Positions 1 to 62,786 of a stretch of 62,786 nucleotides of DNA are shown here, piece after piece; positions within the stretch are counted from its first letter, which is position 1, and the number at the start of each line of letters is the position of its first letter. This DNA comes from a virus (lineage: Duplodnaviria > Caudoviricetes). A model generated the notes under the pieces. That model had not been told where the DNA came from. It did not search any database and worked only from the letters and a program-made list of their open reading frames with translations. The DNA is taken from positions 1 through 62,786 of the IMG/VR virus record IMGVR_UViG_3300025168_000083; one strand, written 5' to 3'. Position numbers and translations under genes: made by a program.

Positions 1-279
1 GGCAGTTTCAGGATGTGGTGGAGATCCCCTACGACTCCAACAATCCTCGCCACAAGGTTAACAACTGGGTTAACATGTGGACACCGAGGGACAATGAGTT
101 GGAGATCCGGGGTACGGAGCCAAGGGAGCAGTTCAGTCTCATCGTTGAGCTGAATGTTCCGGCTTCTGGTGTGAAGTTCTCATACCAAGGCCCGTTTGTG
201 GCTGACCAGAATCATGCCTTCGGGGCATTGACTCGTCAGTTCAACGCTCACTTCCAAGGGTGCAACATTGAATCGAGGG
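1..279. repeat. Terminal direct repeat / circular overlap, left copy
   Basis: 1-279 matches 62508-62786 except G128/A62635, G152/A62659 and T167/G62674. Confidence 0.97.
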
Positions 280-362
280 ACTGCCTAGCAGTTGTCGAGA
301 TCAAAGCACCCAAGGTAGCAGCCAAGCTGCTGAGCATTGAGGATCCTCTGGGCATCATGTGA
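1..362 (+). CDS. 3' part of a ~197-aa hypothetical protein that starts at 62276 and crosses the circular junction
   Basis: Frame of ORF 15..362 is continuous with ATG 62276; stop TGA at 360-362. Confidence 0.85.
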   Translation, partial: QFQDVVEIPYDSNNPRHKVNNWVNMWTPRDNELEIRGTEPREQFSLIVELNVPASGVKFSYQGPFVADQNHAFGALTRQFNAHFQGCNIESRDCLAVVEIKAPKVAAKLLSIEDPLGIM

Positions 363-373
363 TCGTGATTCCC

Positions 374-403
374 GGCTGTAGTCTCTTGACGGGGGCTACA
401 GTC
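374..403 (+). terminator. 12-bp stem-loop after a stop codon (probable terminator or processing hairpin)
   Basis: GGCTGTAGTCTC-TTGACG-GGGGCTACAGTC with G-U pairs; weak U tract. Confidence 0.55.
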
Positions 404-463
404 ATTCTAACGGCCAGCTAGGCCACACTCTAGGCATCCCTAGAGAAGTGTGGGAATGACTTC

Positions 464-476
464 GGGCCTTCGGCCC
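464..476 (+). promoter_or_regulatory. Candidate hairpin promoter (template strand GGGCC-GAA-GGCCC)
   Basis: Perfect 5-bp stem with a C-GAA-G triloop on the minus strand; the core recurs at 689-699. Confidence 0.35.
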
Positions 477-480
477 TATA

Positions 481-676
481 TGATGTATAATATATTGTAT
501 ACCATGTACCATATGTTGTATGTCGGTATAGTTGGGGTTATAGATAGTAGCCTTCTATAGTCTACCTTAGCCTGTATCTTCTATAGTCTGTCTAATCTAT
601 GGTGTATGGATGTAGGATATAATCATGATGATATATAACTAGACACAATACTTATGTATATCCATAGTCTGTACTA
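481..676. other. AT-rich non-coding tract with short repeats (candidate origin or terminal region)
   Basis: No credible ORF; CTTCTATAGTCT at 552-563 and 578-589; many TATA/CTATAG words. Confidence 0.4.
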
Positions 677-712
677 GAGTTCTTCCTCGGCCTTCGGCCT
701 CCGGGAGAACTC
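677..712 (+). promoter_or_regulatory. Long hairpin capped by GGCC-TTC-GGCC (candidate hairpin promoter)
   Basis: GAGTTCTTCC...GGGAGAACTC stem enclosing GGCCTTCGGCC (689-699), just upstream of the RBS of ORF 745. Confidence 0.4.
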
Positions 713-744
713 AGGGCAAATCGATTTATGTAAGGAGATCGAAC

Positions 745-966
745 ATGGCTGCAAACAAGCCTATCGTGATCGACTGTGCCGAGGTTACCCCTCGAAAGCA
801 GAAGGTCGTTACCCGTACACCTGCCGAATGGCAGAAGTACATCACGAATCAAGTCCGAATCTGCGTCAAAGCAGAAGGAACTAACCACCAATGGGGCTCT
901 GACGCCAAGGAACGACTCGTTTCCAAGGCTAAGTCCCAAGGAATCGAGCTAACGAACCTCGCGTAA
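745..966 (+). CDS. Hypothetical early protein, 73 aa
   Basis: AAGGAG RBS upstream of ATG. Confidence 0.8.
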   Translation: MAANKPIVIDCAEVTPRKQKVVTRTPAEWQKYITNQVRICVKAEGTNHQWGSDAKERLVSKAKSQGIELTNLA

Positions 967-985
967 AGCGGGGTCTGCTCTTTTC

Positions 986-1394
986 CAAACAGAGGGTGCT
1001 ACCTCGGTCCCATATGTAGGACGAGGACACCCCTGTTTGTTCTCGGCAATGGCCCTGTGCTATTGCCCAGAACAAACAGAATATCGGGTGCTGGAGTGTG
1101 ATGATGACCGCCATTGACCAGCATACTATGAAAAGGCGGGTCCGGCTACGGCAGCCGTAAGGTAGATAGGAGACGAATCGCTAGCCGCAATATGAACGTG
1201 AGTATGTCTGGGAGACGCAGGTGCAAGTCCTGACTGCATAGCAGTCCTGTCGGATCCAACGGGCCTGTCCCTGACTGGGGCGGTAGTAGAAGAATAGTAT
1301 CTACACCCAGACCTCTACTCCACGGATGCCTGACCCGATAGACAGGTGCGGAGGATAACTTTGGGCGTTAAGTGTCCCCATTAGAAACGCCCAC
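986..1394 (+). ncRNA. Candidate structured non-coding RNA region
   Basis: ~450 nt without a credible ORF; several nested helices and crossing pairings (see findings). Confidence 0.55.
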
Positions 1395-1420
1395 CACTCT
1401 ATAACTACAAGGAGTCTACT

Positions 1421-1597
1421 ATGGACGCTACAACGACCGAGCATTACGAGTATCTCGACATGCTCAGGGAGACAGGAATTGTAAACATGTTCGGAGCTGG
1501 TTCCCACCTTATGGACCACTTCGATCTCACTAAGTATGAGGCTAACCGTATCCTGAAATCATGGATGGATACATACGAGGAACGTAAAGGAAGCTGA
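1421..1597 (+). CDS. Small phage protein, 58 aa (not in the ORF track)
   Basis: AAGGAG RBS; MDATTTEHYEYLDMLRETGIVNMFGAGSHLMDHF...; the YLDxLRExGxxNMFGA pattern is common in phage small proteins. Confidence 0.8.
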   Translation: MDATTTEHYEYLDMLRETGIVNMFGAGSHLMDHFDLTKYEANRILKSWMDTYEERKGS

Positions 1598-1598
1598 C

Positions 1599-2048
1599 AT
1601 GGGTATGGACGTATATGGAATTGACCCTCGCAATGCTGACGGAAAGTACTTCCGGGCCAACTGCTGGTCTTGGAGGCCTATCTGTGTGGCGATGGAGAAG
1701 AGTGGTGCTATTGACCACATCCCAGAACACCAACAACAACTGCTTGCTGAGAACTCTGGTGGCGGAGCCCGCAGCCGCACAGCCTGCCTTCTAATGGCTC
1801 ATGATCTGGACGACTGGATCAAGACAGCCAAGAACGTCAGGGGCAAGCCGGTAAGATACTCACCCACTGAGCTGGATGACATCTGTCGCATCGCACAGGA
1901 ACCCTCTGAACACGGAGGCCATGCCTTTGTTGATGAAGAGGATTGGGATAATGTCCCTACACAATCTGCGTATCAGGTTGACTGGGATCACCTCGAAGAA
2001 TTTGTGACCTTTCTCCGTGCCTGTGGCGACGGCTTTGAGGTCTGGTAA
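1599..2048 (+). CDS. Hypothetical early protein, 149 aa
   Basis: Follows the upstream stop by 1 nt; MGMDVYG...YFRANCWSWRP...FLRACGDGFEVW. Confidence 0.8.
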   Translation: MGMDVYGIDPRNADGKYFRANCWSWRPICVAMEKSGAIDHIPEHQQQLLAENSGGGARSRTACLLMAHDLDDWIKTAKNVRGKPVRYSPTELDDICRIAQEPSEHGGHAFVDEEDWDNVPTQSAYQVDWDHLEEFVTFLRACGDGFEVW

Positions 2049-2136
2049 ACTAATTAGACAAGCCTAGACTGTGGGATGTGAGCTAGAGGCTAGGATGAGG
2101 TGTTATAGGTACACCAAGAGAAGCAAGTGAAACCTA

Positions 2137-2445
2137 ATGGAGAATCAAATGTTACAAGAGTTCTACAAGAACAACCCAAACCCAAATCTTTTGGGGAAAA
2201 TTTCAGATCCACCCTTGACAGACCTACAAAAATCTGTTAATGTATACGAACCTATCGAGGCGTACTCAGAGCGGTGGACACACAGAGAGAACAAGAAGAC
2301 TGGAGAGTTCCTCGGGTCTGAGCCTATGCCGGGAACACGGAAACGAAATGATTTGCCACCGCTTTACATCCAATGGAAAGAGGACTGGAAAACTCGATTG
2401 GGTGTCATAAACAAGCGTGGTGTCAATGAGAAAAGAGGACAATGA
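2137..2445 (+). CDS. Hypothetical protein, 102 aa
   Basis: ORF in the early-gene run. Confidence 0.6.
   Translation: MENQMLQEFYKNNPNPNLLGKISDPPLTDLQKSVNVYEPIEAYSERWTHRENKKTGEFLGSEPMPGTRKRNDLPPLYIQWKEDWKTRLGVINKRGVNEKRGQ
2215..2243 (+). promoter_or_regulatory. Sigma70-type promoter
   Basis: TTGACA-17 nt-TAATGT with extended -10 TG at 2235-2236. Confidence 0.5.
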
Positions 2446-2587
2446 CTATCAGATAGCATACAGTAAACTCTACAAGTATGCCTATCAAAACAACTGGTCT
2501 CATAAAGAATTACATAACTGGCTGAGGGCTAACACTGACCCTCTTTATCTTTTGTACGCTGTAAATAATCTAATTGGAGAATTGTAA
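2426..2587 (+). CDS. Hypothetical protein, 53 aa (not in the ORF track)
   Basis: MRKEDNDYQIAYSKLYKYAY...; stop overlaps the next start (TAATG). Confidence 0.55.
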   Translation: MRKEDNDYQIAYSKLYKYAYQNNWSHKELHNWLRANTDPLYLLYAVNNLIGEL

Positions 2588-2931
2588 TGCCCTACTGTGG
2601 ATACCATGCTGTCACCTCAAGCTTTAACTTCTATCTTGAGAGCGATGAGCTGTGTGTAGATGGATCAGGTACTGCTGACGGAACATGCTACCTTGAGCAC
2701 GCTACTTGGGAATGCCCCGGACACGAAGAACATGATTTGGATGTTGAATCACTGTCTATTCAAGGACACATGTCAACTAAAGAAGGACACTTTGAGGATT
2801 CTAAGAAGCTGGAACTTACTGGCATCGAAGCTTGGAACTTCCTTGAAGCTAATGGATTTGATGAGAGTGACATCGAATGGGATGTCGACGATAACTATCA
2901 CGATGAGGATAACTACGATGACTATGATTGA
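2587..2931 (+). CDS. Acidic hypothetical protein, 114 aa
   Basis: GGAG RBS; TAATG coupling; D/E-rich C-terminus. Confidence 0.7.
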   Translation: MPYCGYHAVTSSFNFYLESDELCVDGSGTADGTCYLEHATWECPGHEEHDLDVESLSIQGHMSTKEGHFEDSKKLELTGIEAWNFLEANGFDESDIEWDVDDNYHDEDNYDDYD

Positions 2932-3268
2932 AGCAACACTGGTTGAGTCCAAGCTTGAAAGCAAGGACAAGACCCAACGTCTGTTCAAAATGAGCAGCCC
3001 TTTGACTTGGGAAACTTGGGACGACGAAGACACTACAAATACTACTGACTTTGTACTTGTCTCTAGAATTATGGCTACGGACCACGGAGGTTGGGAAACT
3101 ATGATCTTCCCTGCTGATGCACAAGGTGAAGTAATTAACTGGGGAGAACTGTGGTGTGTACGTGAATGGGAACACATGGGAACAACGATAAATAACTTCG
3201 TTGAATCCCTGAACAAGGAGACCGAAGATGCCGATAGACTACAAACTGGCTCAAGTTTCTTGGACTGA
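2924..3268 (+). CDS. Hypothetical protein, ~114 aa (start reassigned from 2660)
   Basis: ATG 2924 overlaps the upstream stop; MIEATLVESK...ETMIFPADAQG. Confidence 0.7.
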   Translation: MIEATLVESKLESKDKTQRLFKMSSPLTWETWDDEDTTNTTDFVLVSRIMATDHGGWETMIFPADAQGEVINWGELWCVREWEHMGTTINNFVESLNKETEDADRLQTGSSFLD

Positions 3269-3482
3269 CGCTGAGACATACGGAGATACCTCTTGGATGA
3301 AACTCGAAGAGGCAATCGAACAAGCGAACACCGCCCCACCTACCATGCGTAGCGTGGGCTGGGTTCTCTATAAGGATGCTACATATATCGCACTGACCTC
3401 TGACCTTGGGCCAGAAGAGTGTGGGCATATCACAAAGATACCAATCGCAATGATTGAAACTATGAAATGGATAGATGAATGA
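3228..3482 (+). CDS. Conserved-type small phage protein, 84 aa
   Basis: AAGGAG RBS; VSWTDA...SVGWVL...KIPIAMI pattern. Confidence 0.75.
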   Translation: MPIDYKLAQVSWTDAETYGDTSWMKLEEAIEQANTAPPTMRSVGWVLYKDATYIALTSDLGPEECGHITKIPIAMIETMKWIDE

Positions 3483-3787
3483 AGCCTAATTTCTTTAAAG
3501 AGATTGATATGTGGGGTAGGGCATCTGATGACCCTGACTTTGGTATCATTCCTAGTAACGACGAGTACTGGGTAGCACGTAAGCACCCACACTTTAGAGA
3601 AGAAACCTACTGGCTTGAACGTGAAGCAGAGTTCTGGCACACACTGGCTGATAGTTTCTATTACGGCTGTGAAAATGGTGACACTGAGTGGATAGAAATG
3701 TGCATTACAAAGTATGGTTCTTATTTCCAAGAAGAAGATAACTTAGGTGTAAGTTTCTACAAGGAGTATGTTGATGGGGAGAGTTAA
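3479..3787 (+). CDS. Hypothetical protein, 102 aa
   Basis: ATGA overlap with the upstream gene. Confidence 0.7.
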   Translation: MKPNFFKEIDMWGRASDDPDFGIIPSNDEYWVARKHPHFREETYWLEREAEFWHTLADSFYYGCENGDTEWIEMCITKYGSYFQEEDNLGVSFYKEYVDGES

Positions 3788-3944
3788 GAGTACAGCTTAC
3801 CATTGCTGGGAGCTAGCCCAAGGGGCAGAAGAACCCGACTGGGATTACATTGCAAGTGAAACTGGCCTACCTGACGGCAAGACAGCCAAGGAATGGGCAG
3901 AACAATGGGATAAACTCGAACAACAGGAGTATAACGGTGGCTAA
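3774..3944 (+). CDS. Hypothetical protein, 56 aa (not in the ORF track)
   Basis: AAGGAG RBS; MGRVKSTAYHCWELAQ... Confidence 0.6.
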   Translation: MGRVKSTAYHCWELAQGAEEPDWDYIASETGLPDGKTAKEWAEQWDKLEQQEYNGG

Positions 3945-4218
3945 GAAAGTTTTTGAGGTTAGGGTTAACTATACCGAGCTAACCTACGGTAGCTGCTACG
4001 TCCACGTAGAGGCTGAGACTAAGGTAGAAGCAGAAGAATTGTTTGGCAGTGATCCCTTCGCCTACGATTGGGAAGGCTGGGAACAGCACGACTCTGAAAT
4101 GCAAGACTGGGACATTGATGATGTAGAGTATGATGACTTCATGACTAAGCGACTACAAGAAAAAGAACAGTTAGATAATATCACCAACAAAATGTCTCAT
4201 GAGGATATGGATGACTAA
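3937..4218 (+). CDS. Acidic hypothetical protein (start reassigned to GTG 3937)
   Basis: AGGAG RBS upstream of GTG; MAKKVFEVRVNY... Confidence 0.7.
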   Translation: MAKKVFEVRVNYTELTYGSCYVHVEAETKVEAEELFGSDPFAYDWEGWEQHDSEMQDWDIDDVEYDDFMTKRLQEKEQLDNITNKMSHEDMDD

Positions 4219-4417
4219 AAAGTTCGGCATTCTTGTAACCGGAGAAGGCCATGATGGCACTTGGATGAGTGACTCATGGCATAAGGACAAGCAGGGCGAC
4301 TGGTTTCCCGAGCCAGCCCTGTATACTACCATGACTGAGGCAAAGGCTGATGCTAAACTATTCAGTAAAGATAGTAAATATCAGTATGTTGCTATGAAAT
4401 ACAAAGAAAACCCTTGA
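4199..4417 (+). CDS. Hypothetical protein, ~70 aa
   Basis: Overlaps the upstream stop; true start may be ATG 4211. Confidence 0.65.
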   Translation: MRIWMTKKFGILVTGEGHDGTWMSDSWHKDKQGDWFPEPALYTTMTEAKADAKLFSKDSKYQYVAMKYKENP

Positions 4418-4442
4418 CACGGGCTGACTTATATACTACAAT
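4414..4442 (+). promoter_or_regulatory. Sigma70-type promoter
   Basis: TTGACA(4414)-17 nt-TACAAT(4437), mostly intergenic, with an A-rich upstream tract. Confidence 0.75.
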
Positions 4443-4459
4443 ACATAGGATGACAAGGG

Positions 4460-4681
4460 ATGAATGTAAAACACATACCAATCACAATCAATATCCATGC
4501 TATGGAAGAACTCCTCAGGAACAATCACATCCAAGACTACACAGACGACGGCTTCGTCTTAACTATTGAGGCTGGGTGGATCCCTGCCGGTGATGTCTTG
4601 GAAGATATGATTTATTCGGAGGTTCTGTATGAGGAAGAAACAAAGGGAACGAAAGATCAAGTCAGATCAAGTACGCCCTAA
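4460..4681 (+). CDS. Hypothetical protein, 73 aa
   Basis: ORF directly downstream of the promoter. Confidence 0.6.
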   Translation: MNVKHIPITINIHAMEELLRNNHIQDYTDDGFVLTIEAGWIPAGDVLEDMIYSEVLYEEETKGTKDQVRSSTP

Positions 4682-4811
4682 GAAGACAAGACAATACCCA
4701 ACCCGTCAAAAGACTAAGGATACCCTACGTAATTGGGAATCAACGGATTGGGAAGATTTAACTAGTGATAATTTAGAAGGAAAATATAATGCACGAGATG
4801 ACTCAGAATGA
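4629..4811 (+). CDS. Basic hypothetical protein, 60 aa
   Basis: GGAGG RBS upstream; overlaps both neighbours. Confidence 0.5.
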   Translation: MRKKQRERKIKSDQVRPKKTRQYPTRQKTKDTLRNWESTDWEDLTSDNLEGKYNARDDSE

Positions 4812-5772
4812 CTCTGCTGCTTATTTCAAAACTCCTGCGTGGCATGGCCTTGGCAATGTCATTGAAGACCCCATTGATATTTGGGATGGGATGTATCAGG
4901 CTGGTCTTAACTGGACTGTCCGCAAGGAAGAAGGTATTACTGTAGGTAATCCTTACTCAGGTCAGGTGTACTCACCCGACTACCATGCTATTGTTCGTGA
5001 AGATACTAAGGATATTCTTGGTATTGTCAGCAAGCAATACAAGATCATTCAGAACGAAGAGATCTTCCGTCTCGCTGAATGCTTTGGCTCTGACGCTACG
5101 GTAGAAAGTGCTGGCTCTATTCAGGATGGCCGCAAGCTGTACCTATTGCTGCGAGGCACACCCTTCGAGGCTGTGCAAGGTGACACCGTACAACGATACA
5201 TGGCTTTGATGTGGGGCCACGACGGTACGCTGTCTGGTCACATGTTCCCAACGTCTGTTCGTGTGGTGTGTAAGAACACTATGGACATGGCAATGGGAGA
5301 GTCAGGTAAGAAGGTTGTGATCAAGCACTCAGGCGACATCGAAGAAAAGCTTTCGTTCGCTAGAGATGCAATCGCTCGGTTCAAGCAGACGGGTAACTTG
5401 TTTGCTCAGACCACACAGGATCTCGCTAAGGTTCCTACTGATACTGCTACTATTAATAAATTCTTCTGGAACATCTTCGAGAGTATGCATGGAGCAATCC
5501 CTGTCAATCCTGAGAATGAGAAGGAAGAAACACAGAAGGTAAAAGCTGTAACTACAATGTCCAAGTGGGTAGAAACCCTTGAGGATGAAGCCAAAGACTT
5601 TGGCGTAAACCTTTGGATTGCAGCAAACGCCGTAACGAATGACATCCAACACACAACTGGATCCCGTGGACGCAAGAAGACCCCCGCTTCTGCTGCATAC
5701 GGTAATCTAGCTGGTAAGGGTGCTAAGGATTCGTCTATGGTGCTTGCCGCAGCTATTCAAATGGCAAAGTAA
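4789..5772 (+). CDS. DUF932-family phage/plasmid protein
   Basis: PAWHGLG, HDGT and VRVVCKNT motifs. Confidence 0.85.
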   Translation: MHEMTQNDSAAYFKTPAWHGLGNVIEDPIDIWDGMYQAGLNWTVRKEEGITVGNPYSGQVYSPDYHAIVREDTKDILGIVSKQYKIIQNEEIFRLAECFGSDATVESAGSIQDGRKLYLLLRGTPFEAVQGDTVQRYMALMWGHDGTLSGHMFPTSVRVVCKNTMDMAMGESGKKVVIKHSGDIEEKLSFARDAIARFKQTGNLFAQTTQDLAKVPTDTATINKFFWNIFESMHGAIPVNPENEKEETQKVKAVTTMSKWVETLEDEAKDFGVNLWIAANAVTNDIQHTTGSRGRKKTPASAAYGNLAGKGAKDSSMVLAAAIQMAK

Positions 5773-5786
5773 ACAGCTATCGAACG

Positions 5787-5817
5787 GGGGGTGGGACGCT
5801 GAGCTGCTCCCGCCCCC
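5787..5817 (+). terminator. GC-rich stem-loop
   Basis: GGGGGTGGGA...TCCCGCCCCC shortly after the stop; poor U tract. Confidence 0.5.
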
Positions 5818-5839
5818 TTAGTAGATCAAGGAGAAACCT

Positions 5840-6130
5840 ATGGAACGAGAACATGATCAAGGTTATGGCGGTACTTTTAATGCACACAAGAATTGGAAGA
5901 AGTTAAGAGAAAAGCACCGTTCAGATGAAGCACACCAAGCAAGAGGTGGTAGCAGAAAGTGGAAGCCTGAAGTATACCGTTCAACTGGTGCTGGCAAGGG
6001 CGATCAAGAAAGACAATCTCTTGTGTCAAAAGAAATATATGATTTAAACTTCGACCTTGCCTTTGGTAATATTACAAAGGAAGAGTACGAAATAAAACTA
6101 AAGGAACTTATTCGTGAAGACATGGAATAG
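5840..6130 (+). CDS. Hypothetical protein, 96 aa
   Basis: AAGGAG RBS; GAGKGD motif. Confidence 0.75.
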   Translation: MEREHDQGYGGTFNAHKNWKKLREKHRSDEAHQARGGSRKWKPEVYRSTGAGKGDQERQSLVSKEIYDLNFDLAFGNITKEEYEIKLKELIREDME

Positions 6131-8558
6131 TTTATCTGACCAAGAGCAGGCGGCACGTAGAGAAACACAATACGAATACGAACGTATGATGTTAGACTAT
6201 GGTCGTGAACGTTATTGGAAAGACTATAACAGAGCACCGGACGAGGGTATACCGGAACAGGAGCTAATCGATTCTTCTGTTATGGAACTTGAGTCTGTCT
6301 ATCAAGAGTGGATAGATAATGTGTGTCAGTCTACCAAGTCACCTCAATGGTTGTATCCTTTGCTTGAGCTAGGTGCTCGCAAGATGGCCGACATAACCAT
6401 GCGTGCCGTCATTCGTAGCTGGTTCTCTAGTGGCTTCTGGGGATACAGATGGAATGAGGAGCAACACACCCCACCGCTGGCCCAGTCCGTAGCTACTCAG
6501 ATAGCACAAGATGCTTGTGACATCATGGGATTCCAACGTGCCAAAGAAAACAAACGAGAGGATTGGATGCGTCAGTCTAAGTTCATAAAGAACTGGACTA
6601 CCAAAAGATGCAAAGCATTTGCTCTGAAGATGGGTGAGAATATCAACCTATCTATTAAACAGAAGCACGACTTTGGTCACCACATGCTACGCATAGCTGC
6701 CTGCTCTAACATAATCCTACTCAACCCTAAGACTATTAAAAAGGGTAAGATGTTTAAGAAGTATACGTTTGTAGAAATCCACAACGATGTACTCAAGGAG
6801 TTACATAAACGACACCACTTACTTGAGACATCTTCTTTAGTATACAGGCCTATGCTTGCGCCTCCCGAGAAGCATACCTTGGTTGAGTCTGGTGGATATC
6901 AGACCATTACAATTAGAAAACCTGTGGTACAGGGCTATCGATCTAACTTCTTTGGTGAGTATCCCAAGTCACAGAAGTTCTCTGAGCCCTCCCAGCTGGT
7001 GCTAGATGGCCTCAACAAACAGGGCCAAACCGAATGGGCAATCAATGAGGATGTCCTTGAGGTCATGGAAACCATGTTCGAGAACAACGGTGGCCTAGCA
7101 AACCTGCCCTACTATAGCTTCGAGGAGTTCATGTTTAATGAGCCCTACCCTAAAGATGGGCCAAAAGAAGAGCAAGCAATCTGGTGTCAGAAACGTGAGG
7201 AAACTTGGGGTGAATGGTACAAGCAGGAGCAGGGCCGTGGCCGTATGCTGGTCAGGCTCAAGCTAGCCAAGGATCTCATACCCCACCGCTTCTTCTACCA
7301 TGTGTATACCCTTGACTTCAGGGGTAGATCGTACACTACCTGTGAGCTACTGTCTCCCCAGTCCTCTGATCTTGATCGTGGATTGATCATGTTGAAGAAC
7401 GGACAGAAGCTGACGGCTCGTGGTAGATACTGGCAACAGATAAACCTTGCCAACCTATTCGACCAAGACAAGCTACCATTTGATGAGCGTATTGAGTGGG
7501 TAGAAAATAACTGGTGTATGCTACAAAGAATTGCAAACGATCCCTATAGTAATAAGGAATGGATAGATGACGCAAAGAAAAAGAATAAATCTTTTCAGCG
7601 CCTTGCTGCTGTCTTTGACATATGCAGGGACGATGGCTATTGCTATATCGCTACTAACCTAGATGGTAAGTGTAACGGTAACCAACACCTCAGTTCTATA
7701 ATGGGTGACTCAGTTATTGCTAAGCTTACTGGTGTCACTCCCTCTGATTTCCCTGAGGATCTCTACCAACATGTCGCTGACGTTACTACTCTGTACTGCA
7801 ATGAGCATAAGGAAGATAATGATTGGCACACAGAGTTTCTTTCACACTGGAAAGAAGAGATACCTCGCAAGGTAACTAAGAGATCTACTATGTGTGATGC
7901 TTATGGCCTTACATTCTATGGGATACAGAAGTATCTTAAGATAGAAGGACATTTAGATTGGGTTGAGAGAGAAAGAGCAGGCGGTGCTATAGTTGAGCTA
8001 GCACGGGCAATCCAAGCCAGCCTTAACAGATCTCTTGTAGAACCTAACAAGGCCAAGGCATACCTTAAAGAAGTAACTACTAAAGCAAATGAATTAAACA
8101 AACACTTGAGTTGGACCACACCTAGTGGATTCAAAGTAGTACACTACTACAATCAGGTGCAGACACGTAGATCCCTTGCTAAACTATTCAATAACAGGGA
8201 GCTAACATTCTTTGTTAGAACTTCTGATGTAGACTCAAGGGGTGCGGTGCAAGCCATCTCCCCTAACTACGTACACTCGTTAGATGCAGCACATATGTTT
8301 TTAACTATAAACAAAATGGCCTTGACAGGCATAGAAGATTACTGTATGATACATGACTCCTTCGGGTGTCATCCTAATCAAGTTGATGATATGTTAGTAT
8401 GTATTAAGGAAGAGTTCCTAAAGATACATAAGGAAAATCAACTAGAAAAATTTAAGATAGAGATTGAACATCAGCTGGGTATACAGCTGCCTCCAATCCC
8501 TGCAAGGGGAGAATTAGATTTGTCAGGGGTGTTAGAATCCCAATACTTCTTCGCATAA
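6114..8558 (+). CDS. T7-like single-subunit DNA-directed RNA polymerase (RNAP-1), 814 aa
   Basis: DFRGRSY, motif A LDGKCNGNQH, motif B RKVTKRSTMCDAYG, PNYVHSLDA, motif C IHDSFG, C-terminal YFFA. Confidence 0.97.
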   Translation: MKTWNSLSDQEQAARRETQYEYERMMLDYGRERYWKDYNRAPDEGIPEQELIDSSVMELESVYQEWIDNVCQSTKSPQWLYPLLELGARKMADITMRAVIRSWFSSGFWGYRWNEEQHTPPLAQSVATQIAQDACDIMGFQRAKENKREDWMRQSKFIKNWTTKRCKAFALKMGENINLSIKQKHDFGHHMLRIAACSNIILLNPKTIKKGKMFKKYTFVEIHNDVLKELHKRHHLLETSSLVYRPMLAPPEKHTLVESGGYQTITIRKPVVQGYRSNFFGEYPKSQKFSEPSQLVLDGLNKQGQTEWAINEDVLEVMETMFENNGGLANLPYYSFEEFMFNEPYPKDGPKEEQAIWCQKREETWGEWYKQEQGRGRMLVRLKLAKDLIPHRFFYHVYTLDFRGRSYTTCELLSPQSSDLDRGLIMLKNGQKLTARGRYWQQINLANLFDQDKLPFDERIEWVENNWCMLQRIANDPYSNKEWIDDAKKKNKSFQRLAAVFDICRDDGYCYIATNLDGKCNGNQHLSSIMGDSVIAKLTGVTPSDFPEDLYQHVADVTTLYCNEHKEDNDWHTEFLSHWKEEIPRKVTKRSTMCDAYGLTFYGIQKYLKIEGHLDWVERERAGGAIVELARAIQASLNRSLVEPNKAKAYLKEVTTKANELNKHLSWTTPSGFKVVHYYNQVQTRRSLAKLFNNRELTFFVRTSDVDSRGAVQAISPNYVHSLDAAHMFLTINKMALTGIEDYCMIHDSFGCHPNQVDDMLVCIKEEFLKIHKENQLEKFKIEIEHQLGIQLPPIPARGELDLSGVLESQYFFA
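8322..8350 (+). promoter_or_regulatory. Sigma70-type promoter inside the RNAP-1 coding sequence
   Basis: TTGACA(8322)-17 nt-TATGAT(8345). Confidence 0.55.
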
Positions 8559-8569
8559 AGGAGAAAGAC

Positions 8570-8806
8570 ATGACTCATATGATCGTAAATAATGAAGGTG
8601 AAATTGAGTTAGGTATTGATATTGCAATTGATCTTGCTAAAACATGCAAGGATCCGATACGGTTAGAGTTATCTTTTCCAAGTGTAGGGTTGATGAAAAT
8701 CTTTTCAACCAACCTAGTAAATTCTTTTATTGTTGGTGACGTACCGGCAGACAACAAGCTCGAACTTATCTTTAATGTACCGGATGAAGATAATGAGTAT
8801 TGTTGA
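8570..8806 (+). CDS. Hypothetical protein, paralog A
   Basis: AAGGAG RBS; shares ELGI..LA..FPSxG..IF..NL..F with 8854..9096. Confidence 0.75.
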   Translation: MTHMIVNNEGEIELGIDIAIDLAKTCKDPIRLELSFPSVGLMKIFSTNLVNSFIVGDVPADNKLELIFNVPDEDNEYC

Positions 8807-8900
8807 TCCTGATTATATATATGTAGAAATAGAACCGGGAGATGGAATCTTAATTGATAGGCCGGATTCCTTTGAAGACTATGATGAAGATGAAGATTAG
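8793..8900 (+). CDS. Acidic micro-ORF, 35 aa (not in the ORF track)
   Basis: MSIVDPDYIYVEIEPGDGILIDRPDSFEDYDEDED fills the gap between the paralogs. Confidence 0.4.
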   Translation: MSIVDPDYIYVEIEPGDGILIDRPDSFEDYDEDED

Positions 8901-9096
8901 TTGTGAACGTGAGCTAGAGCTTGGTATAAAAACTATGCTCAAGCTTGCTGCAATGGACGGCAGGAAAACCGTCATGATTGTATTCCCTAGTCAAGGGATG
9001 TGTGACATCTTCTTTCGTAATCTTCTAGATACTTTTGAAACTTTAGATATACAAGAGCCTGTAAACATAGACGCTATTCTGGTGTTGCCGGAATAA
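8881..9096 (+). CDS. Hypothetical protein, paralog B (start uncertain)
   Basis: Similar to 8570..8806. Confidence 0.7.
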   Translation: MMKMKISCERELELGIKTMLKLAAMDGRKTVMIVFPSQGMCDIFFRNLLDTFETLDIQEPVNIDAILVLPE

Positions 9097-9106
9097 GGAG
9101 TTAACA

Positions 9107-9769
9107 ATGAGCAGAGTATTAGTAATAGGTGATCTTCACCTACCAGCAGAACTACCAAATTATCTGGAGTTCTGTAAGAGCGTAAAGAAAAAGTACAAGA
9201 CTACTGAGGTTGTCTTCATTGGTGATGTGTTAGATCATCATGCTATTTCTTTTCACCAAAAGAATCCAGATGCCGACTCGGCTGTTGCTGAGTACCATCG
9301 GTCAATGGAAAACATGAAGGCTTGGAAGAAAGCATTCCCCAACGCTAAGGTTTGTATCGGTAACCATGACGAAAGAATTCAAAGACTTTCATCTAGTGCT
9401 GGCATTCCTGCAATGTATCTCAAGGATTACTGTGAAGTATTCGATACACCTAATTGGGAATGGGGATATGAGTGGGTGATTGACAACGTGTCATATACAC
9501 ACGGCACAGGTGCATCCTCAGGTACTACACCTGCATTCAACTCAGCCAAGGTAAGAGCACAGAGTTCAGTCAGTGGACATGTACACTCGGTAGCATGTAT
9601 CAATTGGATGCGTGGCCCAAACGGACAAAAGATTTTTGGATTTAATGTACCGTGTGGGGTTGACATGAACCACAAACTGATGTATTATAGTAAGAACTTT
9701 CTAAAGAAGCCAGTCAACGGGGCTGGCGTAGTAATTGATGGACATCCTTATATGGAGATTATGGACTAA
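9107..9769 (+). CDS. Calcineurin-like metallophosphoesterase
   Basis: GDLH, GDVLD, GNHD, HG and GHVH motifs. Confidence 0.9.
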   Translation: MSRVLVIGDLHLPAELPNYLEFCKSVKKKYKTTEVVFIGDVLDHHAISFHQKNPDADSAVAEYHRSMENMKAWKKAFPNAKVCIGNHDERIQRLSSSAGIPAMYLKDYCEVFDTPNWEWGYEWVIDNVSYTHGTGASSGTTPAFNSAKVRAQSSVSGHVHSVACINWMRGPNGQKIFGFNVPCGVDMNHKLMYYSKNFLKKPVNGAGVVIDGHPYMEIMD

Positions 9770-9957
9770 TGGATGAAACCAACACCCCAGTTGCGGACCC
9801 AAACGCTGTTTGGATTCCGCTCGAAGAAGTTGAGAAGTTTGTAGAGCACATTCGTAATATGCTTGTAATGACTCTCGAAAGCATTGATGGCTCGATGGAA
9901 GCTGTTAAGAATCATGTTAATACTGAAGGAGAAAACAATGATGACAACGAAGATTAA
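9769..9957 (+). CDS. Hypothetical protein, 62 aa
   Basis: TAATG coupling; GGAG RBS. Confidence 0.65.
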   Translation: MDETNTPVADPNAVWIPLEEVEKFVEHIRNMLVMTLESIDGSMEAVKNHVNTEGENNDDNED

Positions 9958-10474
9958 TCCATTTACAACAGATACGGTAGAAGTTAAGTGGGCTCACCTC
10001 CACGCCCCGGATGACAAGTTCGGTGCAGACTCAGCTAACCACAACATCACAATTGTTGTTGATAGTGAGCTTCAGATGAAGCTGGACCAGTTGGTCCAAG
10101 AGAACGGTGCAACTAAGATCAACGGTCTTCGTACAGACGACGACGGCTTGGTTACCCTTAAGGCAAAGTCAAAGACCTTCGTAAAGAAGGACGTTCGTGT
10201 GTTTCCCTGCCGGGATGCTGGTGCTAATCGTACCGAAGCTGTCCCGTTCGGCGGTGATGCAGTTCGTCTTCGTCTCGCTCCTGCTGTACTGACTCGGGAT
10301 AACTCCATGAGCCTGTACCTCAATGGTGTGCAGATCATTACGAAGAATGCTTTCGATGAGAGTGGCTTCGAAGCAACAGAAGGCTTCGACGGTTCCAACT
10401 TCATTCCTCCAACGGAGAAGAGTGAAGAAGTAACGGACACTGATAACGCTGACATCGATGGTATGCCCTTCTGA
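9938..10474 (+). CDS. Single-stranded DNA-binding protein (T7 gp2.5-like)
   Basis: WAHLHAPDDKF, LYLNGVQII, acidic tail ending in PF; gene position. Confidence 0.85.
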   Translation: MMTTKINPFTTDTVEVKWAHLHAPDDKFGADSANHNITIVVDSELQMKLDQLVQENGATKINGLRTDDDGLVTLKAKSKTFVKKDVRVFPCRDAGANRTEAVPFGGDAVRLRLAPAVLTRDNSMSLYLNGVQIITKNAFDESGFEATEGFDGSNFIPPTEKSEEVTDTDNADIDGMPF

Positions 10475-10857
10475 TGCCTGAATGGGTCTTTCCTCTTAGC
10501 CCTGTAGCTGCAAGTAGGCCTCGTGTTTCACGACACGGGGCTTACTTCGCAGGCCCATACAAGCATTTCAGGGCTGCCTGTACGGAGATTATTCCCACAG
10601 TTCTTGGTGATTCTTTTGAACCGTATGACCAACCACTAAAGGTTGATGTAGAAATATTTGTTAAACAACCCAAGAAAACTAAACTCATAGCACCTAAAGC
10701 AGACATTGATAACTATCTCAAGGCTATCTTTGATGTGCTTAATGGTAAACTTTGGCGGGACGATACTCTCATATACGAAGTGTATGCTGTTAAGAGTTGG
10801 GCTCCTAAAGAAAGCGATGGGTACTTTGTAGTTGGAGTTGATTGTTTAGGCCAGTAG
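10474..10857 (+). CDS. RusA-family Holliday junction resolvase
   Basis: ASRPRV and DIDNYLKAIFDVLNGKLWRDD motifs. Confidence 0.85.
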   Translation: MPEWVFPLSPVAASRPRVSRHGAYFAGPYKHFRAACTEIIPTVLGDSFEPYDQPLKVDVEIFVKQPKKTKLIAPKADIDNYLKAIFDVLNGKLWRDDTLIYEVYAVKSWAPKESDGYFVVGVDCLGQ

Positions 10858-10920
10858 CTCAGCGGTCAGAGCAGGCGGCTCATAATCGCTTAGTCCCCGG
10901 TTCGAATCCGGGCTGGCCTA
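10848..10920 (+). tRNA. tRNA with CAT anticodon, most likely tRNA-Ile2 (lysidine); Met not excluded
   Basis: AGGCCAG/CTGGCCT acceptor stem, GGCGG-CTCATAA-TCGCT anticodon arm, GGTTCGAATCC T-loop; no encoded CCA. Confidence 0.9.
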
Positions 10921-10921
10921 T

Positions 10922-10994
<73 letters not shown>

Positions 10995-10998
10995 CGTT

Positions 10999-11071
10999 GG
11001 CTCCGTAGCCCAACGGCAGAGGCAGTGGACTTAAAATCCATACAGTGTGGGTTCGAATCCCACCGGAGCTA
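10999..11071 (+). tRNA. tRNA-Leu(TAA) with a short variable loop
   Basis: GGCTCCG/CGGAGCT acceptor stem; GTGGA-CTTAAAA-TCCAT anticodon arm. Confidence 0.9.
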
Positions 11072-11085
11072 TTAAGGAGAAAAAT

Positions 11086-11481
11086 ATGATTAGGTACTTG
11101 ACACTAGCTATGATATCTGTTACACTATACGGATGCATAAGCCCCCCAGTAATGAACACTTCAGCAACGACTGGAGCAATAGACGCAATGACCACAGCAA
11201 CAACAGCAGGAGAATGTTCTCCAATGCTAAGTTGGTTGGGTGGAATATGCATACTAGCGGGAATGGCGATGCTCGTTTTATCTCGCGGAACAATGGGTTG
11301 GAGGCCTCTTATCGGAGGAATCATTTTCCTGTTGATTAATTATGCCATATCTCTATACGCAGATTGGTTCTTCCTTCCAGTTGCAATAAGTACAGGGGCA
11401 TTGAGCCTCGCTTGGGCTGGTAAGGTTGTTTGGAAAATTGTCAACGACGACAATATTAAACTTAAGGAGTTTAAAGTATGA
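11086..11481 (+). CDS. Predicted lipoprotein with 3 further hydrophobic helices
   Basis: AAGGAG RBS; MIRYLTLAMISVTLYG-C lipobox-like signal; hydrophobic segments. Confidence 0.75.
   Translation: MIRYLTLAMISVTLYGCISPPVMNTSATTGAIDAMTTATTAGECSPMLSWLGGICILAGMAMLVLSRGTMGWRPLIGGIIFLLINYAISLYADWFFLPVAISTGALSLAWAGKVVWKIVNDDNIKLKEFKV
11098..11126 (+). promoter_or_regulatory. Sigma70-type promoter inside the lipoprotein gene
   Basis: TTGACA(11098)-17 nt-TACACT(11121) with extended -10 TG. Confidence 0.5.
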
Positions 11482-11615
11482 TGGAATGGATGGATTCAGC
11501 ATTGGGTACTGTGTTCTACAGTATCGTAGTATTCATGGCAGGCTCAATAATCGGTCCCCACCTCTGGTGCTGGACTAAGAACAAGTGTCCTTTTATGTGC
11601 AAGGAATGCAAGTAG
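11478..11615 (+). CDS. Small membrane protein, 45 aa (not in the ORF track)
   Basis: AAGGAG RBS, ATGA overlap; MMEWMDSALGTVFYSIVVFMAGSIIGPHLWCW...CPFMCKECK. Confidence 0.7.
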   Translation: MMEWMDSALGTVFYSIVVFMAGSIIGPHLWCWTKNKCPFMCKECK

Positions 11616-11623
11616 GAGTTTGA

Positions 11624-13345
11624 ATGTCTAATGTAATCGACCGAGAACAGTGTCCTGTCTGCGCATCCCGTGGACAGGACACTTCTCGTGACAACCTAGC
11701 TATATATGACGATGGTCATAAGTATTGTTACTCATGTAGTCATTACGAACATGGAAAGATGAAAAAAATGATTGAAGAAAAACCACAGACAACCAGTAAC
11801 GGACTTCGGTTTCTTACAGGTAATGTCTCTGCAATTGGAGAACGTAAGATCAACGAGAAGACTGCTCGGTTCTATGATTACCAAGTTCTCAGTGCAAATG
11901 GAAAGAGAGTAGAGATTGCTTCCTTCTATAAGGATGGGAGTATTGTTTCTCAGAAGTTGAGAGGACCGAACAAAGTCTTCCAGTGGCGTGGAGAAACTTC
12001 CAAGAGTCCTCTATGGGGACAACATAAGTGGAAGAGTAAGAAGGGTAAGCGTCTTGTTATTACTGAAGGTGAGTATGATTGCATGACAGTCAGTCAACTT
12101 CTCGATAACAAGTGGCCCGTTGTCAGCCTGCCTAACGGTGCGGCTGGTGCTGAGCGTGCTATCCGAGACAACCTAGAGTTCGTCAGCAGCTACGAAGAAG
12201 TAGTACTAATGTTTGACGAGGATGATGCTGGTCAGGATGCAGTCAAGAAGGTTGCAGAGTTGCTGCCTCCGGGCAAGTGCAAGATCGCTTCACTTCCCTA
12301 CAAGGATGCCAACGAATGCTTGCTAAAGAATGACGGCAAGTCTGTTGTGCAGGCCATGTGGGAAGCACAGCAATACTCACCTGACGAGATCCTTCATGTA
12401 TCTAAGGTTGCAAATACAGAAGCAATGGATAACGTAAGAGTATATCCCTTCCCGTTCGATAACCTCTCAAACTTCCTGCTTGGTCAGCGTAGTGGAGAGA
12501 TTACACTATGGGCCTCAGGTACAGGTAGTGGCAAGTCTACTATCCTGCGTGAGATTATCCACCACCACCTTGAAGAAGGTCGTAGTGTTGGTGCTATCAT
12601 GCTTGAAGAATCACCACAAGAAACTGTCGATGATATCGTATCACTGATCCTGAACAAACCTGTTCGTGCTATCAGAGCTAAGAAGATTATGAATGATCTT
12701 CGAGTAAAGCTTGGCAAGTCACCTATTGAGATTGATGTGATTGATGATCTTACAGATGAGGAATATGCAGATGCTAGAAAGCAACTGGAAAGATCTTCAC
12801 TGTATGTATATGATCACCTCGGTAACAACGGACTACAGAATCTATGTGCTCGTATCGAGTTCATGGCTGTATCTCTTGGTGTAGATGTTATTGTCATTGA
12901 CCATATCACTGCTGCTGCGGCTGGCCTGTTGACAAGCGAGAATGATTTCGATGGTGGATCGTCAGAACGATTGCTTATTGATAACATCATGAAGGAACTA
13001 CGTGCTCTGGTCTCTCGTACTGGTGTGCGTATCGATGTTGTGTCACAGCTTAAGAAGACAAACAAGGCTTACGAAGAAGGTGATAGGATTACCCTCCAAG
13101 ATCTTCGTGGCTCTGGTTCTCTTGCGTCTGTACCTAACACTGTCATTGCTCTTGAGCGTGACAGACAGAACCCTGATGAGAGGATCTCTAATACTACTCT
13201 TGTTCGTGTTCTTAAGAACAGACTAACAGGCAAGTCAGGAATTGCTACCTGTTTGTTCTTCGACCATGGCACAGGTCGTATGAAAGAAGTAGACTTTGCT
13301 ATCAGTGATGAGGGCAAAGTTGTCAACGATTGGGCTTCGTCTTGA
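11624..13345 (+). CDS. DNA primase-helicase (T7 gp4-like)
   Basis: Zn finger CPVC..CYSC, TOPRIM ITEGEYD and FDEDDAG, Walker A SGTGSGKS, IDHI, DLRGSG, VLKNR. Confidence 0.97.
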   Translation: MSNVIDREQCPVCASRGQDTSRDNLAIYDDGHKYCYSCSHYEHGKMKKMIEEKPQTTSNGLRFLTGNVSAIGERKINEKTARFYDYQVLSANGKRVEIASFYKDGSIVSQKLRGPNKVFQWRGETSKSPLWGQHKWKSKKGKRLVITEGEYDCMTVSQLLDNKWPVVSLPNGAAGAERAIRDNLEFVSSYEEVVLMFDEDDAGQDAVKKVAELLPPGKCKIASLPYKDANECLLKNDGKSVVQAMWEAQQYSPDEILHVSKVANTEAMDNVRVYPFPFDNLSNFLLGQRSGEITLWASGTGSGKSTILREIIHHHLEEGRSVGAIMLEESPQETVDDIVSLILNKPVRAIRAKKIMNDLRVKLGKSPIEIDVIDDLTDEEYADARKQLERSSLYVYDHLGNNGLQNLCARIEFMAVSLGVDVIVIDHITAAAAGLLTSENDFDGGSSERLLIDNIMKELRALVSRTGVRIDVVSQLKKTNKAYEEGDRITLQDLRGSGSLASVPNTVIALERDRQNPDERISNTTLVRVLKNRLTGKSGIATCLFFDHGTGRMKEVDFAISDEGKVVNDWASS

Positions 13346-13989
13346 TCGTTGTGACCGGAGCAGGCAGGTGCGGGTCTAGCCTTATGATGCAGACCCTGCA
13401 CCTGCTTGGTGTCCCTATGTTGGGAGATCCAGAGAATGATAAGGGTAGAAACACCCTAAAGGATTATGACAAGTCAGGTAAAATAGCAGAAAAAATAATA
13501 GATGTAAACCCCAAGGGTTATTGGGAACTCCCCATCAATACGTTATATGATAACCTAAGCTATGGCTTTGGTGATCACTGCGGTAAGGCTATAAAAGTAT
13601 TAAGTGGTTTGTTTACAGACATTGATGCTACAGCAGTAGAAAAAGTTATTCTATGTCGAAGATCTAATACCTATAAGCAAGCAGAAAAAATACTTGAGCT
13701 TGCTAACTTAGACTTAGAGATAAGAGATAGTAACCCTGACACCTCCCCTCTTATAGAGTGGTATAGAGGGAAAACAATTATGGATATTGTTCTCGTTCAA
13801 GACTTGCAACTAAATTACACACGACATATAATAAAGACGAACAACATACCATCACTAGATATATTGTTTGAAGACATCGTAAGCAATCCCCAAGAGGAGA
13901 TTGAAAAAGTAGTCCGCTTCCTAGAGTTGGATGTGGATATTTCAAGGGCCGTAGAAAATGTGGATGTACGTAATGAGACTAGCGTTTGA
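13330..13989 (+). CDS. Sulfotransferase-family protein (start may be 13342 or 13351)
   Basis: VVTGAGRCGSSLMMQTL PAPS-binding loop; NPKGYWE; FEDIVSNPQEEIEKVVRFLEL. Confidence 0.75.
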   Translation: MGFVLIVVTGAGRCGSSLMMQTLHLLGVPMLGDPENDKGRNTLKDYDKSGKIAEKIIDVNPKGYWELPINTLYDNLSYGFGDHCGKAIKVLSGLFTDIDATAVEKVILCRRSNTYKQAEKILELANLDLEIRDSNPDTSPLIEWYRGKTIMDIVLVQDLQLNYTRHIIKTNNIPSLDILFEDIVSNPQEEIEKVVRFLELDVDISRAVENVDVRNETSV

Positions 13990-15670
13990 TATTGAATCTA
14001 ATGGATTGAATGAAGTTATAATTAATAAGAAGGGTGATGCAGTGCCTGAAGGTACTAAGGTCTGGTGTCTTGTTGCCCAAGACATTGACACAGGAAACGT
14101 CTGGGCGTTTACTGAAAACGATATTGACATGGGTGTAGAGCTTCTACGCAATGCCGAACTTATCGTAGGCCACAACATTGCTATGTTTGACATTCCCTTT
14201 CTCGAAAGACTGTACGGTCCTATCAACACCCCGGTAATGGATACACTGATTGTATCTAAGCTGATGTATCCTGATAGGCAAGACCACCCGCTTGGTGGTA
14301 ACTCCCTAGAATGCTGGGGCAAGCACCTTGGTGTAGAAAAAATAGACTTCTCAGATGGCTGGGATATCTTTACTGAAGACATGCTTACTTACTGCAAGCA
14401 AGATGTCAAGGTCAATGTAGATATCTTTAAGGCACAACAAGAGTTTGTTGAGGAGTATCCTAAGTCAGTAAGGCTAGAGCATTTGGTATCCCGTATCATC
14501 TCAGATCAAATCTGTAATGGTATTGGATTTGATATTGAGGCTGCTGACAAACTAGAACAAGATCTCTTTATGGAAAAGGTGTTAATAGAAGATGAGATGT
14601 CACAGATATTTCCGCCTATTGTTGAAGAGCGGTGGTCGGAGAAGACTGGAAAGCAACTTAAGGACAAGGTTACTCACTTCAACCCTTCTTCGAGACAACA
14701 GATTGCCAGCAGGCTTAAGGCAAAGTATAACTGGCATCCTCCAAGAACCGAAAAGGGAAACCCTAAGGTCGATGCTGCTGTGCTTAAAGAGCTTCCGTAT
14801 CCAGAAGCTAAATCGCTGGTTAGATACTTTGATATACAGAAACTTTTGGGTATGGTTTCCGATTGGATTAATCGTTCTCGTTCTTCTCGTGATGGAAGAA
14901 TACATGGTTCAGTAAATCCACAGGGTACTGTGACAGGTCGCATGACCGCATCACAACCAAATCTACAACAAGTAAGTAGTGACCCTAGATCTCGTGAGCT
15001 ATTCGTACCTCGGGAGGGATGGGTTCAGGTAGGCATTGACGCTTCTGGTCTTGAGGCTAGGCTTCTGGCTAATCGTATGGCTCCGTGGGATAACGGGGAG
15101 TATGGTAGAGCTGTTGTAGATGGTGACATCCACAAAACAAACATGGAGGCTACTGGTATAGAAGAAAGAGCGGTAGTCAAAACATTCTTCTACGGATTTA
15201 TCTATGGTGCTGGAGATGCTAAGGTCGGTAAGATCATCGGCAAGAATGCACGAGCAGGTAAAGAGTTGAAAGAAAAGTTCTTGACTAGTATGCCTGCATT
15301 GAAAGAATTAATTGAGAATGTTAAGTTCCAAGTAGCTAAGAAGGGAACGATTACATTATTGGATCAACGTGAAGTTCCGTGCCGTGCTGCACACAAAGCA
15401 TTGAATGTGCAACTGCAAGGTGACGGAGCTATACTAATGAAACTAGCCCAATGTTTATTCAGCTATGAGTTAAACAAAAAATTCAAGGGTAGGTATGCTT
15501 TCATGGCTACTGTTCACGATGAGTGGCAGATTGAATGTGACCCTGCTATTGCTGAAGAAGTGGGTGAGTTAGGTAAACGTTGTATTACTGATTCAGGTAA
15601 TAGACTTAGTTGTCTTGTACCGATGGACGGGGATTTTAGAATAGGAAGGAACTGGTCAGAATGTCATTGA
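13973..15670 (+). CDS. DNA polymerase family A (T7 gp5-like) with 3'-5' exonuclease
   Basis: FDIESNG, GHNIAMFD, DASGLEAR, KTFFYGFIYG, VHDE. Confidence 0.97.
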   Translation: MRLAFDIESNGLNEVIINKKGDAVPEGTKVWCLVAQDIDTGNVWAFTENDIDMGVELLRNAELIVGHNIAMFDIPFLERLYGPINTPVMDTLIVSKLMYPDRQDHPLGGNSLECWGKHLGVEKIDFSDGWDIFTEDMLTYCKQDVKVNVDIFKAQQEFVEEYPKSVRLEHLVSRIISDQICNGIGFDIEAADKLEQDLFMEKVLIEDEMSQIFPPIVEERWSEKTGKQLKDKVTHFNPSSRQQIASRLKAKYNWHPPRTEKGNPKVDAAVLKELPYPEAKSLVRYFDIQKLLGMVSDWINRSRSSRDGRIHGSVNPQGTVTGRMTASQPNLQQVSSDPRSRELFVPREGWVQVGIDASGLEARLLANRMAPWDNGEYGRAVVDGDIHKTNMEATGIEERAVVKTFFYGFIYGAGDAKVGKIIGKNARAGKELKEKFLTSMPALKELIENVKFQVAKKGTITLLDQREVPCRAAHKALNVQLQGDGAILMKLAQCLFSYELNKKFKGRYAFMATVHDEWQIECDPAIAEEVGELGKRCITDSGNRLSCLVPMDGDFRIGRNWSECH

Positions 15671-15996
15671 TCAAAAGAACACTAAGAGTTTATATCGCTG
15701 GACCCATGCGTGGGTATGAGAATAATAATCACGAAGCCTTTGATTCGGCTGAGAAGAAGTTACTAAGTAAAAGAATTTGGGATCCTGTTAATCCTGCCCG
15801 AGTAGATCGTAATGCTGGGGTAGACCCTGCTGACGATATGTCTAAGCTTGAACTTAAGGAAGCACTGAAGAGAGATGTTGATCTTGTCTTTGAGTGTGAC
15901 TCTATCTATATGCTTAGGGGTTGGGAAAAGAGTGAGGGTGCAAGGATGGAGCACGCTCTAGCCGTAGCACTCAGCTTAGGAATCCATTACGAATGA
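15661..15996 (+). CDS. DUF4406 / nucleoside 2-deoxyribosyltransferase-like protein
   Basis: VYIAGPMRG...NPA...CDSIYMLRGWEKSEGARME. Confidence 0.8.
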   Translation: MSLIKRTLRVYIAGPMRGYENNNHEAFDSAEKKLLSKRIWDPVNPARVDRNAGVDPADDMSKLELKEALKRDVDLVFECDSIYMLRGWEKSEGARMEHALAVALSLGIHYE

Positions 15997-16529
15997 TATC
16001 AAACACATCCAAATCTTATACTTTCGAAGACACTGAGGTTTCGGTTGTGTTTTATAATCTATCAAAGTACTTCAGATCTCCTAACGCTATGAAAGAAAAG
16101 CTGTGGGTTCGTATAGGATATCACATAATTAGCTTTGTTAACTTGACACGGCTTCACCATTGTGGTATAATATTCACAAGAGGAGACAACTCTGTTGTGC
16201 TTATGACATCTAGAACACACCGAGCAAAATTCATAGACGCAAAGAGATTTCATGAGAGGTATTACAGACCGAGTAAAAGAATTGACTTGGGTTTAGCAAA
16301 GGTATCTATTAACCAGATGACTGATTATATTAAAGAACCCTACCAAGGAAACATACCAAGCATGTTGTTATGGTATTTTATAACAAACCCTCTACTCATT
16401 CTGAATTCCTTACAACCAAAGACTTGTGCTTTGTTAATTTCAAACATGTTAAGATTGTGTGGTTATGATGTGGCTGACTGTGTTATGCCAAAAAGACTAC
16501 ATAAGGAGTTAAATAAATTATGCAGTTAA
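15993..16529 (+). CDS. Putative permuted papain-like (NlpC/P60 superfamily) enzyme
   Basis: HCGIIF precedes TCALLI and a late MPKRL (His-before-Cys order). Confidence 0.5.
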   Translation: MISNTSKSYTFEDTEVSVVFYNLSKYFRSPNAMKEKLWVRIGYHIISFVNLTRLHHCGIIFTRGDNSVVLMTSRTHRAKFIDAKRFHERYYRPSKRIDLGLAKVSINQMTDYIKEPYQGNIPSMLLWYFITNPLLILNSLQPKTCALLISNMLRLCGYDVADCVMPKRLHKELNKLCS

Positions 16530-17230
16530 TAGTAATTGCCGGACAAGCCGGAGTAGGTAAGACAACTCTTGCACATTACATTGCTAAGCACGCATTTGAA
16601 CTTGGACTTGTTCCAAAGATTATGTCGTTTGCTGGCCCTCTTAAAGAAGAGTCAGCAGCTAAGGGCTTTGATAAAGAAACACACCCAAAAGAATACCGAG
16701 AGTATTGTCAAACTATGGGTGTACTTAAGAGAGAAGCTAACCCAGACTACTGGGTAGAGAAGTTTGAGGATCAGTTAGAAGAGATTGCTTCTACAGAAAT
16801 TAAAGACTTACGTTCTGGTAAATCATTCTGGGAACGTTGTGTTATTGTAGATGACTGTCGCTTCCTAAACGAATTAAACGTTGGTCGTAAGTGGAATGCC
16901 CGATTAATCTTTATGTCTTATGGGACTAGAGAGATGAAGGATCCTAATGGCGAGTGGCGTAGCCATGAATCTGAAGCATTGGCTAATAGAGTTGTCGATG
17001 GTAATGAAGAGTATAGAAATATGTTTACTCATATTGTAATCAACAACAAGACAGAGAAAGAACTTAGAGAAAAGACAGAGTTCATGGCCCCTATCTGGTG
17101 CGGAGTTCAGCACGAAACACTAGAAGATAAGAAGGCTACTCTTTCTGATTACATAGAAGAGTTACTCGATGTTCTTATGATGGAAGAATTAGATGAAGAC
17201 AAAGAAGAAGAACACTACGATTCCGACTAA
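16520..17230 (+). CDS. Deoxynucleoside monophosphate kinase
   Basis: GQAGVGKTT, SFAGPLK, DDCRFLNE, HESE. Confidence 0.88.
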   Translation: MQLIVIAGQAGVGKTTLAHYIAKHAFELGLVPKIMSFAGPLKEESAAKGFDKETHPKEYREYCQTMGVLKREANPDYWVEKFEDQLEEIASTEIKDLRSGKSFWERCVIVDDCRFLNELNVGRKWNARLIFMSYGTREMKDPNGEWRSHESEALANRVVDGNEEYRNMFTHIVINNKTEKELREKTEFMAPIWCGVQHETLEDKKATLSDYIEELLDVLMMEELDEDKEEEHYDSD

Positions 17231-17951
17231 GGCGTACCTTGATGGGGACATCATCTTATACAAGGCTGCTTTCTGGGCTGATGCTGAAGATCCAGATCAG
17301 ATACCCCAGAAGGTAGCTAGAGATATAAAGAGATGGACTCCAGAAGGGGTGACTAAAACAATCATCACCCTCTCTTGTAGCCGAAGTGATAATTATAGAA
17401 GAAAGATATGGCCTAAGTATAAGTTGTTTAGAGATGATGTATACCGGCCTGAGTATTTAGATACTGTTCGAGAACATATACTAGATACCTATAAGACCAT
17501 AGAGTTTGATACTATAGAAGCTGACGATATCATGGGTATCTATGCTTCATCAAACCGAGGCATTGCTGTAACTATTGATAAAGATTTAAGAGGAGTAAGA
17601 GGGTGGCACTACAATCCTGATAAGGACAAGGAGCCACGTTATGTTTCTCCTGAAGAAGCCGAGAGATTCTTTTGTCAACAGTGGTTGACTGGAGATAGTA
17701 CTGATGGTATCCCCGGATTGTGGAGAGTCGGCCCGAAAAAGGCAGATAAGTTCCTAGATGAGTGGGAAGAAGAAGGATTGGACTGGTATACTGAGATCAT
17801 GGGTTTGTATAAGGTTGAGAAATATCAACCCAAAGAAACTTGTGGATTGGAGCCGGAAGAGTTAGCAGTAGTCATGGGACAGTGTGTCAAAATACTATCC
17901 ACTGAAAATTTTAATCTAAAAACCAAAGAATTAAAGCTTTGGCGGCCCTAA
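17193..17951 (+). CDS. 5'-3' exonuclease (T7 gp6-like)
   Basis: LDGDII, EADDIMG, IDKDL, GDSTDGIPG. Confidence 0.93.
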   Translation: MKTKKKNTTIPTKAYLDGDIILYKAAFWADAEDPDQIPQKVARDIKRWTPEGVTKTIITLSCSRSDNYRRKIWPKYKLFRDDVYRPEYLDTVREHILDTYKTIEFDTIEADDIMGIYASSNRGIAVTIDKDLRGVRGWHYNPDKDKEPRYVSPEEAERFFCQQWLTGDSTDGIPGLWRVGPKKADKFLDEWEEEGLDWYTEIMGLYKVEKYQPKETCGLEPEELAVVMGQCVKILSTENFNLKTKELKLWRP

Positions 17952-17985
17952 AGTTGGGCTATAAAGTATAAAGGAGAGGGGTTAC

Positions 17986-19896
17986 ATGGATAACTTCGAG
18001 CAGTTTATTGTAAAGAGTAGGTATTGTAAGTGGATTCCCGAGAGAAATAGGCGAGAAGAGTGGGTTGAGACGGTCAGCAGGTACATGAAGTACATGATGG
18101 CTCGCTTCAACTTGACTGTTAATGATAACGATATCCTAGATATCTGGACTGCTGTAGAAGATAGAGAGGTTTTCCCCTCCATGAGAGCATTGATGACAGC
18201 TGGCCCTGCCGCTGACGTTGATGATGTTTGTCTTTATAACTGTTCTTATGTTGCTGTAAACGAGATCCGATCCTTCAGTGATATCATGTATATCCTCTGT
18301 TGTGGTACTGGTGTGGGGTTCTCATGTGAATCTGAGAACACCGACCAACTCCCCTTAATCCCAGAAGAGATCGTTAGAGACACAGCTCGAACTATTACTG
18401 TGCCTGATTCTCGTGTAGGTTGGGCAGATTCTTTTAAAGAACTACTGACTATGCTCTACGAGGGGACTCATCCAACGTGGGACACATCTAAGATTCGCCC
18501 GGCTGGTGCTAGGCTCAAGACCTTTGGCGGTCGAGCCAGTGGACCCGAGCCATTGGAGCGTCTCTTCAGGTACGTAGTCAAGGCTTTCATGAATGCACAA
18601 GGCAGAAAACTCACCTCGCTTGAGGTTCACGATATTGTGTGCTTGACTGGTGAAATCGTAATTGCTGGTGCTGTTAGGCGATCAGCTTTGATTTCCCTGA
18701 GTGACCTGCATGATCGAGATATGGCTACTGCTAAGTCTGGTCCGTGGTGGGAAGCCTCTGGACACCGCAGTCTTGCTAATAACTCTGCTGTCTACGACAA
18801 GAAGCCATCACTGGCTGAGTTCATGGGCGAATGGTCTACCATGTACGAGTCTCGTAGTGGTGAGCGTGGTATATGTAACCGACAATCCTTATCTTGGCTC
18901 GCTGAACGAAGCGGACGAGATACCGAAGGCATTAGCTTTGGTACTAATCCTTGCAGTGAGATTATTCTACGGCCCAAGCAGTTCTGTAACCTAACAGAAG
19001 TGGTTGTTAAGCCAGAAGATACACTGGAAACCTTGTCAGAAAAGGTCAGGTATGCTACAATACTTGGTACAATCCAATCAGGATGCACTAAGTTTTCTTA
19101 TCTGGATAATGACTGGAAGAATAACTGTGAGGACGAGCGTCTACTTGGCGTATCCTTTACAGGAATATTCGATAACAAGCTTATGTCTGGACAAAGAGGA
19201 TATCCTAAGCTTCGTTATACTCTGATGAAGTTGAAAGAAGTGGCTGAAGAAACCAACCTTATGTGGGCTGACAAGCTGGGGATTACTCCAAGCAAGGCAA
19301 TTACTTGCTGTAAGCCAAGCGGTACTACATCCTGTGTAGCCGGTACATCTTCTGGTATGCACCCAAGGTACAGTGAATTCTATATTCGTAGAGTTAGAGT
19401 AGACACCAAGGATCCTATCTGTCAGTTTATGATGGATCGTGGTATTCCACATGAGCCTTGTTCTACTAGGGCTACTACTACTATGGTGTTTAGCTTCCCA
19501 ATGCAATCCCCCTCGGGTTCGATTACTCAGGGAGAGTTAGATCCTATTGATCACTTAGAACTTTGGCTTGAGTACCAAAAGAATTGGTGTGACCACAAGC
19601 CTTCTATTACCGTATCTTATACTGATGAAAACTTCCTTAAGGTTGGTCAGTGGGTATGGGAAAATTGGGACTACGTAAGCGGAATATCTTTCCTTCCTTA
19701 CAGTGACCATGTGTATGAGCAAGCTCCGTTTGAACCAATGGGTGCAAGGGACTACAACCTCATGCAAATGGATATGCCTAAAGAAATTGACTGGTCTCAG
19801 TTAGAGAAGTATGAAACAGAAGATACAACAATTCAAACCCAGACTTTAGCTTGTACCGGGGGCTCATGCGAGGTCGTAGATTTAGTGGAGTCTTAA
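17986..19896 (+). CDS. nrdJ: Class II (adenosylcobalamin-dependent) ribonucleotide reductase
   Basis: PSMRAL, YNCSY, RRSALISL, TNPCSEI, KPSGT, C-terminal CTGGSC; no beta-subunit gene nearby. Confidence 0.9.
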   Translation: MDNFEQFIVKSRYCKWIPERNRREEWVETVSRYMKYMMARFNLTVNDNDILDIWTAVEDREVFPSMRALMTAGPAADVDDVCLYNCSYVAVNEIRSFSDIMYILCCGTGVGFSCESENTDQLPLIPEEIVRDTARTITVPDSRVGWADSFKELLTMLYEGTHPTWDTSKIRPAGARLKTFGGRASGPEPLERLFRYVVKAFMNAQGRKLTSLEVHDIVCLTGEIVIAGAVRRSALISLSDLHDRDMATAKSGPWWEASGHRSLANNSAVYDKKPSLAEFMGEWSTMYESRSGERGICNRQSLSWLAERSGRDTEGISFGTNPCSEIILRPKQFCNLTEVVVKPEDTLETLSEKVRYATILGTIQSGCTKFSYLDNDWKNNCEDERLLGVSFTGIFDNKLMSGQRGYPKLRYTLMKLKEVAEETNLMWADKLGITPSKAITCCKPSGTTSCVAGTSSGMHPRYSEFYIRRVRVDTKDPICQFMMDRGIPHEPCSTRATTTMVFSFPMQSPSGSITQGELDPIDHLELWLEYQKNWCDHKPSITVSYTDENFLKVGQWVWENWDYVSGISFLPYSDHVYEQAPFEPMGARDYNLMQMDMPKEIDWSQLEKYETEDTTIQTQTLACTGGSCEVVDLVES

Positions 19897-19897
19897 T

Positions 19898-20131
19898 ATG
19901 TCATTACATAATATAGATACAATTTATAGAAAGTTAAGGATGAACGCTAACGTTCTTCCCCCGGAAATCTTAATTCTTATTAGGAATTTAGATACTAGAA
20001 TAGCAAGTCTTGAAGAGAGATCAAACAGTGAACAGTTTACAACTGAAAAACCTAAGCCCAATCGACGAAAATCTAGTAAGGTATCTCAGGGAGAAATACC
20101 CTCCGATGGTTTACCGACAGGAACAGAATAA
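19898..20131 (+). CDS. Hypothetical protein, 77 aa
   Basis: GGAG RBS directly after the reductase gene. Confidence 0.55.
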   Translation: MSLHNIDTIYRKLRMNANVLPPEILILIRNLDTRIASLEERSNSEQFTTEKPKPNRRKSSKVSQGEIPSDGLPTGTE

Positions 20132-20228
20132 TTCTGAGTTCCTGAACGAGTCTATCTTTCGTGCTGGACAGATTGATGTCATAGAAAAGATTGAGGCTAT
20201 ACTTAAAACACAGAAACGAAAGGGGTAA
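20010..20228 (+). CDS. T7 gp6.5-like small protein (start uncertain)
   Basis: YLREKYP...FRAGQIDVIEKI; position before the portal gene. Confidence 0.55.
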   Translation: MKRDQTVNSLQLKNLSPIDENLVRYLREKYPPMVYRQEQNNSEFLNESIFRAGQIDVIEKIEAILKTQKRKG

Positions 20229-20231
20229 GAC

Positions 20232-20768
20232 ATGGGATGGCTCACTGATGCATTTGGAGGGGGCGGTAAAAGAGCCCGGAAGGAAAGAGATTATTACAAA
20301 GCTTATGCAGAGCAGCAGAGGACTTACGCTCATGGTCTTGCTGCCGAAAACAAAGCTCGTATTAAAATGGCTGCGGATCTTACTGTTAAGAGAAATGCTG
20401 AGACAAAACAGTTTAAGCTTGCTGCTTCCGACGCTTTACAGACTGAAAGAAAAAAAAGCAATCAAAGGCTTACTGCTCAAGCCGGTAAGCTTCACACTCA
20501 ATATGGGAATATGGCTAAGAAGGTAGCCAAGTCTCGTAAGGCAGAATCTTTTGCACTTCGTGGTGTAGATAAGCAAAGACTTAAGCTGCAGAAGTTCCAA
20601 ACAATTAAGGACACAGCCGGTAGGCCTAGTGTTTCTGGAGAACGTAAGCAACAAGCCGGAAGTATGTATGGCATGAAGGCTAAGCCTAAGCGTCGAATAG
20701 TTGGTAGTTCAGGTCGTCGTGGGGGCGGTGGTCGTAGGACAGGCGGGTCTAGAACCCGACCTGCGTAG
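20232..20768 (+). CDS. Basic virion-associated protein (gp6.7/7.3 position)
   Basis: MGWLTDAFGGGG start, K/R-rich, GGRR-rich tail. Confidence 0.65.
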   Translation: MGWLTDAFGGGGKRARKERDYYKAYAEQQRTYAHGLAAENKARIKMAADLTVKRNAETKQFKLAASDALQTERKKSNQRLTAQAGKLHTQYGNMAKKVAKSRKAESFALRGVDKQRLKLQKFQTIKDTAGRPSVSGERKQQAGSMYGMKAKPKRRIVGSSGRRGGGGRRTGGSRTRPA

Positions 20769-20778
20769 GAGATTTATT

Positions 20779-21186
20779 ATGAGTTTTGGAGGCGGACCAG
20801 ATATTCAAATGCCCATGGGATCACCAGCTGAACAGGCTGGATATGAGCCAATGACTTTTGAACAACACAATATGCTCCTTGAAAAGGAAGCAGAACTCGC
20901 TAATGCTAGAGACGAATCTCAAAGACAGTTTATGTTAGAGCAAGAAGAAATGAGAATGGCTCAAGAAGAAGCACAGCGTGTTCAAATACAAGCTGAAGAA
21001 GAAGCTCAAATACGTGAGACACAAAAGCAAGAACGGGAGGCAGCCCAAACTCCTGTTACTCAAGATGTAATACAGGAGATTGAAGGCGATGTTGACGATG
21101 TTGTTGCTAATATGTATGAGTCTCTTCTCGGTGGCGTGGAAGCCAGTGGAGAAGACAACCCAAACTCCGAGCCACTCCCTGAATAA
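20779..21186 (+). CDS. Acidic coiled-coil virion-associated protein (start reassigned to 20779)
   Basis: AGGAG RBS; MSFGGG start; E/Q-rich. Confidence 0.7.
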   Translation: MSFGGGPDIQMPMGSPAEQAGYEPMTFEQHNMLLEKEAELANARDESQRQFMLEQEEMRMAQEEAQRVQIQAEEEAQIRETQKQEREAAQTPVTQDVIQEIEGDVDDVVANMYESLLGGVEASGEDNPNSEPLPE

Positions 21187-21197
21187 GGAAAAAGATC

Positions 21198-22793
21198 ATG
21201 GATAATATTGCTGATAGGTTTAAAATACTTGACTCTTTAAGAGAGAGCAAGTTACAGAGAGCAAGATTTTGCTCATCCCTAACAGTACCCTCAATCTTAC
21301 CCCCGCAGAATTGGACTGAACAGGATCAGTTACCCCAACCCTACAGTTCAATTTCTGCACGAGGTGTTACTGCAATGGCAAGCCGCATGTTATCCGCCCT
21401 ACTTCCCCTGAACGACATGCCTTTCTTTAAGTTTGATTTATCTTCAGGTGTCACTGCTGACCCTGAGATAGATGCGTACCTTGAGAATCTTAGCTTCCAA
21501 GTTTATAATAAGATCTCTGGTAATAATATACGAGAATCTATCTATCAGGCTCTTCAACATCTTATTGTTGTTGGGGATGTTATGATGATTATGGATGACG
21601 ACATGTCATTCCGTCTTCTTAGATTAGACAGGTTTGTCTGCCGTAGAGATGTGTACGGTAATCTTGAAGAAGTTATTTATATTGAATACGAAACTCTTCC
21701 TGAAGTCACTAATGATAACATGACTCTACACGTAGGTCAATCTATTGGTGAGCATGATCGTCAAGGCTATAGAGCTATCTATACCTGTGCTTGGAAAGAA
21801 GGAAACATCTGGAAGGTTCTCAAGCAGGACGGAGATAACAACACAATTGAGACTGGTGAATACACCGTTCCTCCATTTGTTGTACTCAGGTGGTCAGGTA
21901 TCCCCGGAGAGAACTATGGTCGGTCACATTGTGAGGATGTGATTGGTGATATTAAAACTCTTGAGGGATTTACTGAGGGACTTATCCAAGGTATCACAGC
22001 TTCTTCTATATTCTGGATTGGAGTTGACCCCACTGGTATGGCTGAGATAGATGACATTGCTCATTCTCCTACTGGTAATTTTGTGTCAGCTAGACCCAAT
22101 GAGATACATACTGTATCCCCGTCGACCACAATGAACCCTCAAATTGCCTCAGTACAGGCTGGTGTAGAGATTCTTAGAGGTGAGATTGGTAGAGCTTTCT
22201 TGCTTGACTCAGCTAGCATCCCTCAGGGTGAGCGTGTCACAGCTACTGCTGTTAGAATGGTGGGCCAAGAGTTGGAGAATGTTCTTGGTGGGGCATTCTC
22301 AGCTATTGCTAGAGATCTTATGAAGCCTATCGTTGCACGTACAGTATTTATCATGACATCAAATGGTGATGTAGATGATCGTATTAGAGAACTCTTCATG
22401 ACTGACGAGGGTGTTCTAAACGTGGCAATCGTTACGGGTCTTCAGGCATTAAGTAGAGACAGCGATCTCCAGAAGCTCATGCAGATGGGAGAGATGGTTA
22501 GGAACTTGCCTGAGCCTGCCGTCGCTACGTTTAGATGGGACGCTTATGGTAAGGCTCTGATTACCTCGCTTGGGTTTGACTCCAGTCATTGGATTAAATC
22601 CGAAGAAGATGTTAAGCAAGAGCAGATGGAGCAGCAACAGCAAATGGCTCAGATGCAAAGCCAACAACAACAGCAAGCTCAGGGGCAACAGATGGTTAAC
22701 AATGTTGCACAGGCTGCGGCTATGCAGGACTTAGAGCAGACTGGTGGACAAGGAATCCAGCAGGCTCTTCAGCAAATGGGAGGATTAGGATAA
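21198..22793 (+). CDS. Portal / head-tail connector (T7 gp8-like)
   Basis: LTVPSILP, GENYGRS, ERVTATAVR...ELENVLGG, TGLQALSR. Confidence 0.95.
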   Translation: MDNIADRFKILDSLRESKLQRARFCSSLTVPSILPPQNWTEQDQLPQPYSSISARGVTAMASRMLSALLPLNDMPFFKFDLSSGVTADPEIDAYLENLSFQVYNKISGNNIRESIYQALQHLIVVGDVMMIMDDDMSFRLLRLDRFVCRRDVYGNLEEVIYIEYETLPEVTNDNMTLHVGQSIGEHDRQGYRAIYTCAWKEGNIWKVLKQDGDNNTIETGEYTVPPFVVLRWSGIPGENYGRSHCEDVIGDIKTLEGFTEGLIQGITASSIFWIGVDPTGMAEIDDIAHSPTGNFVSARPNEIHTVSPSTTMNPQIASVQAGVEILRGEIGRAFLLDSASIPQGERVTATAVRMVGQELENVLGGAFSAIARDLMKPIVARTVFIMTSNGDVDDRIRELFMTDEGVLNVAIVTGLQALSRDSDLQKLMQMGEMVRNLPEPAVATFRWDAYGKALITSLGFDSSHWIKSEEDVKQEQMEQQQQMAQMQSQQQQQAQGQQMVNNVAQAAAMQDLEQTGGQGIQQALQQMGGLG

Positions 22794-23218
22794 TGAGTGT
22801 AGAACAACAAGCCAATGAGTTTGTGTCAAGATCTCAGGGTGTTATTACATCGGTAAGATCCACTAATGCCTCGACTGTACTATCTAGCGTTGGTAATAGT
22901 ATTAGAAGTAACATTATAAAAGATAACTTAAACGGAAAAACTTTACACTTATGTGTAGATGTTACTACGGCATACGCTGCTACCGCAAGCGTTACTGTAG
23001 CATTAGAGGGTTCTTTGGACGAGGTTAATCACGCCGTCCTTGCTACCCCAGAAACAAATTTTTTACCTCAAAACACTGGTCCTAGATTTTATTCTATAGA
23101 CTTAACTAACACAAACGGTATTCCCTTTTTCTCTATACATTTTAATGGAGGTAAGGGAATCACCGCAGGAAATGTTGGAACATCGGGAAAGATGACCTTC
23201 TCGTATTACACAACTTAA
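22793..23218 (+). CDS. Putative beta-sandwich structural protein, paralog 1
   Basis: LEGSLDEVN...DLT..IPFFSIHFN; similar to 23230..23643. Confidence 0.7.
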   Translation: MSVEQQANEFVSRSQGVITSVRSTNASTVLSSVGNSIRSNIIKDNLNGKTLHLCVDVTTAYAATASVTVALEGSLDEVNHAVLATPETNFLPQNTGPRFYSIDLTNTNGIPFFSIHFNGGKGITAGNVGTSGKMTFSYYTT

Positions 23219-23229
23219 GGAGCTAAATA

Positions 23230-23643
23230 ATGGCAGTCGTGCAAATTTCAGATACTGCTTGGACTAGTAGTACAGTCAATAGCCAAACAATATTTACGTC
23301 GGCAACGTCGCAAGCTGTGACTGGAACTAATAGCCTTGTGTCTGGAAATATTACAAGCAACTTAGCTGGTAAGAAAGTTCTTATTTCACACGCAATTGCC
23401 ACTGGTTATGATGATGTAGTAGCTACTTTAACATTAGAGGGTTCTTTCGATGGTACAAACTTTGGAACTTTAGTAACTCTTGATGCTGATACTGAGCCCA
23501 ATTCTGCTGCAACAGAAGTTTATGTGGCTGATTTAACAAGCTACACATCTATTCCTTATTTTAGAATTCATTTTAATGCTAGTGGTCAAAACTTAGGAAC
23601 CACTAGTGCTACTTCTACTTTTAAATACGCTTATACAACCTGA
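23230..23643 (+). CDS. Putative beta-sandwich structural protein, paralog 2
   Basis: LEGSFDGTN...DLT..IPYFRIHFN. Confidence 0.7.
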   Translation: MAVVQISDTAWTSSTVNSQTIFTSATSQAVTGTNSLVSGNITSNLAGKKVLISHAIATGYDDVVATLTLEGSFDGTNFGTLVTLDADTEPNSAATEVYVADLTSYTSIPYFRIHFNASGQNLGTTSATSTFKYAYTT

Positions 23644-23656
23644 TAGGGGGTGATCT

Positions 23657-23920
23657 TTGTTCGATAAATATATTAAAGCTGCGGCTGTTGTGCCAAATGA
23701 TTCTACTGTATTGTCTGGATTTACTGGATCTGGGTGGGACGGCCTTTACATTGGAGTAACAGGCGATGTTACTATGCAGCTGCAAGGAGACAGTGCTGCT
23801 GTACTGTTTAAAAATATGGTTCAAGGAACTATTTATCCAGTCGCACCTCAGATTATTAAGTCTAGTGGCACTGCGGCTACTAATATGGTTATCCTTGAGT
23901 CTGGTGGGACTTATTCCTGA
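23657..23920 (+). CDS. Head-spike base-like small protein (RcGTA Rcc01079-like)
   Basis: AAAVVPND..LYIGVTGDV..GTIYPV..IKSSGTAATNMV pattern. Confidence 0.6.
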   Translation: MFDKYIKAAAVVPNDSTVLSGFTGSGWDGLYIGVTGDVTMQLQGDSAAVLFKNMVQGTIYPVAPQIIKSSGTAATNMVILESGGTYS

Positions 23921-24915
23921 TGCATGATAAGTATACTAAAGCCGCTTCGGTTACTGTAAACGATAGCAATGATCTATCGGCAGTAGCCGATGCTTTGTAT
24001 ATAGGAGCAGGTGACTATACTGATGCCCAAGATCTCGCCGCATTAGCTGGAGATGCTGGTAACCCAGAATTTTTAGTACATGCTGGAGCTTCGTTTACAG
24101 TATCGAGTAGAGGGTCTACTACTACCTACTTAAATAATATTGGTTCTGCGGGAAGCTCAAGTTTACCAGATTCTACTGACCCTTCCTTTGTCGCCGTGCT
24201 CGCTAATGCTCCAACCATCGATACGGATGATGCTACTTTAAACTATAAGGAAATGGTATCGTTTAACGGTGGTAATTATTTAAAGTTTGAGGATGATCCT
24301 GATATGGATTTTGGTACTGGAGATTTTACAATAATCTTCTTAGCTAGGTTTGTAGGAACTCAAAGCAATAATAAAGAAACATTATTGGCTAGGGATGATG
24401 ATGACTCTATATGGAGTATTTACAAAGATACAGACAATGTAATTAAGGTTGCTCATGCAGGGGACGACCCGACATCTGGAGTAACTGTTACAAACGACAG
24501 GTGGTACACAGTTGAGTGGTCTCGTTCTTCCGGCACTGAAACTATTTATATTGACGGTGTTAACCAAGGTAGCTCGGCCTCAAACTCAGAAAACTATTCT
24601 TCTGTTCCAGCTGTAAGAATGTATTTAGGTGCTAGAAATGATAGCGGAATAGGAGAGTTCTTTGCAGGTAAGATAGCTTGGTTTGCTATGTGGAACGGAT
24701 CAACCCTGTCCGCAGCCGACCGAGTAGCGGTAAATAATTATCTTAACGATAGATACCTTAAGACACCTCAAGTAGATGTAGCCTACATATCATCTGACAA
24801 TGCGTCCAGTGTGACTAGTAAGAGATTGGAGAGGGGAACTGTACACCCCTTATCTGTTAAGCGTGTTATGAATACAGGAACGGATGGATCAAGTATCATA
24901 GCTTTATATAAGTAG
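23920..24915 (+). CDS. Spike-base-like protein with an inserted LamG/concanavalin-like domain
   Basis: N- and C-termini match the upstream protein; the middle has FGTGDFTI, WYTVEWSR, IYIDG, YLGAR, FAGKIA. Confidence 0.65.
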   Translation: MHDKYTKAASVTVNDSNDLSAVADALYIGAGDYTDAQDLAALAGDAGNPEFLVHAGASFTVSSRGSTTTYLNNIGSAGSSSLPDSTDPSFVAVLANAPTIDTDDATLNYKEMVSFNGGNYLKFEDDPDMDFGTGDFTIIFLARFVGTQSNNKETLLARDDDDSIWSIYKDTDNVIKVAHAGDDPTSGVTVTNDRWYTVEWSRSSGTETIYIDGVNQGSSASNSENYSSVPAVRMYLGARNDSGIGEFFAGKIAWFAMWNGSTLSAADRVAVNNYLNDRYLKTPQVDVAYISSDNASSVTSKRLERGTVHPLSVKRVMNTGTDGSSIIALYK

Positions 24916-24917
24916 GA

Positions 24918-25133
24918 GTGGGGGTTATGGATTCAAATGGATGGGACCAATACAAGAAGCTTGTAATTCATGAGCTTGAGCGTAACAATAATAGACTTGA
25001 AAAACTTGACCAAAGACTAGCCAGTATCGATCACAAGATAGCTGTACTACATACGAAGATGTATGTGGCTGCCTTTGCGGCAAGTTGTATTTTAACTGCG
25101 GGATTGAATTTCATTTTCGCAGCACTTAGTTAA
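24918..25133 (+). CDS. Coiled-coil protein with a C-terminal TM helix (possible holin-like lysis protein)
   Basis: NGWDQYKKLVIHELER coiled coil followed by a hydrophobic C-terminus. Confidence 0.6.
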   Translation: MGVMDSNGWDQYKKLVIHELERNNNRLEKLDQRLASIDHKIAVLHTKMYVAAFAASCILTAGLNFIFAALS

Positions 25134-25173
25134 TCAGACTCTCGACGGGGGAATAATCTGATAGGAGATTTTA

Positions 25174-26133
25174 ATGACTGAACAGAACAACGAGTATGTG
25201 ACTCCTCATTCCGAGGATACGCCTGATGTATTACAGGAACAAATTACGGAACAGGAACAATCACTAGTAAGCAGCCCTGATGAAATAGCTCAACTGAAGG
25301 AGAGGCAAGCATTTGAAACATATGTGCAATCTAATGGTCAAGGTATTCCAGAAAACTTTCAGGATGCAGGAGCTTGGTTTGACAGCCTTAAGGAGGCCCA
25401 GAAGCAGTATACGCAGTCTAGGCAAGAGGTTGCAGACCTTAAAGCAACGTATGCTGAAAATGGATCGCAAAATCCTAACTACCAAGAACAGCCTGAAGCA
25501 TTATCAAACGCAGCCCCCGAACCAGAAGCTCCTATCACTGATGAGCTACGAATCCCGAACGACCCGCCAAAGACTCAGGAAGAAACTCCCTCTGTCAAGG
25601 GCGTCCCTGAAGAAGAATATGTAAGGTGGGGTACTGAGCTAGCCACCACTGGAAGCCTGTCAACTGAAACCAGAGAGACTATTAAGTCTATGACCGGTTT
25701 TACTGAAGGCATGATTAATGATTATGAAATGGCTCAACATGCAAGACTTAAGAATCGATTCGATGAAGCCTCACAGGTTGTGGGTGGCCGAGAAAACATG
25801 GACAAGATGTTCAAGTGGGCTACGTCTAACCTGAATCAGGCTGAACGCGATGCAATAAATACTGGATTGTCGTCTGCTCAGTACGACATTACTCTAAGAG
25901 GATTGGCTGCAAAGTATAACGAGGCTGTCACGGCTCCAAAGGCCAAGGAACCGACAACGACTCCTCGTAATATCGCCAGCGTCCCAGCTAGCCAGACCGG
26001 CTACATTGGGTACAAGACTCAAAGAGAATTCAAGGCTGACAGAAACAATCCAAAATATAAGCTGGAAAATAATTTCCGTAACGCGGTTGAAGAGCGTATG
26101 GCTCGAACCGACTGGAGTACACTCCCAGCTTGA
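25174..26133 (+). CDS. Capsid assembly scaffolding protein (T7 gp9-like)
   Basis: Acidic; VGGRENMDKMFKWA; position before the capsid gene. Confidence 0.85.
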   Translation: MTEQNNEYVTPHSEDTPDVLQEQITEQEQSLVSSPDEIAQLKERQAFETYVQSNGQGIPENFQDAGAWFDSLKEAQKQYTQSRQEVADLKATYAENGSQNPNYQEQPEALSNAAPEPEAPITDELRIPNDPPKTQEETPSVKGVPEEEYVRWGTELATTGSLSTETRETIKSMTGFTEGMINDYEMAQHARLKNRFDEASQVVGGRENMDKMFKWATSNLNQAERDAINTGLSSAQYDITLRGLAAKYNEAVTAPKAKEPTTTPRNIASVPASQTGYIGYKTQREFKADRNNPKYKLENNFRNAVEERMARTDWSTLPA

Positions 26134-26326
26134 CTTGAAGGGGAAAACGGACCCCCAACTTGGAACTGTGCGAACAGGTTGTAATCCCTCCCGGTGAATT
26201 CTGGGACAATGGATGCACCAACCCGATACAAATCCGCCTCAGAGAAGGACTCCTTTGGAATAATCCTAGCTGTTGAATCATAATCCGTGACAATAGTTTT
26301 ATTTTATTTCAACAAAGGAGACTTAA

Positions 26327-27604
26327 ATGTCTGACTTAACACAAAATCAATTATCATATCGCGAAAATATTGGAGCAGCCACCTCTGGTGCTGTATTCAG
26401 TGACGGCGTAACTGCCGGTAAGCTTTGGCTTCCGATTTGGTCGGGAGAAGTTATTAATGCGTACGATGAATACAATATGTTTGAAAAGATGGTCACTTCC
26501 CGAGTCATTCCTAGCGGAACGACAATGGAATTCCCTATCACTGGTACTGTTAGCTTAGAGCCTAGCTGGGATGCTGGTCAAGAACTGATCGGTGGAGACG
26601 ATTCTAAGACCTCGACGTTCGCAGTCACCTTGGACAAGCGTCCAATGGCTTCACACTTCGAGCTTGATAACGTCGACCTTATGCTGACCCAGTGGGAGTA
26701 TCGTAACGAACTGGCAAGACAGACTGCCTTGACTTTGGCTAACACCAGAGATAAGCAGATCTATTCTTATCTTGCCCGTGCTGCTATGACAAGCCAGATT
26801 ACTAATGACCCTCGTCCAAGTTTAAACTTGGATGACGCAATTTATGGTAATGCAGAAGATGCCAGTACTAAGCTCCATAGTTGGGGTTGTTCAGGAGCTG
26901 CTGCTGCTGACCGCGCAACTGGTGCTCTCTCAGCTCTTGAAGCTATTGAGAAGTATATTGTCTTCCTTCAGGAAAACAGTATCCCTTACAGCCAGTTGTT
27001 CCTTGCTGTAAGTCCTCAGTGCTTCATGGACATCCGTTCACTGGGTGTTGCTAGACTGAGCACCGATCTCAACGACGGTGGTCGCCAGATCTACTTTGGT
27101 GGTCAGACAGACGGTGGCTTTAGTACTGGTTTGGGTAATCACCTGACCGATGCTTATGGTCAGATGCATGACTCGCTTGAGTACATGGGTTGCACCATCA
27201 TCAAGACGAACCACGGTTCGGATCAGCTTCGTAATAAGTTCGGAGCAACTGGTGCTAGCTCGCTCGGAGAAACCAAGTACAACATGGATTTCCGTCAGGA
27301 AAACGGTAACACAGATTCCTCTACGGAACTCTGGGGCATCCGTGCTGTCATGTTTACCCCTGATGCAGTTGCCTCCCTTAGACTTCAGGGTCTTAAGGTT
27401 GACACTGTAGATGACGTTCGTCGAAATACGACTTTCACAGTCGCTTCGATGATGCAGGGTACTGGCGTTCTTCGTCCAGAATGTGCTGCAATCATCACAA
27501 CCAACACTCCAACTGCTGCTGCTTGGAATACTCGTGCTGAACACGCAGCTGCCGCTCGTCTTGACGAGTCTGGTATGTCTGATGGCTACGCTCAGCAGGC
27601 CTGA
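26327..27604 (+). CDS. Major capsid protein (T7 gp10-like)
   Basis: LWLPIWSGEV, SGTTMEFPITG, LANTRDKQI, GTGVLRPECA. Confidence 0.95.
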   Translation: MSDLTQNQLSYRENIGAATSGAVFSDGVTAGKLWLPIWSGEVINAYDEYNMFEKMVTSRVIPSGTTMEFPITGTVSLEPSWDAGQELIGGDDSKTSTFAVTLDKRPMASHFELDNVDLMLTQWEYRNELARQTALTLANTRDKQIYSYLARAAMTSQITNDPRPSLNLDDAIYGNAEDASTKLHSWGCSGAAAADRATGALSALEAIEKYIVFLQENSIPYSQLFLAVSPQCFMDIRSLGVARLSTDLNDGGRQIYFGGQTDGGFSTGLGNHLTDAYGQMHDSLEYMGCTIIKTNHGSDQLRNKFGATGASSLGETKYNMDFRQENGNTDSSTELWGIRAVMFTPDAVASLRLQGLKVDTVDDVRRNTTFTVASMMQGTGVLRPECAAIITTNTPTAAAWNTRAEHAAAARLDESGMSDGYAQQA

Positions 27605-27641
27605 TTGAGCTAGTGTAACATTAGTTACGCTATTTGACACA

Positions 27642-27680
27642 TCCCCCGCTGCCCCACGTTGGGTGGCGGGGGACTTTTTT
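27642..27680 (+). terminator. Intrinsic terminator after the capsid gene (T-phi position)
   Basis: TCCCCCGCTGCCC-CACGTT-GGGTGGCGGGGGA followed by CTTTTTT. Confidence 0.9.
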
Positions 27681-27694
27681 ACAAGGAGATTCTC

Positions 27695-28354
27695 ATGGGT
27701 GTTATATCAAGACTTGATGCTGTAAATCATATGTTATTAATGGCAGGAGAATCTCTCGTTTCCGATCTTGAAGGAAACAGTGGTATGGATACAGAGATAG
27801 CTGAGTTTATTCTAGACGAATTTACTAGAGACTTTCAGCTGCGAGGTATTGCTAACAATGCTTATTGTCGTAAGGAAACACTTACGACAAAGGGTAGACT
27901 TAGGTTGCCTGCGAATACAATCTCAGCTGAACTTACTTCCTACCATACAAATGATGATGGATGGAAGTTGGTGGGATTAACTAAGGGAGATCCTGATAAG
28001 TACTTGTTCAACGTTACCGATCAGACCTATGAGTGGGGTACTGGAGAAGAGTACTATATTGAGATTATACATACAATACAATGGGAAGATATGGATACTC
28101 CGGTACAACGAGGCATACTTTCTGCTGCTGCTAGACAGTACCAGATGGTTACTCAGGGAGACGGGGATACAGACATATACCTCCAAGGCCTTGAGGCTCT
28201 TCACATTACGTCAGCCAAAGCTTCTATCTTAGATGACAAGCAAAGAAACATATTTAATTCTGGTACAAGTAAACTTCAGAACATACTTAATAGACGCTTA
28301 GGAACAAACGACCCAACAAGATTTAGATATTGGCGTACAGTAGGAGGAGAATGA
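27695..28354 (+). CDS. Tail tubular protein A (gp11-like)
   Basis: AAGGAG RBS; RLDAVNHMLLMAGE; AARQYQ. Confidence 0.9.
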   Translation: MGVISRLDAVNHMLLMAGESLVSDLEGNSGMDTEIAEFILDEFTRDFQLRGIANNAYCRKETLTTKGRLRLPANTISAELTSYHTNDDGWKLVGLTKGDPDKYLFNVTDQTYEWGTGEEYYIEIIHTIQWEDMDTPVQRGILSAAARQYQMVTQGDGDTDIYLQGLEALHITSAKASILDDKQRNIFNSGTSKLQNILNRRLGTNDPTRFRYWRTVGGE

Positions 28355-31089
28355 TGGCTCAACAGCAACCTTTTAGAGACAAGAGAAGCTCATACTTTCC
28401 AATAAAATTACCCGTTAATACTCTTAGCGGTGGTGTAGGTAGACAAGCTCCTAGTAAAAGATTGCCAAGCGAAGCAGAAGAACTTGTAAACATGTTCTGT
28501 ACTAATGAACGGTCTTTAGATAAACGATCAGCATTTAGACCACTCACAAACTCTACGTATAGTTTTTTAAATATTGACAACCCCGGCGAAAAAGATTTAT
28601 GGTATTATTGGTTTGAAGTAAATGAAGATGCTAACTATTTAATTGTAATTGACTACAAAGCAAGAGATAATAATTCAGAGTTAATGTGGGTATACAAAGT
28701 AAACAACACTTCTTACAATATACAGGCAGTAGAAACTGGAGAAGATATTAACCACGACTGTCGTAGTTACATTACATTTGGTTCTGAACTATCACAAAAT
28801 AAAGCTAAGGATGTTTTAAGAGCTGTTAGTGTGGGGTCTACTATTCTTGTTTTAAACACCTTAGTTTCCGCTGGGTTTACTTCAGATGGGGAAGAAAAAG
28901 TTGTAGGTGGTGAGAACGGTCATTTCTTATATAACTTAGATGGTACTGTTTCAACTACGTCAATAGATAGAGATTTTAAGGGACAGCCCATAGAATACCA
29001 AACTACTCTTGAGGTAGACCCAGAAGGGTTAGCTGAATATTGGACTTCCGCCGACAACTATGTATGGGGTCAAGATGTTATAAGTCCGGTTAATAATAAA
29101 ATATACGCAGTCAAAGATAGTATCACCTCAGGGCAGCTTCCCGGCCCACAGAATGGAGCGGATGGGTATACAAGTGATCCATCGACCGATAATAATACTA
29201 GGTGGGTAGACACAGGAAGAGTGGCTAAGTTTATACCTGTAGAAGAGTACCTTTATCCAGATCCTGACAAACAATACCTTGGTCAATCTGTTGCTAGGTT
29301 TAGTGACCTACGTTTTCCACCAAAAGGAGACGGTACAGTAGCAGGAGCAGGGGATAGTTTCTTACATAATGGCGATGTCCATGTTAGAAATGCATTATAC
29401 GGACTATATCCTTTAGACGGACCTTTAGATGATGCAAGCAGAGGTAAAGGAAAAATAATTTACTTATCTCAAGCCTATCTTTCTAGTTCGCCGGGATGGT
29501 ATAGGGTTATTAACGAACTTAAGAAACCTTACCTTAAGAAGGTACGAACACCAGATAAAATGTCTTTGATAGACGATAGACGAATGCCTATGCAAATATT
29601 TATCTCAAATATTCCTACTGATGAACTTCCTAGTGGTGGGTGGAGAGTAAGAAAAGTTGGTTGGGATCCTAGAACAGCGGGTACTGTTAATAGTAACCCC
29701 GGACCCTCGCCTTTTAAAGATCAAAACGGCAAGGCTGTACAAAAACAACTAAAGGCTATTTCTTTTTATAGGGATAGATTATTTTTATCAACAGATGATA
29801 CACTGTTTTCTAGTAGACTTGGTGATTTTGATAACTTCTTTATATCAGACCCAGCTACCGTAGAGTTCAGAGACCCAATCGATCTAAAGGTATCCTCTAA
29901 TAAGTATACTCCAATTACATATCTCCTCCCCTATAGAGACTTCCTATTCTTGGCTACCTCTGGAGAAACGCAATATGAATTAATGGGATCTGAGAATCAA
30001 ATCTCTCCCTTATCAGCAGAAATTGCTCCAACCTCATTCTATCCTATGAGTTCGACAATTTCCCCAATGCTTTTAAATAATAATCTATTCTTTTATGCAA
30101 ACAACAGGCTTTATATTTATTTTGGAAGTACAACTGACTCCCCTCAACAAGCATTTGAAGTGTCACGGCCAGCCCCTAATTATTTGCCAGCAGAATTCTA
30201 TGCAGTAACAGCTTCAGCAGCACATAATACCTTGTTTGTTGTTGAACAATCAACAGAAGGCTATCCTACAAACAATATCTTTTGTTTTAGAAATGTTATT
30301 TCGCAAGAGTCTATACTACAAAATGCTTTCTTTAAATACGAAACATCTACAGGTCCAATAGAATCTATAAACTCTATTGGTGATTTTGTCTTTACCGTAT
30401 CTTTAGAAGAAACAGAGTCAGGATCAAAGCTAGCTTTACACAAAATGAATATGTATCCTGATAAAGTAGACATACCTAGATTAGATAGGCTACAAATAAA
30501 AACATTTACTTCTTCTTTTAACAACGATCAAAACGAAAGTGTGTTATCTTTTTCTGGAAGCACAGTAGAAAGTTGGAATCAAGGTGTAATATACGAAGGA
30601 GAGCGACAGGGGGATATTGTATCTTTAAATTTTAAAGGATATGACTTAGAGAATCCCGGAAAAATTCTGTATGCGGCAAGTGGTGATTGGTCTAATACCT
30701 CTGTAATGTGGATAGGTACAACCTATAATGCTAAGGCTACTTTATCCCCTTTATATATGAGAGATGAAGCTAACAATGTAATACCGGGATCTTTAAATTT
30801 ACGGTACGGTGTTTTTAGGCATTTTAATACAGGTCAGTATAACGTAAGTATTACAAGAAAAAATAGAGATCCTATAATCTACACATTTAATCCAAGACTT
30901 TTAGGATCAGTCGATGCTAACTATGGTTCTCCCGTTACCGAAGAAAACGGAACATTTAAATTTAGTATTTTAGGATTTTCAGATGACATAACTGTTGAGT
31001 TAAGTTCTGAGTTTCCACATGCAATGAATATAACTAACATGGAATTTACTGGTAAATTTAAGAGGCTTCCGCACTTCTTAACTTCTTAG
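28354..31089 (+). CDS. Tail tubular protein B (gp12-like)
   Basis: LSGGVGRQAP, FYRDRLF, DPIDL; length and position. Confidence 0.92.
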   Translation: MAQQQPFRDKRSSYFPIKLPVNTLSGGVGRQAPSKRLPSEAEELVNMFCTNERSLDKRSAFRPLTNSTYSFLNIDNPGEKDLWYYWFEVNEDANYLIVIDYKARDNNSELMWVYKVNNTSYNIQAVETGEDINHDCRSYITFGSELSQNKAKDVLRAVSVGSTILVLNTLVSAGFTSDGEEKVVGGENGHFLYNLDGTVSTTSIDRDFKGQPIEYQTTLEVDPEGLAEYWTSADNYVWGQDVISPVNNKIYAVKDSITSGQLPGPQNGADGYTSDPSTDNNTRWVDTGRVAKFIPVEEYLYPDPDKQYLGQSVARFSDLRFPPKGDGTVAGAGDSFLHNGDVHVRNALYGLYPLDGPLDDASRGKGKIIYLSQAYLSSSPGWYRVINELKKPYLKKVRTPDKMSLIDDRRMPMQIFISNIPTDELPSGGWRVRKVGWDPRTAGTVNSNPGPSPFKDQNGKAVQKQLKAISFYRDRLFLSTDDTLFSSRLGDFDNFFISDPATVEFRDPIDLKVSSNKYTPITYLLPYRDFLFLATSGETQYELMGSENQISPLSAEIAPTSFYPMSSTISPMLLNNNLFFYANNRLYIYFGSTTDSPQQAFEVSRPAPNYLPAEFYAVTASAAHNTLFVVEQSTEGYPTNNIFCFRNVISQESILQNAFFKYETSTGPIESINSIGDFVFTVSLEETESGSKLALHKMNMYPDKVDIPRLDRLQIKTFTSSFNNDQNESVLSFSGSTVESWNQGVIYEGERQGDIVSLNFKGYDLENPGKILYAASGDWSNTSVMWIGTTYNAKATLSPLYMRDEANNVIPGSLNLRYGVFRHFNTGQYNVSITRKNRDPIIYTFNPRLLGSVDANYGSPVTEENGTFKFSILGFSDDITVELSSEFPHAMNITNMEFTGKFKRLPHFLTS

Positions 31090-31102
31090 AGGAGATCAAC
31101 TC

Positions 31103-34100
31103 GTGGCGTACAACAACAACTCAAACAAGTCTACGTTTGTTAAAAAAACTGGGCAAGAAGTAATCAACAACGATTACAAAATAAATTACAGTAGTTTAAT
31201 AAACCCTGACGATAGACTTAGTTCCTCGGTTAATGATCAGGATGAAATAGTAGTTGTTCGAAAGTTTGACTCAAGTACTATTGCTGATGGTCAGTACACC
31301 CACAATTCTTATCCAGTATTAGCAACTGAGGCGTGGTCTGCATGGACCCTTCCAAACACTAATAGTAGCGGAAGTTCTATGTATACACTTAATAGTGTAT
31401 CAAAAGAAATTACATTTAAGACCACTACCAGTTCTGGAGAATATGATTGGACTACTCTACAAAGCGGAAGAGAAGCGGTAATAACTTTACCAACACTTTC
31501 TTCTTCAGATACAATATATGTTTTGCGGAAAACATACGGACTTACAAAACTTGTAGAGTTTACCAGTGGCTCTAGAATAAACGCCGACAACTTAAATTAC
31601 ATTATAGACCAATTGCTCTTCCTTGTACAAGAAGGTACAGACATGATGTACAATCTTCAAGAGTGGAGCCCTATGATCGGCCAGCCAAACGGCTTAGTTA
31701 CATTAGACGCAACAGGATCTATTCCAAACTCCTACACAAACGTTTTGGCTGAAGATGGGATTCAAGGTACAGGACTTTCGACGGATAAGATTAGATTGAA
31801 TCTGGCGGATGATTCCTTAGCGATCTCAGGCGAAGCTGTTAAGGTAAGTGTCGTAGATTCTTTAGTCAGTACTTCTGTAACACAACCACTTTCTGCAAAT
31901 CAAGGCAAGACTCTTAAGGGGGAGATTGATGCACTAAGTGCAGGTGTTGTCTATAGAGGAGTTATTGACTTACATCCAAACGGAGCAAGTACAGCAGCTC
32001 CAACAAGCCCAGTAGCTGGGGATACCCACGATATTATTAGATCATCTGGTAGCGGTGCATTTACAATGACTAATTTTAACAACCTAAGCTTAGAAGCTGG
32101 AGATATCATTCGATACTCTGGTTCTTCTTGGGTAAAAACAGCACAAGCTTCTACTCTTAGATCTGACGGTACTGTTGGATTATCGGCTGACTGGAACGCT
32201 GGCACACACTCTATTACAGCTAAGACAGAAGATGCTACAGAGAGTAGTGCCAAGCTAGCTAGTACAGCTTTTGTCAAGAGTGTGGATCTTGCTGACTTTG
32301 CTGATGTTACTGATTATGGATCGGGTACGAATACTCATGTATTAAAAAGAGTATCAGGTGCTTGGGTAAGCACTAGCGTCGGTGATGCATCAAATGGATT
32401 CTCTCTTCATGATCTTAAAGATGTACATACAGCAGCAAGTGATGGACAATTCCTTAAGTGGAACAATGCAGACAGTAGATGGGAGGGTGCATCAACGGGT
32501 GCTTCTGCTAAGATTGCAGAACCAGCATCGGGTACAGCTGATGGTGCAACCGACGACCAGTCAAGTGTATCTACTGTTTTAAATGCAGTAGGTATAGTAG
32601 GAGGAACTAATTCAACATCTAGTATATTTGGATCAGCTGATCTATTAGGAAGACATTATGCTGTTAATAGTAAAGTAGAAACTTTTACTAAAAACGATGT
32701 TCAATGGAGACACGGAAAATTAAACTGGACAAAGGCAGACTCAGATGGAACGGCTGCTAATGGTACGTTGTTAGGCTGCCCGACAGAAACCAACGTTTCT
32801 ACGTTTCTTGCTTCCCCAAGTGTAACTACCGGCGACTACAATATTACGTTAGGAAGCGGTACTAATTTCGCTAAGGGTGATTTAATTCAAATCTTCACTA
32901 CTAGCGATAGTAGTAGTAATAATGTATTAGGGCTCAGGAATGGAAAGGTCCATCAATTTGAACTACATTATATTGAAACCATATCAGGAGCAGAAGTACG
33001 GCTAAGAGATCCACTTTTACATGACTACACGCACGGAAGTGACGCTACCCATACTACTATTAAGAAACTAGGAAGTGCTTCTAATGCTACACAACAACCC
33101 CACGATATAATTCTTGAGGACTTAGTATTTGAAGATACTCTTCATAAGTGGGAAACCGTAACAAACAGTTCAATAAGTTTTAACGAGGGATCATTTGGAT
33201 CTCAGGTAATTAAAACAGCGTGGGCAAGTAATGGAGTTGCTGATAACGCAAAGGTAACGTTTACAGGCTTAATGGTAGATGACGATAATACTGAAAGTAA
33301 GTGGACTGTTGGGGCTGTCCCAGAATGGGATTGGTTAAACGGTAAAACTATGCCTGTAACTTTTGACAAAGGTGTAGCCACTCTTACGGCAAGTGACGGA
33401 GACGCTGCCGTTACAACAGGAGCAGTAGGCACTACGTCTGATGAAATAACTTTAATATCTACAGACGGCACACAACGAAAATATTTTATTACCGATACAG
33501 CTGCTGGCGGTGTAGCTACTGGAACAGTTTTAGCCGAAGGATCTGACATAGGTTCAACTACTGCTGGAGCAGGTAACGTAGGTAAGATTGCAGTGGGTAT
33601 TAATACGACCGGCGGAAGCATTGCTACACAGAATGCTTTACTCATTCAACTTAAGGCTGCTATTGAACACGCTAATGGTCATAACGGTAAGATTATAGTT
33701 AGTGCTGTTCCCACTGAAGCTGATGGTACTCAAGCTATTACTATAACTCAAGCAGTAGGTGGAGACGCGGGTAATACTACTATTACTGAAACTCTGGATG
33801 ACGTTTCTAAGTCTGGCTCTACCTTTACCGGAGGAGTATCAAACGCCTTTAACGCTAGTTTTATAGGAAACGGAGCGGGCGCATTTAGAGCTGGTGCTAC
33901 GGGACAAGCAGACAATACAGGCACAATTTTAGGTATACTCGGTGCTAGCGTAGGTGTACACATTGAAAATGGATATCGTATTTCATTTAAACGTTGTAGA
34001 TTTAAGGGGTTTGGTCTGGGTCAAGTTAAGCTTACTGGATGTCGAGACGTATCATTCAATGACTGTTTGTTTGAAGACATGAAGTGGACTGGAACTGAAG

Positions 34101-35989
34101 GTAACGCAGTAGTATTAAAGAACTGTGCTGACATTTCTTTTAAAAACTGCACCTTTAGGAATGTAAGTCACGGGATTGCTTATGACGGAGCGGCTGGGTA
34201 TACAGCAGTCTCAGGACTTACTATTGATAGTTGTAAGTTTAGAGGAGTTACGTCTGGTGTAAGGGATATAAATAACGGAGTTTGTTGGGATGTAAACGTA
34301 ATGAATACTTCGGTCGACTGCGTAGCCTTTAACCCATATAGAAACTACCCAATTGCTGACGAGGTTGTTTCATACCCCACAACTGGGATGAAGTTGGTGG
34401 GATTAAAGATTAATGTGGATAATTTTGTATGCGATAGTAGAACAAAATGGTCAGAAGTAGCTCCTACTGAAACAAGTGCATCAGAAAAACAAACAGATTA
34501 CTATGGTACTGGGAAGGGGTGGTCTACAAGATGGACTGCAAATAGCTATAACAACTTTGCAGGAAACTCTATCTCAGGAAGAAGACACCCTAGCACAGCA
34601 TTTGGTTTAAAGGTAGTAACTTTTGGTAGGTTTGACTTAGTAACCAAAGAAGGAGAGGAATTGTGGGTAAATTATAACGCATTAAACCCAGAATTAAACT
34701 CTTGCCAAGCTGTAAAAATTACAAACAGTGTTATAGATGCTTGGTTGTGCGGTATTCATATAAGTACAGAAGTGGGTCTGGGAACCGGGCCTACTGATTA
34801 CGCTAATCAAAACATAACGCAAGGTATAAAAATCTCAGAAAACAAACTACAAAGTATGTGCAATGCTTTAACAGTGTATGGAGGTAAAGATACTAATGCG
34901 GGCGTAGAAAATATGGAAATATCAAATAACTTTATAGAGATTAGTAAATCAGGAACATTAGCTCGTTTTCCCGGCGTGAGGAAGTTACAAGCATTAACAG
35001 GAACTAGCAGAGCTGGGAATGTAGTTAATTGCGCCTTGCCTTCTGAGTTTGCTGAAGGGCCAGCAACCCCTCAATACCCACACTGTATAAGAATTTGGTG
35101 TGATATAAAAGGAGACTTTACTGAACCTGATGAAAGTGGAGCTAGGTTAGTTAGAAACGATAACATTAAAATATCAGACAACCAAATGGTTACTTGGTCA
35201 TTGGCCCCGCTTTCGGTAAAAAGCGAAGAACATGAAACAGGTTTAATAAGAATGCAAGGAATGTCTTTCACCTCAGCAAACGCTACGACTAACAGAGAAT
35301 TAATAGTACCACATAGCGGTCTGTTTATTATTTGGGGAGCTAAAGCTGGAGGAGAAGCCTTCATGCACTTTAAAACTTTTGGAGCTAGGCCGTTGTGGAG
35401 TGACCATAGAAAGAAAGTAAATAATACTAATAATTGTCAGGTTGTGAGTAATACGTTTAACGCGAAAGCACACGGAAACAGAAGACACCAAGGAAGTATG
35501 TTCTTTCAACAGTTTGGTCCATTTGTAAAGGGATTGACAGCAAGTCACGATACTTTTTATCAATCCACTTTTTATAGGCAGTCGGGTAGTTACAACCCTT
35601 TGGGTAATTCTATTATTACCAAGAATATCTCAATGCATCACAGGGGATATTTTGGATCCGATGCGGTTGATGGTTTCTACGCAGGTAATGAGCCTGTAGT
35701 AACTGTAGGGGCTGCTAAAACTGTGTACTTAGATACTGTAGAATATATTAACTCAGAAAACCCCCAAGATGGACCATATTTTCAGCAGAATTTAGGGTGG
35801 TCTTACAACAGAGGCGGTGACAATAGTAGCAGTAATAACGGTAGTTATGCCTCGTATAATGCGTTAAGAGATTATTTTCACGGTAATTGGTGTGGAGATA
35901 ATAATACAATACTGAGTGAGTATTATGCTACTTATCATAATGATAGTGCTTATTATCATGCCGCTAATGTAGTTACACCCATAGATTAG
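31103..35989 (+). CDS. Tail fibre / tailspike with parallel beta-helix region, 1628 aa
   Basis: gp17-like N-terminus (EFTSGSRINADNLN); repeats ISFKRCRF, VSFNDCLF, ISFKNCTF, LTIDSCKF. Confidence 0.85.
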   Translation: MAYNNNSNKSTFVKKTGQEVINNDYKINYSSLINPDDRLSSSVNDQDEIVVVRKFDSSTIADGQYTHNSYPVLATEAWSAWTLPNTNSSGSSMYTLNSVSKEITFKTTTSSGEYDWTTLQSGREAVITLPTLSSSDTIYVLRKTYGLTKLVEFTSGSRINADNLNYIIDQLLFLVQEGTDMMYNLQEWSPMIGQPNGLVTLDATGSIPNSYTNVLAEDGIQGTGLSTDKIRLNLADDSLAISGEAVKVSVVDSLVSTSVTQPLSANQGKTLKGEIDALSAGVVYRGVIDLHPNGASTAAPTSPVAGDTHDIIRSSGSGAFTMTNFNNLSLEAGDIIRYSGSSWVKTAQASTLRSDGTVGLSADWNAGTHSITAKTEDATESSAKLASTAFVKSVDLADFADVTDYGSGTNTHVLKRVSGAWVSTSVGDASNGFSLHDLKDVHTAASDGQFLKWNNADSRWEGASTGASAKIAEPASGTADGATDDQSSVSTVLNAVGIVGGTNSTSSIFGSADLLGRHYAVNSKVETFTKNDVQWRHGKLNWTKADSDGTAANGTLLGCPTETNVSTFLASPSVTTGDYNITLGSGTNFAKGDLIQIFTTSDSSSNNVLGLRNGKVHQFELHYIETISGAEVRLRDPLLHDYTHGSDATHTTIKKLGSASNATQQPHDIILEDLVFEDTLHKWETVTNSSISFNEGSFGSQVIKTAWASNGVADNAKVTFTGLMVDDDNTESKWTVGAVPEWDWLNGKTMPVTFDKGVATLTASDGDAAVTTGAVGTTSDEITLISTDGTQRKYFITDTAAGGVATGTVLAEGSDIGSTTAGAGNVGKIAVGINTTGGSIATQNALLIQLKAAIEHANGHNGKIIVSAVPTEADGTQAITITQAVGGDAGNTTITETLDDVSKSGSTFTGGVSNAFNASFIGNGAGAFRAGATGQADNTGTILGILGASVGVHIENGYRISFKRCRFKGFGLGQVKLTGCRDVSFNDCLFEDMKWTGTEGNAVVLKNCADISFKNCTFRNVSHGIAYDGAAGYTAVSGLTIDSCKFRGVTSGVRDINNGVCWDVNVMNTSVDCVAFNPYRNYPIADEVVSYPTTGMKLVGLKINVDNFVCDSRTKWSEVAPTETSASEKQTDYYGTGKGWSTRWTANSYNNFAGNSISGRRHPSTAFGLKVVTFGRFDLVTKEGEELWVNYNALNPELNSCQAVKITNSVIDAWLCGIHISTEVGLGTGPTDYANQNITQGIKISENKLQSMCNALTVYGGKDTNAGVENMEISNNFIEISKSGTLARFPGVRKLQALTGTSRAGNVVNCALPSEFAEGPATPQYPHCIRIWCDIKGDFTEPDESGARLVRNDNIKISDNQMVTWSLAPLSVKSEEHETGLIRMQGMSFTSANATTNRELIVPHSGLFIIWGAKAGGEAFMHFKTFGARPLWSDHRKKVNNTNNCQVVSNTFNAKAHGNRRHQGSMFFQQFGPFVKGLTASHDTFYQSTFYRQSGSYNPLGNSIITKNISMHHRGYFGSDAVDGFYAGNEPVVTVGAAKTVYLDTVEYINSENPQDGPYFQQNLGWSYNRGGDNSSSNNGSYASYNALRDYFHGNWCGDNNTILSEYYATYHNDSAYYHAANVVTPID

Positions 35990-36003
35990 AAAGAGCGTAT
36001 ACT

Positions 36004-36222
36004 ATGAATGAAAAGAAAATAAACAAACTAAACGAGTTTCTTTTAGACGCTCTATTAGCGGATCTCAATGATCCACAAAAATGTACACCCGGATTATATC
36101 AAGTAATCCGTGGTTATTTAAATGACAACGGAGAGTTGTTAGATAGTATACCTAAGGATGCTTTGAATTCCTTAGAATATAAACTTGCGGATAGTATCCC
36201 ATTTAAGAAGGAGGCCTCATAA
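36004..36222 (+). CDS. Terminase small subunit (gp18-like)
   Basis: CTPGLYQVIRGYLNDNG...IPF; position. Confidence 0.7.
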   Translation: MNEKKINKLNEFLLDALLADLNDPQKCTPGLYQVIRGYLNDNGELLDSIPKDALNSLEYKLADSIPFKKEAS

Positions 36223-36449
36223 TGGCATCATATGGATCAGTTAGTGGTGGTAGTGGTAAGAAGCCAAAGGGTAAGGGAAAGCCTAAGCCTAATAATAAAC
36301 CGTCAAAGGGTAAGGGTAAGTCAGTTAGTATTAGCCGACGTAAGATGACAGCAGGTGCAACATATGGGGTGAAGGCTACAGCAAGCTCTACTGATAAGAA
36401 GAAGGACAAGAAGAAGCTCGTTAAGAGTAAGGCTAAGCGACCAAAGTAG
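36222..36449 (+). CDS. Lys-rich basic microprotein
   Basis: GGAGG RBS; TAATG coupling. Confidence 0.65.
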   Translation: MASYGSVSGGSGKKPKGKGKPKPNNKPSKGKGKSVSISRRKMTAGATYGVKATASSTDKKKDKKKLVKSKAKRPK

Positions 36450-36467
36450 TTTATAAAGGGGATTCCA

Positions 36468-36758
36468 ATGGCAAAGAAAAAAGGCTCTATGGAGGGTCAT
36501 ACAATCGGCGGTGGTCAAAAACGCCCTACAAAAAAGGGTGCTGGTATGACCAAGAAGGGAATTAAGAAATACCGTAAGGATAACCCCGGCAGTAAGCTAA
36601 AGGGTGCAGTTACTGGTAAGGTAAAGAAGGGCAGCAAGGCGGCCAAGAGACGTAAGTCTTACTGTGCTCGTAGTGCTGGTCAAATGAAGAAGTTCCCCAA
36701 GGCTGCTAAGGATCCTGATTCACGGCTGCGACAAGCTCGCAAGAGATGGAAGTGTTGA
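36468..36758 (+). CDS. Basic small protein (RRKSYCARS...RWKC type)
   Basis: NPGSKLK, RRKSYCARSAGQMK, RQARKRWKC; familiar from environmental phages. Confidence 0.8.
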   Translation: MAKKKGSMEGHTIGGGQKRPTKKGAGMTKKGIKKYRKDNPGSKLKGAVTGKVKKGSKAAKRRKSYCARSAGQMKKFPKAAKDPDSRLRQARKRWKC

Positions 36759-36760
36759 TC

Positions 36761-36916
36761 ATGGCTAAGAAAAAGAAAGCTAAACGAGACGCTTGTTACA
36801 GCAAGGTTAAAAGTAGATACACAAAATGGCCCTCCGCTTATGCTTCTGGTGCTTTAGTTAAGTGCCGCAAGGTGGGAGCTAAAAACTGGGGGAATAAATC
36901 AAGGAAGAAAAAGTAA
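36761..36916 (+). CDS. Basic microprotein, 51 aa (not in the ORF track)
   Basis: MAKKKKAKRDACYSKVKSRYTKWPSAYASGALVKCRKVG... Confidence 0.8.
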   Translation: MAKKKKAKRDACYSKVKSRYTKWPSAYASGALVKCRKVGAKNWGNKSRKKK

Positions 36917-37053
36917 TGGCTAAAAAGAAAACATTCAAAGCACATATGATGTACTCAAAGTCCGGTAAGGGTAAGAAGGCCAATACATACGGAGAACACC
37001 TTGCTCTAAAGAAGAAGGGGTATGGTCACACGAAACCCAAGGGTAAGAAGTAA
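36916..37053 (+). CDS. Basic microprotein, 45 aa (not in the ORF track)
   Basis: MAKKKTFKAHMMY...HLALKKKGYGH; TAATG overlaps at both ends. Confidence 0.75.
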   Translation: MAKKKTFKAHMMYSKSGKGKKANTYGEHLALKKKGYGHTKPKGKK

Positions 37054-37271
37054 TGGCTAAGAAAGAGGGACTAAAGAAATGGTTTAGTCGTAATAATGGT
37101 AAGGGGTGGATTGACTGCAAGACAGGCAAGCCCTGTGGTCGTAAGTCTGCAAAGGGTGGGAGCAAGCGTCCTTACCCTGCCTGCCGTCCTACAAAATCTC
37201 AGTGCAACTCTTCTGCTAAACAAAAGACAGGTCCAAAGAGAGTTAGCTGGTCTAAGAAAAAGGGAAAGTAA
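37053..37271 (+). CDS. Basic Cys-containing microprotein, 72 aa
   Basis: LKKWF..WIDCKTGKPCGR..YPACRP. Confidence 0.8.
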   Translation: MAKKEGLKKWFSRNNGKGWIDCKTGKPCGRKSAKGGSKRPYPACRPTKSQCNSSAKQKTGPKRVSWSKKKGK

Positions 37272-37390
37272 TGGCTCACAAGAAATTTAAATGTGCGTGC
37301 GGAACTACCGACCGAAAGACTGGTAAGGATGCTGAGAAGATCATGTTCAGTAAACAAAAAAAGAAACCTGCTAAGCGGAGACGTAAATGA
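37271..37390 (+). CDS. Basic microprotein, 39 aa (not in the ORF track)
   Basis: MAHKKFKCACGTT...; TAATG and ATGA overlaps. Confidence 0.65.
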   Translation: MAHKKFKCACGTTDRKTGKDAEKIMFSKQKKKPAKRRRK

Positions 37391-39081
37391 ATATACCCCA
37401 AGAAATGGTAGAAGATTTTCGTAATCATCTATGGGCTTGTTTTAAGTATCTTGGTTTGGGGGAACCAACTGGTGCTCAGTACGCAATGGCTGATGCACTA
37501 CAAAGCGGACCCAAGGATATGCAGTTACAAGCTGGGCGGGGTTTTGGTAAGTCTGTTATCACAGCGTGTTTAGCGTCATGGTTTTTATTAAAGGATTCTA
37601 ATACTACTATCATGGTAGTTTCTGCAACAGGTAACAAGGCAACCGAGTTCATCTCTATGACTCGTAAGATCCTAGACTTAGTGCCTTACTGTGAGCATCT
37701 TCGACCGGGAGATCACACTACAGACAACGCCTTTGCATTCAATGTCGAGGCTAGGACTAAGATCGGACAGGACAAGTCTTGTTATGCTCGCGGTATTACT
37801 TCGCAGATCACTGGTTCGCACGCAGACTATGTAATTGGAGATGACATTGAAATCGAAGGCAACTGTGAAACTGCTAATGCTAGAGATAAATTAATGAACA
37901 AGGTTGCAGAGTTTGAACAGATTCGTAATGTCGGTGGGCGTGTAATCTTTTTAGGTACACCACAAATTAAAGACTCGATCTACAACCAACTAAAGTCGGG
38001 CTATAAAGTAACTAAGTTTCCTGCCATAATTCCTGATGTAACTAATCCTGTTGAGTGTGAGGATGTTAATGAGTGGGTGTTACAACTGTCGAGAGAACCC
38101 GGACAAGCAACACAACCAGAAAGATTTCCTATGGAAGTTCTTATGGAACGTATGGCTAAGATTGGGCCTAAGTTATTTGCACTTCACTATAAACTTGACA
38201 CAACTCTCGCTGACTTTGAGAAGTTTCCTCTTAGGTTATCAGATTTGATTGTGATAGATGTCCATCCTGACCTTTGTCCTGAGAAGATTGTGTGGGCTAA
38301 GTCACAACCAATGAAGGGTGTCCCCTTGTTTGGTTTATCTGGTGATTTAATCTACAACCCTATGTGGATCTCCGAAGAGTTTACGTCTTACAAGGGTAGA
38401 GTGATGTACATAGATCCATCGGGTCGAGGTGAGGACGAGACGGCTGTCTGTATAGCCTCCTTCGCCAATGGGTATGTATTCATACACGAGCTTATTGGAT
38501 ATCCCGGTGGCTATGAGCAGGGAGTCTTGAAGAAGATCGCTAGAATGGCACGAGAGTACGATGTAAACCATATACGAGTAGAGAGCAACTTCGGTGATGC
38601 TATGTATTGTCAGTTGTTAGCTCCTGTTGTATATGATATATGTGGTAAGGTGTTGATAGAGGACTATAGGGTGAGTGGACGCAAGGAAGCAAGGATGATC
38701 GAAGCCTTGGAACCTGTAATGTCCTCCCATCGACTAGTCTTTGACCGGAGAGCTATCTCTCAAGAGCAGACACAGAAGCAGATTACTAGGTTGTTCGATA
38801 AGCGGGGTGCTTTACCTCACGATGACCGGGTAGATGTCCTCTCGGCGGCTGTTAGCCACTGGGAAGATCTCCTAGCAACTGATGTTGATCAGGTGATTGC
38901 GACAAACAAAGAGCAGGAGCGTCAAGAGATCGTCAAAACATGGATGAGTGACAGTCGGAGGATGGGCCTGTGGGGGAATGCGGTTTCTGGAGCTTGTATA
39001 GACATCTCTCAAAGAGAACCACCCGACCCCAACAAACCTAAATGGGGGCTAAAGAAGAGAAACACTAGGCAATGGGGCTAG
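37387..39081 (+). CDS. Terminase large subunit (gp19-like)
   Basis: QAGRGFGKS, GDDIE, LGTPQ, IDPSGRGEDET, HDDRVD. Confidence 0.97.
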   Translation: MNIPQEMVEDFRNHLWACFKYLGLGEPTGAQYAMADALQSGPKDMQLQAGRGFGKSVITACLASWFLLKDSNTTIMVVSATGNKATEFISMTRKILDLVPYCEHLRPGDHTTDNAFAFNVEARTKIGQDKSCYARGITSQITGSHADYVIGDDIEIEGNCETANARDKLMNKVAEFEQIRNVGGRVIFLGTPQIKDSIYNQLKSGYKVTKFPAIIPDVTNPVECEDVNEWVLQLSREPGQATQPERFPMEVLMERMAKIGPKLFALHYKLDTTLADFEKFPLRLSDLIVIDVHPDLCPEKIVWAKSQPMKGVPLFGLSGDLIYNPMWISEEFTSYKGRVMYIDPSGRGEDETAVCIASFANGYVFIHELIGYPGGYEQGVLKKIARMAREYDVNHIRVESNFGDAMYCQLLAPVVYDICGKVLIEDYRVSGRKEARMIEALEPVMSSHRLVFDRRAISQEQTQKQITRLFDKRGALPHDDRVDVLSAAVSHWEDLLATDVDQVIATNKEQERQEIVKTWMSDSRRMGLWGNAVSGACIDISQREPPDPNKPKWGLKKRNTRQWG

Positions 39082-39178
39082 GAAGCCCTAGAATCGCCTG
39101 TAAGGACTTTGAATTTATACTATAGTAGGGTACTTATTAACCCTTAGAATGGCTCAGACGGGCTGTAAGGAGGCTTAA

Positions 39179-40018
39179 ATGCCAGCATTATGGATGGGAC
39201 TGGGAATGGGAGCTTTACAGGGCGGATTAGCTCTGTTTGGTGGATCCAACGAAGCCGATGCACAAGCAAACGCTGCGTACACCCAAGCCAAAGCAGCTGA
39301 GTTTGAAGCTTGGAAGAGTCAACGCCAGTTTGAACATGGCGAGTTCATGAATAAAATGCAGAACCAGATTAAAAACCGGCAGACTGCTAAGGCAAACGCT
39401 ACTCGCTTTATTCAGAATCAAAAAATAGCTGAGTCAGCCAATATCAACCGAGCGGAAGAAGAGTTTTGGATTAGGTGGAATTTTGATAACGAAGCCGAGG
39501 CTATTTCTAAAAAGCACCAACAGGTAAACAACTCTTTAATTAAGTCATTAGATAAAAGAAATATTAATTTAAGTAGTGGGAACGCAAGAGCCCTTCTTAG
39601 AGCATCATTAAACAACAGTGGTGAAATGATGGTAGATAGAAGAGTCTCTGCTAGAAACAAAATGAAGGGTGCAGAGCGAAAACAATTAGCAGCATTGTCT
39701 AAAAGAGATTTTGGGTATAATTCCCACACTACATATATACCGGGACTGTTCTTGCAGGCTGGTACAGTGGATCCAATGGCAGCTGCTAACAGTGCCTACA
39801 GTACAGGAATGACTAGCGCAGTACTTTCTGGAATAAGTGGAGCAGCGCAAGGTGCATTTATGGGTGCTCAGATGGGCGATATGATGGCTGGAACTCCAGC
39901 TACTCCCGGTGGTCCCGGTGGTCCTCCAGCAGGACAGCCCGGAAGCACGTATGCAGGTCCGCCTCAACCATCTTATGAAACAATGGGATTCCCATATCCA
40001 AGCTACACTAGCTTTTAG
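39179..40018 (+). CDS. Internal virion protein (gp14-like)
   Basis: Gly/Ala-rich hydrophobic ends around a coiled-coil core; GGAGG RBS. Confidence 0.7.
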   Translation: MPALWMGLGMGALQGGLALFGGSNEADAQANAAYTQAKAAEFEAWKSQRQFEHGEFMNKMQNQIKNRQTAKANATRFIQNQKIAESANINRAEEEFWIRWNFDNEAEAISKKHQQVNNSLIKSLDKRNINLSSGNARALLRASLNNSGEMMVDRRVSARNKMKGAERKQLAALSKRDFGYNSHTTYIPGLFLQAGTVDPMAAANSAYSTGMTSAVLSGISGAAQGAFMGAQMGDMMAGTPATPGGPGGPPAGQPGSTYAGPPQPSYETMGFPYPSYTSF

Positions 40019-40027
40019 GAGTAACTT

Positions 40028-41092
40028 ATGAATGAAGCATTAAACAAATTAAAAGAAATTGTAAGTAGTAGTAAAACTCCTATGGAAGAAAGAATGGATC
40101 CTCGGGATGCTGTAGGCCAAGCTGCAATTTCAAGATCTGAACAATGGTTAGCAAATAACCAAGGTCTGCCCAAGGATGCTTTGTATGGAAAATGGAAAAC
40201 AGAGTTTAGAGCCGGGGCTATAGTAACTCCTAATAATAAAGATTATATGTGGGAGACTGAATCTAAGCTTCACCCAAAGGGTCCAGACTTTGCTACCAAT
40301 GATTATCTTACTATGATTCACGAAAGATTAGATAAGATGGATGACTTGGGTAAGAAGTCTTATCTACAAGATATTGCTAGAGAAGCTCCCTCACCTGTAT
40401 TAAATAACTTATTATTAGATATGAGAATCCTAGATCAAAAGGGAAGAAGTAAAACACAAGAAAGAGCAAGGCTTGCAAACATCCACGAGTTTGATAAAAC
40501 TTCTACATCTTTTATTGAAAACATGTATTCAGGAAAAACAACTGGACTAAACCCAGAGGTTTCTGTTTCTTCTCATGGCGAAGACTTAACAAAGGCTTGG
40601 GGATTTAATAGAGACGATATCTTTATTGACGACACTGGTAGAATTGCTATTACTACTGAAGAAGGTCAGATTGCTCCGGTGTGGTCTCTTGAAGAGCGTG
40701 GATTAACTTGGGAAGAAATTGCTGTCAATGCTCAGGACATATCACCAATCGCTAAAAGAAAAGTTAAGAAAGCATTAGAGTACAGTAGAAGTAATGCAAG
40801 AGCAACTGAAAGAGCCGCAACCTTAGAGTTAGGCAAAACAGTTGAAAATCAACCAAGGGAATTTCAATCAAGCATTACTGTTGATTATGCTGAAATAAGT
40901 CCTGACCCTATGTTAACTCTTCAACACTCAGTACACGCTTCTGTAGATAATAGTATAGAGCGTGGAGACTATCTGTCATTAAAAGATCTTGCAAGAGATT
41001 ACTGGGCTAGATGGGAAGATATTAGAAAAACTATAGATGCCCGAGCATCGAATGGAATGGCATCCCATACACAAGGAGGATCCAATGTCTAG
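40028..41092 (+). CDS. Putative internal virion protein, 354 aa
   Basis: AGGAG RBS; helical, Cys-free; cluster position. Confidence 0.65.
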   Translation: MNEALNKLKEIVSSSKTPMEERMDPRDAVGQAAISRSEQWLANNQGLPKDALYGKWKTEFRAGAIVTPNNKDYMWETESKLHPKGPDFATNDYLTMIHERLDKMDDLGKKSYLQDIAREAPSPVLNNLLLDMRILDQKGRSKTQERARLANIHEFDKTSTSFIENMYSGKTTGLNPEVSVSSHGEDLTKAWGFNRDDIFIDDTGRIAITTEEGQIAPVWSLEERGLTWEEIAVNAQDISPIAKRKVKKALEYSRSNARATERAATLELGKTVENQPREFQSSITVDYAEISPDPMLTLQHSVHASVDNSIERGDYLSLKDLARDYWARWEDIRKTIDARASNGMASHTQGGSNV

Positions 41093-41534
41093 CAGTATGA
41101 GTGGTGTTGTTGGAATGCCTTTGGGTGGTCCTGTGAGCACAGTTAGTGAGGGCGGTATACAAACCGGATCGTTCTCAATCCAAAGTATGAACACAACCGC
41201 AATCATGCAAATGTATAACAACACCGCAAACATGTGGAACAATGTTGTAAACTTTGGCATGGACATGTCTAACCTTTCTTTTAAGTGGTTAAAGTATGAG
41301 CATGACAAGGCTAAAGGATTACAAAAAGCAACAATGACAGCTGAGGCTCACCAAGAAACTCAAGCACAAGCTAGACGAGAACGAGAAAACGCTGAGTTAA
41401 AAAGATCACTACTACAAATGCAGATTAATAATCAAAGAACCGCACCGGGTGGTCCATTAACATCAGGCATTATGGGAGAAGAAGAAAAATTTGAAGGACC
41501 AGATCCACTAGAAGAGGGAGTAACTCCATCATGA
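41085..41534 (+). CDS. Putative internal virion protein (start reassigned to 41085)
   Basis: GGAGGA RBS before ATG 41085. Confidence 0.65.
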   Translation: MSSSMSGVVGMPLGGPVSTVSEGGIQTGSFSIQSMNTTAIMQMYNNTANMWNNVVNFGMDMSNLSFKWLKYEHDKAKGLQKATMTAEAHQETQAQARRERENAELKRSLLQMQINNQRTAPGGPLTSGIMGEEEKFEGPDPLEEGVTPS

Positions 41535-44500
41535 GTGATAGCTCATTATATTTTGCACAATCTAATAAACCGACCCCAGAAGAATTAGGAACGCAAATAG
41601 ACGAAGAAAAACGACGAGAGGGAGAATACGATCCTACATCTGAAGGATCTTTTAACACAAGAAATATTGTTTTCCCCTCAGTAGTTAATGATAGAATTAC
41701 ACAGATTGAACAAGATGGACCAAAGACCGTTGGAGAGTCAGACGAACTTTTATTTGTACATGCTCTTGGTAAGGCAGAACAAGATGGGGTGACTCCTGAG
41801 ATAATGAGTGAAGAGATCAAAACTACAACAGCAATCACCACAAATCTTGGAAGACTTGAGAACGACAAAACAACAGAGTCTTTTAGAGATAAGGTTAACA
41901 ACCAACAGTTTGAAAATACAGATGGAGAAGTAATGCCGGAAGTTTTCCAAACCACTGCCACAGAATCAATTGCTTTGCTGGGTATATACTCTCAGGGTAA
42001 GAATTTAGGTGAGGGGTTTGAAGATTTAACTGTTGTTCAAGAGGCTTACGCTAGAGGTTTAATGGATCGATATAAAGAATTAAAGGCTAGAAAAAGCAAC
42101 ATCGAGGGGACAACAAAACCAATTGTAATGAGTGAAGTTATGTCAGAAGTTTTTGAAGAGATGTTTGGACAAAATCTCCCGACAGATATACAAACTCCTT
42201 TTGGAAGTACTACAGAAACTTTCTTACCGAATGGAGAAGGATCTCTTTCCGAAGCGGCTAAAAATTCTATTGGGGTATTAAGAGATGTACATAAAGAAGA
42301 AGATGTAACGGATACAGGAGACGCTCCGTTATATACAACAGAAAATATACAAAGTAGAGACCAAGTTCGAGAAGCAATAGACACGGTTTATCGAATGTAC
42401 CAAGAGGGGGGTGACGTTGAAAACAGCCCGCTTAGTGGACACGAGATAATGAACAACCGTATCGTAACATATGAAAATACAGGTCTTCTTGTATCCCGTG
42501 CTCTAGAAGAGTTTGAAAGCGGTACACCTTCTGATGAAGTAGATTACCAATATCTTGCTTCGATGTTAAACAACATGGGAATTACAGATATAGATATATC
42601 AAAGCCATTCAGTGCTGCTGACATTCCTATGTACATTGAAAAACTAAGCAAGGCCCAAGAAGTATTATCTTCAGATGTGGATAGCTTGTATGAAGCAAAG
42701 TTAGATGTTGTAAGTCCAGCGAGAAGATATGAAAGAATGGTTGGTAGACATGTTGGAGCGCAGGTAGGTAAAGAGTTTACCACAGCAACAGAAGTTAATA
42801 CTTTAATAAATGATGTATTAATGAACCCCGGCAACTATAGTGATGGAGCAAGGTTAAAAATATTAACCACATACAACATGGCTACAGAAGCTTTTGCGGA
42901 TATCCTTGCTCAGGAAGAAGTAGATACTAAGTTTGTAACTGATCTAGATGCTTTCCGTAGAAATAGAAATATGCCTTCTAATGCAACATCCGCTAAAAAT
43001 TCTGTGTTCATGTTCTTTGGTGCGGACGAGTCTGCAAGAAAAGGTTTTGTAGAGGGTCACCCTACAATGCAAACCTTAGCAACAGAAGCTTATGAGTTTT
43101 GGGATAAGGCTTATGGGGAAATATTTACTAAGGTCTTAGAAGAAACAGGTCAAGAAAATGTACAAGCTCCATCGTTAATGGCTGTCTTACAACTTGCAGA
43201 TCCAAATTGGACATTCGGTAATGACATACCTTGGGACAAAATAGATGATACAAATATGGCAGTGTTAACAGAGATGTTAGTTCAAGAATCATCTAAAAGA
43301 AATTTAAAAGACAAACCAGATATTCTAAATTCATTAGACGGTTATTTCCAAAGCTCAATGGAAATCATGACTGATGCTGAGGCATACAAGGCATTGCCTA
43401 TAGAACAAAAAATAAAGGTAGCTAAGTCTGTAAAGCTTATGACATACTTATTAGACACAGGAAATTTATTTGATTCCCCACAAAAAGCGACAGTTATTAG
43501 AGACTTGCTAACAGGTAATGCTCCAAAGGAAAAAATTGAAAAAAGAATGAGAGCTATTACACTTTTTGCAAGAGAGTTAAAAAAGGGTGGTGGTAATATA
43601 TTTGCCAGTGTAGACTTTGCAGCCATTGCAAAAGACCCTACCTCAGACGAAGCAATGGCAGTCCTTGCAGAAATGGAAACAGTATATACTAGGAGTGCTG
43701 ATAGAATTCAAGGGTATGTAGGAAGGCTATATAAGGGATCTGATCTTATAGCTTATGCAGAACCAGCCACAATGTTTGGAACACAGGGCAAGATATATGG
43801 AGGCGATGCCGCTGTTGCAACACTACAGTCAGATCTATTATCGCTAGGACTAACCGACAATCTTGATGACAAAAAGGAAGTAGAGATACTTCGTCTTACT
43901 TTACAAAACGGGTTTGGAGCTACTCTAACTAAAGCACAGCTAGAAGAAGTTGCTGATTATGGTTATACTTCATTTGGAGAAAATCAAAAGGCAGTTACTC
44001 TTATGCTTAATGGGTTATTTAGGGATCCTGAAGAAAGAGCTATTTATAATACTGCTTATGCCGCTTTAAACTCAACTGGAGAAAGGTTTAGTATAGTAGA
44101 TGTTTTAGAGTTAGCGGGATTTGGAACCGCTAAACCCGGAAATGTCTCTAATGGTTCATTCACTGTAGATCAAAACCTTCCGACCGGCCAGACAGGTTTA
44201 ATAGCTATTGATAATTCAAAGTTACCGGAAGCTGTAGAAAATATCCCACCGTTAGAAAGCGAAGACGAATGGAAAGATAAACATGAATATGATCGAGTTG
44301 CAACTCTGTACTCACTTTATAATGGACCGACTGCTGTTTCAACTCCTGAGCAACAAGAGCGGTTTCAAAAAAACGCAAGAGTTTTATACGCACACTCAAA
44401 AGGAAGAGATTTAGACTCAGACCAGTTTTATAGGCGTGTATCAGGGAACGAAGAAATAAATACGGGAATGACTAAATTTTTTAGGGATGACTTAAATCGA

Positions 44501-45343
44501 AGAACTTACGAGGCTGTAGACGTATCTTGGGCTGGTACTCCCGAAACCACAACAATTCTCCAAGGGAATTTTAATGTAAATAATAATCCCTACTTGTTTA
44601 AAATGGCAGCTGCTGCTAAGATAAAGCCAGAAGAATTCCAAAAACAATTAAATGGGATTATAGAAGAAGTACAAAGAGATTACAGTAGTAACGAACTTAT
44701 GATTGAGTTATATGATAAAGCAATGAAGCTGAGGGGGAACAGGAGTTTAGAAGGGTTTGGTGTTTTAGCTAATTTTGAAGAATTTATGAGAAAGTTTAAG
44801 CCTACTTTAATAGATTTAAACGTAGAGGTTTTAGTTAGAATGGAAGAGCTTTTACCTGAGTCATATACAAAAGCTGCTGGATACAGACCGAACATAGATA
44901 GGTTTGGGGGAGGTAGCCCAGATAGACTTACAACGGTTCGTAGATATCCTGACGTTAGAATGAGTTTTAATAACGGCAACAGATCTTTAACAGGCCCAGC
45001 TAGGCCAGATGGAATGAATGCAGCTTTGTACCGTATTGACGAAAACGGGAAACGTGTTGGAGAGCCTATTAATGTTGCGTGGGCATTTACAGAAGACGCT
45101 AAGATGATATATGATAACCCCTCAGACAGCACCCATTTTCAAATGGGTGGGGGGATAAAAAATTGGTATGCGGCTGATTTGGGTCCGTTTGGTCCCGCTA
45201 AACGTGCTCCTAGTCAATACAGAAGAGACCCGGCGGTAGTAGATAAAGCAATGTATCCAGAAACAGATCCTAGATTTATGGGAACAAAACATATAACTTA
45301 TCCCACGGCAATAACTCCGGGCGATATGACACCAAAACCTTAA
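41531..45343 (+). CDS. Large internal virion protein (gp15 position), 1270 aa
   Basis: Long helical ORF, no Cys seen by eye, precedes the giant protein. Confidence 0.7.
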   Translation: MSDSSLYFAQSNKPTPEELGTQIDEEKRREGEYDPTSEGSFNTRNIVFPSVVNDRITQIEQDGPKTVGESDELLFVHALGKAEQDGVTPEIMSEEIKTTTAITTNLGRLENDKTTESFRDKVNNQQFENTDGEVMPEVFQTTATESIALLGIYSQGKNLGEGFEDLTVVQEAYARGLMDRYKELKARKSNIEGTTKPIVMSEVMSEVFEEMFGQNLPTDIQTPFGSTTETFLPNGEGSLSEAAKNSIGVLRDVHKEEDVTDTGDAPLYTTENIQSRDQVREAIDTVYRMYQEGGDVENSPLSGHEIMNNRIVTYENTGLLVSRALEEFESGTPSDEVDYQYLASMLNNMGITDIDISKPFSAADIPMYIEKLSKAQEVLSSDVDSLYEAKLDVVSPARRYERMVGRHVGAQVGKEFTTATEVNTLINDVLMNPGNYSDGARLKILTTYNMATEAFADILAQEEVDTKFVTDLDAFRRNRNMPSNATSAKNSVFMFFGADESARKGFVEGHPTMQTLATEAYEFWDKAYGEIFTKVLEETGQENVQAPSLMAVLQLADPNWTFGNDIPWDKIDDTNMAVLTEMLVQESSKRNLKDKPDILNSLDGYFQSSMEIMTDAEAYKALPIEQKIKVAKSVKLMTYLLDTGNLFDSPQKATVIRDLLTGNAPKEKIEKRMRAITLFARELKKGGGNIFASVDFAAIAKDPTSDEAMAVLAEMETVYTRSADRIQGYVGRLYKGSDLIAYAEPATMFGTQGKIYGGDAAVATLQSDLLSLGLTDNLDDKKEVEILRLTLQNGFGATLTKAQLEEVADYGYTSFGENQKAVTLMLNGLFRDPEERAIYNTAYAALNSTGERFSIVDVLELAGFGTAKPGNVSNGSFTVDQNLPTGQTGLIAIDNSKLPEAVENIPPLESEDEWKDKHEYDRVATLYSLYNGPTAVSTPEQQERFQKNARVLYAHSKGRDLDSDQFYRRVSGNEEINTGMTKFFRDDLNRRTYEAVDVSWAGTPETTTILQGNFNVNNNPYLFKMAAAAKIKPEEFQKQLNGIIEEVQRDYSSNELMIELYDKAMKLRGNRSLEGFGVLANFEEFMRKFKPTLIDLNVEVLVRMEELLPESYTKAAGYRPNIDRFGGGSPDRLTTVRRYPDVRMSFNNGNRSLTGPARPDGMNAALYRIDENGKRVGEPINVAWAFTEDAKMIYDNPSDSTHFQMGGGIKNWYAADLGPFGPAKRAPSQYRRDPAVVDKAMYPETDPRFMGTKHITYPTAITPGDMTPKP

Positions 45344-45365
45344 TCCCTTAAAGGAGATTTAATAG

Positions 45366-48300
45366 ATGAGCGAACGACGTTGGTCAGTAGCACCGATCCC
45401 ATTAACTACTAGTAGTATCTTTGAAGAAAAACTTCAGAGAGACCAAATGAAACTAGTTAATGAACAAATGGCAGAAATACCATTTGCAAAGAACATGCCT
45501 GCTTATGGAACAGCTATAGACGCACCTATGGTCTTTCAAGACATGGACACAGGAGAGTATGTTAAGGGAATGCTGGAGTATGGAGAAGCTTCTAGGCAAC
45601 AGCTAAAAGGTGACTACGCTAGAGGATTTCTTGCTACAGATGCAGGATTCCGCCAACAGTTTTCTACTCAGGTTGTCGGAGGTAGAGATCTTTCTCTATA
45701 CAATGTTGATTCAGAAAAACTAGATTTATTAGAAATACCGAGTCATGTATCCGAGCAACTGCTTTCGGGGATGAAGGGGCCGCAATATAACTTAGCACTG
45801 TGGGACTATAGACATGCTCATGATGTTCCTATTATAGATTTGTTTGCAAGCGGACCTGAGGATTTTCTAAATATGGAGCCGCCTGAAGGGTGGTCAACCA
45901 AGGCTGCTATAAACGAATTCAAAGAACGAGATCCCAAACTATACGCTTTAATGGCTACAACTCTTGGGGGAGACGCTGGTATTGAAGAGATAACTAGAGA
46001 CTCTAGAAACCCAGTAGAGTTCTTTTATGATTTAAACAGACGACAGCAGCTATTAGCAATTACACAAAGTCAACAGATGTTTGAAGACAGAGCTGGATTT
46101 ATATCTAGTAATTATGAAGGATTAAAAAACTTTGTTGTAAATGGTATTTTAGATGACCCAGACATGGCAGCATCTTTTGCTTTGTCTGTTGGATTAGCAG
46201 CCTTTACAGGAGGTACTAGCCTTCTTGCTGGAGCCGCTTTTAAGATTGGCAAGGCGGCTAAGACAGCTCACAGATTTAATAAGGTACTAGGATCGGGACG
46301 AGCAGTTGGTAGAGGGTTAGCTATTAGTGCCAAGCACGCAAGAACTGCTCAAGTATTGTTACCAGAAAACCTTGGCCCAACATTAGTTAGGACCGTTCTG
46401 TTTAAAGAAAAGTACGCAAAGATGGGCGGGGTCGCTAAGTTTGGCGTGAATAGGTTATCTGATTCTGTTGAAGGTACAATAAGTGGAGCGTTAGCTGAAA
46501 CCTTTAATCAGAAAAGAAAAAAGGATTTAGGTCTTATAGATGAAATGAGCTATGCTGCTATTGCTAGCGAAGCTCTTACTGAAGCTGCCTTATCCCCGTT
46601 GATTAATCCTATCTTTGGTGGTGTCTTTAAGGGAATAGGTATGGTAGCTAGTGTACCCGGTACGATTATGAGTCAAGCCTTTGCAAACACACTAGGTAAA
46701 AGGGAACTAGGAAAGTACTTACAAGAGACTACACAGACAGCTCTTAGTATGTTTAATCCACAAGCAATGTTAGATTCTATGGATGTGTATGAAGGTAAGG
46801 AAACTTTAATAACTAATATTAATAGTTTATTAGGAGAAGAAGAATCCTTAAAGGATGGTCTAGAACTTGAAAGTACTTTAATTCCAATTCTTGAAACTGT
46901 CCGAGCTACTTCTGGATTGGATAGCCCTAAGTTTTTAGACGCTTTAAATGTAGCCGTAGAAAATATAATTACCGCTCGATCAGCATCACAAAGTGCTAAT
47001 AAAGAAATGACAGGAGCCGAACTAGGCGTTAGTATTATTACTCAACTAGCCACAGAAAATGCAGAGATGGCTACTACCCTTGGAGAAAAAGGGTTTGAAC
47101 ATATAATGGCTGTTATTTCAAATCAACTTACTATGATTACGAATGCTAAGAAAGAAGGATTATCTGTAGAAGAGTATTTTTCTAGGGTAGTAGAAGACGG
47201 AACATATTTTGATTTGCTTCCAGAAGTTCTTAAGCAGGAGGTCTATAAGAAGGCGGGTGGCGAAGAAGCCGCTAAGAAGTTAGGGGATACTAAACTTAGA
47301 GAAATCGCAGCAGAAGTTCAATTAGATATTATTAAAGAGTCTAAAAAAATTCACACTGAGTTTAAGAAGAGGGTTGAATCAACCACAAAAGAAGTAAACG
47401 AAGTTAATGAAAGTGTACAGAATATAAGCGAAGCAACGGGAATACCAATTCCACCTAGAGTTGATCCTTCCCCAGAACCTACAGTAACACCTCGACCAAG
47501 AAGTAACGAGGGTGCTACTGATACGGCTCCAGCAGAGGAACAGAGTAGTGATGAGGCCCAAGCACCTGTGGACGATCTTACAGAACAACACCGCAAAGAA
47601 ACAGATCTGACAGAGACACAGAAAGAACTGATCAACATTAAAGAAGAATTAATGAAGAGGCGTAGAGATGCCCGTAATGCAGAAACTGTAGATAGAAAAG
47701 AACTTAAAGAGATTGACAAGAATATTAAATCTGTAGATGCGTTACTTACTAGAATTGAGACTCTTAGAAAAGAAGTTACAAATAGTATTAACGCCTACTT
47801 AACTGAATCAGGTCAAAGTAAAGAACTCATTGAGCTTGGTAGAACACTTAGAAAGTTAACTGAACAAATAGACAGAGCAATGGAAAAACTTAAGCCAATG
47901 CAAAATGAGATTAATCAGAACCTTGAAGACCGTAGTACACTTTCTGCAATCTTTACTTACTTCGGACCCGACTCGGCTGAAAAATATCCAGATGGTGTGT
48001 TCTTTGAAAACTTAAGTCCTGAACTACAAGAAACCTTACAGAGAATACATGACTCATTAAAATCTGGAACTGCAAAGACATATTTGGCTGAAGTCATAGC
48101 TGGTAAAAAACTTTCTGTAAAAGAAATTAAATCAAGAATTGTTAAAACTTTACAGAGAAAAACAGAACAGTTAAAAGAAAAGTGGGAAAACGATGCGTTG
48201 GTTGATCATATTCGAGACGAGGAAAAGAAACTAGAAGAACTTCGTGGTAAGTATAATGTAGAAAACGCTAAGTACCAACAGGAAAACATCAAGAAAGATC

Positions 48301-51300
48301 TGATTCAAATGACTCAGGTGATAAGTATTGCAGAGGTTGCAAAGCGTAAGAAGGATGAGATTCGTTCTTTGGAAACCCGACGACGATCTATTGACGAACT
48401 AATGGCAGATAAAGACACTGTTTCAATTCAAGAGGTGTATGTACGTTTACCTAGAAAGTCTAAGCTTAGGGGTGAATTAAAGGCAAGATTAAAAGACACA
48501 GACGGTGACGGCACAATAACTGTGGATGAGTTAAATGAAAGACTAGACGAAGACTTTGCGGACAGTAGGAAAAATATAGTCTCGACTATAGGAACCGATA
48601 CAAGATATTCTCCTATGTCTAGAACGAGACAAACTAAACGAATTTCCGCAATGTATGGTAACAGGTATGCTCATGAGATTTCTGATGAGGAAATCTATGA
48701 TGTTGATTTTGATATAGATTGGCTCGTAGAAAACAACACCCCCGGAACCGCTCTACGAGATGTGAAAATTAGTGTAGAAGAAGATCACAAGTCTTTCAAG
48801 CAATGGTTAGCTAACTTGTCTGTAGTTGGGCAAACGTCTAGCAATGTTGCAAACGACGGTACAATTTCTACGTGGAGACTTCTTTCTAACATGCCAGATT
48901 ACTTCTGGGATTTAGGCCTACCTATTCATATTATATTTAGAAAAGCAATGGTAAACCCAACAGAGAACGCAGGGTCTGAAACCAATAGTACTGGAAGTGA
49001 AGAAAACCCTTGGGATAGCGTATCTAACTTAAGCAGCGTTAGGTGGAGATATTCTGAAATTAAAAGCATACTTGAACGATGGGAAGTAATTTCTAAGGCT
49101 AGGCTAACTGGATATATGGAGTCGTTTGGAAAAGAACTTGCCAAGGAAATGGCTAAGGATCTATTGAGCGAAAGCAACCCATCTGGCTTAACCAATCTTG
49201 AAGCAACCGCAGAATATTTAAATGAGGCTATAGTTGCAGAGCGTAACTTTAACACAGAAAAATTTAATGAGTCGGGTTATATCTTAAGTATAGATAGGGC
49301 TACTGGATTCCCTACAGAATTTGCATCCAAGGATCAAGGCTACTTATACGAGGCAGGAGTTAGGAACGCCATTCGCACAAGAGTAGGATACATGATGAAC
49401 AATGCTAAGTTTAGACTGTTCATTAAAGAGAAGGCTGGCATTGAAATCTTTTTAACTAAGCCCGGAGAAACTGCCGAAGAAGCACAGGCTAGATCAGTAA
49501 AAGAAATTGATACTATAACTGACTATATTATTAATAACCTTAGTCTGGTTTTAAATGAAGTAGACGCTACTCATCCACAGTTTATAAACTTTACTCTAAC
49601 TGGGTTTGGGGATGGCTCAATCTCTTGGTCGCCCGCTCAAATGGCAGGATATGCTATTGTTGATACATTTGTTGAAAAGAGTGTACCAATGAAATCAAGG
49701 CTAACAGGAATTCAAGAAGCTACAGAATACGCTAACACAGAAGAGATGAGAATAACCGGCGAGTCTGTAATGTTAGAGATGCCTAGAGAAGGCGATATAA
49801 ACTTCGCTGCTCCTATTTCTCTTGCAGACAATCGTTTAAACGTAGAGAATTATAAGTTTAGGTTACGTATTAAAGAAGTACTTAAGAAAGCAAAATCAGA
49901 AGTACCTTTAACTCCTAAGGAAAAGAAGGTTCTATATAACTCAATACAGAGTAGAAGATTCAAAGACGAAACTGATCCCGTTGCTGATGAAATGGATATG
50001 TATTTAGTACCTCAAATTGTTGGTGGACACGCCCAAGAAGAGTTTATAACAAGAGATCAAGCTAAAGACTTTATGATGGAGCTGTTCTTGGACATGGCTC
50101 AAATAGGCCACGCAATAAATCAAGACTCCATGACAATAGCCAATGGTGGAAGCCTTAGATTTAGAAACACAAAAGAAAACCCAATGCCTCTTGCTTTCGC
50201 AAACCTAAACTTAGGGTATGATAATATTACCCCACTTGGTTCTCAGTTAGCTGAAACCTTGGCATTAGAACAAATGCATCCTGATTTAAGCGGAATGAGT
50301 GAAGCCGCAGCAACAATGCACATTAAGTTTGTTAGTGAGTTTAAGTCAAAGTGGCAAGCCGCTAATCCCGATAAGGAATGGTCGGCAAGTGTTATGTTAG
50401 ATCCTAGTAACCACACTGATCAAGTAGCTAGTGGTCTTATGATTGTCCAACTCCTTTCTAAACTAGGATCTGGAGAAGCAGCTGTAGAATTGGATAAGAT
50501 AAGGTTAATGATAGACGATATTGACTTTGAATTATTGAATGAGGACGGCACGGCACAACGAAATTCTGACGGGACATTCGTAAGTCTTGCTCTGGAGGAC
50601 GTATATGTAGAGACTGGATTAAATATCCTTGGGCATATCAAAGATAAAGATAAGGATAACAAGTACATACAAGGCTCGGGCAAGTGGTTAACAGATGTCT
50701 TTGGATGGTTAGACCAAAACGAAATAACAAATAAAGATAATTATAGAGAGAAGATGGCAGAGTTTGAAGCAAGCGGAGACACCGAAAGTGTCCGTAAGGG
50801 AAAAGCAATTAGAGAGTTCTTTAAAGTTCCTGTTATGCGTCGTCTTTATGGTGGTGGTTTAGATTCATTTAAACTAGAGTTTATGGGAATGACTGCTAAT
50901 AGTCGAGAGATTATAGACGAGTTAAATGGTGCGTTTGGAATAAAACTTACAGACGCTGAAACAGAAAATCTAGGCACAGTGCTTCTCTCTGCTTCTGCAA
51001 TGAATGGGGTTCATATCTTAGATGCTGCTTTAGGGTTTGAAGGTAAGATCCGAAATGCTGCTATGGCCTTCTTAAAAGTTGGTAGAGAGCAGCAGGTGGA
51101 AACCGAGATGTGGAGAGATGTTGTCCGGTCTTCTAATATCCCAAACCAAGACTCTGGAAATTCTCAAGGCCCGACTGAGTTGGCTCCTGTTGATGGCGAA
51201 TCTATGCATATCATGAATCGTCTTGACCGTGTTAAGAGAGCCCTTGAAGGTAAGATTAGATATTTAGCAGAAAGAACTCCAGAAGGTGCTACGCCTGAAA

Positions 51301-54300
51301 ACATTGCTAGAATAAAAAAGAAGTATGATAACAGATATGGAGAAGCACTAAGATACATAGAAGAACTAGAGTCTAAGGGTATAACCATAGAGGATAAGTC
51401 TCCACACTGGGAAAGGCTTCAGGAAATTTTACATGGCGGTGAAGTGGGTTCGTGGGCTCGTATAAGTTTATTCAGGGCTACTAATATTCTTAACGCTTCT
51501 ACATATAAACTTAATATGAAAAGAATGAAAGCTACAGCTGATATGTTTGGCTTTGAGGACTTTGAGCCCTCCGATTGGATGGGACTAGAAGACCACCTTC
51601 TTTACCACTTAAGCCTTCCTACCCAAAGATCTCCTAGATCCTTCCATAAGGGTAAGCACGATCCCCACGGTATTTTTGCTAATAGAGTAGCTATTCAACC
51701 AGAACAACTTAATGAGTTTATGGCTATAGCAGAACAGAATGCAATAGACGATCATGGAGAATTTAACCAAGCAGACTTTGATGAAGCTCTCGCCTCTTTC
51801 TTAACGAACGAAGAGCCAGATGCTTTCGGTATGTTTGATATAGAAGACAATGTATATAAAGGAATGTCAAGAGAAGAAGTAGATGCTGAGTTAGATCGGT
51901 TGATGGATATGGATCAACTTATGTATATGGCTAGTGTAGACAGGCTCCCATCAGAAATATTCCCTGACTTTGTTTCGGATGAGAGTGATGTAGTCGTAAT
52001 GGACACAATGTTAAGAGAACACTACGAGCATAACAAAAGAAGATTTGAAACTCCTTCGGGAGAAAAGGATAGAACTCTTGCAACAGAAATAGCAAGAGAA
52101 GAACGGCTTCTTGATTTAGGAGACTCTGGACTAACGATCTTAAAGTACCGAGCTAAGATTGCTGGGGGTGTACGTAGCCCTAGAGTGGCACGAGTATTAG
52201 GAAAGCCACTCATTCCATATCACAGACGAGAGCTTTCTATGCAAGAAGCTATTGGTACAAGAGATAACCAAGACTTGTATATGTCTACAGTGGAACCTCA
52301 AGGATTACTGAGTATGACTCCTAGATATAGGAGAAGTTCTTTCTTTAGTAGAGGCATTCCTGTATTGCAAAGATCCGCAGTTCAAAGAAAGATTAACGAA
52401 GTGCTTGAGCCAGTCTTAGCTATAGATCCTAAGATACAAGATCCTAAGATGAAGGGTGTTAGTGTATTTGACACCCCTACTGGTAAGGGATTATTAGGAT
52501 GGCATCAACCCTACCAGAGGTCTAGTCTTCCCAAGGCTATGCCCTTAAAGATAGATGAGATGATTGACTTAGGTATGGATGATGAAGCAGGCCGAAAGGC
52601 CGCAAGAATTCTTAATGGAATGCGGCAATGGGCTTCTTATAGAGATGATGTTGGAGATGATTTAGATAACCCAGATGGTCTCCTTTATTGGTATGTGGTT
52701 AGAGAGATTGAAAGATCACGAGCAGAAATGCTAGAAAACTTACCTGACTACTCTCGATTCTCAAAGAATGAACAAGAGAAAAAGGCACACGCTAGAAAAT
52801 ATAGAATGCAGTGGTTAGAAGGATTGCACGCTATTACACATTTCTCAAGAGATATCAAGGGTGCAGAAAGTAAGGGAATGACCTTAGCAGACAAGGCAAG
52901 AACGTTAGCTGTTCAAGCAGCAGACGATTTTGATTCTCCTGAAAGCAAGCAACGGTGGATAGATGTTCTAACAACTACAATCACCGAAGACAACCCTCAC
53001 GGTACTTTCTTATCCGCTCCAACTAAGCTACAAAAATCTCTAGAGTTTATTATTCCTAGAGAAAACGTTGTTCTTATGGATAGAATTAAAAGCGTGCTTG
53101 AAGATCCTACTGCTACGTTATCAACCAATGATTTGCAGATGTTAGCACAAATGATTCAGTCTACTGACTTCCCATATCATCTATTAACTATTATGTACAA
53201 GAACGAGGTATTACCTAATGTTCTTAAAGAGTTTACGGTAACCGACGAAAACGGAGTAACCTCTAAGCCCTATGCTGATTTAGAGTATGATGTCATAGGA
53301 GAAGACGGTTCGCCTACCGGAGAAAAAGCTAAGGTATGGGCTAACCCTAACATGTGGGAAAACTACATACAGGCAGAACACGTTCATTCAATCATTGCAA
53401 ACGCTAAGGTATGGATTGAAGAGAATGGTGCAGATCAAATTATATTTGATACTTTAATTGAAGAACAACTAAGTTCCAATGAAGCACAGGCAAAACAAGG
53501 GATAAAGGATTTTGCTGTATACTTAGAGAACACCAACCCCGATATTGTGGGGGACGCTAGACCAGCACAAATGAGAAGCAGCTTCTTCCCAGAACAAGTT
53601 CTTACGCCAACAGGATTAGTAGGAAAGGGACAGTTAGCACTGTCTCCTGCTAAGGCAATGGAGTTGTTTGGGTTATTAGAATCTTTCTCTTTATTAGAAA
53701 AAATTAAAAGAAGTAACTGGTCTGGACAAGCTATTGGCTTTGTTAAAGATCCAGTAACAGGTAAGATTACAGAATCAAAGCCTACATCAAGAAGAATCAA
53801 AGATGGCCTTGGGCATAATGAAAACGATATACGGAAGGCAGAGGTTCTTAGAAGCAGTGCTCTTGAAAGGGTTGTCGGTCTTGGCGGGAAAGCAGATGTA
53901 TTAAGGGCAACAGATACTACTCGGTCTGTTGAAAGCACAGGTCAGATTGAAGCTATTGATCTTGACTCTTATCGAAGAGCCCAACACAGAGACGATCTTT
54001 CAGCTGCTTGGATGGAGTCTTATATTAGTCCAGTATCTAAACAACTTGGATACATGAAGTCTACAAACATTGATGAAGTATTTGGGCCTAGTCTTAGAGA
54101 AGAATTAGAGTTAATAATTGACAGAGCACGGACTGAAAACACCCTTGCTAAGAAGGGCGAAGGAGGGCTATACTCTAATACTGTTATGTGGTTAGCTATT
54201 ATGTTAGAACTCCCCCCTCATGATGTTGATACGCTAAACCCAAGAGGACACCTGTACGATACCTTTATCGGAGGAAGATTCTCAGAAGAAACAAATGCAA

Positions 54301-57300
54301 AGGCTTTTGCTACTGCTCAAAAATTAATGAGACAGATTAAGCAAATCGGTTCTGTAGATGGATTCTACTACGGACTAGAACGACAAGCTCCACTGATTTC
54401 TACTATTAGAGAGTGGGCATCTAACGATGACTTTGCTGAAGCAACAACAAGAGATATTGATATTGAAAATAAATCAGCAGTATCAAACTTCCTTAACTGG
54501 CTTCAGAGTAATAAGACAACAAAAGAACTGGAGTTCTTAGGTTTTGCAGAAGACGAAAACGGAAATCTTGTATATAAAAAGAAGTCCAAAGATCCTGAGT
54601 TAGACCCTCTTAAAGAGTTAGAGTTTATTATTAACTTTGGTTTAGGGCAAGAACGTTTGATGGTTGAGCAAGACGAGTCTCTTATGTTGTTTGGTGATCA
54701 AGAATCTAAGCTCAATACCACAGGCAAAGACTTAATTAAACTAGTTTCTAAACAAGGTAAGTTTGATGACGCTGTTAGAGATACGCAGGATCCTCATTTA
54801 ATAAGGGTCAATAATGAATTGAACAACATGAAAGACTCAATGACACCAGCAAACTTCCAAAGATTTAGAGCTTTAATTGCTAGGATGTATATGATTAATC
54901 CTCTTAACTTAATGGACTTAAGTTTAGATTATCAGAATACTAGAGGACGTAGTTTTGTTACTAGAGATAAAGAAGGAAACTTTGTTATCCGCATGGGAGG
55001 AATGCTTGCGAAGCCAATGAGTGATCCAAACATTGCTCTTATTTTCGCTCATGAATTAAGTCACGTGGGAAGAATGAGATGGATTGAAAATAACCAAGGA
55101 ACTTGGAGACATTGGGTTGATCTTTATCACTCTAAGGCCGGACGTAGCCTTCTCCGTAAGATTGTAACTGCATGGCATGGCGGGAACTATACAGCTCAAG
55201 CAAAACAAGAATTCGAAAGTTACATGGAAAACCCAGAAGAATTCATTGCTGCTTTAACTTCTTATTATTTAATGAATGACTCTCTCCCTGAAATGAATCT
55301 TGATTACAATGAAGGGAAAATCTCTGGAATAGCAGGGGGCATTGTTGGGAAGATTATGGACTTTGTTAGAAGAATCTTTATGAGAACTTCCTCAGTTCTT
55401 ACTAACTTCCATTACCAAGATCCCCGTCTGTCTCAACATGTGGAAAACCTTGTTCAAAAAACTTTAGGTTGGGATCCTATGGCAAAGAAATCCTTTACTG
55501 AAGTTCAGAACAAGGGAACAGAAAGAGAAATGTTCTTCTGGGATAAAAGATTTGAAGACACAACTCCAGAGCTAGAAAACGATCCAACGCAGTTTAAGCA
55601 GATGGTAATAGAACATAATAAACTTCTTAACTTAGGAGAAGAGGGAAGAACTCCAGAAGAGGCTAATAGATTCTGGGTTTTAGACTCTGCTATAAACGAC
55701 AGTACTGACGCTACTCATGTTATGACTTCTGGTATAACAAGATACGATCATCTTGTCGCGCATCAGCAAAACATGGCAATGTTTGGAGGGATTAATGGTA
55801 CTCTGGATATTGGTAAAATGTTAAACTCTATGGATAATATGGAGGGAGATGCGGTTAGTATTATTCAATATTCCTCAGCTTTAGAGTATTGTATGGAAGC
55901 TTGTAATAGGGAATTTGGAGATCAGTTCCAAGACGGAGTAGGACTCACAGCAGCCAAGGTTACAAAAGCATTATCAAAGGTTTTACCCAGTCTCAGTACT
56001 AGTAAACACAGGGGTGAGGGAGCCTACTCACATATGATGGTAGATCTAACAGTAGGTAAAGCAGGAGCTAACTATACTTGGAATGGGCCACATCCTTTTG
56101 TTATTTTATTGACTCAATTAATTAATGATGATATTGCTACAAGTACAGGACAGTATACAAACGTAAAGGGAACGCCTTCTGTAGTTAGAGTGATTAATGA
56201 TATCGCCTTGTATAAAGATTCAGTAACAAGTTCAATGGCGGCGATAGGTACAACTTTACAGCCATTCTTTACTAGAGCTTTAGGTCAACAAGTGTCTACA
56301 GAAAAACAAAGAGAAATTATGTCTGCTGTATATGAACAGGTTGCTATTAAATCAGACAACCCCAGCCATGAAGTAACACTTCCAGAATTACAAGAATCCG
56401 CAATGAGTGAAGAGGATTTAAAAATAATACATACTGAAATAACGAATACTGCCGATAATATTAGATTGTTTATGGAAGACTATCGCCAAGCAGGAACTGA
56501 ACTTGGGTTGTTTAAATCTACATCATTCAGAACACATATACCGTTTAAATTAAACAGGCTTATACTAGAAAGTGAACCAAGAGATGGTTTTGTTGAGAGC
56601 ATGAGTAAAATGATCCGCGATAAAATTATTAGTGAGTCTGAAGGAAAATTAGATCCTCTTGTTATGTTTGCTGCAAACTTAATTCCTAGATTTAACACTA
56701 CTCAAAACTTAGTTGATGATTTAAAGAAACTAAAAAGAATTAGTCCAGAAATGTATGGCTATATTTTACATAAGGCTGCTGAAGCCCACTATACACAAAA
56801 CGGCCAAATGGATGAATCTTTTGATACTATTCGAGGAATGAGACAGATCGTCTTTACTGATCTAGATAGTTCGGCAGATCCACAAAGACAGGCTAACGCT
56901 GTAGAATTATTTAGGTTAGGTATTATTTCAGCTATGAATGAAATGTCCCAAGGTAGAACTACTGCCGGTTCTTTACAAGAGTTTGGGGTTAACTGGAACA
57001 ACCTTAAGGATATTTATATTACAGCAATTGATCAAAGAATAGACGGAGAGCGTTTCAATACACTCGATAGTCCCGCACTTGATTCTTTAATACCCGATCA
57101 TATTTACTACTCACCTAAACACGGGCAAAGAAAAAGACAGGTGTTTGAAAATATAGATACTCCTGTAATGGTTCATATGCATAATCTAATAAACCGTGCC
57201 TCAGACGGTATGTACTTTCCTTACGATATGTGGTCCTTCCCTTCAGTTGTAGAAGCATTCCAAGACCCAGCTATACGTCCCCACCTTAACTTAGACCCAG

Positions 57301-59354
57301 ACCAAATGATGGGCGATATGATGAAGGGTAAGGGAGATCAGTTATTTGAAACCCAAATGATGGTAGACCACTTCGGAGTCTTTGGTAATGTTAAAGATCT
57401 TATTAATCTATTTGAAATTGTAGGAACCAGAGGTCATGGGTTTAGAAACTTAGACGGAACATCAGTATCTCTAGGTGTTCAAAAGGAAATGATAGATGCT
57501 GCATCTCAGTTAAGAGGAAAACATGCAGTTACAAGAGGTATAAATTATGTAGCAGATTCTCCTTCCGCATTCGAATCTATGCTAACAAACGCAGCACCCG
57601 GACTTACTAGAACAGTCTTTGGCGGCAACCTCGCACTTGCTACGTTTACTGTTGAGACGCTTGCCAGTACAATGATTGAACTGGTTGGAAGGGGCAACTT
57701 TATGGGATCCGTAAGAAGTTTACTGTCTCCTATATTAGGACTTAATCCAGAATTGCAAAAGAGAGTAGGAAGAGATTTAGTACATACAGTAGAAGCACTT
57801 AGTAAGGGCTTCATACCAGATCATGAAATGCCTGCGAATGCGGACACAGAACAGATGCTCGCAAAAATATTTAACTTTACGGGCCGACAGGCAATGAGAC
57901 CTGCACAGTATATGTTAAAGAGCCTAGCTATTCAAAGAGCTATATCAGCTCGAAACTTTGTTGTAGATAATTTAAAACATAACATGACAAAGGATGATAG
58001 CGGAAGACCTATTAGTAGGTTACATCGTTTGGCTCAGTTGATCCATCAAGAACCTTTAGGAAAGGATCCAAAGGCTATACTAGATCGAATGCGTAGAGCA
58101 GGGTTCTCAGTGTTTATGGACGGGGATATTCAATTAATTACATCCTTATTAACAGCCGGGCTCTTAGATATTGAGAGCGGATCCTTTGGTATTTTGGCTA
58201 GTATGGTAGAAGAAAATACTGAAGTTGAAGCCTACTACAGCCCCGGAGAAATGTTAGCCTCTCTTGCTAGAAGCGACATACGGCCCTCCAGTACAGAGGG
58301 TGGTAGGGGAGTCTATCAAGCAAGGAAAGAAGTTATTGCTGGTCTGAGAATGGTCGAGAAGCAATACATTGAACAGGTTCTGGTAGCCCCCAATGCCTTT
58401 GATGTCTTTACTCCTAAGGTATCCTCTACTGGAGAAGCAGAAGGAACGGGAGCATTAGATACCTTGTTTGAAATCTTTAGGCGATATCCTATGTTGTTTG
58501 TGAGTCAGCACGTTTACAGAAAGATGAACCGACAAAGCCCAATGAAATATGCTTTCGGTCTTACTAGTATGTTGATGTTAGATGTTGTATACATGCTGGC
58601 ACTTAGATTGTCAATGGGAGCAGAGCCAGAAGATATCCTCGAAGAGTTTGAGGATAATCCGGTAGGCTTCAGTATTGGCTACGGTGTCCGTCTTCCAATC
58701 CTTGGTCGATACATGGGCTTGATTGGTGAGGCTATTGCTGCCCTGCCTATGCTTGCTCAGGGTAAGTCCATTAGGCAGCCCGGCGGATTCATTCCTCTGG
58801 GAGCGTTGGAAGCAGCAGCCAAGGGAGTCCTTAGAGCGGGAGATTCAGTGTGGAATAACGAGCCACATAAGTTACAGGATGTCCTGAATGCAATGAGGGT
58901 AGTTCCTATTGCAGGAGATAGGTTACTTGCCTTAGGATACTACACTGCCGCAGGAGACGGTATACAGAGGCGTAGTAATAAGAGCAGCGGTACAGGCACA
59001 TCAAGAAACGCTGAGACTGGAGAACTTCAAACAAGGCATCACTATGGGGTTCCAGAACAAGCCTTTGAAATAAACGAGGCAATGAACCACAGAGTATTGT
59101 TAGAACAGTTTGGAGCACAGATGGAATGGCCGGGATACTCAGAGCCAAAGGATGTTCCGTTTGCAGGAATGACTAGGCAGCAGTATCCTGAGGACATGGC
59201 AGAGGCAGCTCCGACCGCCCCCGCCCCTACCCCTGCGCCGCCTTCAGAACCCGCGCCAGCCCCGGCTCCTGCCCCTCAGGCAGAGCCTACGATGGCAGAC
59301 CGTATAAGAGGACAGGAGGGGTCTTCTGGTAAACTCGCAGACGCACTAGGGTAA
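45366..59354 (+). CDS. Giant internal virion protein, putative virion-packaged RNA polymerase with a zincin domain, 4662 aa
   Basis: TDQVASGL (motif A, D1685), EDVY, REFFKVPVMRRLYGG (motif B R-x3-K-x7-YG), possible motif C HD2099, HELSH...EEFIA. Confidence 0.7.
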   Translation: MSERRWSVAPIPLTTSSIFEEKLQRDQMKLVNEQMAEIPFAKNMPAYGTAIDAPMVFQDMDTGEYVKGMLEYGEASRQQLKGDYARGFLATDAGFRQQFSTQVVGGRDLSLYNVDSEKLDLLEIPSHVSEQLLSGMKGPQYNLALWDYRHAHDVPIIDLFASGPEDFLNMEPPEGWSTKAAINEFKERDPKLYALMATTLGGDAGIEEITRDSRNPVEFFYDLNRRQQLLAITQSQQMFEDRAGFISSNYEGLKNFVVNGILDDPDMAASFALSVGLAAFTGGTSLLAGAAFKIGKAAKTAHRFNKVLGSGRAVGRGLAISAKHARTAQVLLPENLGPTLVRTVLFKEKYAKMGGVAKFGVNRLSDSVEGTISGALAETFNQKRKKDLGLIDEMSYAAIASEALTEAALSPLINPIFGGVFKGIGMVASVPGTIMSQAFANTLGKRELGKYLQETTQTALSMFNPQAMLDSMDVYEGKETLITNINSLLGEEESLKDGLELESTLIPILETVRATSGLDSPKFLDALNVAVENIITARSASQSANKEMTGAELGVSIITQLATENAEMATTLGEKGFEHIMAVISNQLTMITNAKKEGLSVEEYFSRVVEDGTYFDLLPEVLKQEVYKKAGGEEAAKKLGDTKLREIAAEVQLDIIKESKKIHTEFKKRVESTTKEVNEVNESVQNISEATGIPIPPRVDPSPEPTVTPRPRSNEGATDTAPAEEQSSDEAQAPVDDLTEQHRKETDLTETQKELINIKEELMKRRRDARNAETVDRKELKEIDKNIKSVDALLTRIETLRKEVTNSINAYLTESGQSKELIELGRTLRKLTEQIDRAMEKLKPMQNEINQNLEDRSTLSAIFTYFGPDSAEKYPDGVFFENLSPELQETLQRIHDSLKSGTAKTYLAEVIAGKKLSVKEIKSRIVKTLQRKTEQLKEKWENDALVDHIRDEEKKLEELRGKYNVENAKYQQENIKKDLIQMTQVISIAEVAKRKKDEIRSLETRRRSIDELMADKDTVSIQEVYVRLPRKSKLRGELKARLKDTDGDGTITVDELNERLDEDFADSRKNIVSTIGTDTRYSPMSRTRQTKRISAMYGNRYAHEISDEEIYDVDFDIDWLVENNTPGTALRDVKISVEEDHKSFKQWLANLSVVGQTSSNVANDGTISTWRLLSNMPDYFWDLGLPIHIIFRKAMVNPTENAGSETNSTGSEENPWDSVSNLSSVRWRYSEIKSILERWEVISKARLTGYMESFGKELAKEMAKDLLSESNPSGLTNLEATAEYLNEAIVAERNFNTEKFNESGYILSIDRATGFPTEFASKDQGYLYEAGVRNAIRTRVGYMMNNAKFRLFIKEKAGIEIFLTKPGETAEEAQARSVKEIDTITDYIINNLSLVLNEVDATHPQFINFTLTGFGDGSISWSPAQMAGYAIVDTFVEKSVPMKSRLTGIQEATEYANTEEMRITGESVMLEMPREGDINFAAPISLADNRLNVENYKFRLRIKEVLKKAKSEVPLTPKEKKVLYNSIQSRRFKDETDPVADEMDMYLVPQIVGGHAQEEFITRDQAKDFMMELFLDMAQIGHAINQDSMTIANGGSLRFRNTKENPMPLAFANLNLGYDNITPLGSQLAETLALEQMHPDLSGMSEAAATMHIKFVSEFKSKWQAANPDKEWSASVMLDPSNHTDQVASGLMIVQLLSKLGSGEAAVELDKIRLMIDDIDFELLNEDGTAQRNSDGTFVSLALEDVYVETGLNILGHIKDKDKDNKYIQGSGKWLTDVFGWLDQNEITNKDNYREKMAEFEASGDTESVRKGKAIREFFKVPVMRRLYGGGLDSFKLEFMGMTANSREIIDELNGAFGIKLTDAETENLGTVLLSASAMNGVHILDAALGFEGKIRNAAMAFLKVGREQQVETEMWRDVVRSSNIPNQDSGNSQGPTELAPVDGESMHIMNRLDRVKRALEGKIRYLAERTPEGATPENIARIKKKYDNRYGEALRYIEELESKGITIEDKSPHWERLQEILHGGEVGSWARISLFRATNILNASTYKLNMKRMKATADMFGFEDFEPSDWMGLEDHLLYHLSLPTQRSPRSFHKGKHDPHGIFANRVAIQPEQLNEFMAIAEQNAIDDHGEFNQADFDEALASFLTNEEPDAFGMFDIEDNVYKGMSREEVDAELDRLMDMDQLMYMASVDRLPSEIFPDFVSDESDVVVMDTMLREHYEHNKRRFETPSGEKDRTLATEIAREERLLDLGDSGLTILKYRAKIAGGVRSPRVARVLGKPLIPYHRRELSMQEAIGTRDNQDLYMSTVEPQGLLSMTPRYRRSSFFSRGIPVLQRSAVQRKINEVLEPVLAIDPKIQDPKMKGVSVFDTPTGKGLLGWHQPYQRSSLPKAMPLKIDEMIDLGMDDEAGRKAARILNGMRQWASYRDDVGDDLDNPDGLLYWYVVREIERSRAEMLENLPDYSRFSKNEQEKKAHARKYRMQWLEGLHAITHFSRDIKGAESKGMTLADKARTLAVQAADDFDSPESKQRWIDVLTTTITEDNPHGTFLSAPTKLQKSLEFIIPRENVVLMDRIKSVLEDPTATLSTNDLQMLAQMIQSTDFPYHLLTIMYKNEVLPNVLKEFTVTDENGVTSKPYADLEYDVIGEDGSPTGEKAKVWANPNMWENYIQAEHVHSIIANAKVWIEENGADQIIFDTLIEEQLSSNEAQAKQGIKDFAVYLENTNPDIVGDARPAQMRSSFFPEQVLTPTGLVGKGQLALSPAKAMELFGLLESFSLLEKIKRSNWSGQAIGFVKDPVTGKITESKPTSRRIKDGLGHNENDIRKAEVLRSSALERVVGLGGKADVLRATDTTRSVESTGQIEAIDLDSYRRAQHRDDLSAAWMESYISPVSKQLGYMKSTNIDEVFGPSLREELELIIDRARTENTLAKKGEGGLYSNTVMWLAIMLELPPHDVDTLNPRGHLYDTFIGGRFSEETNAKAFATAQKLMRQIKQIGSVDGFYYGLERQAPLISTIREWASNDDFAEATTRDIDIENKSAVSNFLNWLQSNKTTKELEFLGFAEDENGNLVYKKKSKDPELDPLKELEFIINFGLGQERLMVEQDESLMLFGDQESKLNTTGKDLIKLVSKQGKFDDAVRDTQDPHLIRVNNELNNMKDSMTPANFQRFRALIARMYMINPLNLMDLSLDYQNTRGRSFVTRDKEGNFVIRMGGMLAKPMSDPNIALIFAHELSHVGRMRWIENNQGTWRHWVDLYHSKAGRSLLRKIVTAWHGGNYTAQAKQEFESYMENPEEFIAALTSYYLMNDSLPEMNLDYNEGKISGIAGGIVGKIMDFVRRIFMRTSSVLTNFHYQDPRLSQHVENLVQKTLGWDPMAKKSFTEVQNKGTEREMFFWDKRFEDTTPELENDPTQFKQMVIEHNKLLNLGEEGRTPEEANRFWVLDSAINDSTDATHVMTSGITRYDHLVAHQQNMAMFGGINGTLDIGKMLNSMDNMEGDAVSIIQYSSALEYCMEACNREFGDQFQDGVGLTAAKVTKALSKVLPSLSTSKHRGEGAYSHMMVDLTVGKAGANYTWNGPHPFVILLTQLINDDIATSTGQYTNVKGTPSVVRVINDIALYKDSVTSSMAAIGTTLQPFFTRALGQQVSTEKQREIMSAVYEQVAIKSDNPSHEVTLPELQESAMSEEDLKIIHTEITNTADNIRLFMEDYRQAGTELGLFKSTSFRTHIPFKLNRLILESEPRDGFVESMSKMIRDKIISESEGKLDPLVMFAANLIPRFNTTQNLVDDLKKLKRISPEMYGYILHKAAEAHYTQNGQMDESFDTIRGMRQIVFTDLDSSADPQRQANAVELFRLGIISAMNEMSQGRTTAGSLQEFGVNWNNLKDIYITAIDQRIDGERFNTLDSPALDSLIPDHIYYSPKHGQRKRQVFENIDTPVMVHMHNLINRASDGMYFPYDMWSFPSVVEAFQDPAIRPHLNLDPDQMMGDMMKGKGDQLFETQMMVDHFGVFGNVKDLINLFEIVGTRGHGFRNLDGTSVSLGVQKEMIDAASQLRGKHAVTRGINYVADSPSAFESMLTNAAPGLTRTVFGGNLALATFTVETLASTMIELVGRGNFMGSVRSLLSPILGLNPELQKRVGRDLVHTVEALSKGFIPDHEMPANADTEQMLAKIFNFTGRQAMRPAQYMLKSLAIQRAISARNFVVDNLKHNMTKDDSGRPISRLHRLAQLIHQEPLGKDPKAILDRMRRAGFSVFMDGDIQLITSLLTAGLLDIESGSFGILASMVEENTEVEAYYSPGEMLASLARSDIRPSSTEGGRGVYQARKEVIAGLRMVEKQYIEQVLVAPNAFDVFTPKVSSTGEAEGTGALDTLFEIFRRYPMLFVSQHVYRKMNRQSPMKYAFGLTSMLMLDVVYMLALRLSMGAEPEDILEEFEDNPVGFSIGYGVRLPILGRYMGLIGEAIAALPMLAQGKSIRQPGGFIPLGALEAAAKGVLRAGDSVWNNEPHKLQDVLNAMRVVPIAGDRLLALGYYTAAGDGIQRRSNKSSGTGTSRNAETGELQTRHHYGVPEQAFEINEAMNHRVLLEQFGAQMEWPGYSEPKDVPFAGMTRQQYPEDMAEAAPTAPAPTPAPPSEPAPAPAPAPQAEPTMADRIRGQEGSSGKLADALG

Positions 59355-59447
59355 ATCGACTAGGGGGTCACGAATTTGTCTGGGGTAGTATATGGATGGG
59401 TGTCCATCCTTGTCCCCCCGTACCCCCCTTGACAAAGGAACTAACAC

Positions 59448-59780
59448 ATGTCACTCAACTCACGAAACACATCGATCCGCAATATCACTCATTATATCGT
59501 TGCATATAATAAGTCTGGAGGCAACCTTAAGGAAGTTCTCCATTGTGGAGTAGATGATAGTAATGATGCAAGACGTAAGGCACACAGGTTCATGGAATTG
59601 GCGAAAGCCGAAGGCATGGCTGAAGTGGCTTATTACTTTGTACTTACTAATGGCGAGGAAGGTAGGAATCATGATGTTCATAGTGTCTGGGTAGTAAACA
59701 AATGGCAACGTGACGAGAGTAAAGAATCATTCTTTACTAACGAATTCGCTAGCCATCCTGTTAACTACGTAGACGCATAG
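59448..59780 (+). CDS. Hypothetical early protein, 110 aa
   Basis: AAGGA RBS; first ORF after the structural block. Confidence 0.7.
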   Translation: MSLNSRNTSIRNITHYIVAYNKSGGNLKEVLHCGVDDSNDARRKAHRFMELAKAEGMAEVAYYFVLTNGEEGRNHDVHSVWVVNKWQRDESKESFFTNEFASHPVNYVDA

Positions 59781-59855
59781 CCGAAAGGAAGTACTGTTGT
59801 AGCAACCAGTACTTCCTCTGTCGTGAATGGTCTCACGGCACTGACGAGGCAGACC
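59780..59855 (+). ncRNA. Type II hammerhead ribozyme with pseudoknot
   Basis: GCC-GAAA-stem III(10 bp)-UC-stem I(8 bp)-CUGACGA-GGC; loop GGUC can pair with 3' GACC. Confidence 0.92.
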
Positions 59856-59873
59856 CTCATAAGGAGCTAAACA

Positions 59874-60206
59874 ATGTTTAGCCATGCCCTTAACTGGGCT
59901 TACCGGGCTGGTCGCACTATCAAGTGGACCAGCATTACCCTCTTCTTGCTCATCGGTTGCATCTTCGGACTCATAGGAGTCTGGATGCTGGTTGGTGATA
60001 TGTCATCCCCATTTGCGTGGATGACCACCATGTCCGGCTTCATGTGCTTCTACATGTTGCTGGTGCTGGCCTCAGAGTACCTAACAGACTACTCTGATGA
60101 CTATGCAGATGAGCCCTTGGTCAAGCTTGGACAAGGTGACCACGAGTGGATTGTTCCTCCTCCGCCAACAGGCGAAGGCTCAGACGATCACCCTGACGTT
60201 TGGTGA
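59874..60206 (+). CDS. Membrane protein with two TM helices, 110 aa
   Basis: AAGGAG RBS; two hydrophobic segments and an acidic C-tail. Confidence 0.75.
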   Translation: MFSHALNWAYRAGRTIKWTSITLFLLIGCIFGLIGVWMLVGDMSSPFAWMTTMSGFMCFYMLLVLASEYLTDYSDDYADEPLVKLGQGDHEWIVPPPPTGEGSDDHPDVW

Positions 60207-60231
60207 TGATTGATGCTTCGATGATTTGATT

Positions 60232-60270
60232 AGTCACCCATCTCTTAACGGAGGTGGGTGGCTTTGTATT
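60232..60270 (+). terminator. Stem-loop terminator candidate
   Basis: AGTCACCCATCTC-TTAACG-GAGGTGGGTGGCT followed by TTGTATT. Confidence 0.6.
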
Positions 60271-60296
60271 GAGAGCCTACCGGTAGGCTCTATAAC
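60269..60296 (+). promoter_or_regulatory. Sigma70-like promoter overlapped by a perfect 20-bp palindrome
   Basis: TTGAGA-16 nt-TATAAC; AGAGCCTACCGGTAGGCTCT at 60272-60291. Confidence 0.55.
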
Positions 60297-60355
60297 TATT
60301 TGTTCCTAGCACGTTGCTAGGATTCGTTTTATGAAATCCTTTAGGAGAATCTTAA

Positions 60356-62164
60356 GTGATTAAGAAAAAGGATAAGCGTATTGAAATCGAGGACGCAGCG
60401 AAGATTGCTGTCTCAAAGTTCTTTAAGGACAAGGGACGGCTTCGTCGCTGGCTCGAAGAAGGTTACGACCTTTGCAAGGTGTTGGACCATACTCGCATGC
60501 CTGTACTCAATCAGGTTTCGGAGATGGTTCCCGCTACGCACTTCGACATTCTCGACTCACATGATGTCAACACAGTGGAACGCACAGTCACCAAGGTGGC
60601 TGCTGTGTACGAGGGACGCATTGAATTGCGTACCGAGTACCTGCACTCCTCTCCACCCAAACTCGAAGGAGATTATGCACCCATGATCTCTCGACAGGAT
60701 GACTGGGAGGTTCCCGCAGATGCTCTGGAGTTCATGCAGAACTCTACCAATGTTCCACTGCGTCTCTCTATGCCAGACTTCGAGCTTGCCTTGAAGTACA
60801 GGGAGACACTGCCGGGTTACGATCCGGTGACAGAACGCAATGAGCAGGAGATCTTCCTGCCAGAGCGTGCCATTGCTGAGTTCGTGAGAGTCGGTGACAC
60901 GGTGTTCTACATCGTTGTCAACAAGGCAGACCGCCGGATTCGTGTCTACGCTTTTGCGCGTGGTACAATGCACCCGGCTAACTGTAAGACATGTCGTAAC
61001 ATGACTCGAACTGCTGAGTACTTCCCCGTCGATGATGCCGAGCTAGGTATCTGGTATGAGGAACTTCAGCAGGGATACGGTCTCGATTACAAGTTGATGG
61101 AACATATCATCCAACCGGAGAACGGTCTCGCGTTCCTTATGGAACATGGGCATAAGCAAGGGTTTCCACAGGTTACGGAAGCTCGGGCTTTCCTTGAAGC
61201 GAGGGATACAGGTATGAGTAATTACCTGTGCTACATCGATGCTTATGCTTCCGGCCCCACGATCATTGATTGTTCGATGGGTATGCCGGGAGCCGCTGAG
61301 CGAGCCGATGCTAGTAGGCCGGATTTCAAGCATCACTATCGTAGGTATGCTGAACATCTGTGGTCTAACCCTAAGTTTAAGGGTGCTGTTGGTGGCGTAC
61401 CTAACGGTATGACACTGGAGCAATACCTGCAACTGCTTCGCAATGAGATCAAGCCCGCTCCTGTCAGTGGTGTCTATGGTGCTGGTGGCTCATCCATGAG
61501 CCTCAGTGTCTTGGGTCACCCTACTGACAACGAAGATGAGACCTCACTTGAGGATGTTCGACTTCAGTTGCCTCAGGCTTTCCAGAACTGGAAGCCTGTG
61601 CAAGCTGAGAAGTGGGTCAGCGAATTCGTTGACACCTTCAAGCAGCCTCTTGCAATGGCTCTGAAGAAGGCATTCCCCGGTGTTGCTCGTCTTCACTCTG
61701 GTCTTCAGTCTCACTGGACCCGGAGTGTGGGTAAGGATAACAGAGGTACACCTCCTACTATCCTATCTCCAGATGGACACTACGTGTATCAATCCTCGAT
61801 CCTCCGCAGGAACAAGGATGTCCACTACGGACTCAAGTACAAGTGTCCCATCACGGATGAGCATACAACAGTGCAGCGTATGCCCCTTGAACTCAATCGT
61901 GGTATTGAGCTGGGAGCCAATGGTACGCACATGTTAGATGCTTTGATTCTTCGGCTCGCTGCCAACAGGAATGCTGAACAAGGTATTCCTACGGTGACGA
62001 TCCATGACTCAGAAGGTGTTCCACGTTTCTTCAGGAGACAGGCTAACAGAAACTATGTCTGGGCGTTCAACTACGTCCTGTCATTGCCCTTCTGGCAGCA
62101 GTTCGGTATCCACTGTGGACCGTTCCAGTCTCTTGATCGCAATGCCGTCCTCCTCGGACGGTGA
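60356..62164 (+). CDS. Second, divergent single-subunit RNA polymerase-like protein (RNAP-2), 602 aa
   Basis: DRRIRVY, YIDAYASG (motif A), RNEIKPAPVSGVYG (motif B), ANGTHMLDA, VTIHDSEG (motif C), in T7 order. Confidence 0.85.
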   Translation: MIKKKDKRIEIEDAAKIAVSKFFKDKGRLRRWLEEGYDLCKVLDHTRMPVLNQVSEMVPATHFDILDSHDVNTVERTVTKVAAVYEGRIELRTEYLHSSPPKLEGDYAPMISRQDDWEVPADALEFMQNSTNVPLRLSMPDFELALKYRETLPGYDPVTERNEQEIFLPERAIAEFVRVGDTVFYIVVNKADRRIRVYAFARGTMHPANCKTCRNMTRTAEYFPVDDAELGIWYEELQQGYGLDYKLMEHIIQPENGLAFLMEHGHKQGFPQVTEARAFLEARDTGMSNYLCYIDAYASGPTIIDCSMGMPGAAERADASRPDFKHHYRRYAEHLWSNPKFKGAVGGVPNGMTLEQYLQLLRNEIKPAPVSGVYGAGGSSMSLSVLGHPTDNEDETSLEDVRLQLPQAFQNWKPVQAEKWVSEFVDTFKQPLAMALKKAFPGVARLHSGLQSHWTRSVGKDNRGTPPTILSPDGHYVYQSSILRRNKDVHYGLKYKCPITDEHTTVQRMPLELNRGIELGANGTHMLDALILRLAANRNAEQGIPTVTIHDSEGVPRFFRRQANRNYVWAFNYVLSLPFWQQFGIHCGPFQSLDRNAVLLGR

Positions 62165-62173
62165 CCCCTAACC

Positions 62174-62252
62174 GAGGTGGCAGGAGGTAAAAGCCTGCCA
62201 CCTCTTCCCGAGAGTCAAGTGACTCTCACACACAGGGAATGTGTTATTCCCT
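62174..62252 (+). promoter_or_regulatory. Three tandem hairpins between RNAP-2 and the next gene
   Basis: GAGGTGGCAGG/CCTGCCACCTC; GAGAGTCA/TGACTCTC; AGGGAAT/ATTCCCT. Confidence 0.55.
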
Positions 62253-62275
62253 CATATTTTTTCGGAGGCCATACC

Positions 62276-62786
62276 ATGGCTAAGCGAATCGTGAAAACCC
62301 AAGGATTCGGACGCGTGTCTGAATGGGAACGTACACTCCGCACAGGTTCTAAGAACGGGGTGTTGTACTTGATCTATGAGTTGTACTCTACGAGCAAGCA
62401 ACGCCGCAGTCTGAGGTTCTGGCCCTGTGACGATCCACAAGCCTTTGTCGACAGAGGCATCCGCTACTCAGCGAATGTCACAGAATCTGTCGTCAGGGAG
62501 CAGGTGGGGCAGTTTCAGGATGTGGTGGAGATCCCCTACGACTCCAACAATCCTCGCCACAAGGTTAACAACTGGGTTAACATGTGGACACCGAGGGACA
62601 ATGAGTTGGAGATCCGGGGTACGGAGCCAAGGGAACAGTTCAGTCTCATCGTTGAGCTAAATGTTCCGGCTTCGGGTGTGAAGTTCTCATACCAAGGCCC
62701 GTTTGTGGCTGACCAGAATCATGCCTTCGGGGCATTGACTCGTCAGTTCAACGCTCACTTCCAAGGGTGCAACATTGAATCGAGGG
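62276..62786 (+). CDS. 5' part of the ~197-aa hypothetical protein (continues at the window start)
   Basis: GGAGG RBS; MAKRIVKTQGFGRVSEW... stays open to the window end. Confidence 0.85.
   Translation, partial: MAKRIVKTQGFGRVSEWERTLRTGSKNGVLYLIYELYSTSKQRRSLRFWPCDDPQAFVDRGIRYSANVTESVVREQVGQFQDVVEIPYDSNNPRHKVNNWVNMWTPRDNELEIRGTEPREQFSLIVELNVPASGVKFSYQGPFVADQNHAFGALTRQFNAHFQGCNIESR
62508..62786. repeat. Terminal direct repeat / circular overlap, right copy
   Basis: Same 279 nt as the window start, with 3 substitutions. Confidence 0.97.

What the first reader, a model, noticed from the sequence alone, without database searches (positions are those of the whole stretch)
6114..62164. T7-like phage with apparently three single-subunit RNA polymerases: a possible three-tier transcription cascade
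Seen: RNAP catalytic motifs occur in three separate ORFs, 6114-8558 (canonical), 60356-62164 (short, divergent) and 45366-59354 (inside a giant virion-type protein). Known: Autographiviridae normally encode one RNAP, while N4-like phages have a virion RNAP plus a heterodimeric RNAPII but no T7-type late RNAP. Inference: this genome may combine both strategies, with an injected RNAP for the earliest genes, a compact second RNAP, and a T7-type enzyme for late genes, alongside host sigma70 promoters. I do not know of a described phage with this combination.
Basis: partly seen in the sequence, partly recalled or inferred. Interest (0 to 1): 0.95.

Follow-up and report, generated by a model that had tools for sequence, protein, structure and literature searches.

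The report
Marine phage with three RNA polymerases
This complete genome of an uncultured marine T7-like phage encodes a normal T7-type RNA polymerase, a second compact one, and a giant virion-type protein with a polymerase core like that of phage N4; a 2025 survey glimpsed this combination but did not explain it.

Summary
ORF 6114-8558 is a canonical T7-type RNAP (Pfam RNA_pol 4e-74). ORF 60356-62164 (602 aa) is a real, compact T7-family RNAP. Its family profile matches the T7-like family at hhalign E 1.8e-29, and the catalytic residues of the DxxGR motif and motifs A, B and C are conserved across 16 sequences. The 4662-aa ORF belongs to a family of giant proteins. The few invariant residues of their central domain include motif A Asp (D1685) and motif B (R1816, K1820, Y1828). 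This stretch matches the A-B core of N4-like virion RNAPs (hhalign E 8.6e-6). It is followed by an invariant HExxH...E zincin signature, as in N4 vRNAP. The gene sits third in a 165/1270/4662-aa cassette that mirrors N4 gp52-gp51-gp50. No motif C was found downstream of motif B. The contig is not a chimera: it closes on a 279-nt terminal repeat, and 15 related genomes share the gene order. The three-tier cascade is plausible but untested. The clade looks like subgroup AG-10.1 of marine Autographiviridae (Commun Biol 2025). That paper already reported the extra RNAP and a large protein of unclear function. The N4-like virion-RNAP reading is the new part.

The parts
6114..8558 (+). RNAP-1: canonical T7-type single-subunit RNA polymerase, 814 aa
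   Evidence: Pfam RNA_pol 4.1e-74 and phrog_414 1.7e-154. 358 homologues at E<=1e-10. DFRGR, LDGKCNG, RKVTKRSTMCDAYG and IHDSFG are visible in the translation.
60356..62164 (+). RNAP-2: compact 602-aa T7-family RNA polymerase. It has no counterpart of the first ~235 aa of RNAP-1.
   Evidence: hhalign E 1.8e-29 against the T7-like family, P0001 residues 77-590 on P0003 residues 236-795. Catalytic residues conserved in 16 sequences. E 4.6e-10 to N4 gp16, 1.2e-5 to N4 gp15, 3.7e-9 to the N4-like vRNAP profile.
45366..59354 (+). Giant 4662-aa polyvalent protein, probably a virion/ejection protein
   Evidence: 45 relatives among 1.84 billion representatives. Conserved over its full length in proteins of 3397-5694 aa. 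An ORF of at least 3580 aa is present in 15 of 15 fetched related genomes.
50133..50975 (+). Polymerase core inside the giant protein (residues 1590-1870): motif A (D1685), DxY (D1745) and motif B (R1816, K1820, Y1828)
55050..55241 (+). HExxH (3229-3233) plus E3292: zincin-like metallopeptidase signature downstream of the polymerase core
   Evidence: H3229, E3230, H3233 and E3292 are invariant in 18 of 18. They align to HELVH at 2228 and the EF of N4 gp50, E 0.021. Iyer et al. [quoted passage not shown]
41037..41534 (+). 165-aa ORF, first gene of the putative ejection cassette
   Evidence: Assigned by position and size only. No PHROG hit. Compare N4 gp52, 150 aa.
41531..45343 (+). 1270-aa ORF, second gene of the putative ejection cassette
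   Evidence: Assigned by position and size only. No PHROG hit. An ORF of 1252-2488 aa precedes the giant ORF in all 15 relatives. Compare N4 gp51, 644 aa.
59355..60355 (+). Variable spacer between the giant gene and RNAP-2, with two 110-aa ORFs and a hairpin cluster (59718-59738, 59866-59882, 60232-60263, 60272-60291, 60304-60322)
   Evidence: Segments are replaced or skipped in contigs from other metagenomes.
62170..62252 (+). Three hairpins just after the RNAP-2 stop codon. The last is followed by a run of T.
1..279 (.). Terminal direct repeat, equal to 62508-62786, which closes the genome
   Evidence: 99% identity over 279 nt.

Best explanation
The window is a complete genome of about 62.5 kb from an uncultured marine T7-like (Autographivirales) phage, of the kind published as subgroup AG-10.1. 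It encodes three proteins of the single-subunit RNA polymerase superfamily. (1) A canonical T7-type RNAP sits ahead of the replication genes. (2) A compact 602-aa paralogue keeps every catalytic residue but lacks most of the N-terminal promoter-binding domain. It lies about 6.5 kb upstream of RNAP-1, in a GC-richer early region, bracketed by hairpins. (3) A 4662-aa polyvalent protein carries a polymerase core (motif A, DxY, motif B) related to N4 virion RNAP, followed by a zincin HExxH module as in N4 vRNAP. It is encoded third in a small/large/giant gene cassette that mirrors the N4 and T7 ejection-protein cassettes. Shown: the identities of (1) and (2), the conserved polymerase signature and architecture of (3), the gene order across the clade, and the closure of the genome. 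Inferred: the giant protein is packaged and ejected with the DNA, its polymerase core transcribes the first genes to enter (possibly RNAP-2, from hairpin-type promoters), and RNAP-2 and then RNAP-1 take over middle and late genes. Host RNAP may also contribute from a sigma-70-like promoter.
Confidence: 0.55

Rival explanations
1. Two working phage RNAPs only. The giant protein descends from an N4-like vRNAP, but its polymerase core is catalytically dead or repurposed, for example as a DNA-binding or translocating part of the ejection apparatus. Host RNAP transcribes the early genes, including RNAP-2 and RNAP-1, and those two divide the middle and late genes.
For: No motif C Asp downstream of motif B. 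A near-consensus sigma-70 promoter (TTGACA, 17 nt, TACAAT) at 4414-4442 in the early region. Relatives G008 and G011 do without the polymerase core. Weak fold matches.
Against: The very few invariant residues of a domain of about 1600 aa are exactly the nucleotide-binding and catalytic positions (D1685, R1816, K1820, Y1828), plus two further invariant Asp (D1587 in 25 of 25, D1433 in 24 of 25). That pattern of purifying selection is expected of an active enzyme.
Confidence: 0.28
2. The giant protein is not a polymerase. The A/B-like motifs are chance or convergent features of a large alpha-helical internal virion protein.
For: No curated profile hit. Foldseek returns only helical repeat proteins. 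Motif B alone occurs in 546 of 20000 shuffles.
Against: The combined A...B pattern occurs in only 36 of 20000 shuffles, and those residues are invariant in 25 of 25. Sub-profile E 8.6e-6 and HMM E 2.3e-6 to N4-like vRNAPs, at the same place. T7 RNAP is the first of 48161 chains over the same residues. HExxH lies downstream as in N4. A paper independently reports Pfam RNA_pol in four such large proteins.
Confidence: 0.15
3. Assembly artefact: the RNAP-2 segment (59355-62786) was joined to a T7-like genome by mis-assembly.
For: The GC content rises to 0.48-0.51 from 58 kb on. Contigs from other metagenomes break or diverge at 59384-59430.
Against: The same GC-rich composition continues into 1-2000. 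A 279-nt repeat joins the two ends. Giant ORF followed by a 595-705-aa RNAP ORF is seen in 12 of 15 relatives, and the G002 gene runs across its contig ends. Single contigs of runs X6, X8 and X9 bridge 59354 into 59813-60136 or 59863.
Confidence: 0.02

Closest known systems
Phage N4 virion RNA polymerase gp50 (Schitoviridae vRNAP)
   Same: A giant protein with a central single-subunit polymerase core. Motif A Asp, DxY and motif B R/K/Y align. A zincin HExxH...EF module lies downstream. It is the third gene of a small/large/giant cassette in the late region.
   Different: 4662 aa against 3500 aa. No PHROG or Pfam vRNAP hit. The ExDGxxxG form of motif A is absent. Motif C and TxxGR are not located in the canonical order. 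The host genome is T7-like with its own T7-type RNAP, which N4 lacks.
Phage N4 RNAPII (gp15 + gp16 heterodimer)
   Same: A compact T7-family enzyme without the long N-terminal domain, encoded in the early region. hhalign E 4.6e-10 to gp16 and 1.2e-5 to gp15.
   Different: One polypeptide of 602 aa instead of two (269 + 404 aa). It is much closer to the phage's own T7-like RNAP family (E 1.8e-29).
T7 RNA polymerase and the T7 gp14/gp15/gp16 ejection proteins
   Same: RNAP-1 is a full-length T7-type enzyme placed ahead of the primase-helicase, DNA polymerase, portal, capsid and tail-tube genes. The cassette is analogous to gp14-gp16 (sizes recalled, not from a call).
   Different: The cassette lies after the terminase gene. 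Its third member is about 3.5 times larger than T7 gp16 (size recalled) and carries a polymerase core.
Marine Autographiviridae subgroup AG-10.1 (PMC12361551, Commun Biol 2025)
   Same: Marine origin and a large genome. A large protein gene within 3274-5566 aa. An additional RNAP of about 650 aa, downstream of the large gene and upstream of the typical RNAP (sections 17-18).
   Different: The paper reports little or no homology among the large proteins, an unclear function and no SSB gene. Here the large proteins form one family over their full length, with an N4-like polymerase core, and a gp2.5-like SSB hit is present (phrog_112, 9.6e-10). The membership list is in a supplement I could not open.
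Polyvalent proteins of phages and conjugative elements (Iyer et al. 2017, PMC5512222)
   Same: A very large multidomain protein encoded with the packaging and late genes. It has a zincin HExxH hub domain, and the cargo domain differs between relatives: polymerase core here, ART-PolyVal in G008.
   Different: No Pfam polyvalent-protein domain was detected in this protein itself.

Membership tests
T7-type single-subunit RNAP (Pfam PF00940): RNAP-1 | RNA_pol domain above the gathering score | tested here: met
   250.5 bits against a cut-off of 22.
T7-type single-subunit RNAP (Pfam PF00940): RNAP-1 | N-terminal domain RPOL_N (PF14700) | tested here: inconclusive
   30.0 bits against a cut-off of 30.1. 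Close homologues carry PF14700 in the precomputed list.
T7-type single-subunit RNAP: RNAP-2 (602 aa) | RNA_pol domain above the Pfam gathering score | tested here: not met
   No Pfam hit for the protein or its 3 close relatives, even at E<=10.
T7-type single-subunit RNAP: RNAP-2 (602 aa) | Profile-level homology across palm and fingers, with the DxxGR, A, B and C residues | tested here: met
   hhalign E 1.8e-29 over 469 columns. D192/R196, D295, K366/Y374 and H550/D551 conserved in 14-16 of 16.
T7-type single-subunit RNAP: RNAP-2 (602 aa) | Full N-terminal promoter-binding domain | tested here: not met
   The alignment starts at P0003 residue 236. Only 76 residues precede it in RNAP-2.
N4 RNAPII | Two subunits (gp15-like and gp16-like) as separate polypeptides | tested here: not met
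   A single ORF of 595-705 aa in this genome and 12 relatives.
N4-like virion RNAP (gp50 family): giant protein | Motif A Asp and motif B R-x3-K-x7-Y-G of the polymerase core | tested here: met
   D1685, R1816, K1820 and Y1828 invariant in 25 of 25 and aligned to D559, R666, K670 and Y678 of mini-vRNAP at E 8.6e-6.
N4-like virion RNAP (gp50 family): giant protein | ExDGxxxG signature used to define N4-vRNAP (PMC10654107) | tested here: not met
   The sequence is HTDQVASG, and the family consensus is D-[RQ]-x-x-S-G. The criterion was read.
N4-like virion RNAP (gp50 family): giant protein | Motif C Asp downstream of motif B, and TxxGR upstream of motif A | tested here: inconclusive
   No invariant Asp after motif B; D2158 is Asp in 20 of 25. 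Candidates are the IHD at 1585-1587, upstream of motif A, and S-x-R2091-x-Y downstream of motif B.
N4-like virion RNAP (gp50 family): giant protein | Right-hand polymerase fold | tested here: inconclusive
N4-like virion RNAP (gp50 family): giant protein | Zincin HExxH domain fused downstream of the polymerase | tested here: met
   H3229, E3230, H3233 and E3292 in 18 of 18. Aligned to the N4 gp50 HELVH...EF, E 0.021. This is motif-level evidence only; no Pfam hit.
N4-like virion RNAP (gp50 family): giant protein | Packaged in the virion and ejected into the host | not testable with these tools
   Only gene position supports it.
AG-10.1 marine Autographiviridae (PMC12361551) | Large genome, large protein of 3274-5566 aa, extra ~650-aa RNAP between the large gene and the typical RNAP | tested here: met
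   62.5 kb, 4662 aa, 602 aa, and the same gene order.
AG-10.1 marine Autographiviridae (PMC12361551) | Absence of an SSB gene, and listing in the paper's data set | tested here: inconclusive
   ORF 9884-10474 hits the gp2.5-like SSB phrog_112 at 9.6e-10. The membership table is in a supplement that is closed.

The most novel reading that the evidence does not exclude
The giant protein is an injected, active RNA polymerase that starts a transcription cascade run by three phage-encoded single-subunit polymerases (vRNAP, then compact RNAP-2, then T7-type RNAP-1). This would fuse the N4 and T7 strategies in a globally distributed marine phage clade. In addition, its polymerase core may have a non-canonical, permuted motif order, with the motif C-like P1549...IHD1587 lying upstream of motif A.
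Probability: 0.2. Interest if true: 0.85.

Novelty: new variant of a known kind. Interest (0 to 1): 0.62.

Why it matters
Phage T7 starts with host RNAP and then uses one phage RNAP. Phage N4 uses an injected RNAP, then a two-subunit RNAP, then host RNAP. These are the two textbook ways podoviruses take over transcription. A common ocean phage clade that carries the components of both would show that the two strategies are not alternatives. It would give a natural intermediate for how injected polymerases arise from ejection proteins. It would also supply three very divergent single-subunit RNAPs for promoter-orthogonal expression tools. Finally, it assigns a testable function to the large protein that the 2025 survey left unexplained.

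Tried and rejected
1. The AF2 model of RNAP-2 from a 4-sequence alignment failed (mean pLDDT 33.9) and was not used.

2. Foldseek against PDB, pdb_via and BFVD gave nothing interpretable for the giant-domain model. The BFVD top hit is an uncharacterised protein of an uncultured virus (E 4.9e-4).

3. phmmer against PDB gave nothing relevant for the giant protein, for RNAP-2, or for the HExxH region.

4. tblastn of RNAP-2 and of giant residues 1201-2700 against 50,697 phage records found no match.

5. The search for related loci with RNAP-2 or with the giant C-terminus as single queries found no relatives.

6. Alignment A3 was too gappy for a PDB profile search and was dropped.

7. Whole-domain hhalign of the giant family against the T7-like family (best E 0.097-0.11) and against the RNAP-2 family (E 0.26) was not significant.

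8. Permuted-motif idea. The segment upstream of motif A aligns to the post-B to motif C segment of T7-like RNAPs at E 0.0067, of RNAP-2 at 0.12 and of N4-like RNAPs at 0.15, with D1587 on the motif C Asp. The window scan shows that the T7-like signal comes mainly from residues 1415-1435, and window 1450-1730 scores only 0.11-0.16. I keep this as unexplained, not as a finding.

9. The BLASTP hit of the giant against RNAP-1 (E 0.001) is out of register with the profile alignments, so I treat it as chance.

10. A search for a repeated phage promoter in 27 intergenic gaps returned mainly ribosome-binding sites. The only other candidate, a 14-mer at 383, 4411 and 25139, looks like hairpin and sigma-70 elements.

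11. Hairpins with 3-nt loops lie upstream of RNAP-2 in G000 and G001, and a similar one in G005. These are suggestive of N4-type promoters only; there is no conserved sequence.

12. No RNA holder was listed among the sequencing runs, so expression could not be examined. All laid runs were contigs, so molecule ends could not be read.

14. Literature. Searches found no paper describing a T7-like phage with an N4-like virion RNAP. Only PMC12361551 describes the two RNAP genes and the large protein. Its supplementary tables were not seen.

15. Complex prediction was not used. No binding claim is made.
Full report
WHAT THE WINDOW IS. The window is an IMG/VR virus record of 62,786 bp, with CheckV completeness of 93%. 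Its first 279 nt recur at 62508-62786 with 99% identity. The sequence therefore closes on itself, and the ORF that runs off the 3' end continues at the 5' end. All long ORFs are on the + strand. PHROG hits give a T7-like layout:
- RNAP, 6114-8558
- phosphoesterase
- gp2.5-like SSB
- primase-helicase
- DNA polymerase
- ribonucleotide reductase
- portal-type connector
- scaffold
- major capsid protein
- tail tube A and B
- an ORF of 1628 aa with no PHROG hit
- large terminase

After the terminase come ORFs of 279, 354, 165, 1270 and 4662 aa with no PHROG hit, then the 602-aa ORF. GC is 0.37-0.47 over most of the genome. It is 0.48-0.51 from 58 kb through the junction to 2 kb. The 602-aa gene therefore lies in a compositionally distinct region about 6.5 kb upstream of the T7-type RNAP on the closed map.

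RNAP-1 (6114-8558). This is an unambiguous T7-type enzyme: Pfam RNA_pol 4.1e-74 and phrog_414 1.7e-154. It is distant from cultured phages; the best tblastn identity is 27.8% among 2734 matching records. It is common in ocean data. There are 358 proteins at E<=1e-10, the best 120 at 50-92% identity, many on contigs of 62-71 kb and several from Tara viral fractions. In IMG/VR, 222 of 496 pattern-matched stretches encode a relative.

RNAP-2 (60356-62164).
- Alone, it has no Pfam hit, only weak PHROG RNAP hits (1.8e-5 and 3.8e-5), and only three close relatives among 5.8 billion proteins. ESM features score 0.97 to RNA_pol clusters.
- From the 80 IMG/VR loci listed, I took the 16 on contigs of at least 53 kb and fetched 15 of them. 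G015 was not fetched.
- In 12 of the 15, an ORF of 595-705 aa lies downstream of the largest ORF on the same strand, with gaps of 183-4436 nt. In G002 the gene runs across the contig ends. In G012 it is cut by the contig end. G008 ends inside the giant gene.
- In the 16-sequence alignment, the columns conserved in at least 14 of 16 are, in RNAP-2 numbering, D192 and R196 (DxxxR of DxxGR), D295 (motif A), K366 and Y374 (motif B), D528, and H550-D551 (motif C). The motif names and T7 equivalents are recalled knowledge. The correspondence is shown by the profile alignment.
- That alignment is hhalign probability 99.8, E 1.8e-29, 469 columns, RNAP-2 residues 77-590 on RNAP-1 residues 236-795.
- An HMM built from 10 members found 5 of 6 held-out homologues at E<=8e-15. 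G003 was missed, although it keeps R196, D295, Y374 and D551. The T7-like HMM hits the G011 homologue at 6.4e-79.
- The family also matches N4 gp16 (4.6e-10), N4 gp15 (1.2e-5) and the N4-like vRNAP profile (3.7e-9).
- RNAP-2 is therefore a compact single-polypeptide T7-family RNAP without most of the N-terminal domain. It is functionally reminiscent of N4 RNAPII but is not a member of that two-subunit family.

THE GIANT PROTEIN (45366-59354).
- Family. No curated profile or PDB sequence matches it. A full HMMER scan of 1.84 billion representatives with residues 1180-2379 found 45 proteins, 21 of them at E<=1e-30, including about 20 giants of 3397-5694 aa. Similarity runs over the whole length. 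This contrasts with the published remark that these large proteins show little or no homology.
- Invariant residues. In 25 non-redundant central domains the residues conserved in all 25 are G1417, P1549, D1587, G1617, D1685, R1816, K1820 and Y1828. D1433 and D1745 are conserved in 24 of 25, and R2091 in 24 of 24.
- Motifs. D1685 sits in h-x-x-D-[RQ]-x-x-S-G, D1745 in D-x-Y, and R1816/K1820/Y1828 in R-x3-K-x-x-V-M-x3-Y-G. These are the forms and order of motif A, the DxY element and motif B of T7 and N4 polymerases. The N4 residues were checked in the N4 sequence and in 8 N4-like sequences.
- Profile matches. A sub-profile of N4-like vRNAPs covering motifs A-B matches giant residues 1590-1870 at E 8.6e-6 (probability 83), with D1685=D559, DxY=DxY and R/K/Y=R666/K670/Y678. 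It matches the overlapping window at 1.1e-4, and the other 8 of 10 windows score >=0.18.
- The N4-like HMM hits the giant ORF of relative G010 at E 2.3e-6 on the same stretch.
- The full central domain aligns collinearly with mini-vRNAP residues 91-707 at E 0.0014. As a yardstick, the accepted homologues T7-like RNAP and N4 vRNAP score only 0.014-0.05 in the same set-up.
- Chance control. The A...B pattern, defined on known RNAPs, occurs in 36 of 20000 shuffles of the giant sequence.

ARCHITECTURE AND CONTEXT.
- H3229, E3230, H3233 and E3292 are invariant in 18 of 18.
- Iyer et al. 2017 (passages read) found a zincin HExxH domain at residues 2130-2448 of N4 vRNAP. [quoted passage not shown] N4 gp50 has its only HExxH at residue 2228. 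It aligns, together with a downstream EF, to the giant family at E 0.021.
- The gene order 165 aa, 1270 aa, 4662 aa mirrors N4 gp52 (150 aa), gp51 (644 aa) and gp50 (3500 aa). N4 vRNAP is expelled together with two other ejection proteins (abstract of PMC13434306 as listed).
- All 15 relatives have an ORF of 1252-2488 aa directly before the giant ORF.
- The polymerase core is detected in 13 of 15 relatives. G008 instead carries an ART-PolyVal domain (Pfam 2.2e-22), and nothing was recognised in G011.
- The giant gene thus behaves like a polyvalent, cargo-swapping, virion-delivered protein in the sense of Iyer et al.

WHAT IS NOT SETTLED. Motif C was not found where it should be. No Asp downstream of motif B is invariant; D2158 is Asp in 20 of 25. 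The other invariant Asp, D1587, lies upstream of motif A in an S-x-I-H-D context, 38 residues after the invariant P1549. Three profile alignments place this stretch on the PNxxHSxD...IHD motif C stretch of T7-like, RNAP-2 and N4-like enzymes, but without significance. A TxxGR/NPQG-like element lies downstream of motif B at residues 2087-2102. A permuted core is therefore possible but unproven.

CASCADE. Nothing here measures timing.
- Consistent with an early role for RNAP-2: it lies in the GC-rich region upstream of RNAP-1. It is bracketed by hairpins at 60232-60322 upstream and 62170-62252 downstream, the last followed by a T run. Three of the five perfect hairpins with 3-nt loops in the genome lie in 59.7-60.3 kb. 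A similar 10-bp, 3-nt-loop hairpin precedes the G001 homologue.
- Consistent with host RNAP taking part: a TTGACA-17-TACAAT element at 4414-4442.
- No repeated phage promoter was found.

CHIMERA TEST. Mis-assembly is excluded by the closing repeat, the continuous GC-rich composition across the junction and the synteny in relatives. In addition, single contigs from three other studies' metagenomes bridge the giant gene's stop into the spacer. Those contigs also show that 59430-60350 is hypervariable between strains, while the 3' end of the giant gene is about 99% conserved.

COMPARISON WITH PRINT. PMC12361551 (sections 17 and 18 and passages read) describes AG-10.1 marine Autographiviridae. These have enlarged genomes, a large protein of 3274-5566 aa (eight with RNase_H, seven with SMC_N, four with RNA_pol; function unclear), and, in 23 members, an extra RNAP of about 650 aa downstream of the large gene. 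The window fits this description, though I could not see the membership table. The paper does not mention vRNAP or N4 in this connection. None of my five literature searches found a T7-like phage described with an N4-like virion RNAP.

VERDICT.
- The two-RNAP part is already known.
- The new parts are the reading of the large protein as an N4-type, zincin-linked, probably injected polymerase, and hence of the clade as a T7/N4 hybrid with three single-subunit polymerases. I put these at roughly 0.8 for a polymerase-derived core, 0.5-0.6 for an active injected enzyme, and 0.2-0.35 for the full three-tier cascade.

Noticed in passing
window 1-279 and 62508-62786: A 279-nt direct terminal repeat at 99% identity closes the contig, although the record is classed as linear. 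It lies inside an ORF (about 62276 to 362), so it may be an assembly overlap rather than the physical ends of the genome.
   Followed up: partly
window 59430-60350: The spacer between the giant gene and RNAP-2 is hypervariable. In contigs from other metagenomes, 59428-59861 is skipped or replaced by unrelated letters, while the flanking giant gene is about 99% identical.
   Followed up: partly
L130:2602-13341 (- strand; record G008): The giant ORF of a related phage (3580 aa, cut by the contig end) carries an ART-PolyVal ADP-ribosyltransferase domain (Pfam 2.2e-22) and no detectable polymerase core. The cargo of this gene appears to be exchanged within the clade.
   Followed up: partly
records G001 and G002 versus the window: RNAP-1 is 90-93% identical to that of G001 and G002. 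The giant central domain is only 30% identical in G001 and 50% in G002. This points to module exchange or very fast evolution of the giant gene and RNAP-2.
   Followed up: partly
window 4414-4442: A near-consensus sigma-70 promoter (TTGACA, 17-nt spacer, TACAAT) lies in the early region upstream of the small ORFs at 4460-5772.
   Followed up: no
window 9884-10474: This ORF hits the gp2.5-like SSB family phrog_112 at 9.6e-10, whereas the published description of AG-10.1 reports that the SSB gene is absent.
   Followed up: no
window 60304-60322; G001 60381-60403: Perfect hairpins with stems of 8-10 bp and 3-nt loops (CGT, TCG) lie 30-50 nt upstream of the RNAP-2 gene in two genomes. They are reminiscent of N4 hairpin promoters but share no sequence.
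   Followed up: partly
window 45366-46650 (giant residues 1-430): The N-terminal part of the giant protein has its own set of invariant residues (G260, D264, P265, D266, E369, G370, Q382, S410, N414; 16 of 16) and no recognised domain. It could be a wall-degrading or channel-forming module.
   Followed up: no
window 31103-35989: A 1628-aa ORF after tail tube B has no PHROG hit. From its position it may be a tail fibre or spike.
   Followed up: no
record G011 (L094-L097): This distant clade member has a 705-aa second RNAP that is clearly T7-like (E 6.4e-79 to the RNAP-1 family HMM). Its largest ORF, 3808 aa, shows no similarity to the polymerase core.
   Followed up: partly

Follow-up and report, generated by a model that had tools for sequence, protein, structure and literature searches.

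The window, by which we mean the whole 62,786-nucleotide stretch of IMG/VR virus record IMGVR_UViG_3300025168_000083 that was analyzed, encodes a giant protein of 4662 residues. We read it, with moderate confidence, as the largest ejection protein of an uncultured T7-supergroup podophage, carrying at approximately residues 1400-2280 a very diverged and rearranged module that descends from a single-subunit RNA polymerase (ssRNAP); we infer that the protein is packaged, ejected, and used in early transcription. That a rearranged polymerase-derived module lies within an ejected giant protein is probable, and the polymerase activity of the module is putative. Virion-carried ssRNAPs are regarded as the hallmark of one family, the Schitoviridae, and a passage of PMC13434306 describes the virion RNA polymerase (vRNAP) as confined to it. 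Alongside the N4 enzyme, the module may represent another kind of polymerase carried in virions. If so, there would be a second lineage, residing in a T7-like genome and invisible to sequence searches, which would alter the picture of early transcription and DNA entry in many uncultured phages. Structure-function studies would also gain a rearranged polymerase of natural origin, and it would follow that enzymes missed by standard annotation can lie concealed in giant internal virion proteins labeled "hypothetical." Within the literature searched, we came across no account of a protein of this sort, the nearest being a guess made from size for phage StenR_269.

The genes to which the argument refers are the following.

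45366 to 59354, + strand: the giant gene, 4662 aa, 2 Cys
39179 to 45343, + strand: four ORFs of 279, 354, 165, and 1270 aa, directly upstream of the giant gene, 0 Cys each
60356 to 62164, + strand: ORF602, a divergent RNAP-like gene of 602 aa, ~1 kb downstream of the giant gene, by PHROG RNA polymerase families (E = 1.8e-5 and 3.8e-5) and motif strings
6114 to 8558, + strand: canonical T7-like RNA polymerase, 814 aa, by PF00940 (4.1e-74) and phrog_414 (1.7e-154)

The position and length of the giant ORF are as first read from the sequence. The only cysteines in the whole protein are at 3509 and 3513, in agreement with the single pair noted by eye near ~3509, and the N4 vRNAP sequence does have 0 Cys, as had been stated. 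The protein belongs to a family of at least 18 giants of 3.4-5.7 thousand residues with homology over their full length. They are nearly Cys-free, the 18 having, when pooled, 23 Cys in 84,033 residues, and the other window ORFs 129 in 12,380. The family alignment used below has 22 rows, providing 20 to 21 relatives per column at 23-52% identity to the window's giant; L021 is a further relative, 29% identical. The whole giant protein produces nothing significant or relevant against Pfam, PHROGs, or PDB sequences. Each third of the protein was compared by tblastn with 50,697 phage records, and 25 kb of the window was run through megablast, both with zero matches, and no related loci were seen in the scanned viral contigs. 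When 14 family members were run against PHROGs, one unnamed PHROG matched a single member.

The giant gene is the last of a run of Cys-free genes, and that cluster bears out its earlier placement in the ejection-protein slot. The four upstream ORFs, presumed to be further ejection or internal virion proteins, have no family match; their syntenic counterparts in L021 are 228, 342, 133, and 2481 aa. The genome has a T7-like layout in which a single strand carries all genes, and the nearest portals are mostly from marine and uncultured T7-like phages. Like T7 gp16 (IVP-D), the giant is the largest of a Cys-free cluster in a T7-like structural module, whereas it matches no PHROG internal-virion-protein family, and its cluster follows the terminase gene instead of preceding the tail fiber gene. 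The concept that IVP-D hosts cytoplasm-destined domains is already published (Hardies et al. 2016, PMC4819975), and part of that same paper treats N4 gp50 as an internal virion protein of the T7 gp16 type within which a polymerase is embedded.

The polymerase-like module and the motifs of its N-terminal part are located as follows.

49563 to 52205, + strand: polymerase-like module, ~aa 1400-2280, delimited by conservation, profile blocks, and AlphaFold models
50409 to 50438, + strand: motif A-like NHTDQVASGL, from residue 1682 (D1685), by conservation and its D-x3-S-G pattern
50595 to 50606, + strand: DxY motif EDVY, from residue 1744, by conservation and profile rank
50811 to 50858, + strand: motif B REFFKVPVMRRLYGGG, from residue 1816, by conservation, profiles, and a predicted helix

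These three strings, together with KHDPHG (from 2097), were the basis of the sequence-only reading, and all four are located where it had placed them; the T7 strings that it had given for comparison, FDGSCSGIQH and QDIY, are both present in the T7 RNAP sequence. It had also named beforehand D1685, R1816, K1820, and Y1828 as the residues whose lack of conservation would count against a polymerase, and each of them is found in 21 of 21 relatives at 23-52% identity. In motif B, P1822 is additionally kept in 19/21, the exact register is placed at rank 1 of 1139 by the independent N4-like and T7-like profiles alike (permutation P = 0.0005 and 0.0055, respectively), and AlphaFold has the motif closing a confident predicted helix that terminates at Y1828. 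The "YG" claimed for this motif stands for the Tyr and fails for the Gly, as G1829 is unconserved, being G in 6/21. The DxY motif has D1745 in 21/21 and Y1747 in 18/21, its exact register ranks 2 (T7) and 3 (N4) of 1149, and a D-x-Y is present in 15 of 15 N4-like rows. In motif A, S1689 is kept in 20/21, and the D-x3-S-G at D1685 matches D537-GSC-SG in T7 and D559-GVT-NG in N4; motif A is barely recognized by the profile blocks at the D1685 register (rank 6/1141 for T7 and 103/1141 for N4), and pLDDT there is under 50. L021 keeps D1685, R1816, K1820, and Y1828 and has E for D1745. The 22-row alignment has few invariant columns, and these five residues occupy some of them.

The features C-terminal of motif B, plus one candidate N-terminal of motif A, complete the set.

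51474 to 51536, + strand: pre-thumb block, aa 2037-2057 (FRATNILNASTYKLN...), by T7 dot-plot and null test
51612 to 51695, + strand: T/DxxGR-NPQG-like block, aa 2083-2110, by both profiles, conservation, and a predicted hairpin
51828 to 51848, + strand: candidate motif C GMFDIED (D2158), by conservation, the N4 motif-C block, and a short predicted strand
50122 to 50127, + strand: Q1586-D1587, candidate second catalytic Asp as an alternative to D2158, by conservation and the T7 motif-C block

Residues 2037-2057 match the pre-thumb helix at 318-338 of T7 RNAP and 330-350 of N4 mini-vRNAP, with N2040 kept in 20/20. The T7-like and N4-like profiles both put T/DxxGR-NPQG on 2083-2110 (R2091, G2102, and R2107), where AlphaFold predicts a β-hairpin at 2083-2094 bearing R2091. 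Its columns are R2091 20/20, N-x-Q-G2102 with N 12/20, Q 10/20, and G 19/20, and R2107 19/20, and most relatives have three extra residues separating R2091 from N-x-Q-G. A DxxGR motif had not been located by the sequence-only reading; this block is such a motif, and it contains the KHDPHG string that had been taken for motif C. The D2099 column of that string is N 12, D 5, T 2, and G 1 of 20, so that assignment falls, even if the spacing of 271 from Y1828 that had suggested it is indeed close to the 273 read from the N4 sequence for Y678-D951. The likeliest candidate for the second catalytic Asp of the module is D2158, whose column is D 17, E 1, N 1, and Q 1 of 20, with E in L021; the N4 motif-C block ranks it 1/1145 with a permutation P of 0.135, and the T7 block ranks it 647. 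The T7 motif-C block instead sets D812 on D1587 at rank 4, a residue kept in 21/21 where the family consensus is I-H-D-Q. ILDAALG (D1886) was also tried as motif C and rejected, its column being unconserved. A second set of polymerase motifs was sought at 2280-3150, and none was found.

The resulting order is A, DxY, B, pre-thumb, T/DxxGR, and then candidate C (D2158), which is non-canonical, and with that order a working palm is not assured. On the favored reading, the module would retain the O-helix nucleotide-binding residues R1816, K1820, and Y1828 plus D1685, D1745, and R2091...G2102...R2107, and the segment with pre-thumb and T/DxxGR would have come to be placed after the fingers, not before motif A. 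The rival that survives best, to which we give a real if minor chance, accepts the descent from a single-subunit polymerase and has polymerization lost, leaving the ejectosome with a translocation element or a clamp that binds DNA or NTPs, one that would, for example, hold the leading DNA end or recruit polymerases. That the family alignment contains no invariant Asp C-terminal of motif B, that D2158 is lost in 2/20 relatives, and that the segment order is rearranged all speak for it, as do the phage's possession of its own 814-aa RNAP and ORF602 and, in the relevant part of PMC13434306, the recruitment of host RNAP by T7 gp16. Against it, the strict invariance of R1816, K1820, Y1828, and D1685 at ~25% identity is what an active site predicts, and the second carboxylate could come from the invariant D1433 or D1587.

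Homology of the module to ssRNAPs is supported by profile blocks tested against permuted nulls, by language-model neighbors, and by weak Foldseek matches. The top three cells of the T7 dot-plot are the pre-thumb (first, z = 5.3), motif B, and T/DxxGR blocks, and an independently built alignment gives the same cells; against 150 column-permuted nulls they have P = 0.013, 0/150, and 0/150, respectively. An hhalign comparison of the family core to the N4-like core scores 36.7, which 0 of 100 block-permuted nulls reach (mean 22.7, maximum 33.8), and to the T7-like core the best is an 18-column block at P = 0.036. With the columns of the family alignment reordered, the hhalign local score is 26.2 in both orders, and the greedy alignment is colinear over 472 columns once they are reordered, up from 231. 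In a protein-language-model atlas, 6 of 7 among the matches listed carry PF00940 or N4 vRNAP Pfam families at scores of 0.85-0.88, where scores under 0.9 are a lead only. The two AlphaFold models of the module have pLDDT 71.2 and 68.1, with the palm region at low confidence. Foldseek finds nothing at E ≤ 0.001 in PDB with either model, and the weak matches include Pol A-superfamily polymerases as 6 of 32 for one model and 16 of 49 among the matches listed for the other, mostly T7 RNAP, and N4 mini-vRNAP is not among the matches listed. Against BFVD, the single match is an uncharacterized protein of an uncultured virus at E = 7.4e-4.

That the polymerase resemblance is convergence or chance, the region being an α-helical ejection-protein domain with no polymerase kinship, we consider doubtful. 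Every library search was negative: no RNA polymerase family in Pfam or PHROGs is matched by the giant or by 14 family members; the family HMM has no match to N4 vRNAP (0.8 bits), to the window's 814-aa RNAP, or to ORF602; and aligning the module to the window's own RNAP with BLASTP gives chance-level pieces only. The Foldseek matches are non-significant and the atlas scores below 0.9, and R-x3-K-x7-[YF] is found twice in the giant, at 1350 and 1816, indicating that short patterns are not rare at such length. Chance would also have to account for a composite of D-x3-[SN]-G, D-x-Y, and R-x3-K-x7-Y at the observed spacings whose residues fall on invariant columns and which, out of 20,000 shuffles of the protein, only 12 contain. 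Three separate profile blocks beat permuted nulls, two profile families, independent of each other, give the same registers, and polymerases recur in the weak fold matches of both models. An R-x3-K-x7-YG pattern is common to the Pol I family, and this, with Taq polymerase, Pol theta, and M. smegmatis Pol1 occurring in the weak Foldseek matches, could suggest a Pol A-type DNA polymerase or other nucleotidyl transferase instead, a reading we think very improbable given that D-x3-S-G, DxY, pre-thumb, and T/DxxGR-NPQG are RNAP-type features seen in T7 and N4 and that the phage already encodes its own DNA polymerase.

Among known systems, N4 gp50 of the Schitoviridae is similar in being a giant (3500 aa) with 0 Cys that is ejected and has an embedded single-subunit polymerase (as given in parts of PMC13434306 and PMC13492108; ejection of the window's giant is our inference), in the motif B form K-x-P-x5-Y-G-x-G, in a candidate motif C of the F-D type, and in being the last and largest gene of the ejection-protein operon. 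The window's giant differs in being ~1100 aa longer with an HExxH module, in having its blocks rearranged relative to the N4 order of T/DxxGR, A, B, C, and in residing in a T7-like, one-strand genome with a full-length T7-like RNAP rather than an N4-like one. The N4 vRNAP Pfam domains PF21769, PF21894, PF21624, and PF21867, which are present in all 120 N4-like proteins listed, do not match the giant (E ≤ 1) or 14 family members. With no N4 vRNAP Pfam, RNA_pol, or HMM match, and a motif order differing from both N4 and T7, "N4-like" does not hold as a statement of family membership, and by these comparisons the giant is not a member of the N4 vRNAP family. What stands of the RNA polymerase core originally proposed is the set of invariant residues matching motif A, DxY, and B, without the N4 label or the motif C at D2099. 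T7 RNAP (gp1) and its family PF00940 share profile blocks at T7 318-338, 424-444 (T/DxxGR-NPQG), and 627-647 (motif B), plus D-x3-S-G and DxY, whereas PF00940 misses the module, the block order differs, the module sits inside a 4662-aa structural protein, and an HD-type motif C is lacking after motif B. The nearest precedent in concept is the putative vRNAP of Stenotrophomonas phage StenR_269, a large, Cys-free, helical protein of a non-N4 podophage put forward as a virion RNAP; in the part of PMC10747016 dealing with it and with the large proteins of Zobellviridae, the proposal rests on size, Cys absence, and helicity. In the phage collection, tblastn finds no similarity to the window's giant.

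Besides the giant, the phage has one RNAP gene and probably a second, ORF602, which has a syntenic homolog of 615 aa in L021. If the favored reading is followed into infection, the giant would be packaged and then ejected unfolded via the tail like N4 gp50, and inside the cell its module would transcribe the leading genome end. Early genes, including the adjacent ORF602, would be expressed by the module, whose transcription might help draw the DNA in, and the 814-aa T7-like RNAP would take over later. The strongest form of this, an active segment-swapped ssRNAP in at least 18 giants feeding a three-polymerase cascade from giant to 602-aa to 814-aa enzyme, with the phage needing no host RNAP even for the first nucleotide, we put forward only tentatively. 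If it is true, IVP-D-type virion polymerases would be ancestral to podophages or of multiple origin. Neither 59.3-62.8 kb nor 1-6.2 kb yielded a repeated hairpin promoter, the two hairpins preceding ORF602 are terminator-like, and the search for repeated promoter words gave a sole 12-mer occurring at least 3 times. In the region presumed to be early, sigma-70-like sites number 1 versus 3.6 expected and 6 versus 9.1 expected, which is weak evidence.

The giant contains one more recognizable element, in its C-terminal third.

55050 to 55064, + strand: HELSH (HExxH), aa 3229-3233, of a metalloprotease-like module

Pfam SprT-like matches 2 of 14 family members, with a best E of 0.004 that is below Pfam's cutoff, and the HExxH is kept in all 16 of the 16 giants covering the site and also in the L021 giant.

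The open reading frame at 45366-59354 (+) has 4662 open codons, and the four strings that the sequence-only reading took as motifs of an N4-like RNA polymerase (RNAP) core in this giant protein lie at residues 1682, 1744, 1816 and 2097. The T7 strings quoted for comparison occur in T7 RNAP, and N4 gp50, the virion RNA polymerase (vRNAP) of N4, has R424, D559, R666, K670, Y678 and D951 at these positions. When residues 1120-2280 are used as the query of an exhaustive HMMER search, 44 proteins are found. About 17 are giants (3.4-5.7 thousand residues, 23-31% identity), with homology spanning the whole length, and a word-based search adds one relative at 52% identity. Counted in a 22-row local alignment of the family, D1685, D1745, R1816, K1820 and Y1828 are invariant (21/21 relatives), so the loss of D1685, R1816, K1820 or Y1828 that was to count against a polymerase core is not seen. 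S1689 is kept in 20/21, P1822 in 19/21 and Y1747 in 18/21; G1829 is poorly kept, with G in 6/21. The 5183-aa giant of metagenome contig L021 (29% identity, 0 Cys) retains the same conserved residues except that D1745 is E.

Pfam, PHROG, PDB-sequence and HMM searches give no match to polymerase families, and the PF00940 model of RNAPs does not recognize the giant protein. Block-level similarity to alignments of N4-like vRNAPs and T7-like RNAPs is nonetheless found. The motif B blocks of the N4 and T7 profiles rank position 1812 first of 1139 in exact register (P = 0.0005 and 0.0055), and the DxY blocks, also in exact register, rank 3 and 2 of 1149; motif A is poorly recognized (T7 rank 6, N4 rank 103 of 1141). 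In an all-against-all dot-plot of 21-column cells with 150 column-permuted profiles as the null, the top three T7 cells pair 2037-2057 with T7 318-338, motif B with its T7 counterpart, and 2090-2110 with T7 424-444 (P = 0.013, 0/150 and 0/150). The N4 profile independently places 330-350 on 2037-2057 and 427-447 on 2094-2114, and a second family alignment, built separately, reproduces the result. By hhalign the family core scores 36.7 against the N4-like core, versus 22.7 ± 3.6 (maximum 33.8) for 100 block-permuted templates. Of the 7 protein-language-model neighbors listed, 6 are RNA_pol or N4 vRNAP clusters (scores 0.85-0.88, a lead only). Foldseek against PDB finds nothing at E ≤ 0.001 for either of two predicted models, which have pLDDT 71.2 and 68.1 and are unreliable around D1685. 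Among the weak matches, 6/32 for model 1 are Pol A-type polymerases, and for model 2 polymerases make up 16 of the 49 listed out of 61; they include T7 RNAP, mitochondrial RNAPs, N4 RNAPII, Taq, Pol theta and Pol1, and N4 mini-vRNAP is not among the matches listed. The module quite probably descends from a polymerase.

Two of the original motif assignments have to be revised. D2099 had been taken as motif C, but its column holds N in 12, D in 5, T in 2 and G in 1 of 20, which rules it out as the catalytic motif-C Asp. The DxxGR motif, said not to be clearly present, is found around it: hhalign against the T7-like alignment places residues 2090-2107 on T7 424-441 (GRVY...NPQG...K), and in gapless scans the T/DxxGR blocks of both profiles rank position 2083 first of 1136 (P = 0.011 for T7 and 0.11 for N4 by permutation), in registers that put T7 R425 and N4 R424 on invariant R2091. 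G2102 (19/20) aligns with T7 G436, and R2107 (19/20) with T7 K441 and N4 R440; hence KHDPHG is the NPQG part of the motif, with the caveat that the spacing from R2091 to N-x-Q-G is three residues longer in most relatives. Judged from sequence, the second catalytic carboxylate has two candidates: D2158, on which the N4 motif-C block ranks first of 1145 and whose column is N or Q in 2/20 relatives, and D1587 (consensus IHDQ), which is invariant and where the T7 motif-C block fits at rank 4. Of the readings that assume polymerase descent, an active virion RNA polymerase has about even odds, and an inactive polymerase-derived module is about half as likely.

Along the giant protein the order is D1433 and D1587 (both invariant), the motif-A-like D1685, DxY at 1745, motif B at 1816-1828, a poorly conserved insertion, a pre-thumb-like block at 2037-2057, the T/DxxGR-like hairpin at 2083-2110, and GMFD at 2155-2158. 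In T7 and N4, pre-thumb and then T/DxxGR come before A, DxY, B and C, in that order, whereas here they follow B. The simplest reading is that two neighboring segments were swapped; the conserved motif B occurs once only, and no further polymerase blocks are found up to residue 3150. The N4-like family label does not hold, since domain models and motif order both fail membership with N4 gp50; the likeness is in the concept of working. In the literature searched, supplementary files excepted, no rearranged polymerase core is described in an ejection protein of a T7-like phage. The virion-polymerase idea has already been voiced for large Cys-free proteins of other podophages: the relevant passage of PMC10747016 suggests it for StenR_269, solely on the grounds of its size, its helicity and the absence of Cys.

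The window is the entire virus record (62,786 bases, completeness estimate 93%), with a T7-like layout and every gene on the + strand by PHROG and Pfam scans.

Features of the genome
6114-8558, +, canonical RNAP, 814 aa (PF00940, 4.1e-74)
+, gp2.5-like SSB, primase-helicase, DNA polymerase, exonuclease and ribonucleotide reductase (PHROG/Pfam scans)
+, portal, scaffold, major capsid protein, tail tubular proteins A and B (PHROG/Pfam scans)
31103-35989, +, 1628-aa protein with phage fiber repeats and right-handed beta-helix (Pfam 3.6e-7 and 5.8e-7), probably a tail spike or fiber
+, large terminase (PHROG/Pfam scans), between the fiber gene and the next four ORFs
39179-45343, +, four consecutive ORFs of 279, 354, 165 and 1270 aa without PHROG/Pfam family match, followed by the giant gene
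60356-62164, +, ORF602, a very divergent second RNAP-like gene of 602 aa, about 1 kb downstream of the giant gene

Compared with those of T7-like phages, marine ones among them, the portal reaches no more than 33% identity. The 814-aa RNAP is at most 31% identical to any RNAP among 2,726 matching phage records, so the phage branches deeply within the T7 supergroup. A 279-nt direct repeat, 99% identical, lies at both record ends (1-279 and 62508-62786), making the unique genome about 62.5 kb. Because an ORF from 62177 reads through it, continuing at 3-362, the repeat is more likely an overlap left by assembling a circular or permuted genome than a physical end.

The ejection-protein slot proposed for the giant gene is supported by cysteine depletion. 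C3509 and C3513, the pair already seen by eye, are its sole cysteines, and the four upstream ORFs have 0 each; 18 family giants together have 23 in 84,033 residues, and N4 gp50 has 0. The 22 other window ORFs plus the four upstream ones have 129 in 12,380 residues. The four ORFs are probably the other ejection proteins; their L021 equivalents have 228, 342, 133 and 2481 aa. Elsewhere in the giant protein, an HExxH at aa 3229-3233 (55050-55064) is invariant in the 16/16 giants covering the site, with sub-threshold Pfam SprT-like matches in 2/14 family members, and may mark a metalloprotease module that perhaps cleaves the giant protein itself or attacks host proteins. An EF-hand-like loop, DTDGDGTITVDEL, lies in the N-terminal third at aa 1044-1058 (48495-48539; Pfam EF-hand_5, E = 0.02, below cutoff).

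Conservation, context, Cys depletion and block-level similarity are established; the mechanism is drawn by analogy. The model is N4 gp50 (PMC4819975, PMC13434306, PMC13492108), in which a polymerase sits inside an internal virion protein of the T7 gp16 type and, once ejected, transcribes early genes. Likewise, the giant protein would be packaged in the virion, ejected and refolded inside the cell, where its module would transcribe the leading genome end.

ORF602 matches PHROG RNA polymerase families weakly but specifically (1.8e-5 and 3.8e-5) and has the T7-type motif strings DRRIRVY, IDAYASG, RNEIKPAPVSGVYG and TIHDSEG. A homolog also follows the giant gene in L021 (26532-28379, 615 aa, 22% identity, E = 4e-15), keeping the motif-A and HD motif-C strings with the motif-B Tyr changed to H, so a functional link of the two genes is plausible. 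Sigma-70-like promoters are not enriched after the giant gene, a result that carries little weight given the unidentified host. The 150-nt gap that precedes ORF602 contains two terminator-like hairpins with T-rich tails (60232-60263 and 60304-60322). G+C is 0.48-0.51 at 58000-62786 and 1-2000, versus about 0.38-0.45 elsewhere in the window, and this stretch coincides with the presumed early region, ORF602 included.

Follow-up and report, generated by a model that had tools for sequence, protein, structure and literature searches.

A pseudoknotted type II hammerhead ribozyme motif at a gene junction of an uncultured marine T7-like phage

Type II hammerhead ribozymes with a pseudoknot between loop I and the 3' tail were described in 2011 by Perreault et al. 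(PMC3088659). In the portions of that report available to us, the pseudoknotted forms are described as self-cleaving, both in vitro and in E. coli, and as flanking prophage genes. The role proposed for the class, there and in the available part of a later review, is the cutting of long phage transcripts into gene-length mRNAs (PMC3088659, PMC6765202). The review, of 2019, still calls the biological purpose of genomic phage hammerheads open in the part available (PMC6765202), and three type II copies of Desulfovibrio vulgaris are stated to cleave in vivo in the accessible text of PMC8782182. The element described here shares with the class, as far as the available text of PMC3088659 presents it, the core, the open-stem-II topology and the position between phage or prophage genes. 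It is a genuine and well-supported further example of a known ribozyme class in a typical context; the class, its pseudoknot and its proposed mRNA-cutting role are already published in the part of PMC3088659 at hand.

The phage genome and the anatomy of the ribozyme

The DNA analyzed (hereafter the window, 62,786 nt) is an entire IMG/VR virus record. Its ends overlap by 279 nt with 99% identity inside an ORF, and the assembly is therefore circular, of ~62.5 kb. The long ORFs are all located on the + strand, which indirectly fits a sense transcription of the ribozyme. T7-like genes are present for terminase, portal, capsid, primase/helicase, DNA polymerase and an 814-aa RNA polymerase (phrog_414, E 1.7e-154), and the terminase is ~39% identical to those of Pelagibacter and Roseobacter podophages. 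The host genome is that of an uncultured marine T7-like phage of ~62.5 kb. The ribozyme is located in a stretch of elevated G+C content, which is 0.49-0.51 from 58.5 kb via the circle junction to 1.5 kb, and ~0.35-0.47 elsewhere.

The features of the region are listed in Table 1. The giant ORF matched no Pfam or PHROG family, and its end lies ~425 nt upstream of the ribozyme. The conserved block that follows it forms the upstream border of a variable cassette and folds no better than shuffled sequences (z = -0.34). Both ORFs flanking the ribozyme are without a PHROG family, and the only Pfam match of the two was TauE, below the cut-off, on the downstream ORF, the translation of which, read by eye, contains two hydrophobic stretches. 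The upstream ORF gave nothing but matches under 0.9 in the protein atlas. The gene order 3' of the ribozyme is the 110-aa hydrophobic ORF, a hairpin spacer and a 602-aa ORF. The spacer hairpins, detected by a consensus scan only, possibly mark the 3' boundary of the downstream ORF mRNA. The 602-aa ORF yielded weak RNA-polymerase PHROG matches (E ~1e-5), and its BLASTP comparison with the 814-aa polymerase gave an E of 3.6.

The T7-like RNA polymerase gene is situated ~8.8 kb beyond the ribozyme on the circular map. Judged by position, after the last late gene and upstream of the polymerase, the ribozyme region reads, by analogy with T7, as an early region. The scan of 58800-62786 detected no sigma-70-like promoters on the + strand, and the direct repeats included no conspicuous phage-promoter-like family. 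Of the sequencing runs compared with the region, the single one labelled metatranscriptomic gave no alignment, and those that aligned consisted of contigs. It is therefore only by way of gene arrangement that we infer the transcript, and also the designation "earliest transcript" given to it in the earlier note.

Table 1. Features of the ribozyme region and its flanks in the window
Feature	Coordinates	Strand	Basis or remark
Giant ORF, 4662 aa	45366..59354	+	ORF list
Conserved non-coding block in the interval between giant gene and variable ORF	59355..59429	+	alignment of window, L002, L004, G001
Upstream ORF, 110 aa, TAG stop, variable cassette	59448..59780	+	ORF list; locus comparison
Type II hammerhead ribozyme, complete	59779..59858	+	Rfam RF02276 match, model 1-66 of 66
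Stem II 5' strand GCC, positions 11.3-11.1	59780..59782	+	partner 59848-59850
Core G12 A13 A14 and A15.1 (GAAA)	59783..59786	+	sequence
Stem III hairpin, 10 bp; strands GGAAGUACUG (59787-59796) and CAGUACUUCC (59807-59816), loop 59797-59806	59787..59816	+	sequence, ViennaRNA
U16.1 and C17; predicted scissile bond C59818/U59819, triplet CUC	59817..59818	+	sequence, Rfam alignment
Stem I hairpin, 8 bp; strands UGUCGUGA (59819-59826) and UCACGGCA (59833-59840), loop AUGGUC 59827-59832	59819..59840	+	sequence, ViennaRNA
Core C3 U4 G5 A6 N7(C) G8 A9 (CUGACGA)	59841..59847	+	sequence
Stem II 3' strand GGC	59848..59850	+	sequence, 11-copy covariation
3' tail GACC, pseudoknot partner of loop I GGUC 59829-59832	59852..59855	+	sequence; compensatory changes
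Shine-Dalgarno-like AAGGAG	59861..59866	+	5 nt past the pseudoknot strand, 7 nt before ATG 59874
Downstream ORF, 110 aa, kept in L002, L003, L004	59874..60206	+	tblastn, 52-61% identity
Terminator-like hairpins in the spacer past the downstream ORF	60232..60322 (60232-60263, 60304-60322)	+	consensus scan only

The earlier note, made from the bare sequence, had named a complete pseudoknotted type II hammerhead at this site and had suggested the Rfam type II models as a check. A search of the whole window with 4227 Rfam families returned a full-length match to Hammerhead_II (RF02276) at 59779-59858, with 43.1 bits (gathering score 37) and E = 1.7e-5. It was the sole ribozyme match in the window, even with permissive filters, and the model matched none of 14 control genomes. 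The core is intact, stems I-III and the pseudoknot covary (see below), and the proposal stands. Every element to which the note had assigned coordinates (stems, cores, cleavage site and the pairing of loop I with GACC) was also found in the sequence. The same is true of the placement it gave, which begins within the upstream stop codon, at its third base, and ends shortly before the ribosome-binding site: G59780 is shared, being the start of stem II and the final base of the upstream TAG, and AAGGAG and the ATG follow.

The pairs adjacent to the core are all standard, namely G59848-C59782 (10.1-11.1), U59819-A59840 (1.1-2.1) and A59786-U59817 (15.1-16.1). The conserved nucleotides C3 to A9, G12 A13 A14, the A15.1-U16.1 pair and an H (not G) at position 17 are all in place. 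Loops close stems I and III, and stem II is open to the flanking RNA, which is the topology of type II. According to ViennaRNA, stem III can be extended by UUG/CAA and a bulged C to ~13 bp. The folding energy is -31.7 kcal/mol (z = -3.4 versus shuffles), and stems I and III are recovered in the minimum-free-energy fold. The margin above the Rfam cut-off amounts to 6 bits only; the score is modest because the 15.2-16.2 pair is G-C and not C-G, and because stem III is long. The pseudoknot-free minimum-free-energy fold favours a hairpin of GAGG with CCUC (59846-59849 with 59855-59858) which, if formed, is predicted to sequester G8, A9 and stem II.

As a separate observation on the 3' end, of the 34 relatives that have a G at 10.2, 13 carry a CUC or CCUC tail after GACC, compared with 0 of the 48 others, among the matches listed. 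Refolding of the RNA once it is cut is one possible reason for this tail, and plain common descent is another.

Conservation, covariation and distribution

Relatives of the 602-aa protein are few. Three metagenome loci (L002, L003 and L004) were found via this protein and not via the ribozyme, and in all three Hammerhead_II is located upstream of the 602-aa gene, at the same junction, with 59.4, 53.4 and 50.1 bits. They agree with the window in every letter of the core, of loop I and of the 3' tail. The sequence of stem III is distinct in each lineage, and stem I varies by paired substitutions; the cleavage-site triplet of L002 is GUU. Searches beyond these loci gave little: blastn of 59300-60400 and tblastn of the 602-aa protein against the deposited-phage collection gave no match, IMG/VR scans for close relatives with single proteins or an alignment found none, and ten ribozyme-adjacent ORFs in the relatives had no named PHROG function. 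The ribozyme 3' half, in a blastn search of deposited phages, matched inside coding genes of Gordonia phages with E = 3; these matches were taken as chance.

Covariation was scored in 11 copies aligned with MAFFT (window, L002, L004, G001, three of G002, two of G006, G016 and G012). The structure was written from the window and comprised 17 pairs, namely stem II, the two outer pairs of stem III, stem I and the pseudoknot; the deeper pairs of stem III were left out because MAFFT misaligns them. Pairing was found in 98.9% of 185 cells, compared with a mean of 86.5% for shuffles and 27-44% when the partners were slid. Both sides had changed in 10 of the 17 pairs, a number reached by none of 500 shuffles. 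In stem I this applies to 6 of 8 pairs, and the middle pair of stem II covaries (CG in 9 and UA in 2 of the 11). Two of the four pseudoknot pairs had changed on both sides: G29-C55 is A-U in G016 and U-A in G006b, and U31-A53 is C-G in G012. The pseudoknot is fixed in eight of the 11 aligned rows, and the G016, G012 and G006b copies were found by Rfam, not by the search pattern. The G-C pair of the window at 15.2-16.2 is a compensated flip of C-G, the usual pair in relatives. With the first base of the Rfam match as reference, the upstream stop falls between 4 nt before and 1 nt after it in 10 of the 11 copies.

In the wider phage group, the T7-like polymerase of G001 is 61% identical to that of the window, of G006 52% and of G002 49%. 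In all three, the giant gene is followed by small ORFs, by one or more hammerheads and then by a second polymerase-like gene, but they are a biased sample, since they were found through the ribozyme pattern. The hammerheads are in tandem in G002 (three copies) and G006 (two), each directly 3' of a stop codon. An unbiased sample was obtained by an IMG/VR search with a polymerase alignment, which gave 131 relatives, of which 80 were kept; the 15 records of at least 53 kb were screened. Among these 15 long records from the 80 of 131 relatives, Hammerhead_II was detected at E <= 0.01 in three (G001, G016 and G012), and it was not detected in the two that are closest by polymerase (90% and 93% identity). 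In G016 and G012 the ribozyme again follows the end of the giant gene within ~0.5 kb. None of the Rfam families gave a match at E <= 1 in the early regions of G011, G010 and G013, and thus no other Rfam ribozyme takes its place there. Hammerhead_II scores in relatives ranged from 39 to 59.4 bits. The ribozyme is conserved in a narrow lineage and recurs at the junction, yet it is accessory in the wider group; the patchy distribution shows that the phage group can dispense with it.

The subtype at large was sampled by a pattern search of IMG/VR (loop I, core and tail), which returned at least 119 stretches; together with the window and L002-L004, 127 pattern matches were available among the matches listed. 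The parse rule asked for a complementary middle base of stem II within 100 nt upstream, at least 4 pairs in stem I and at least 3 in stem III. Full type II hammerheads were recognized in 106 of the 127, 82 of them unique, and of the 21 unparsed some were cut by locus ends and some were variants or chance (among the matches listed). All 82 unique sequences among the matches listed have the stem pairs asked for together with U16.1 and H17, and the GAAA core is invariant in the 82 aligned. The tabulated stem positions show 3-6 pair types each in this set. The triplets of the 82, among the matches listed, are GUC (68), GUU (6), CUC (2), GUA (2), AUC (2), CUA (1) and AUA (1), and N7 is U in 57, C in 21 and A in 4. 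Any of 12 window proteins is shared by 11 of the 102 loci with a parsed ribozyme, among the matches listed; the subtype is therefore spread over many phage types and not confined to the group of the window.

The position of the ribozyme relative to ORFs follows a rule. Upstream ORFs of at least 40 codons were counted, and the random figures were obtained from other positions of these loci; the parse of L089 is wrong in the counts and was corrected for the core alignment of relatives only. Among the matches listed, the stop of an upstream ORF ends between -18 and +4 of stem II in 68 of 82 (random 13.8%), and at 0 or -1 in 41 of 82 (random 1.1%). A downstream ORF starts 10-26 nt after GACC in 52 of 82 (random 18%), and an upstream stop in range is combined with any downstream start within 60 nt in 63 of 82 (random 8.2%), again among the matches listed. 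The window, with a stop offset of 0 and a start 18 nt after GACC, represents the modal arrangement of the subtype in viral contigs.

Proposed mechanism and alternative readings

With a probability of about 0.8, the segment 59779-59858 is considered to be a functional type II hammerhead that is transcribed from the + strand in a polycistronic mRNA and cuts as follows. In the emerging RNA, stems III and I would fold, and the three-pair stem II and the four-pair pseudoknot of loop I with the 3' tail would dock stems I and II. The RNA would then cut itself between C59818 and U59819. The established chemistry of hammerhead cleavage yields a 2',3'-cyclic phosphate and a 5'-OH, and such ends are expected to slow 5'-end-dependent and 3'-exonucleolytic decay. 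The upstream mRNA, with the variable 110-aa ORF, would thus carry the stem III hairpin as its 3' end, terminated by the cyclic phosphate; the stop codon precedes the cut by 38 nt, so that the upstream ORF would stay complete. The downstream mRNA, for the conserved small hydrophobic protein, would have its 5' end, a 5'-OH, at the base of the stem I hairpin, with the Shine-Dalgarno sequence just past the ribozyme. Only the 3 bp of stem II and the 4 bp of the pseudoknot would join the two products, which therefore should separate readily. The net effect would be that neighbouring cistrons are uncoupled and end-protected independently of host nucleases. That self-processing leaves a structured 5'-OH leader, as the earlier note had put it, is the published hypothesis for the class; it fits the anatomy and would be a reasonable reading of the sequence.

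The variability of the upstream gene allows the hammerhead to be seen also as the border of an exchangeable cassette, for which its conserved 3' half (stem I, core and tail) and the 75-nt block at 59355-59429 would serve as homology arms in the swapping of different first genes among related phages, cleavage being a second or the original function. The ORF between the conserved blocks is wholly different in the window, in L002/L003, in L004 and in G001, while the ribozyme and its flanks persist, and the ORF of the window (59448-59780) has no tblastn match in any related locus. In one run (X5), a contig departs from the window at 59429; after 215 other letters the match resumes at 59813, a position within stem III. 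The joint is treated with care, as it comes from a single contig and the likeness setting was 80, at which joints can stem from other organisms. Fast-evolving early genes between conserved regulatory elements look alike without recombination, however, and differences of stem III between copies are expected from ordinary covariation; a cassette border is regarded as unlikely. It is quite doubtful that, in this group of marine T7-like phages, the junction is a plug-in site for hypervariable first genes right behind the giant virion gene, where the ribozyme would free each swapped-in gene as a hairpin-capped mRNA and leave the conserved genes behind undisturbed, with the 3' half and the 75-nt block as recombination arms. 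If this were true, the abutment of stop and stem II would be a design feature of a natural expression slot, and not compaction. The same abutment could gate cleavage by translation: a terminating ribosome would, by the usual size of its footprint, extend over stem II and the GAAA core into the beginning of stem III, so that the cut would occur between or after ribosome passages only, and the fate of the downstream mRNA would be tied to translation of the upstream ORF. The excess of stops at 0 or -1 of stem II among the matches listed, in which the window shares, would be in keeping with such gating. The overlap is, however, explained by the tight packing of phage genes and by the initial A-G of the motif, which fits UAG, UAA and UGA; moreover, an ORF end of this kind is missing near the motif in 14 of the 82, and in others it is up to 13 nt away (among the matches listed). 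Translational gating is considered improbable.

It is very improbable that the element is a decayed or non-catalytic hammerhead which acts as a pair of hairpins only, for instance by stabilising the RNA, by pausing or ending transcription, or as the target of a host double-strand RNase. All core nucleotides are intact, though the flanking ORF is unrelated in relatives, and the unpaired core is invariant in the 11 copies while the helices covary, which is the pattern of a catalytic fold and not of simple hairpins. Such a loss of activity would agree with an RF02276 score modestly above the cut-off, with the uncommon CUC triplet (2 of 82 relatives among the matches listed), with the predicted competing GAGG/CCUC hairpin, and with the absence of the ribozyme from 12 of the 15 long relatives (of 80 of 131 kept). 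Against the argument from the triplet, the flip to G-C at 15.2-16.2 is compensated, and the NUH rule of hammerheads allows any base at 16.2. Chance resemblance without biological meaning, in favour of which there is the modest bit score and nothing more, has a negligible probability; it is contradicted by the low E value, by the clean control genomes and by the relatives, in which the element is kept at the same junction and shows compensatory changes. A functional, self-cleaving type II hammerhead is the preferred reading.

The locus adds a natural type II hammerhead from an uncultured marine phage lineage, and knowledge of the ribozyme class itself is unchanged. It also provides numbers for the order found in the subtype, among the matches listed: stop, ribozyme, a gap of most often ~19 nt, often with a Shine-Dalgarno-like run, and start. 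The close relatives with and without a ribozyme at the same junction offer a natural comparison for the benefit of cleavage.

Comparison with known systems

The class described by Perreault et al. has, in the available part of the report, a stem II as short as 2 bp and a pseudoknot of at least 4 bp between loop I and the bases right after stem II; the window copy has 3 bp and 4 bp, respectively (PMC3088659). The gene-flanking arrangement reported there is also found here, the ribozyme being located between the co-oriented ORFs 59448-59780 and 59874-60206, on their strand. The stop-codon abutment may already be contained in the supplementary gene-context figures and alignments of this partly accessible source (PMC3088659). 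The window copy differs from the class in its G-C pair at 15.2-16.2 and its CUC triplet, where C-G and GUC are usual (68 of 82 relatives, among the matches listed), and, compared with the available text, in a long stem III of 10 bp, extendable to ~13. A marine T7-like phage of ~62.5 kb with a 4662-aa gene is not described in the accessible sections of PMC3088659. The tandem hammerheads of Agrobacterium tumefaciens flank ardA according to the same sections (PMC3088659), while the window has a single copy and G002 and G006 have tandem ones. The A. tumefaciens and D. vulgaris copies are like that of the window in being located at junctions of small phage-type genes in one transcript, as far as the parts of PMC3088659 and PMC8782182 at hand describe them. 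A further difference is that the flanking genes of the window belong to no known family.

In phage T7, RNase III sites are located between the early genes, upstream of the RNA polymerase gene, and the mRNAs are hairpin-ended. An intercistronic cut in a polycistronic mRNA upstream of a polymerase gene would be common to both phages, as a functional analogy only; among related phages, these T7 sites are the nearest counterpart in function. The T7 cut is made by a host enzyme, whereas that of the window is predicted to be self-catalysed, with 5'-OH and 2',3'-cyclic phosphate ends, and the two have no family relationship. RiboJ is a synthetic ribozyme insulator in which a hammerhead upstream of the ribosome-binding site strips the upstream RNA context. 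An extra hairpin between ribozyme and ribosome-binding site, similar to that of RiboJ, is present in G001, in the second and third copies of G002 (G002b/c) and in G012. The window element differs from RiboJ in being natural and of type II, and with this topology the upstream product would therefore also gain a 3' hairpin.

Genome form, base composition and the giant gene

The terminal repeat of the record (window 1-279 versus 62508-62786; 279 nt, 99% identity) falls within an ORF that spans the junction from 62177 to 362. The assembly is thus circular, with a size of about 62.5 kb, even though IMG/VR labels the record as linear. The presumed early module has a base composition of its own, with a G+C content of 0.49-0.51 at window 58501-62786 plus 1-1500 versus approximately 0.35-0.47 in the remaining genome. 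About 22% of the genome is occupied by a single ORF of 4662 aa (window 45366-59354), for which no family was found in Pfam or PHROG searches. Relatives have open frames of 4675-5694 aa, 30-57% identical over the C-terminal 700 residues. Such a gene is unusual in a phage with otherwise T7-like core genes. The conserved non-coding block behind it (see table) is kept even in the related phage record G001, though the proteins of G001 are far diverged. Overall the block folds no better than its shuffles, and it contains a small hairpin, GGAUGG-GUGU-CCAUCC, with a paired substitution in the metagenome locus L004. The block may serve as promoter, terminator or packaging signal.

Coordinates of features in the window and in related loci (L002 and L004, metagenome loci encoding the 602-aa protein; L124, L125, L210 and L214, loci of the phage records G001, G002, G011 and G012)
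Feature	Locus	Position	Remarks
Three tRNA genes side by side	Window	10848-11071	70.9, 66.3 and 62.7 bits; just upstream of primase/helicase gene
T7-like RNA polymerase	Window	6114-8558	Full, 814 aa
602-aa ORF	Window	60356-62164	Weak PHROG RNA-polymerase matches only, E ~1e-5
Conserved non-coding block, ~75 nt	Window	59355-59429	Immediately 3' of giant gene
Same block	L002	~40-130	5' of variable ORF
Same block	L004	1-60	5' of variable ORF
Same block	L124	~2690-2830	5' of variable ORF
Terminal-motif carrier	Window	60150-60206	3' end of 110-aa ORF
Terminal-motif carrier	L004	440-724	Homologue
Terminal-motif carrier	L210	839-1345	168-aa ORF, G011
Terminal-motif carrier	L125	2072-2302 (-)	76-aa ORF, G002
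Additional short hairpin	L124	3219-3252	Between ribozyme and Shine-Dalgarno sequence
Additional short hairpin	L125 (-)	3' of ribozyme copies G002b and G002c	Between ribozyme and Shine-Dalgarno sequence
Additional short hairpin	L214 (-)	3' of G012 copy	Between ribozyme and Shine-Dalgarno sequence

Polymerase-like and small early proteins

BLASTP revealed no similarity between the 602-aa ORF and the 814-aa polymerase. In G002 there is another polymerase-like frame, which shares 34% identity with residues 381-813 of the 814-aa polymerase of the window and is the second of its kind in that record. Several small early proteins were seen by eye to end in a similar motif, approximately LVKLGQGD(H/Y)E or HGQGEY. 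Some of them are alike at the C-terminal end only; the 76-aa protein of G002 is, also by eye, otherwise dissimilar.

Ribozyme surroundings

Two copies of the hammerhead subtype found in the window are present on the minus strand of locus L015 (~3690-3760 and ~4590-4660), and both begin a few bases past a sequence resembling a tRNA 3' end (GGTTCGAACCC...). This arrangement suggests that the L015 hammerheads may take part in processing tRNA 3' ends in their phage. In the window (59846-59858), the CCUC located 3' of the pseudoknot strand can pair with GAGG (G8-A9-G10.1-G10.2), and the predicted GAGG/CCUC hairpin is incompatible with the active ribozyme core. A CUC/CCUC tail occurs in 13 of the 34 unique relatives having G at position 10.2 versus 0 of 48 having another base (alignment A4 of unique hammerhead relatives). 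The tail could be an element for refolding after cleavage, or a signature of the lineage. The additional hairpins of the relatives are exemplified by GGUGCU-UA-AGCACC, followed by AAGGA; the ribozyme of the window has no such hairpin before its Shine-Dalgarno sequence. Synthetic ribozyme insulators carry an added hairpin like that of several of these relatives (L124, L125 and L214).
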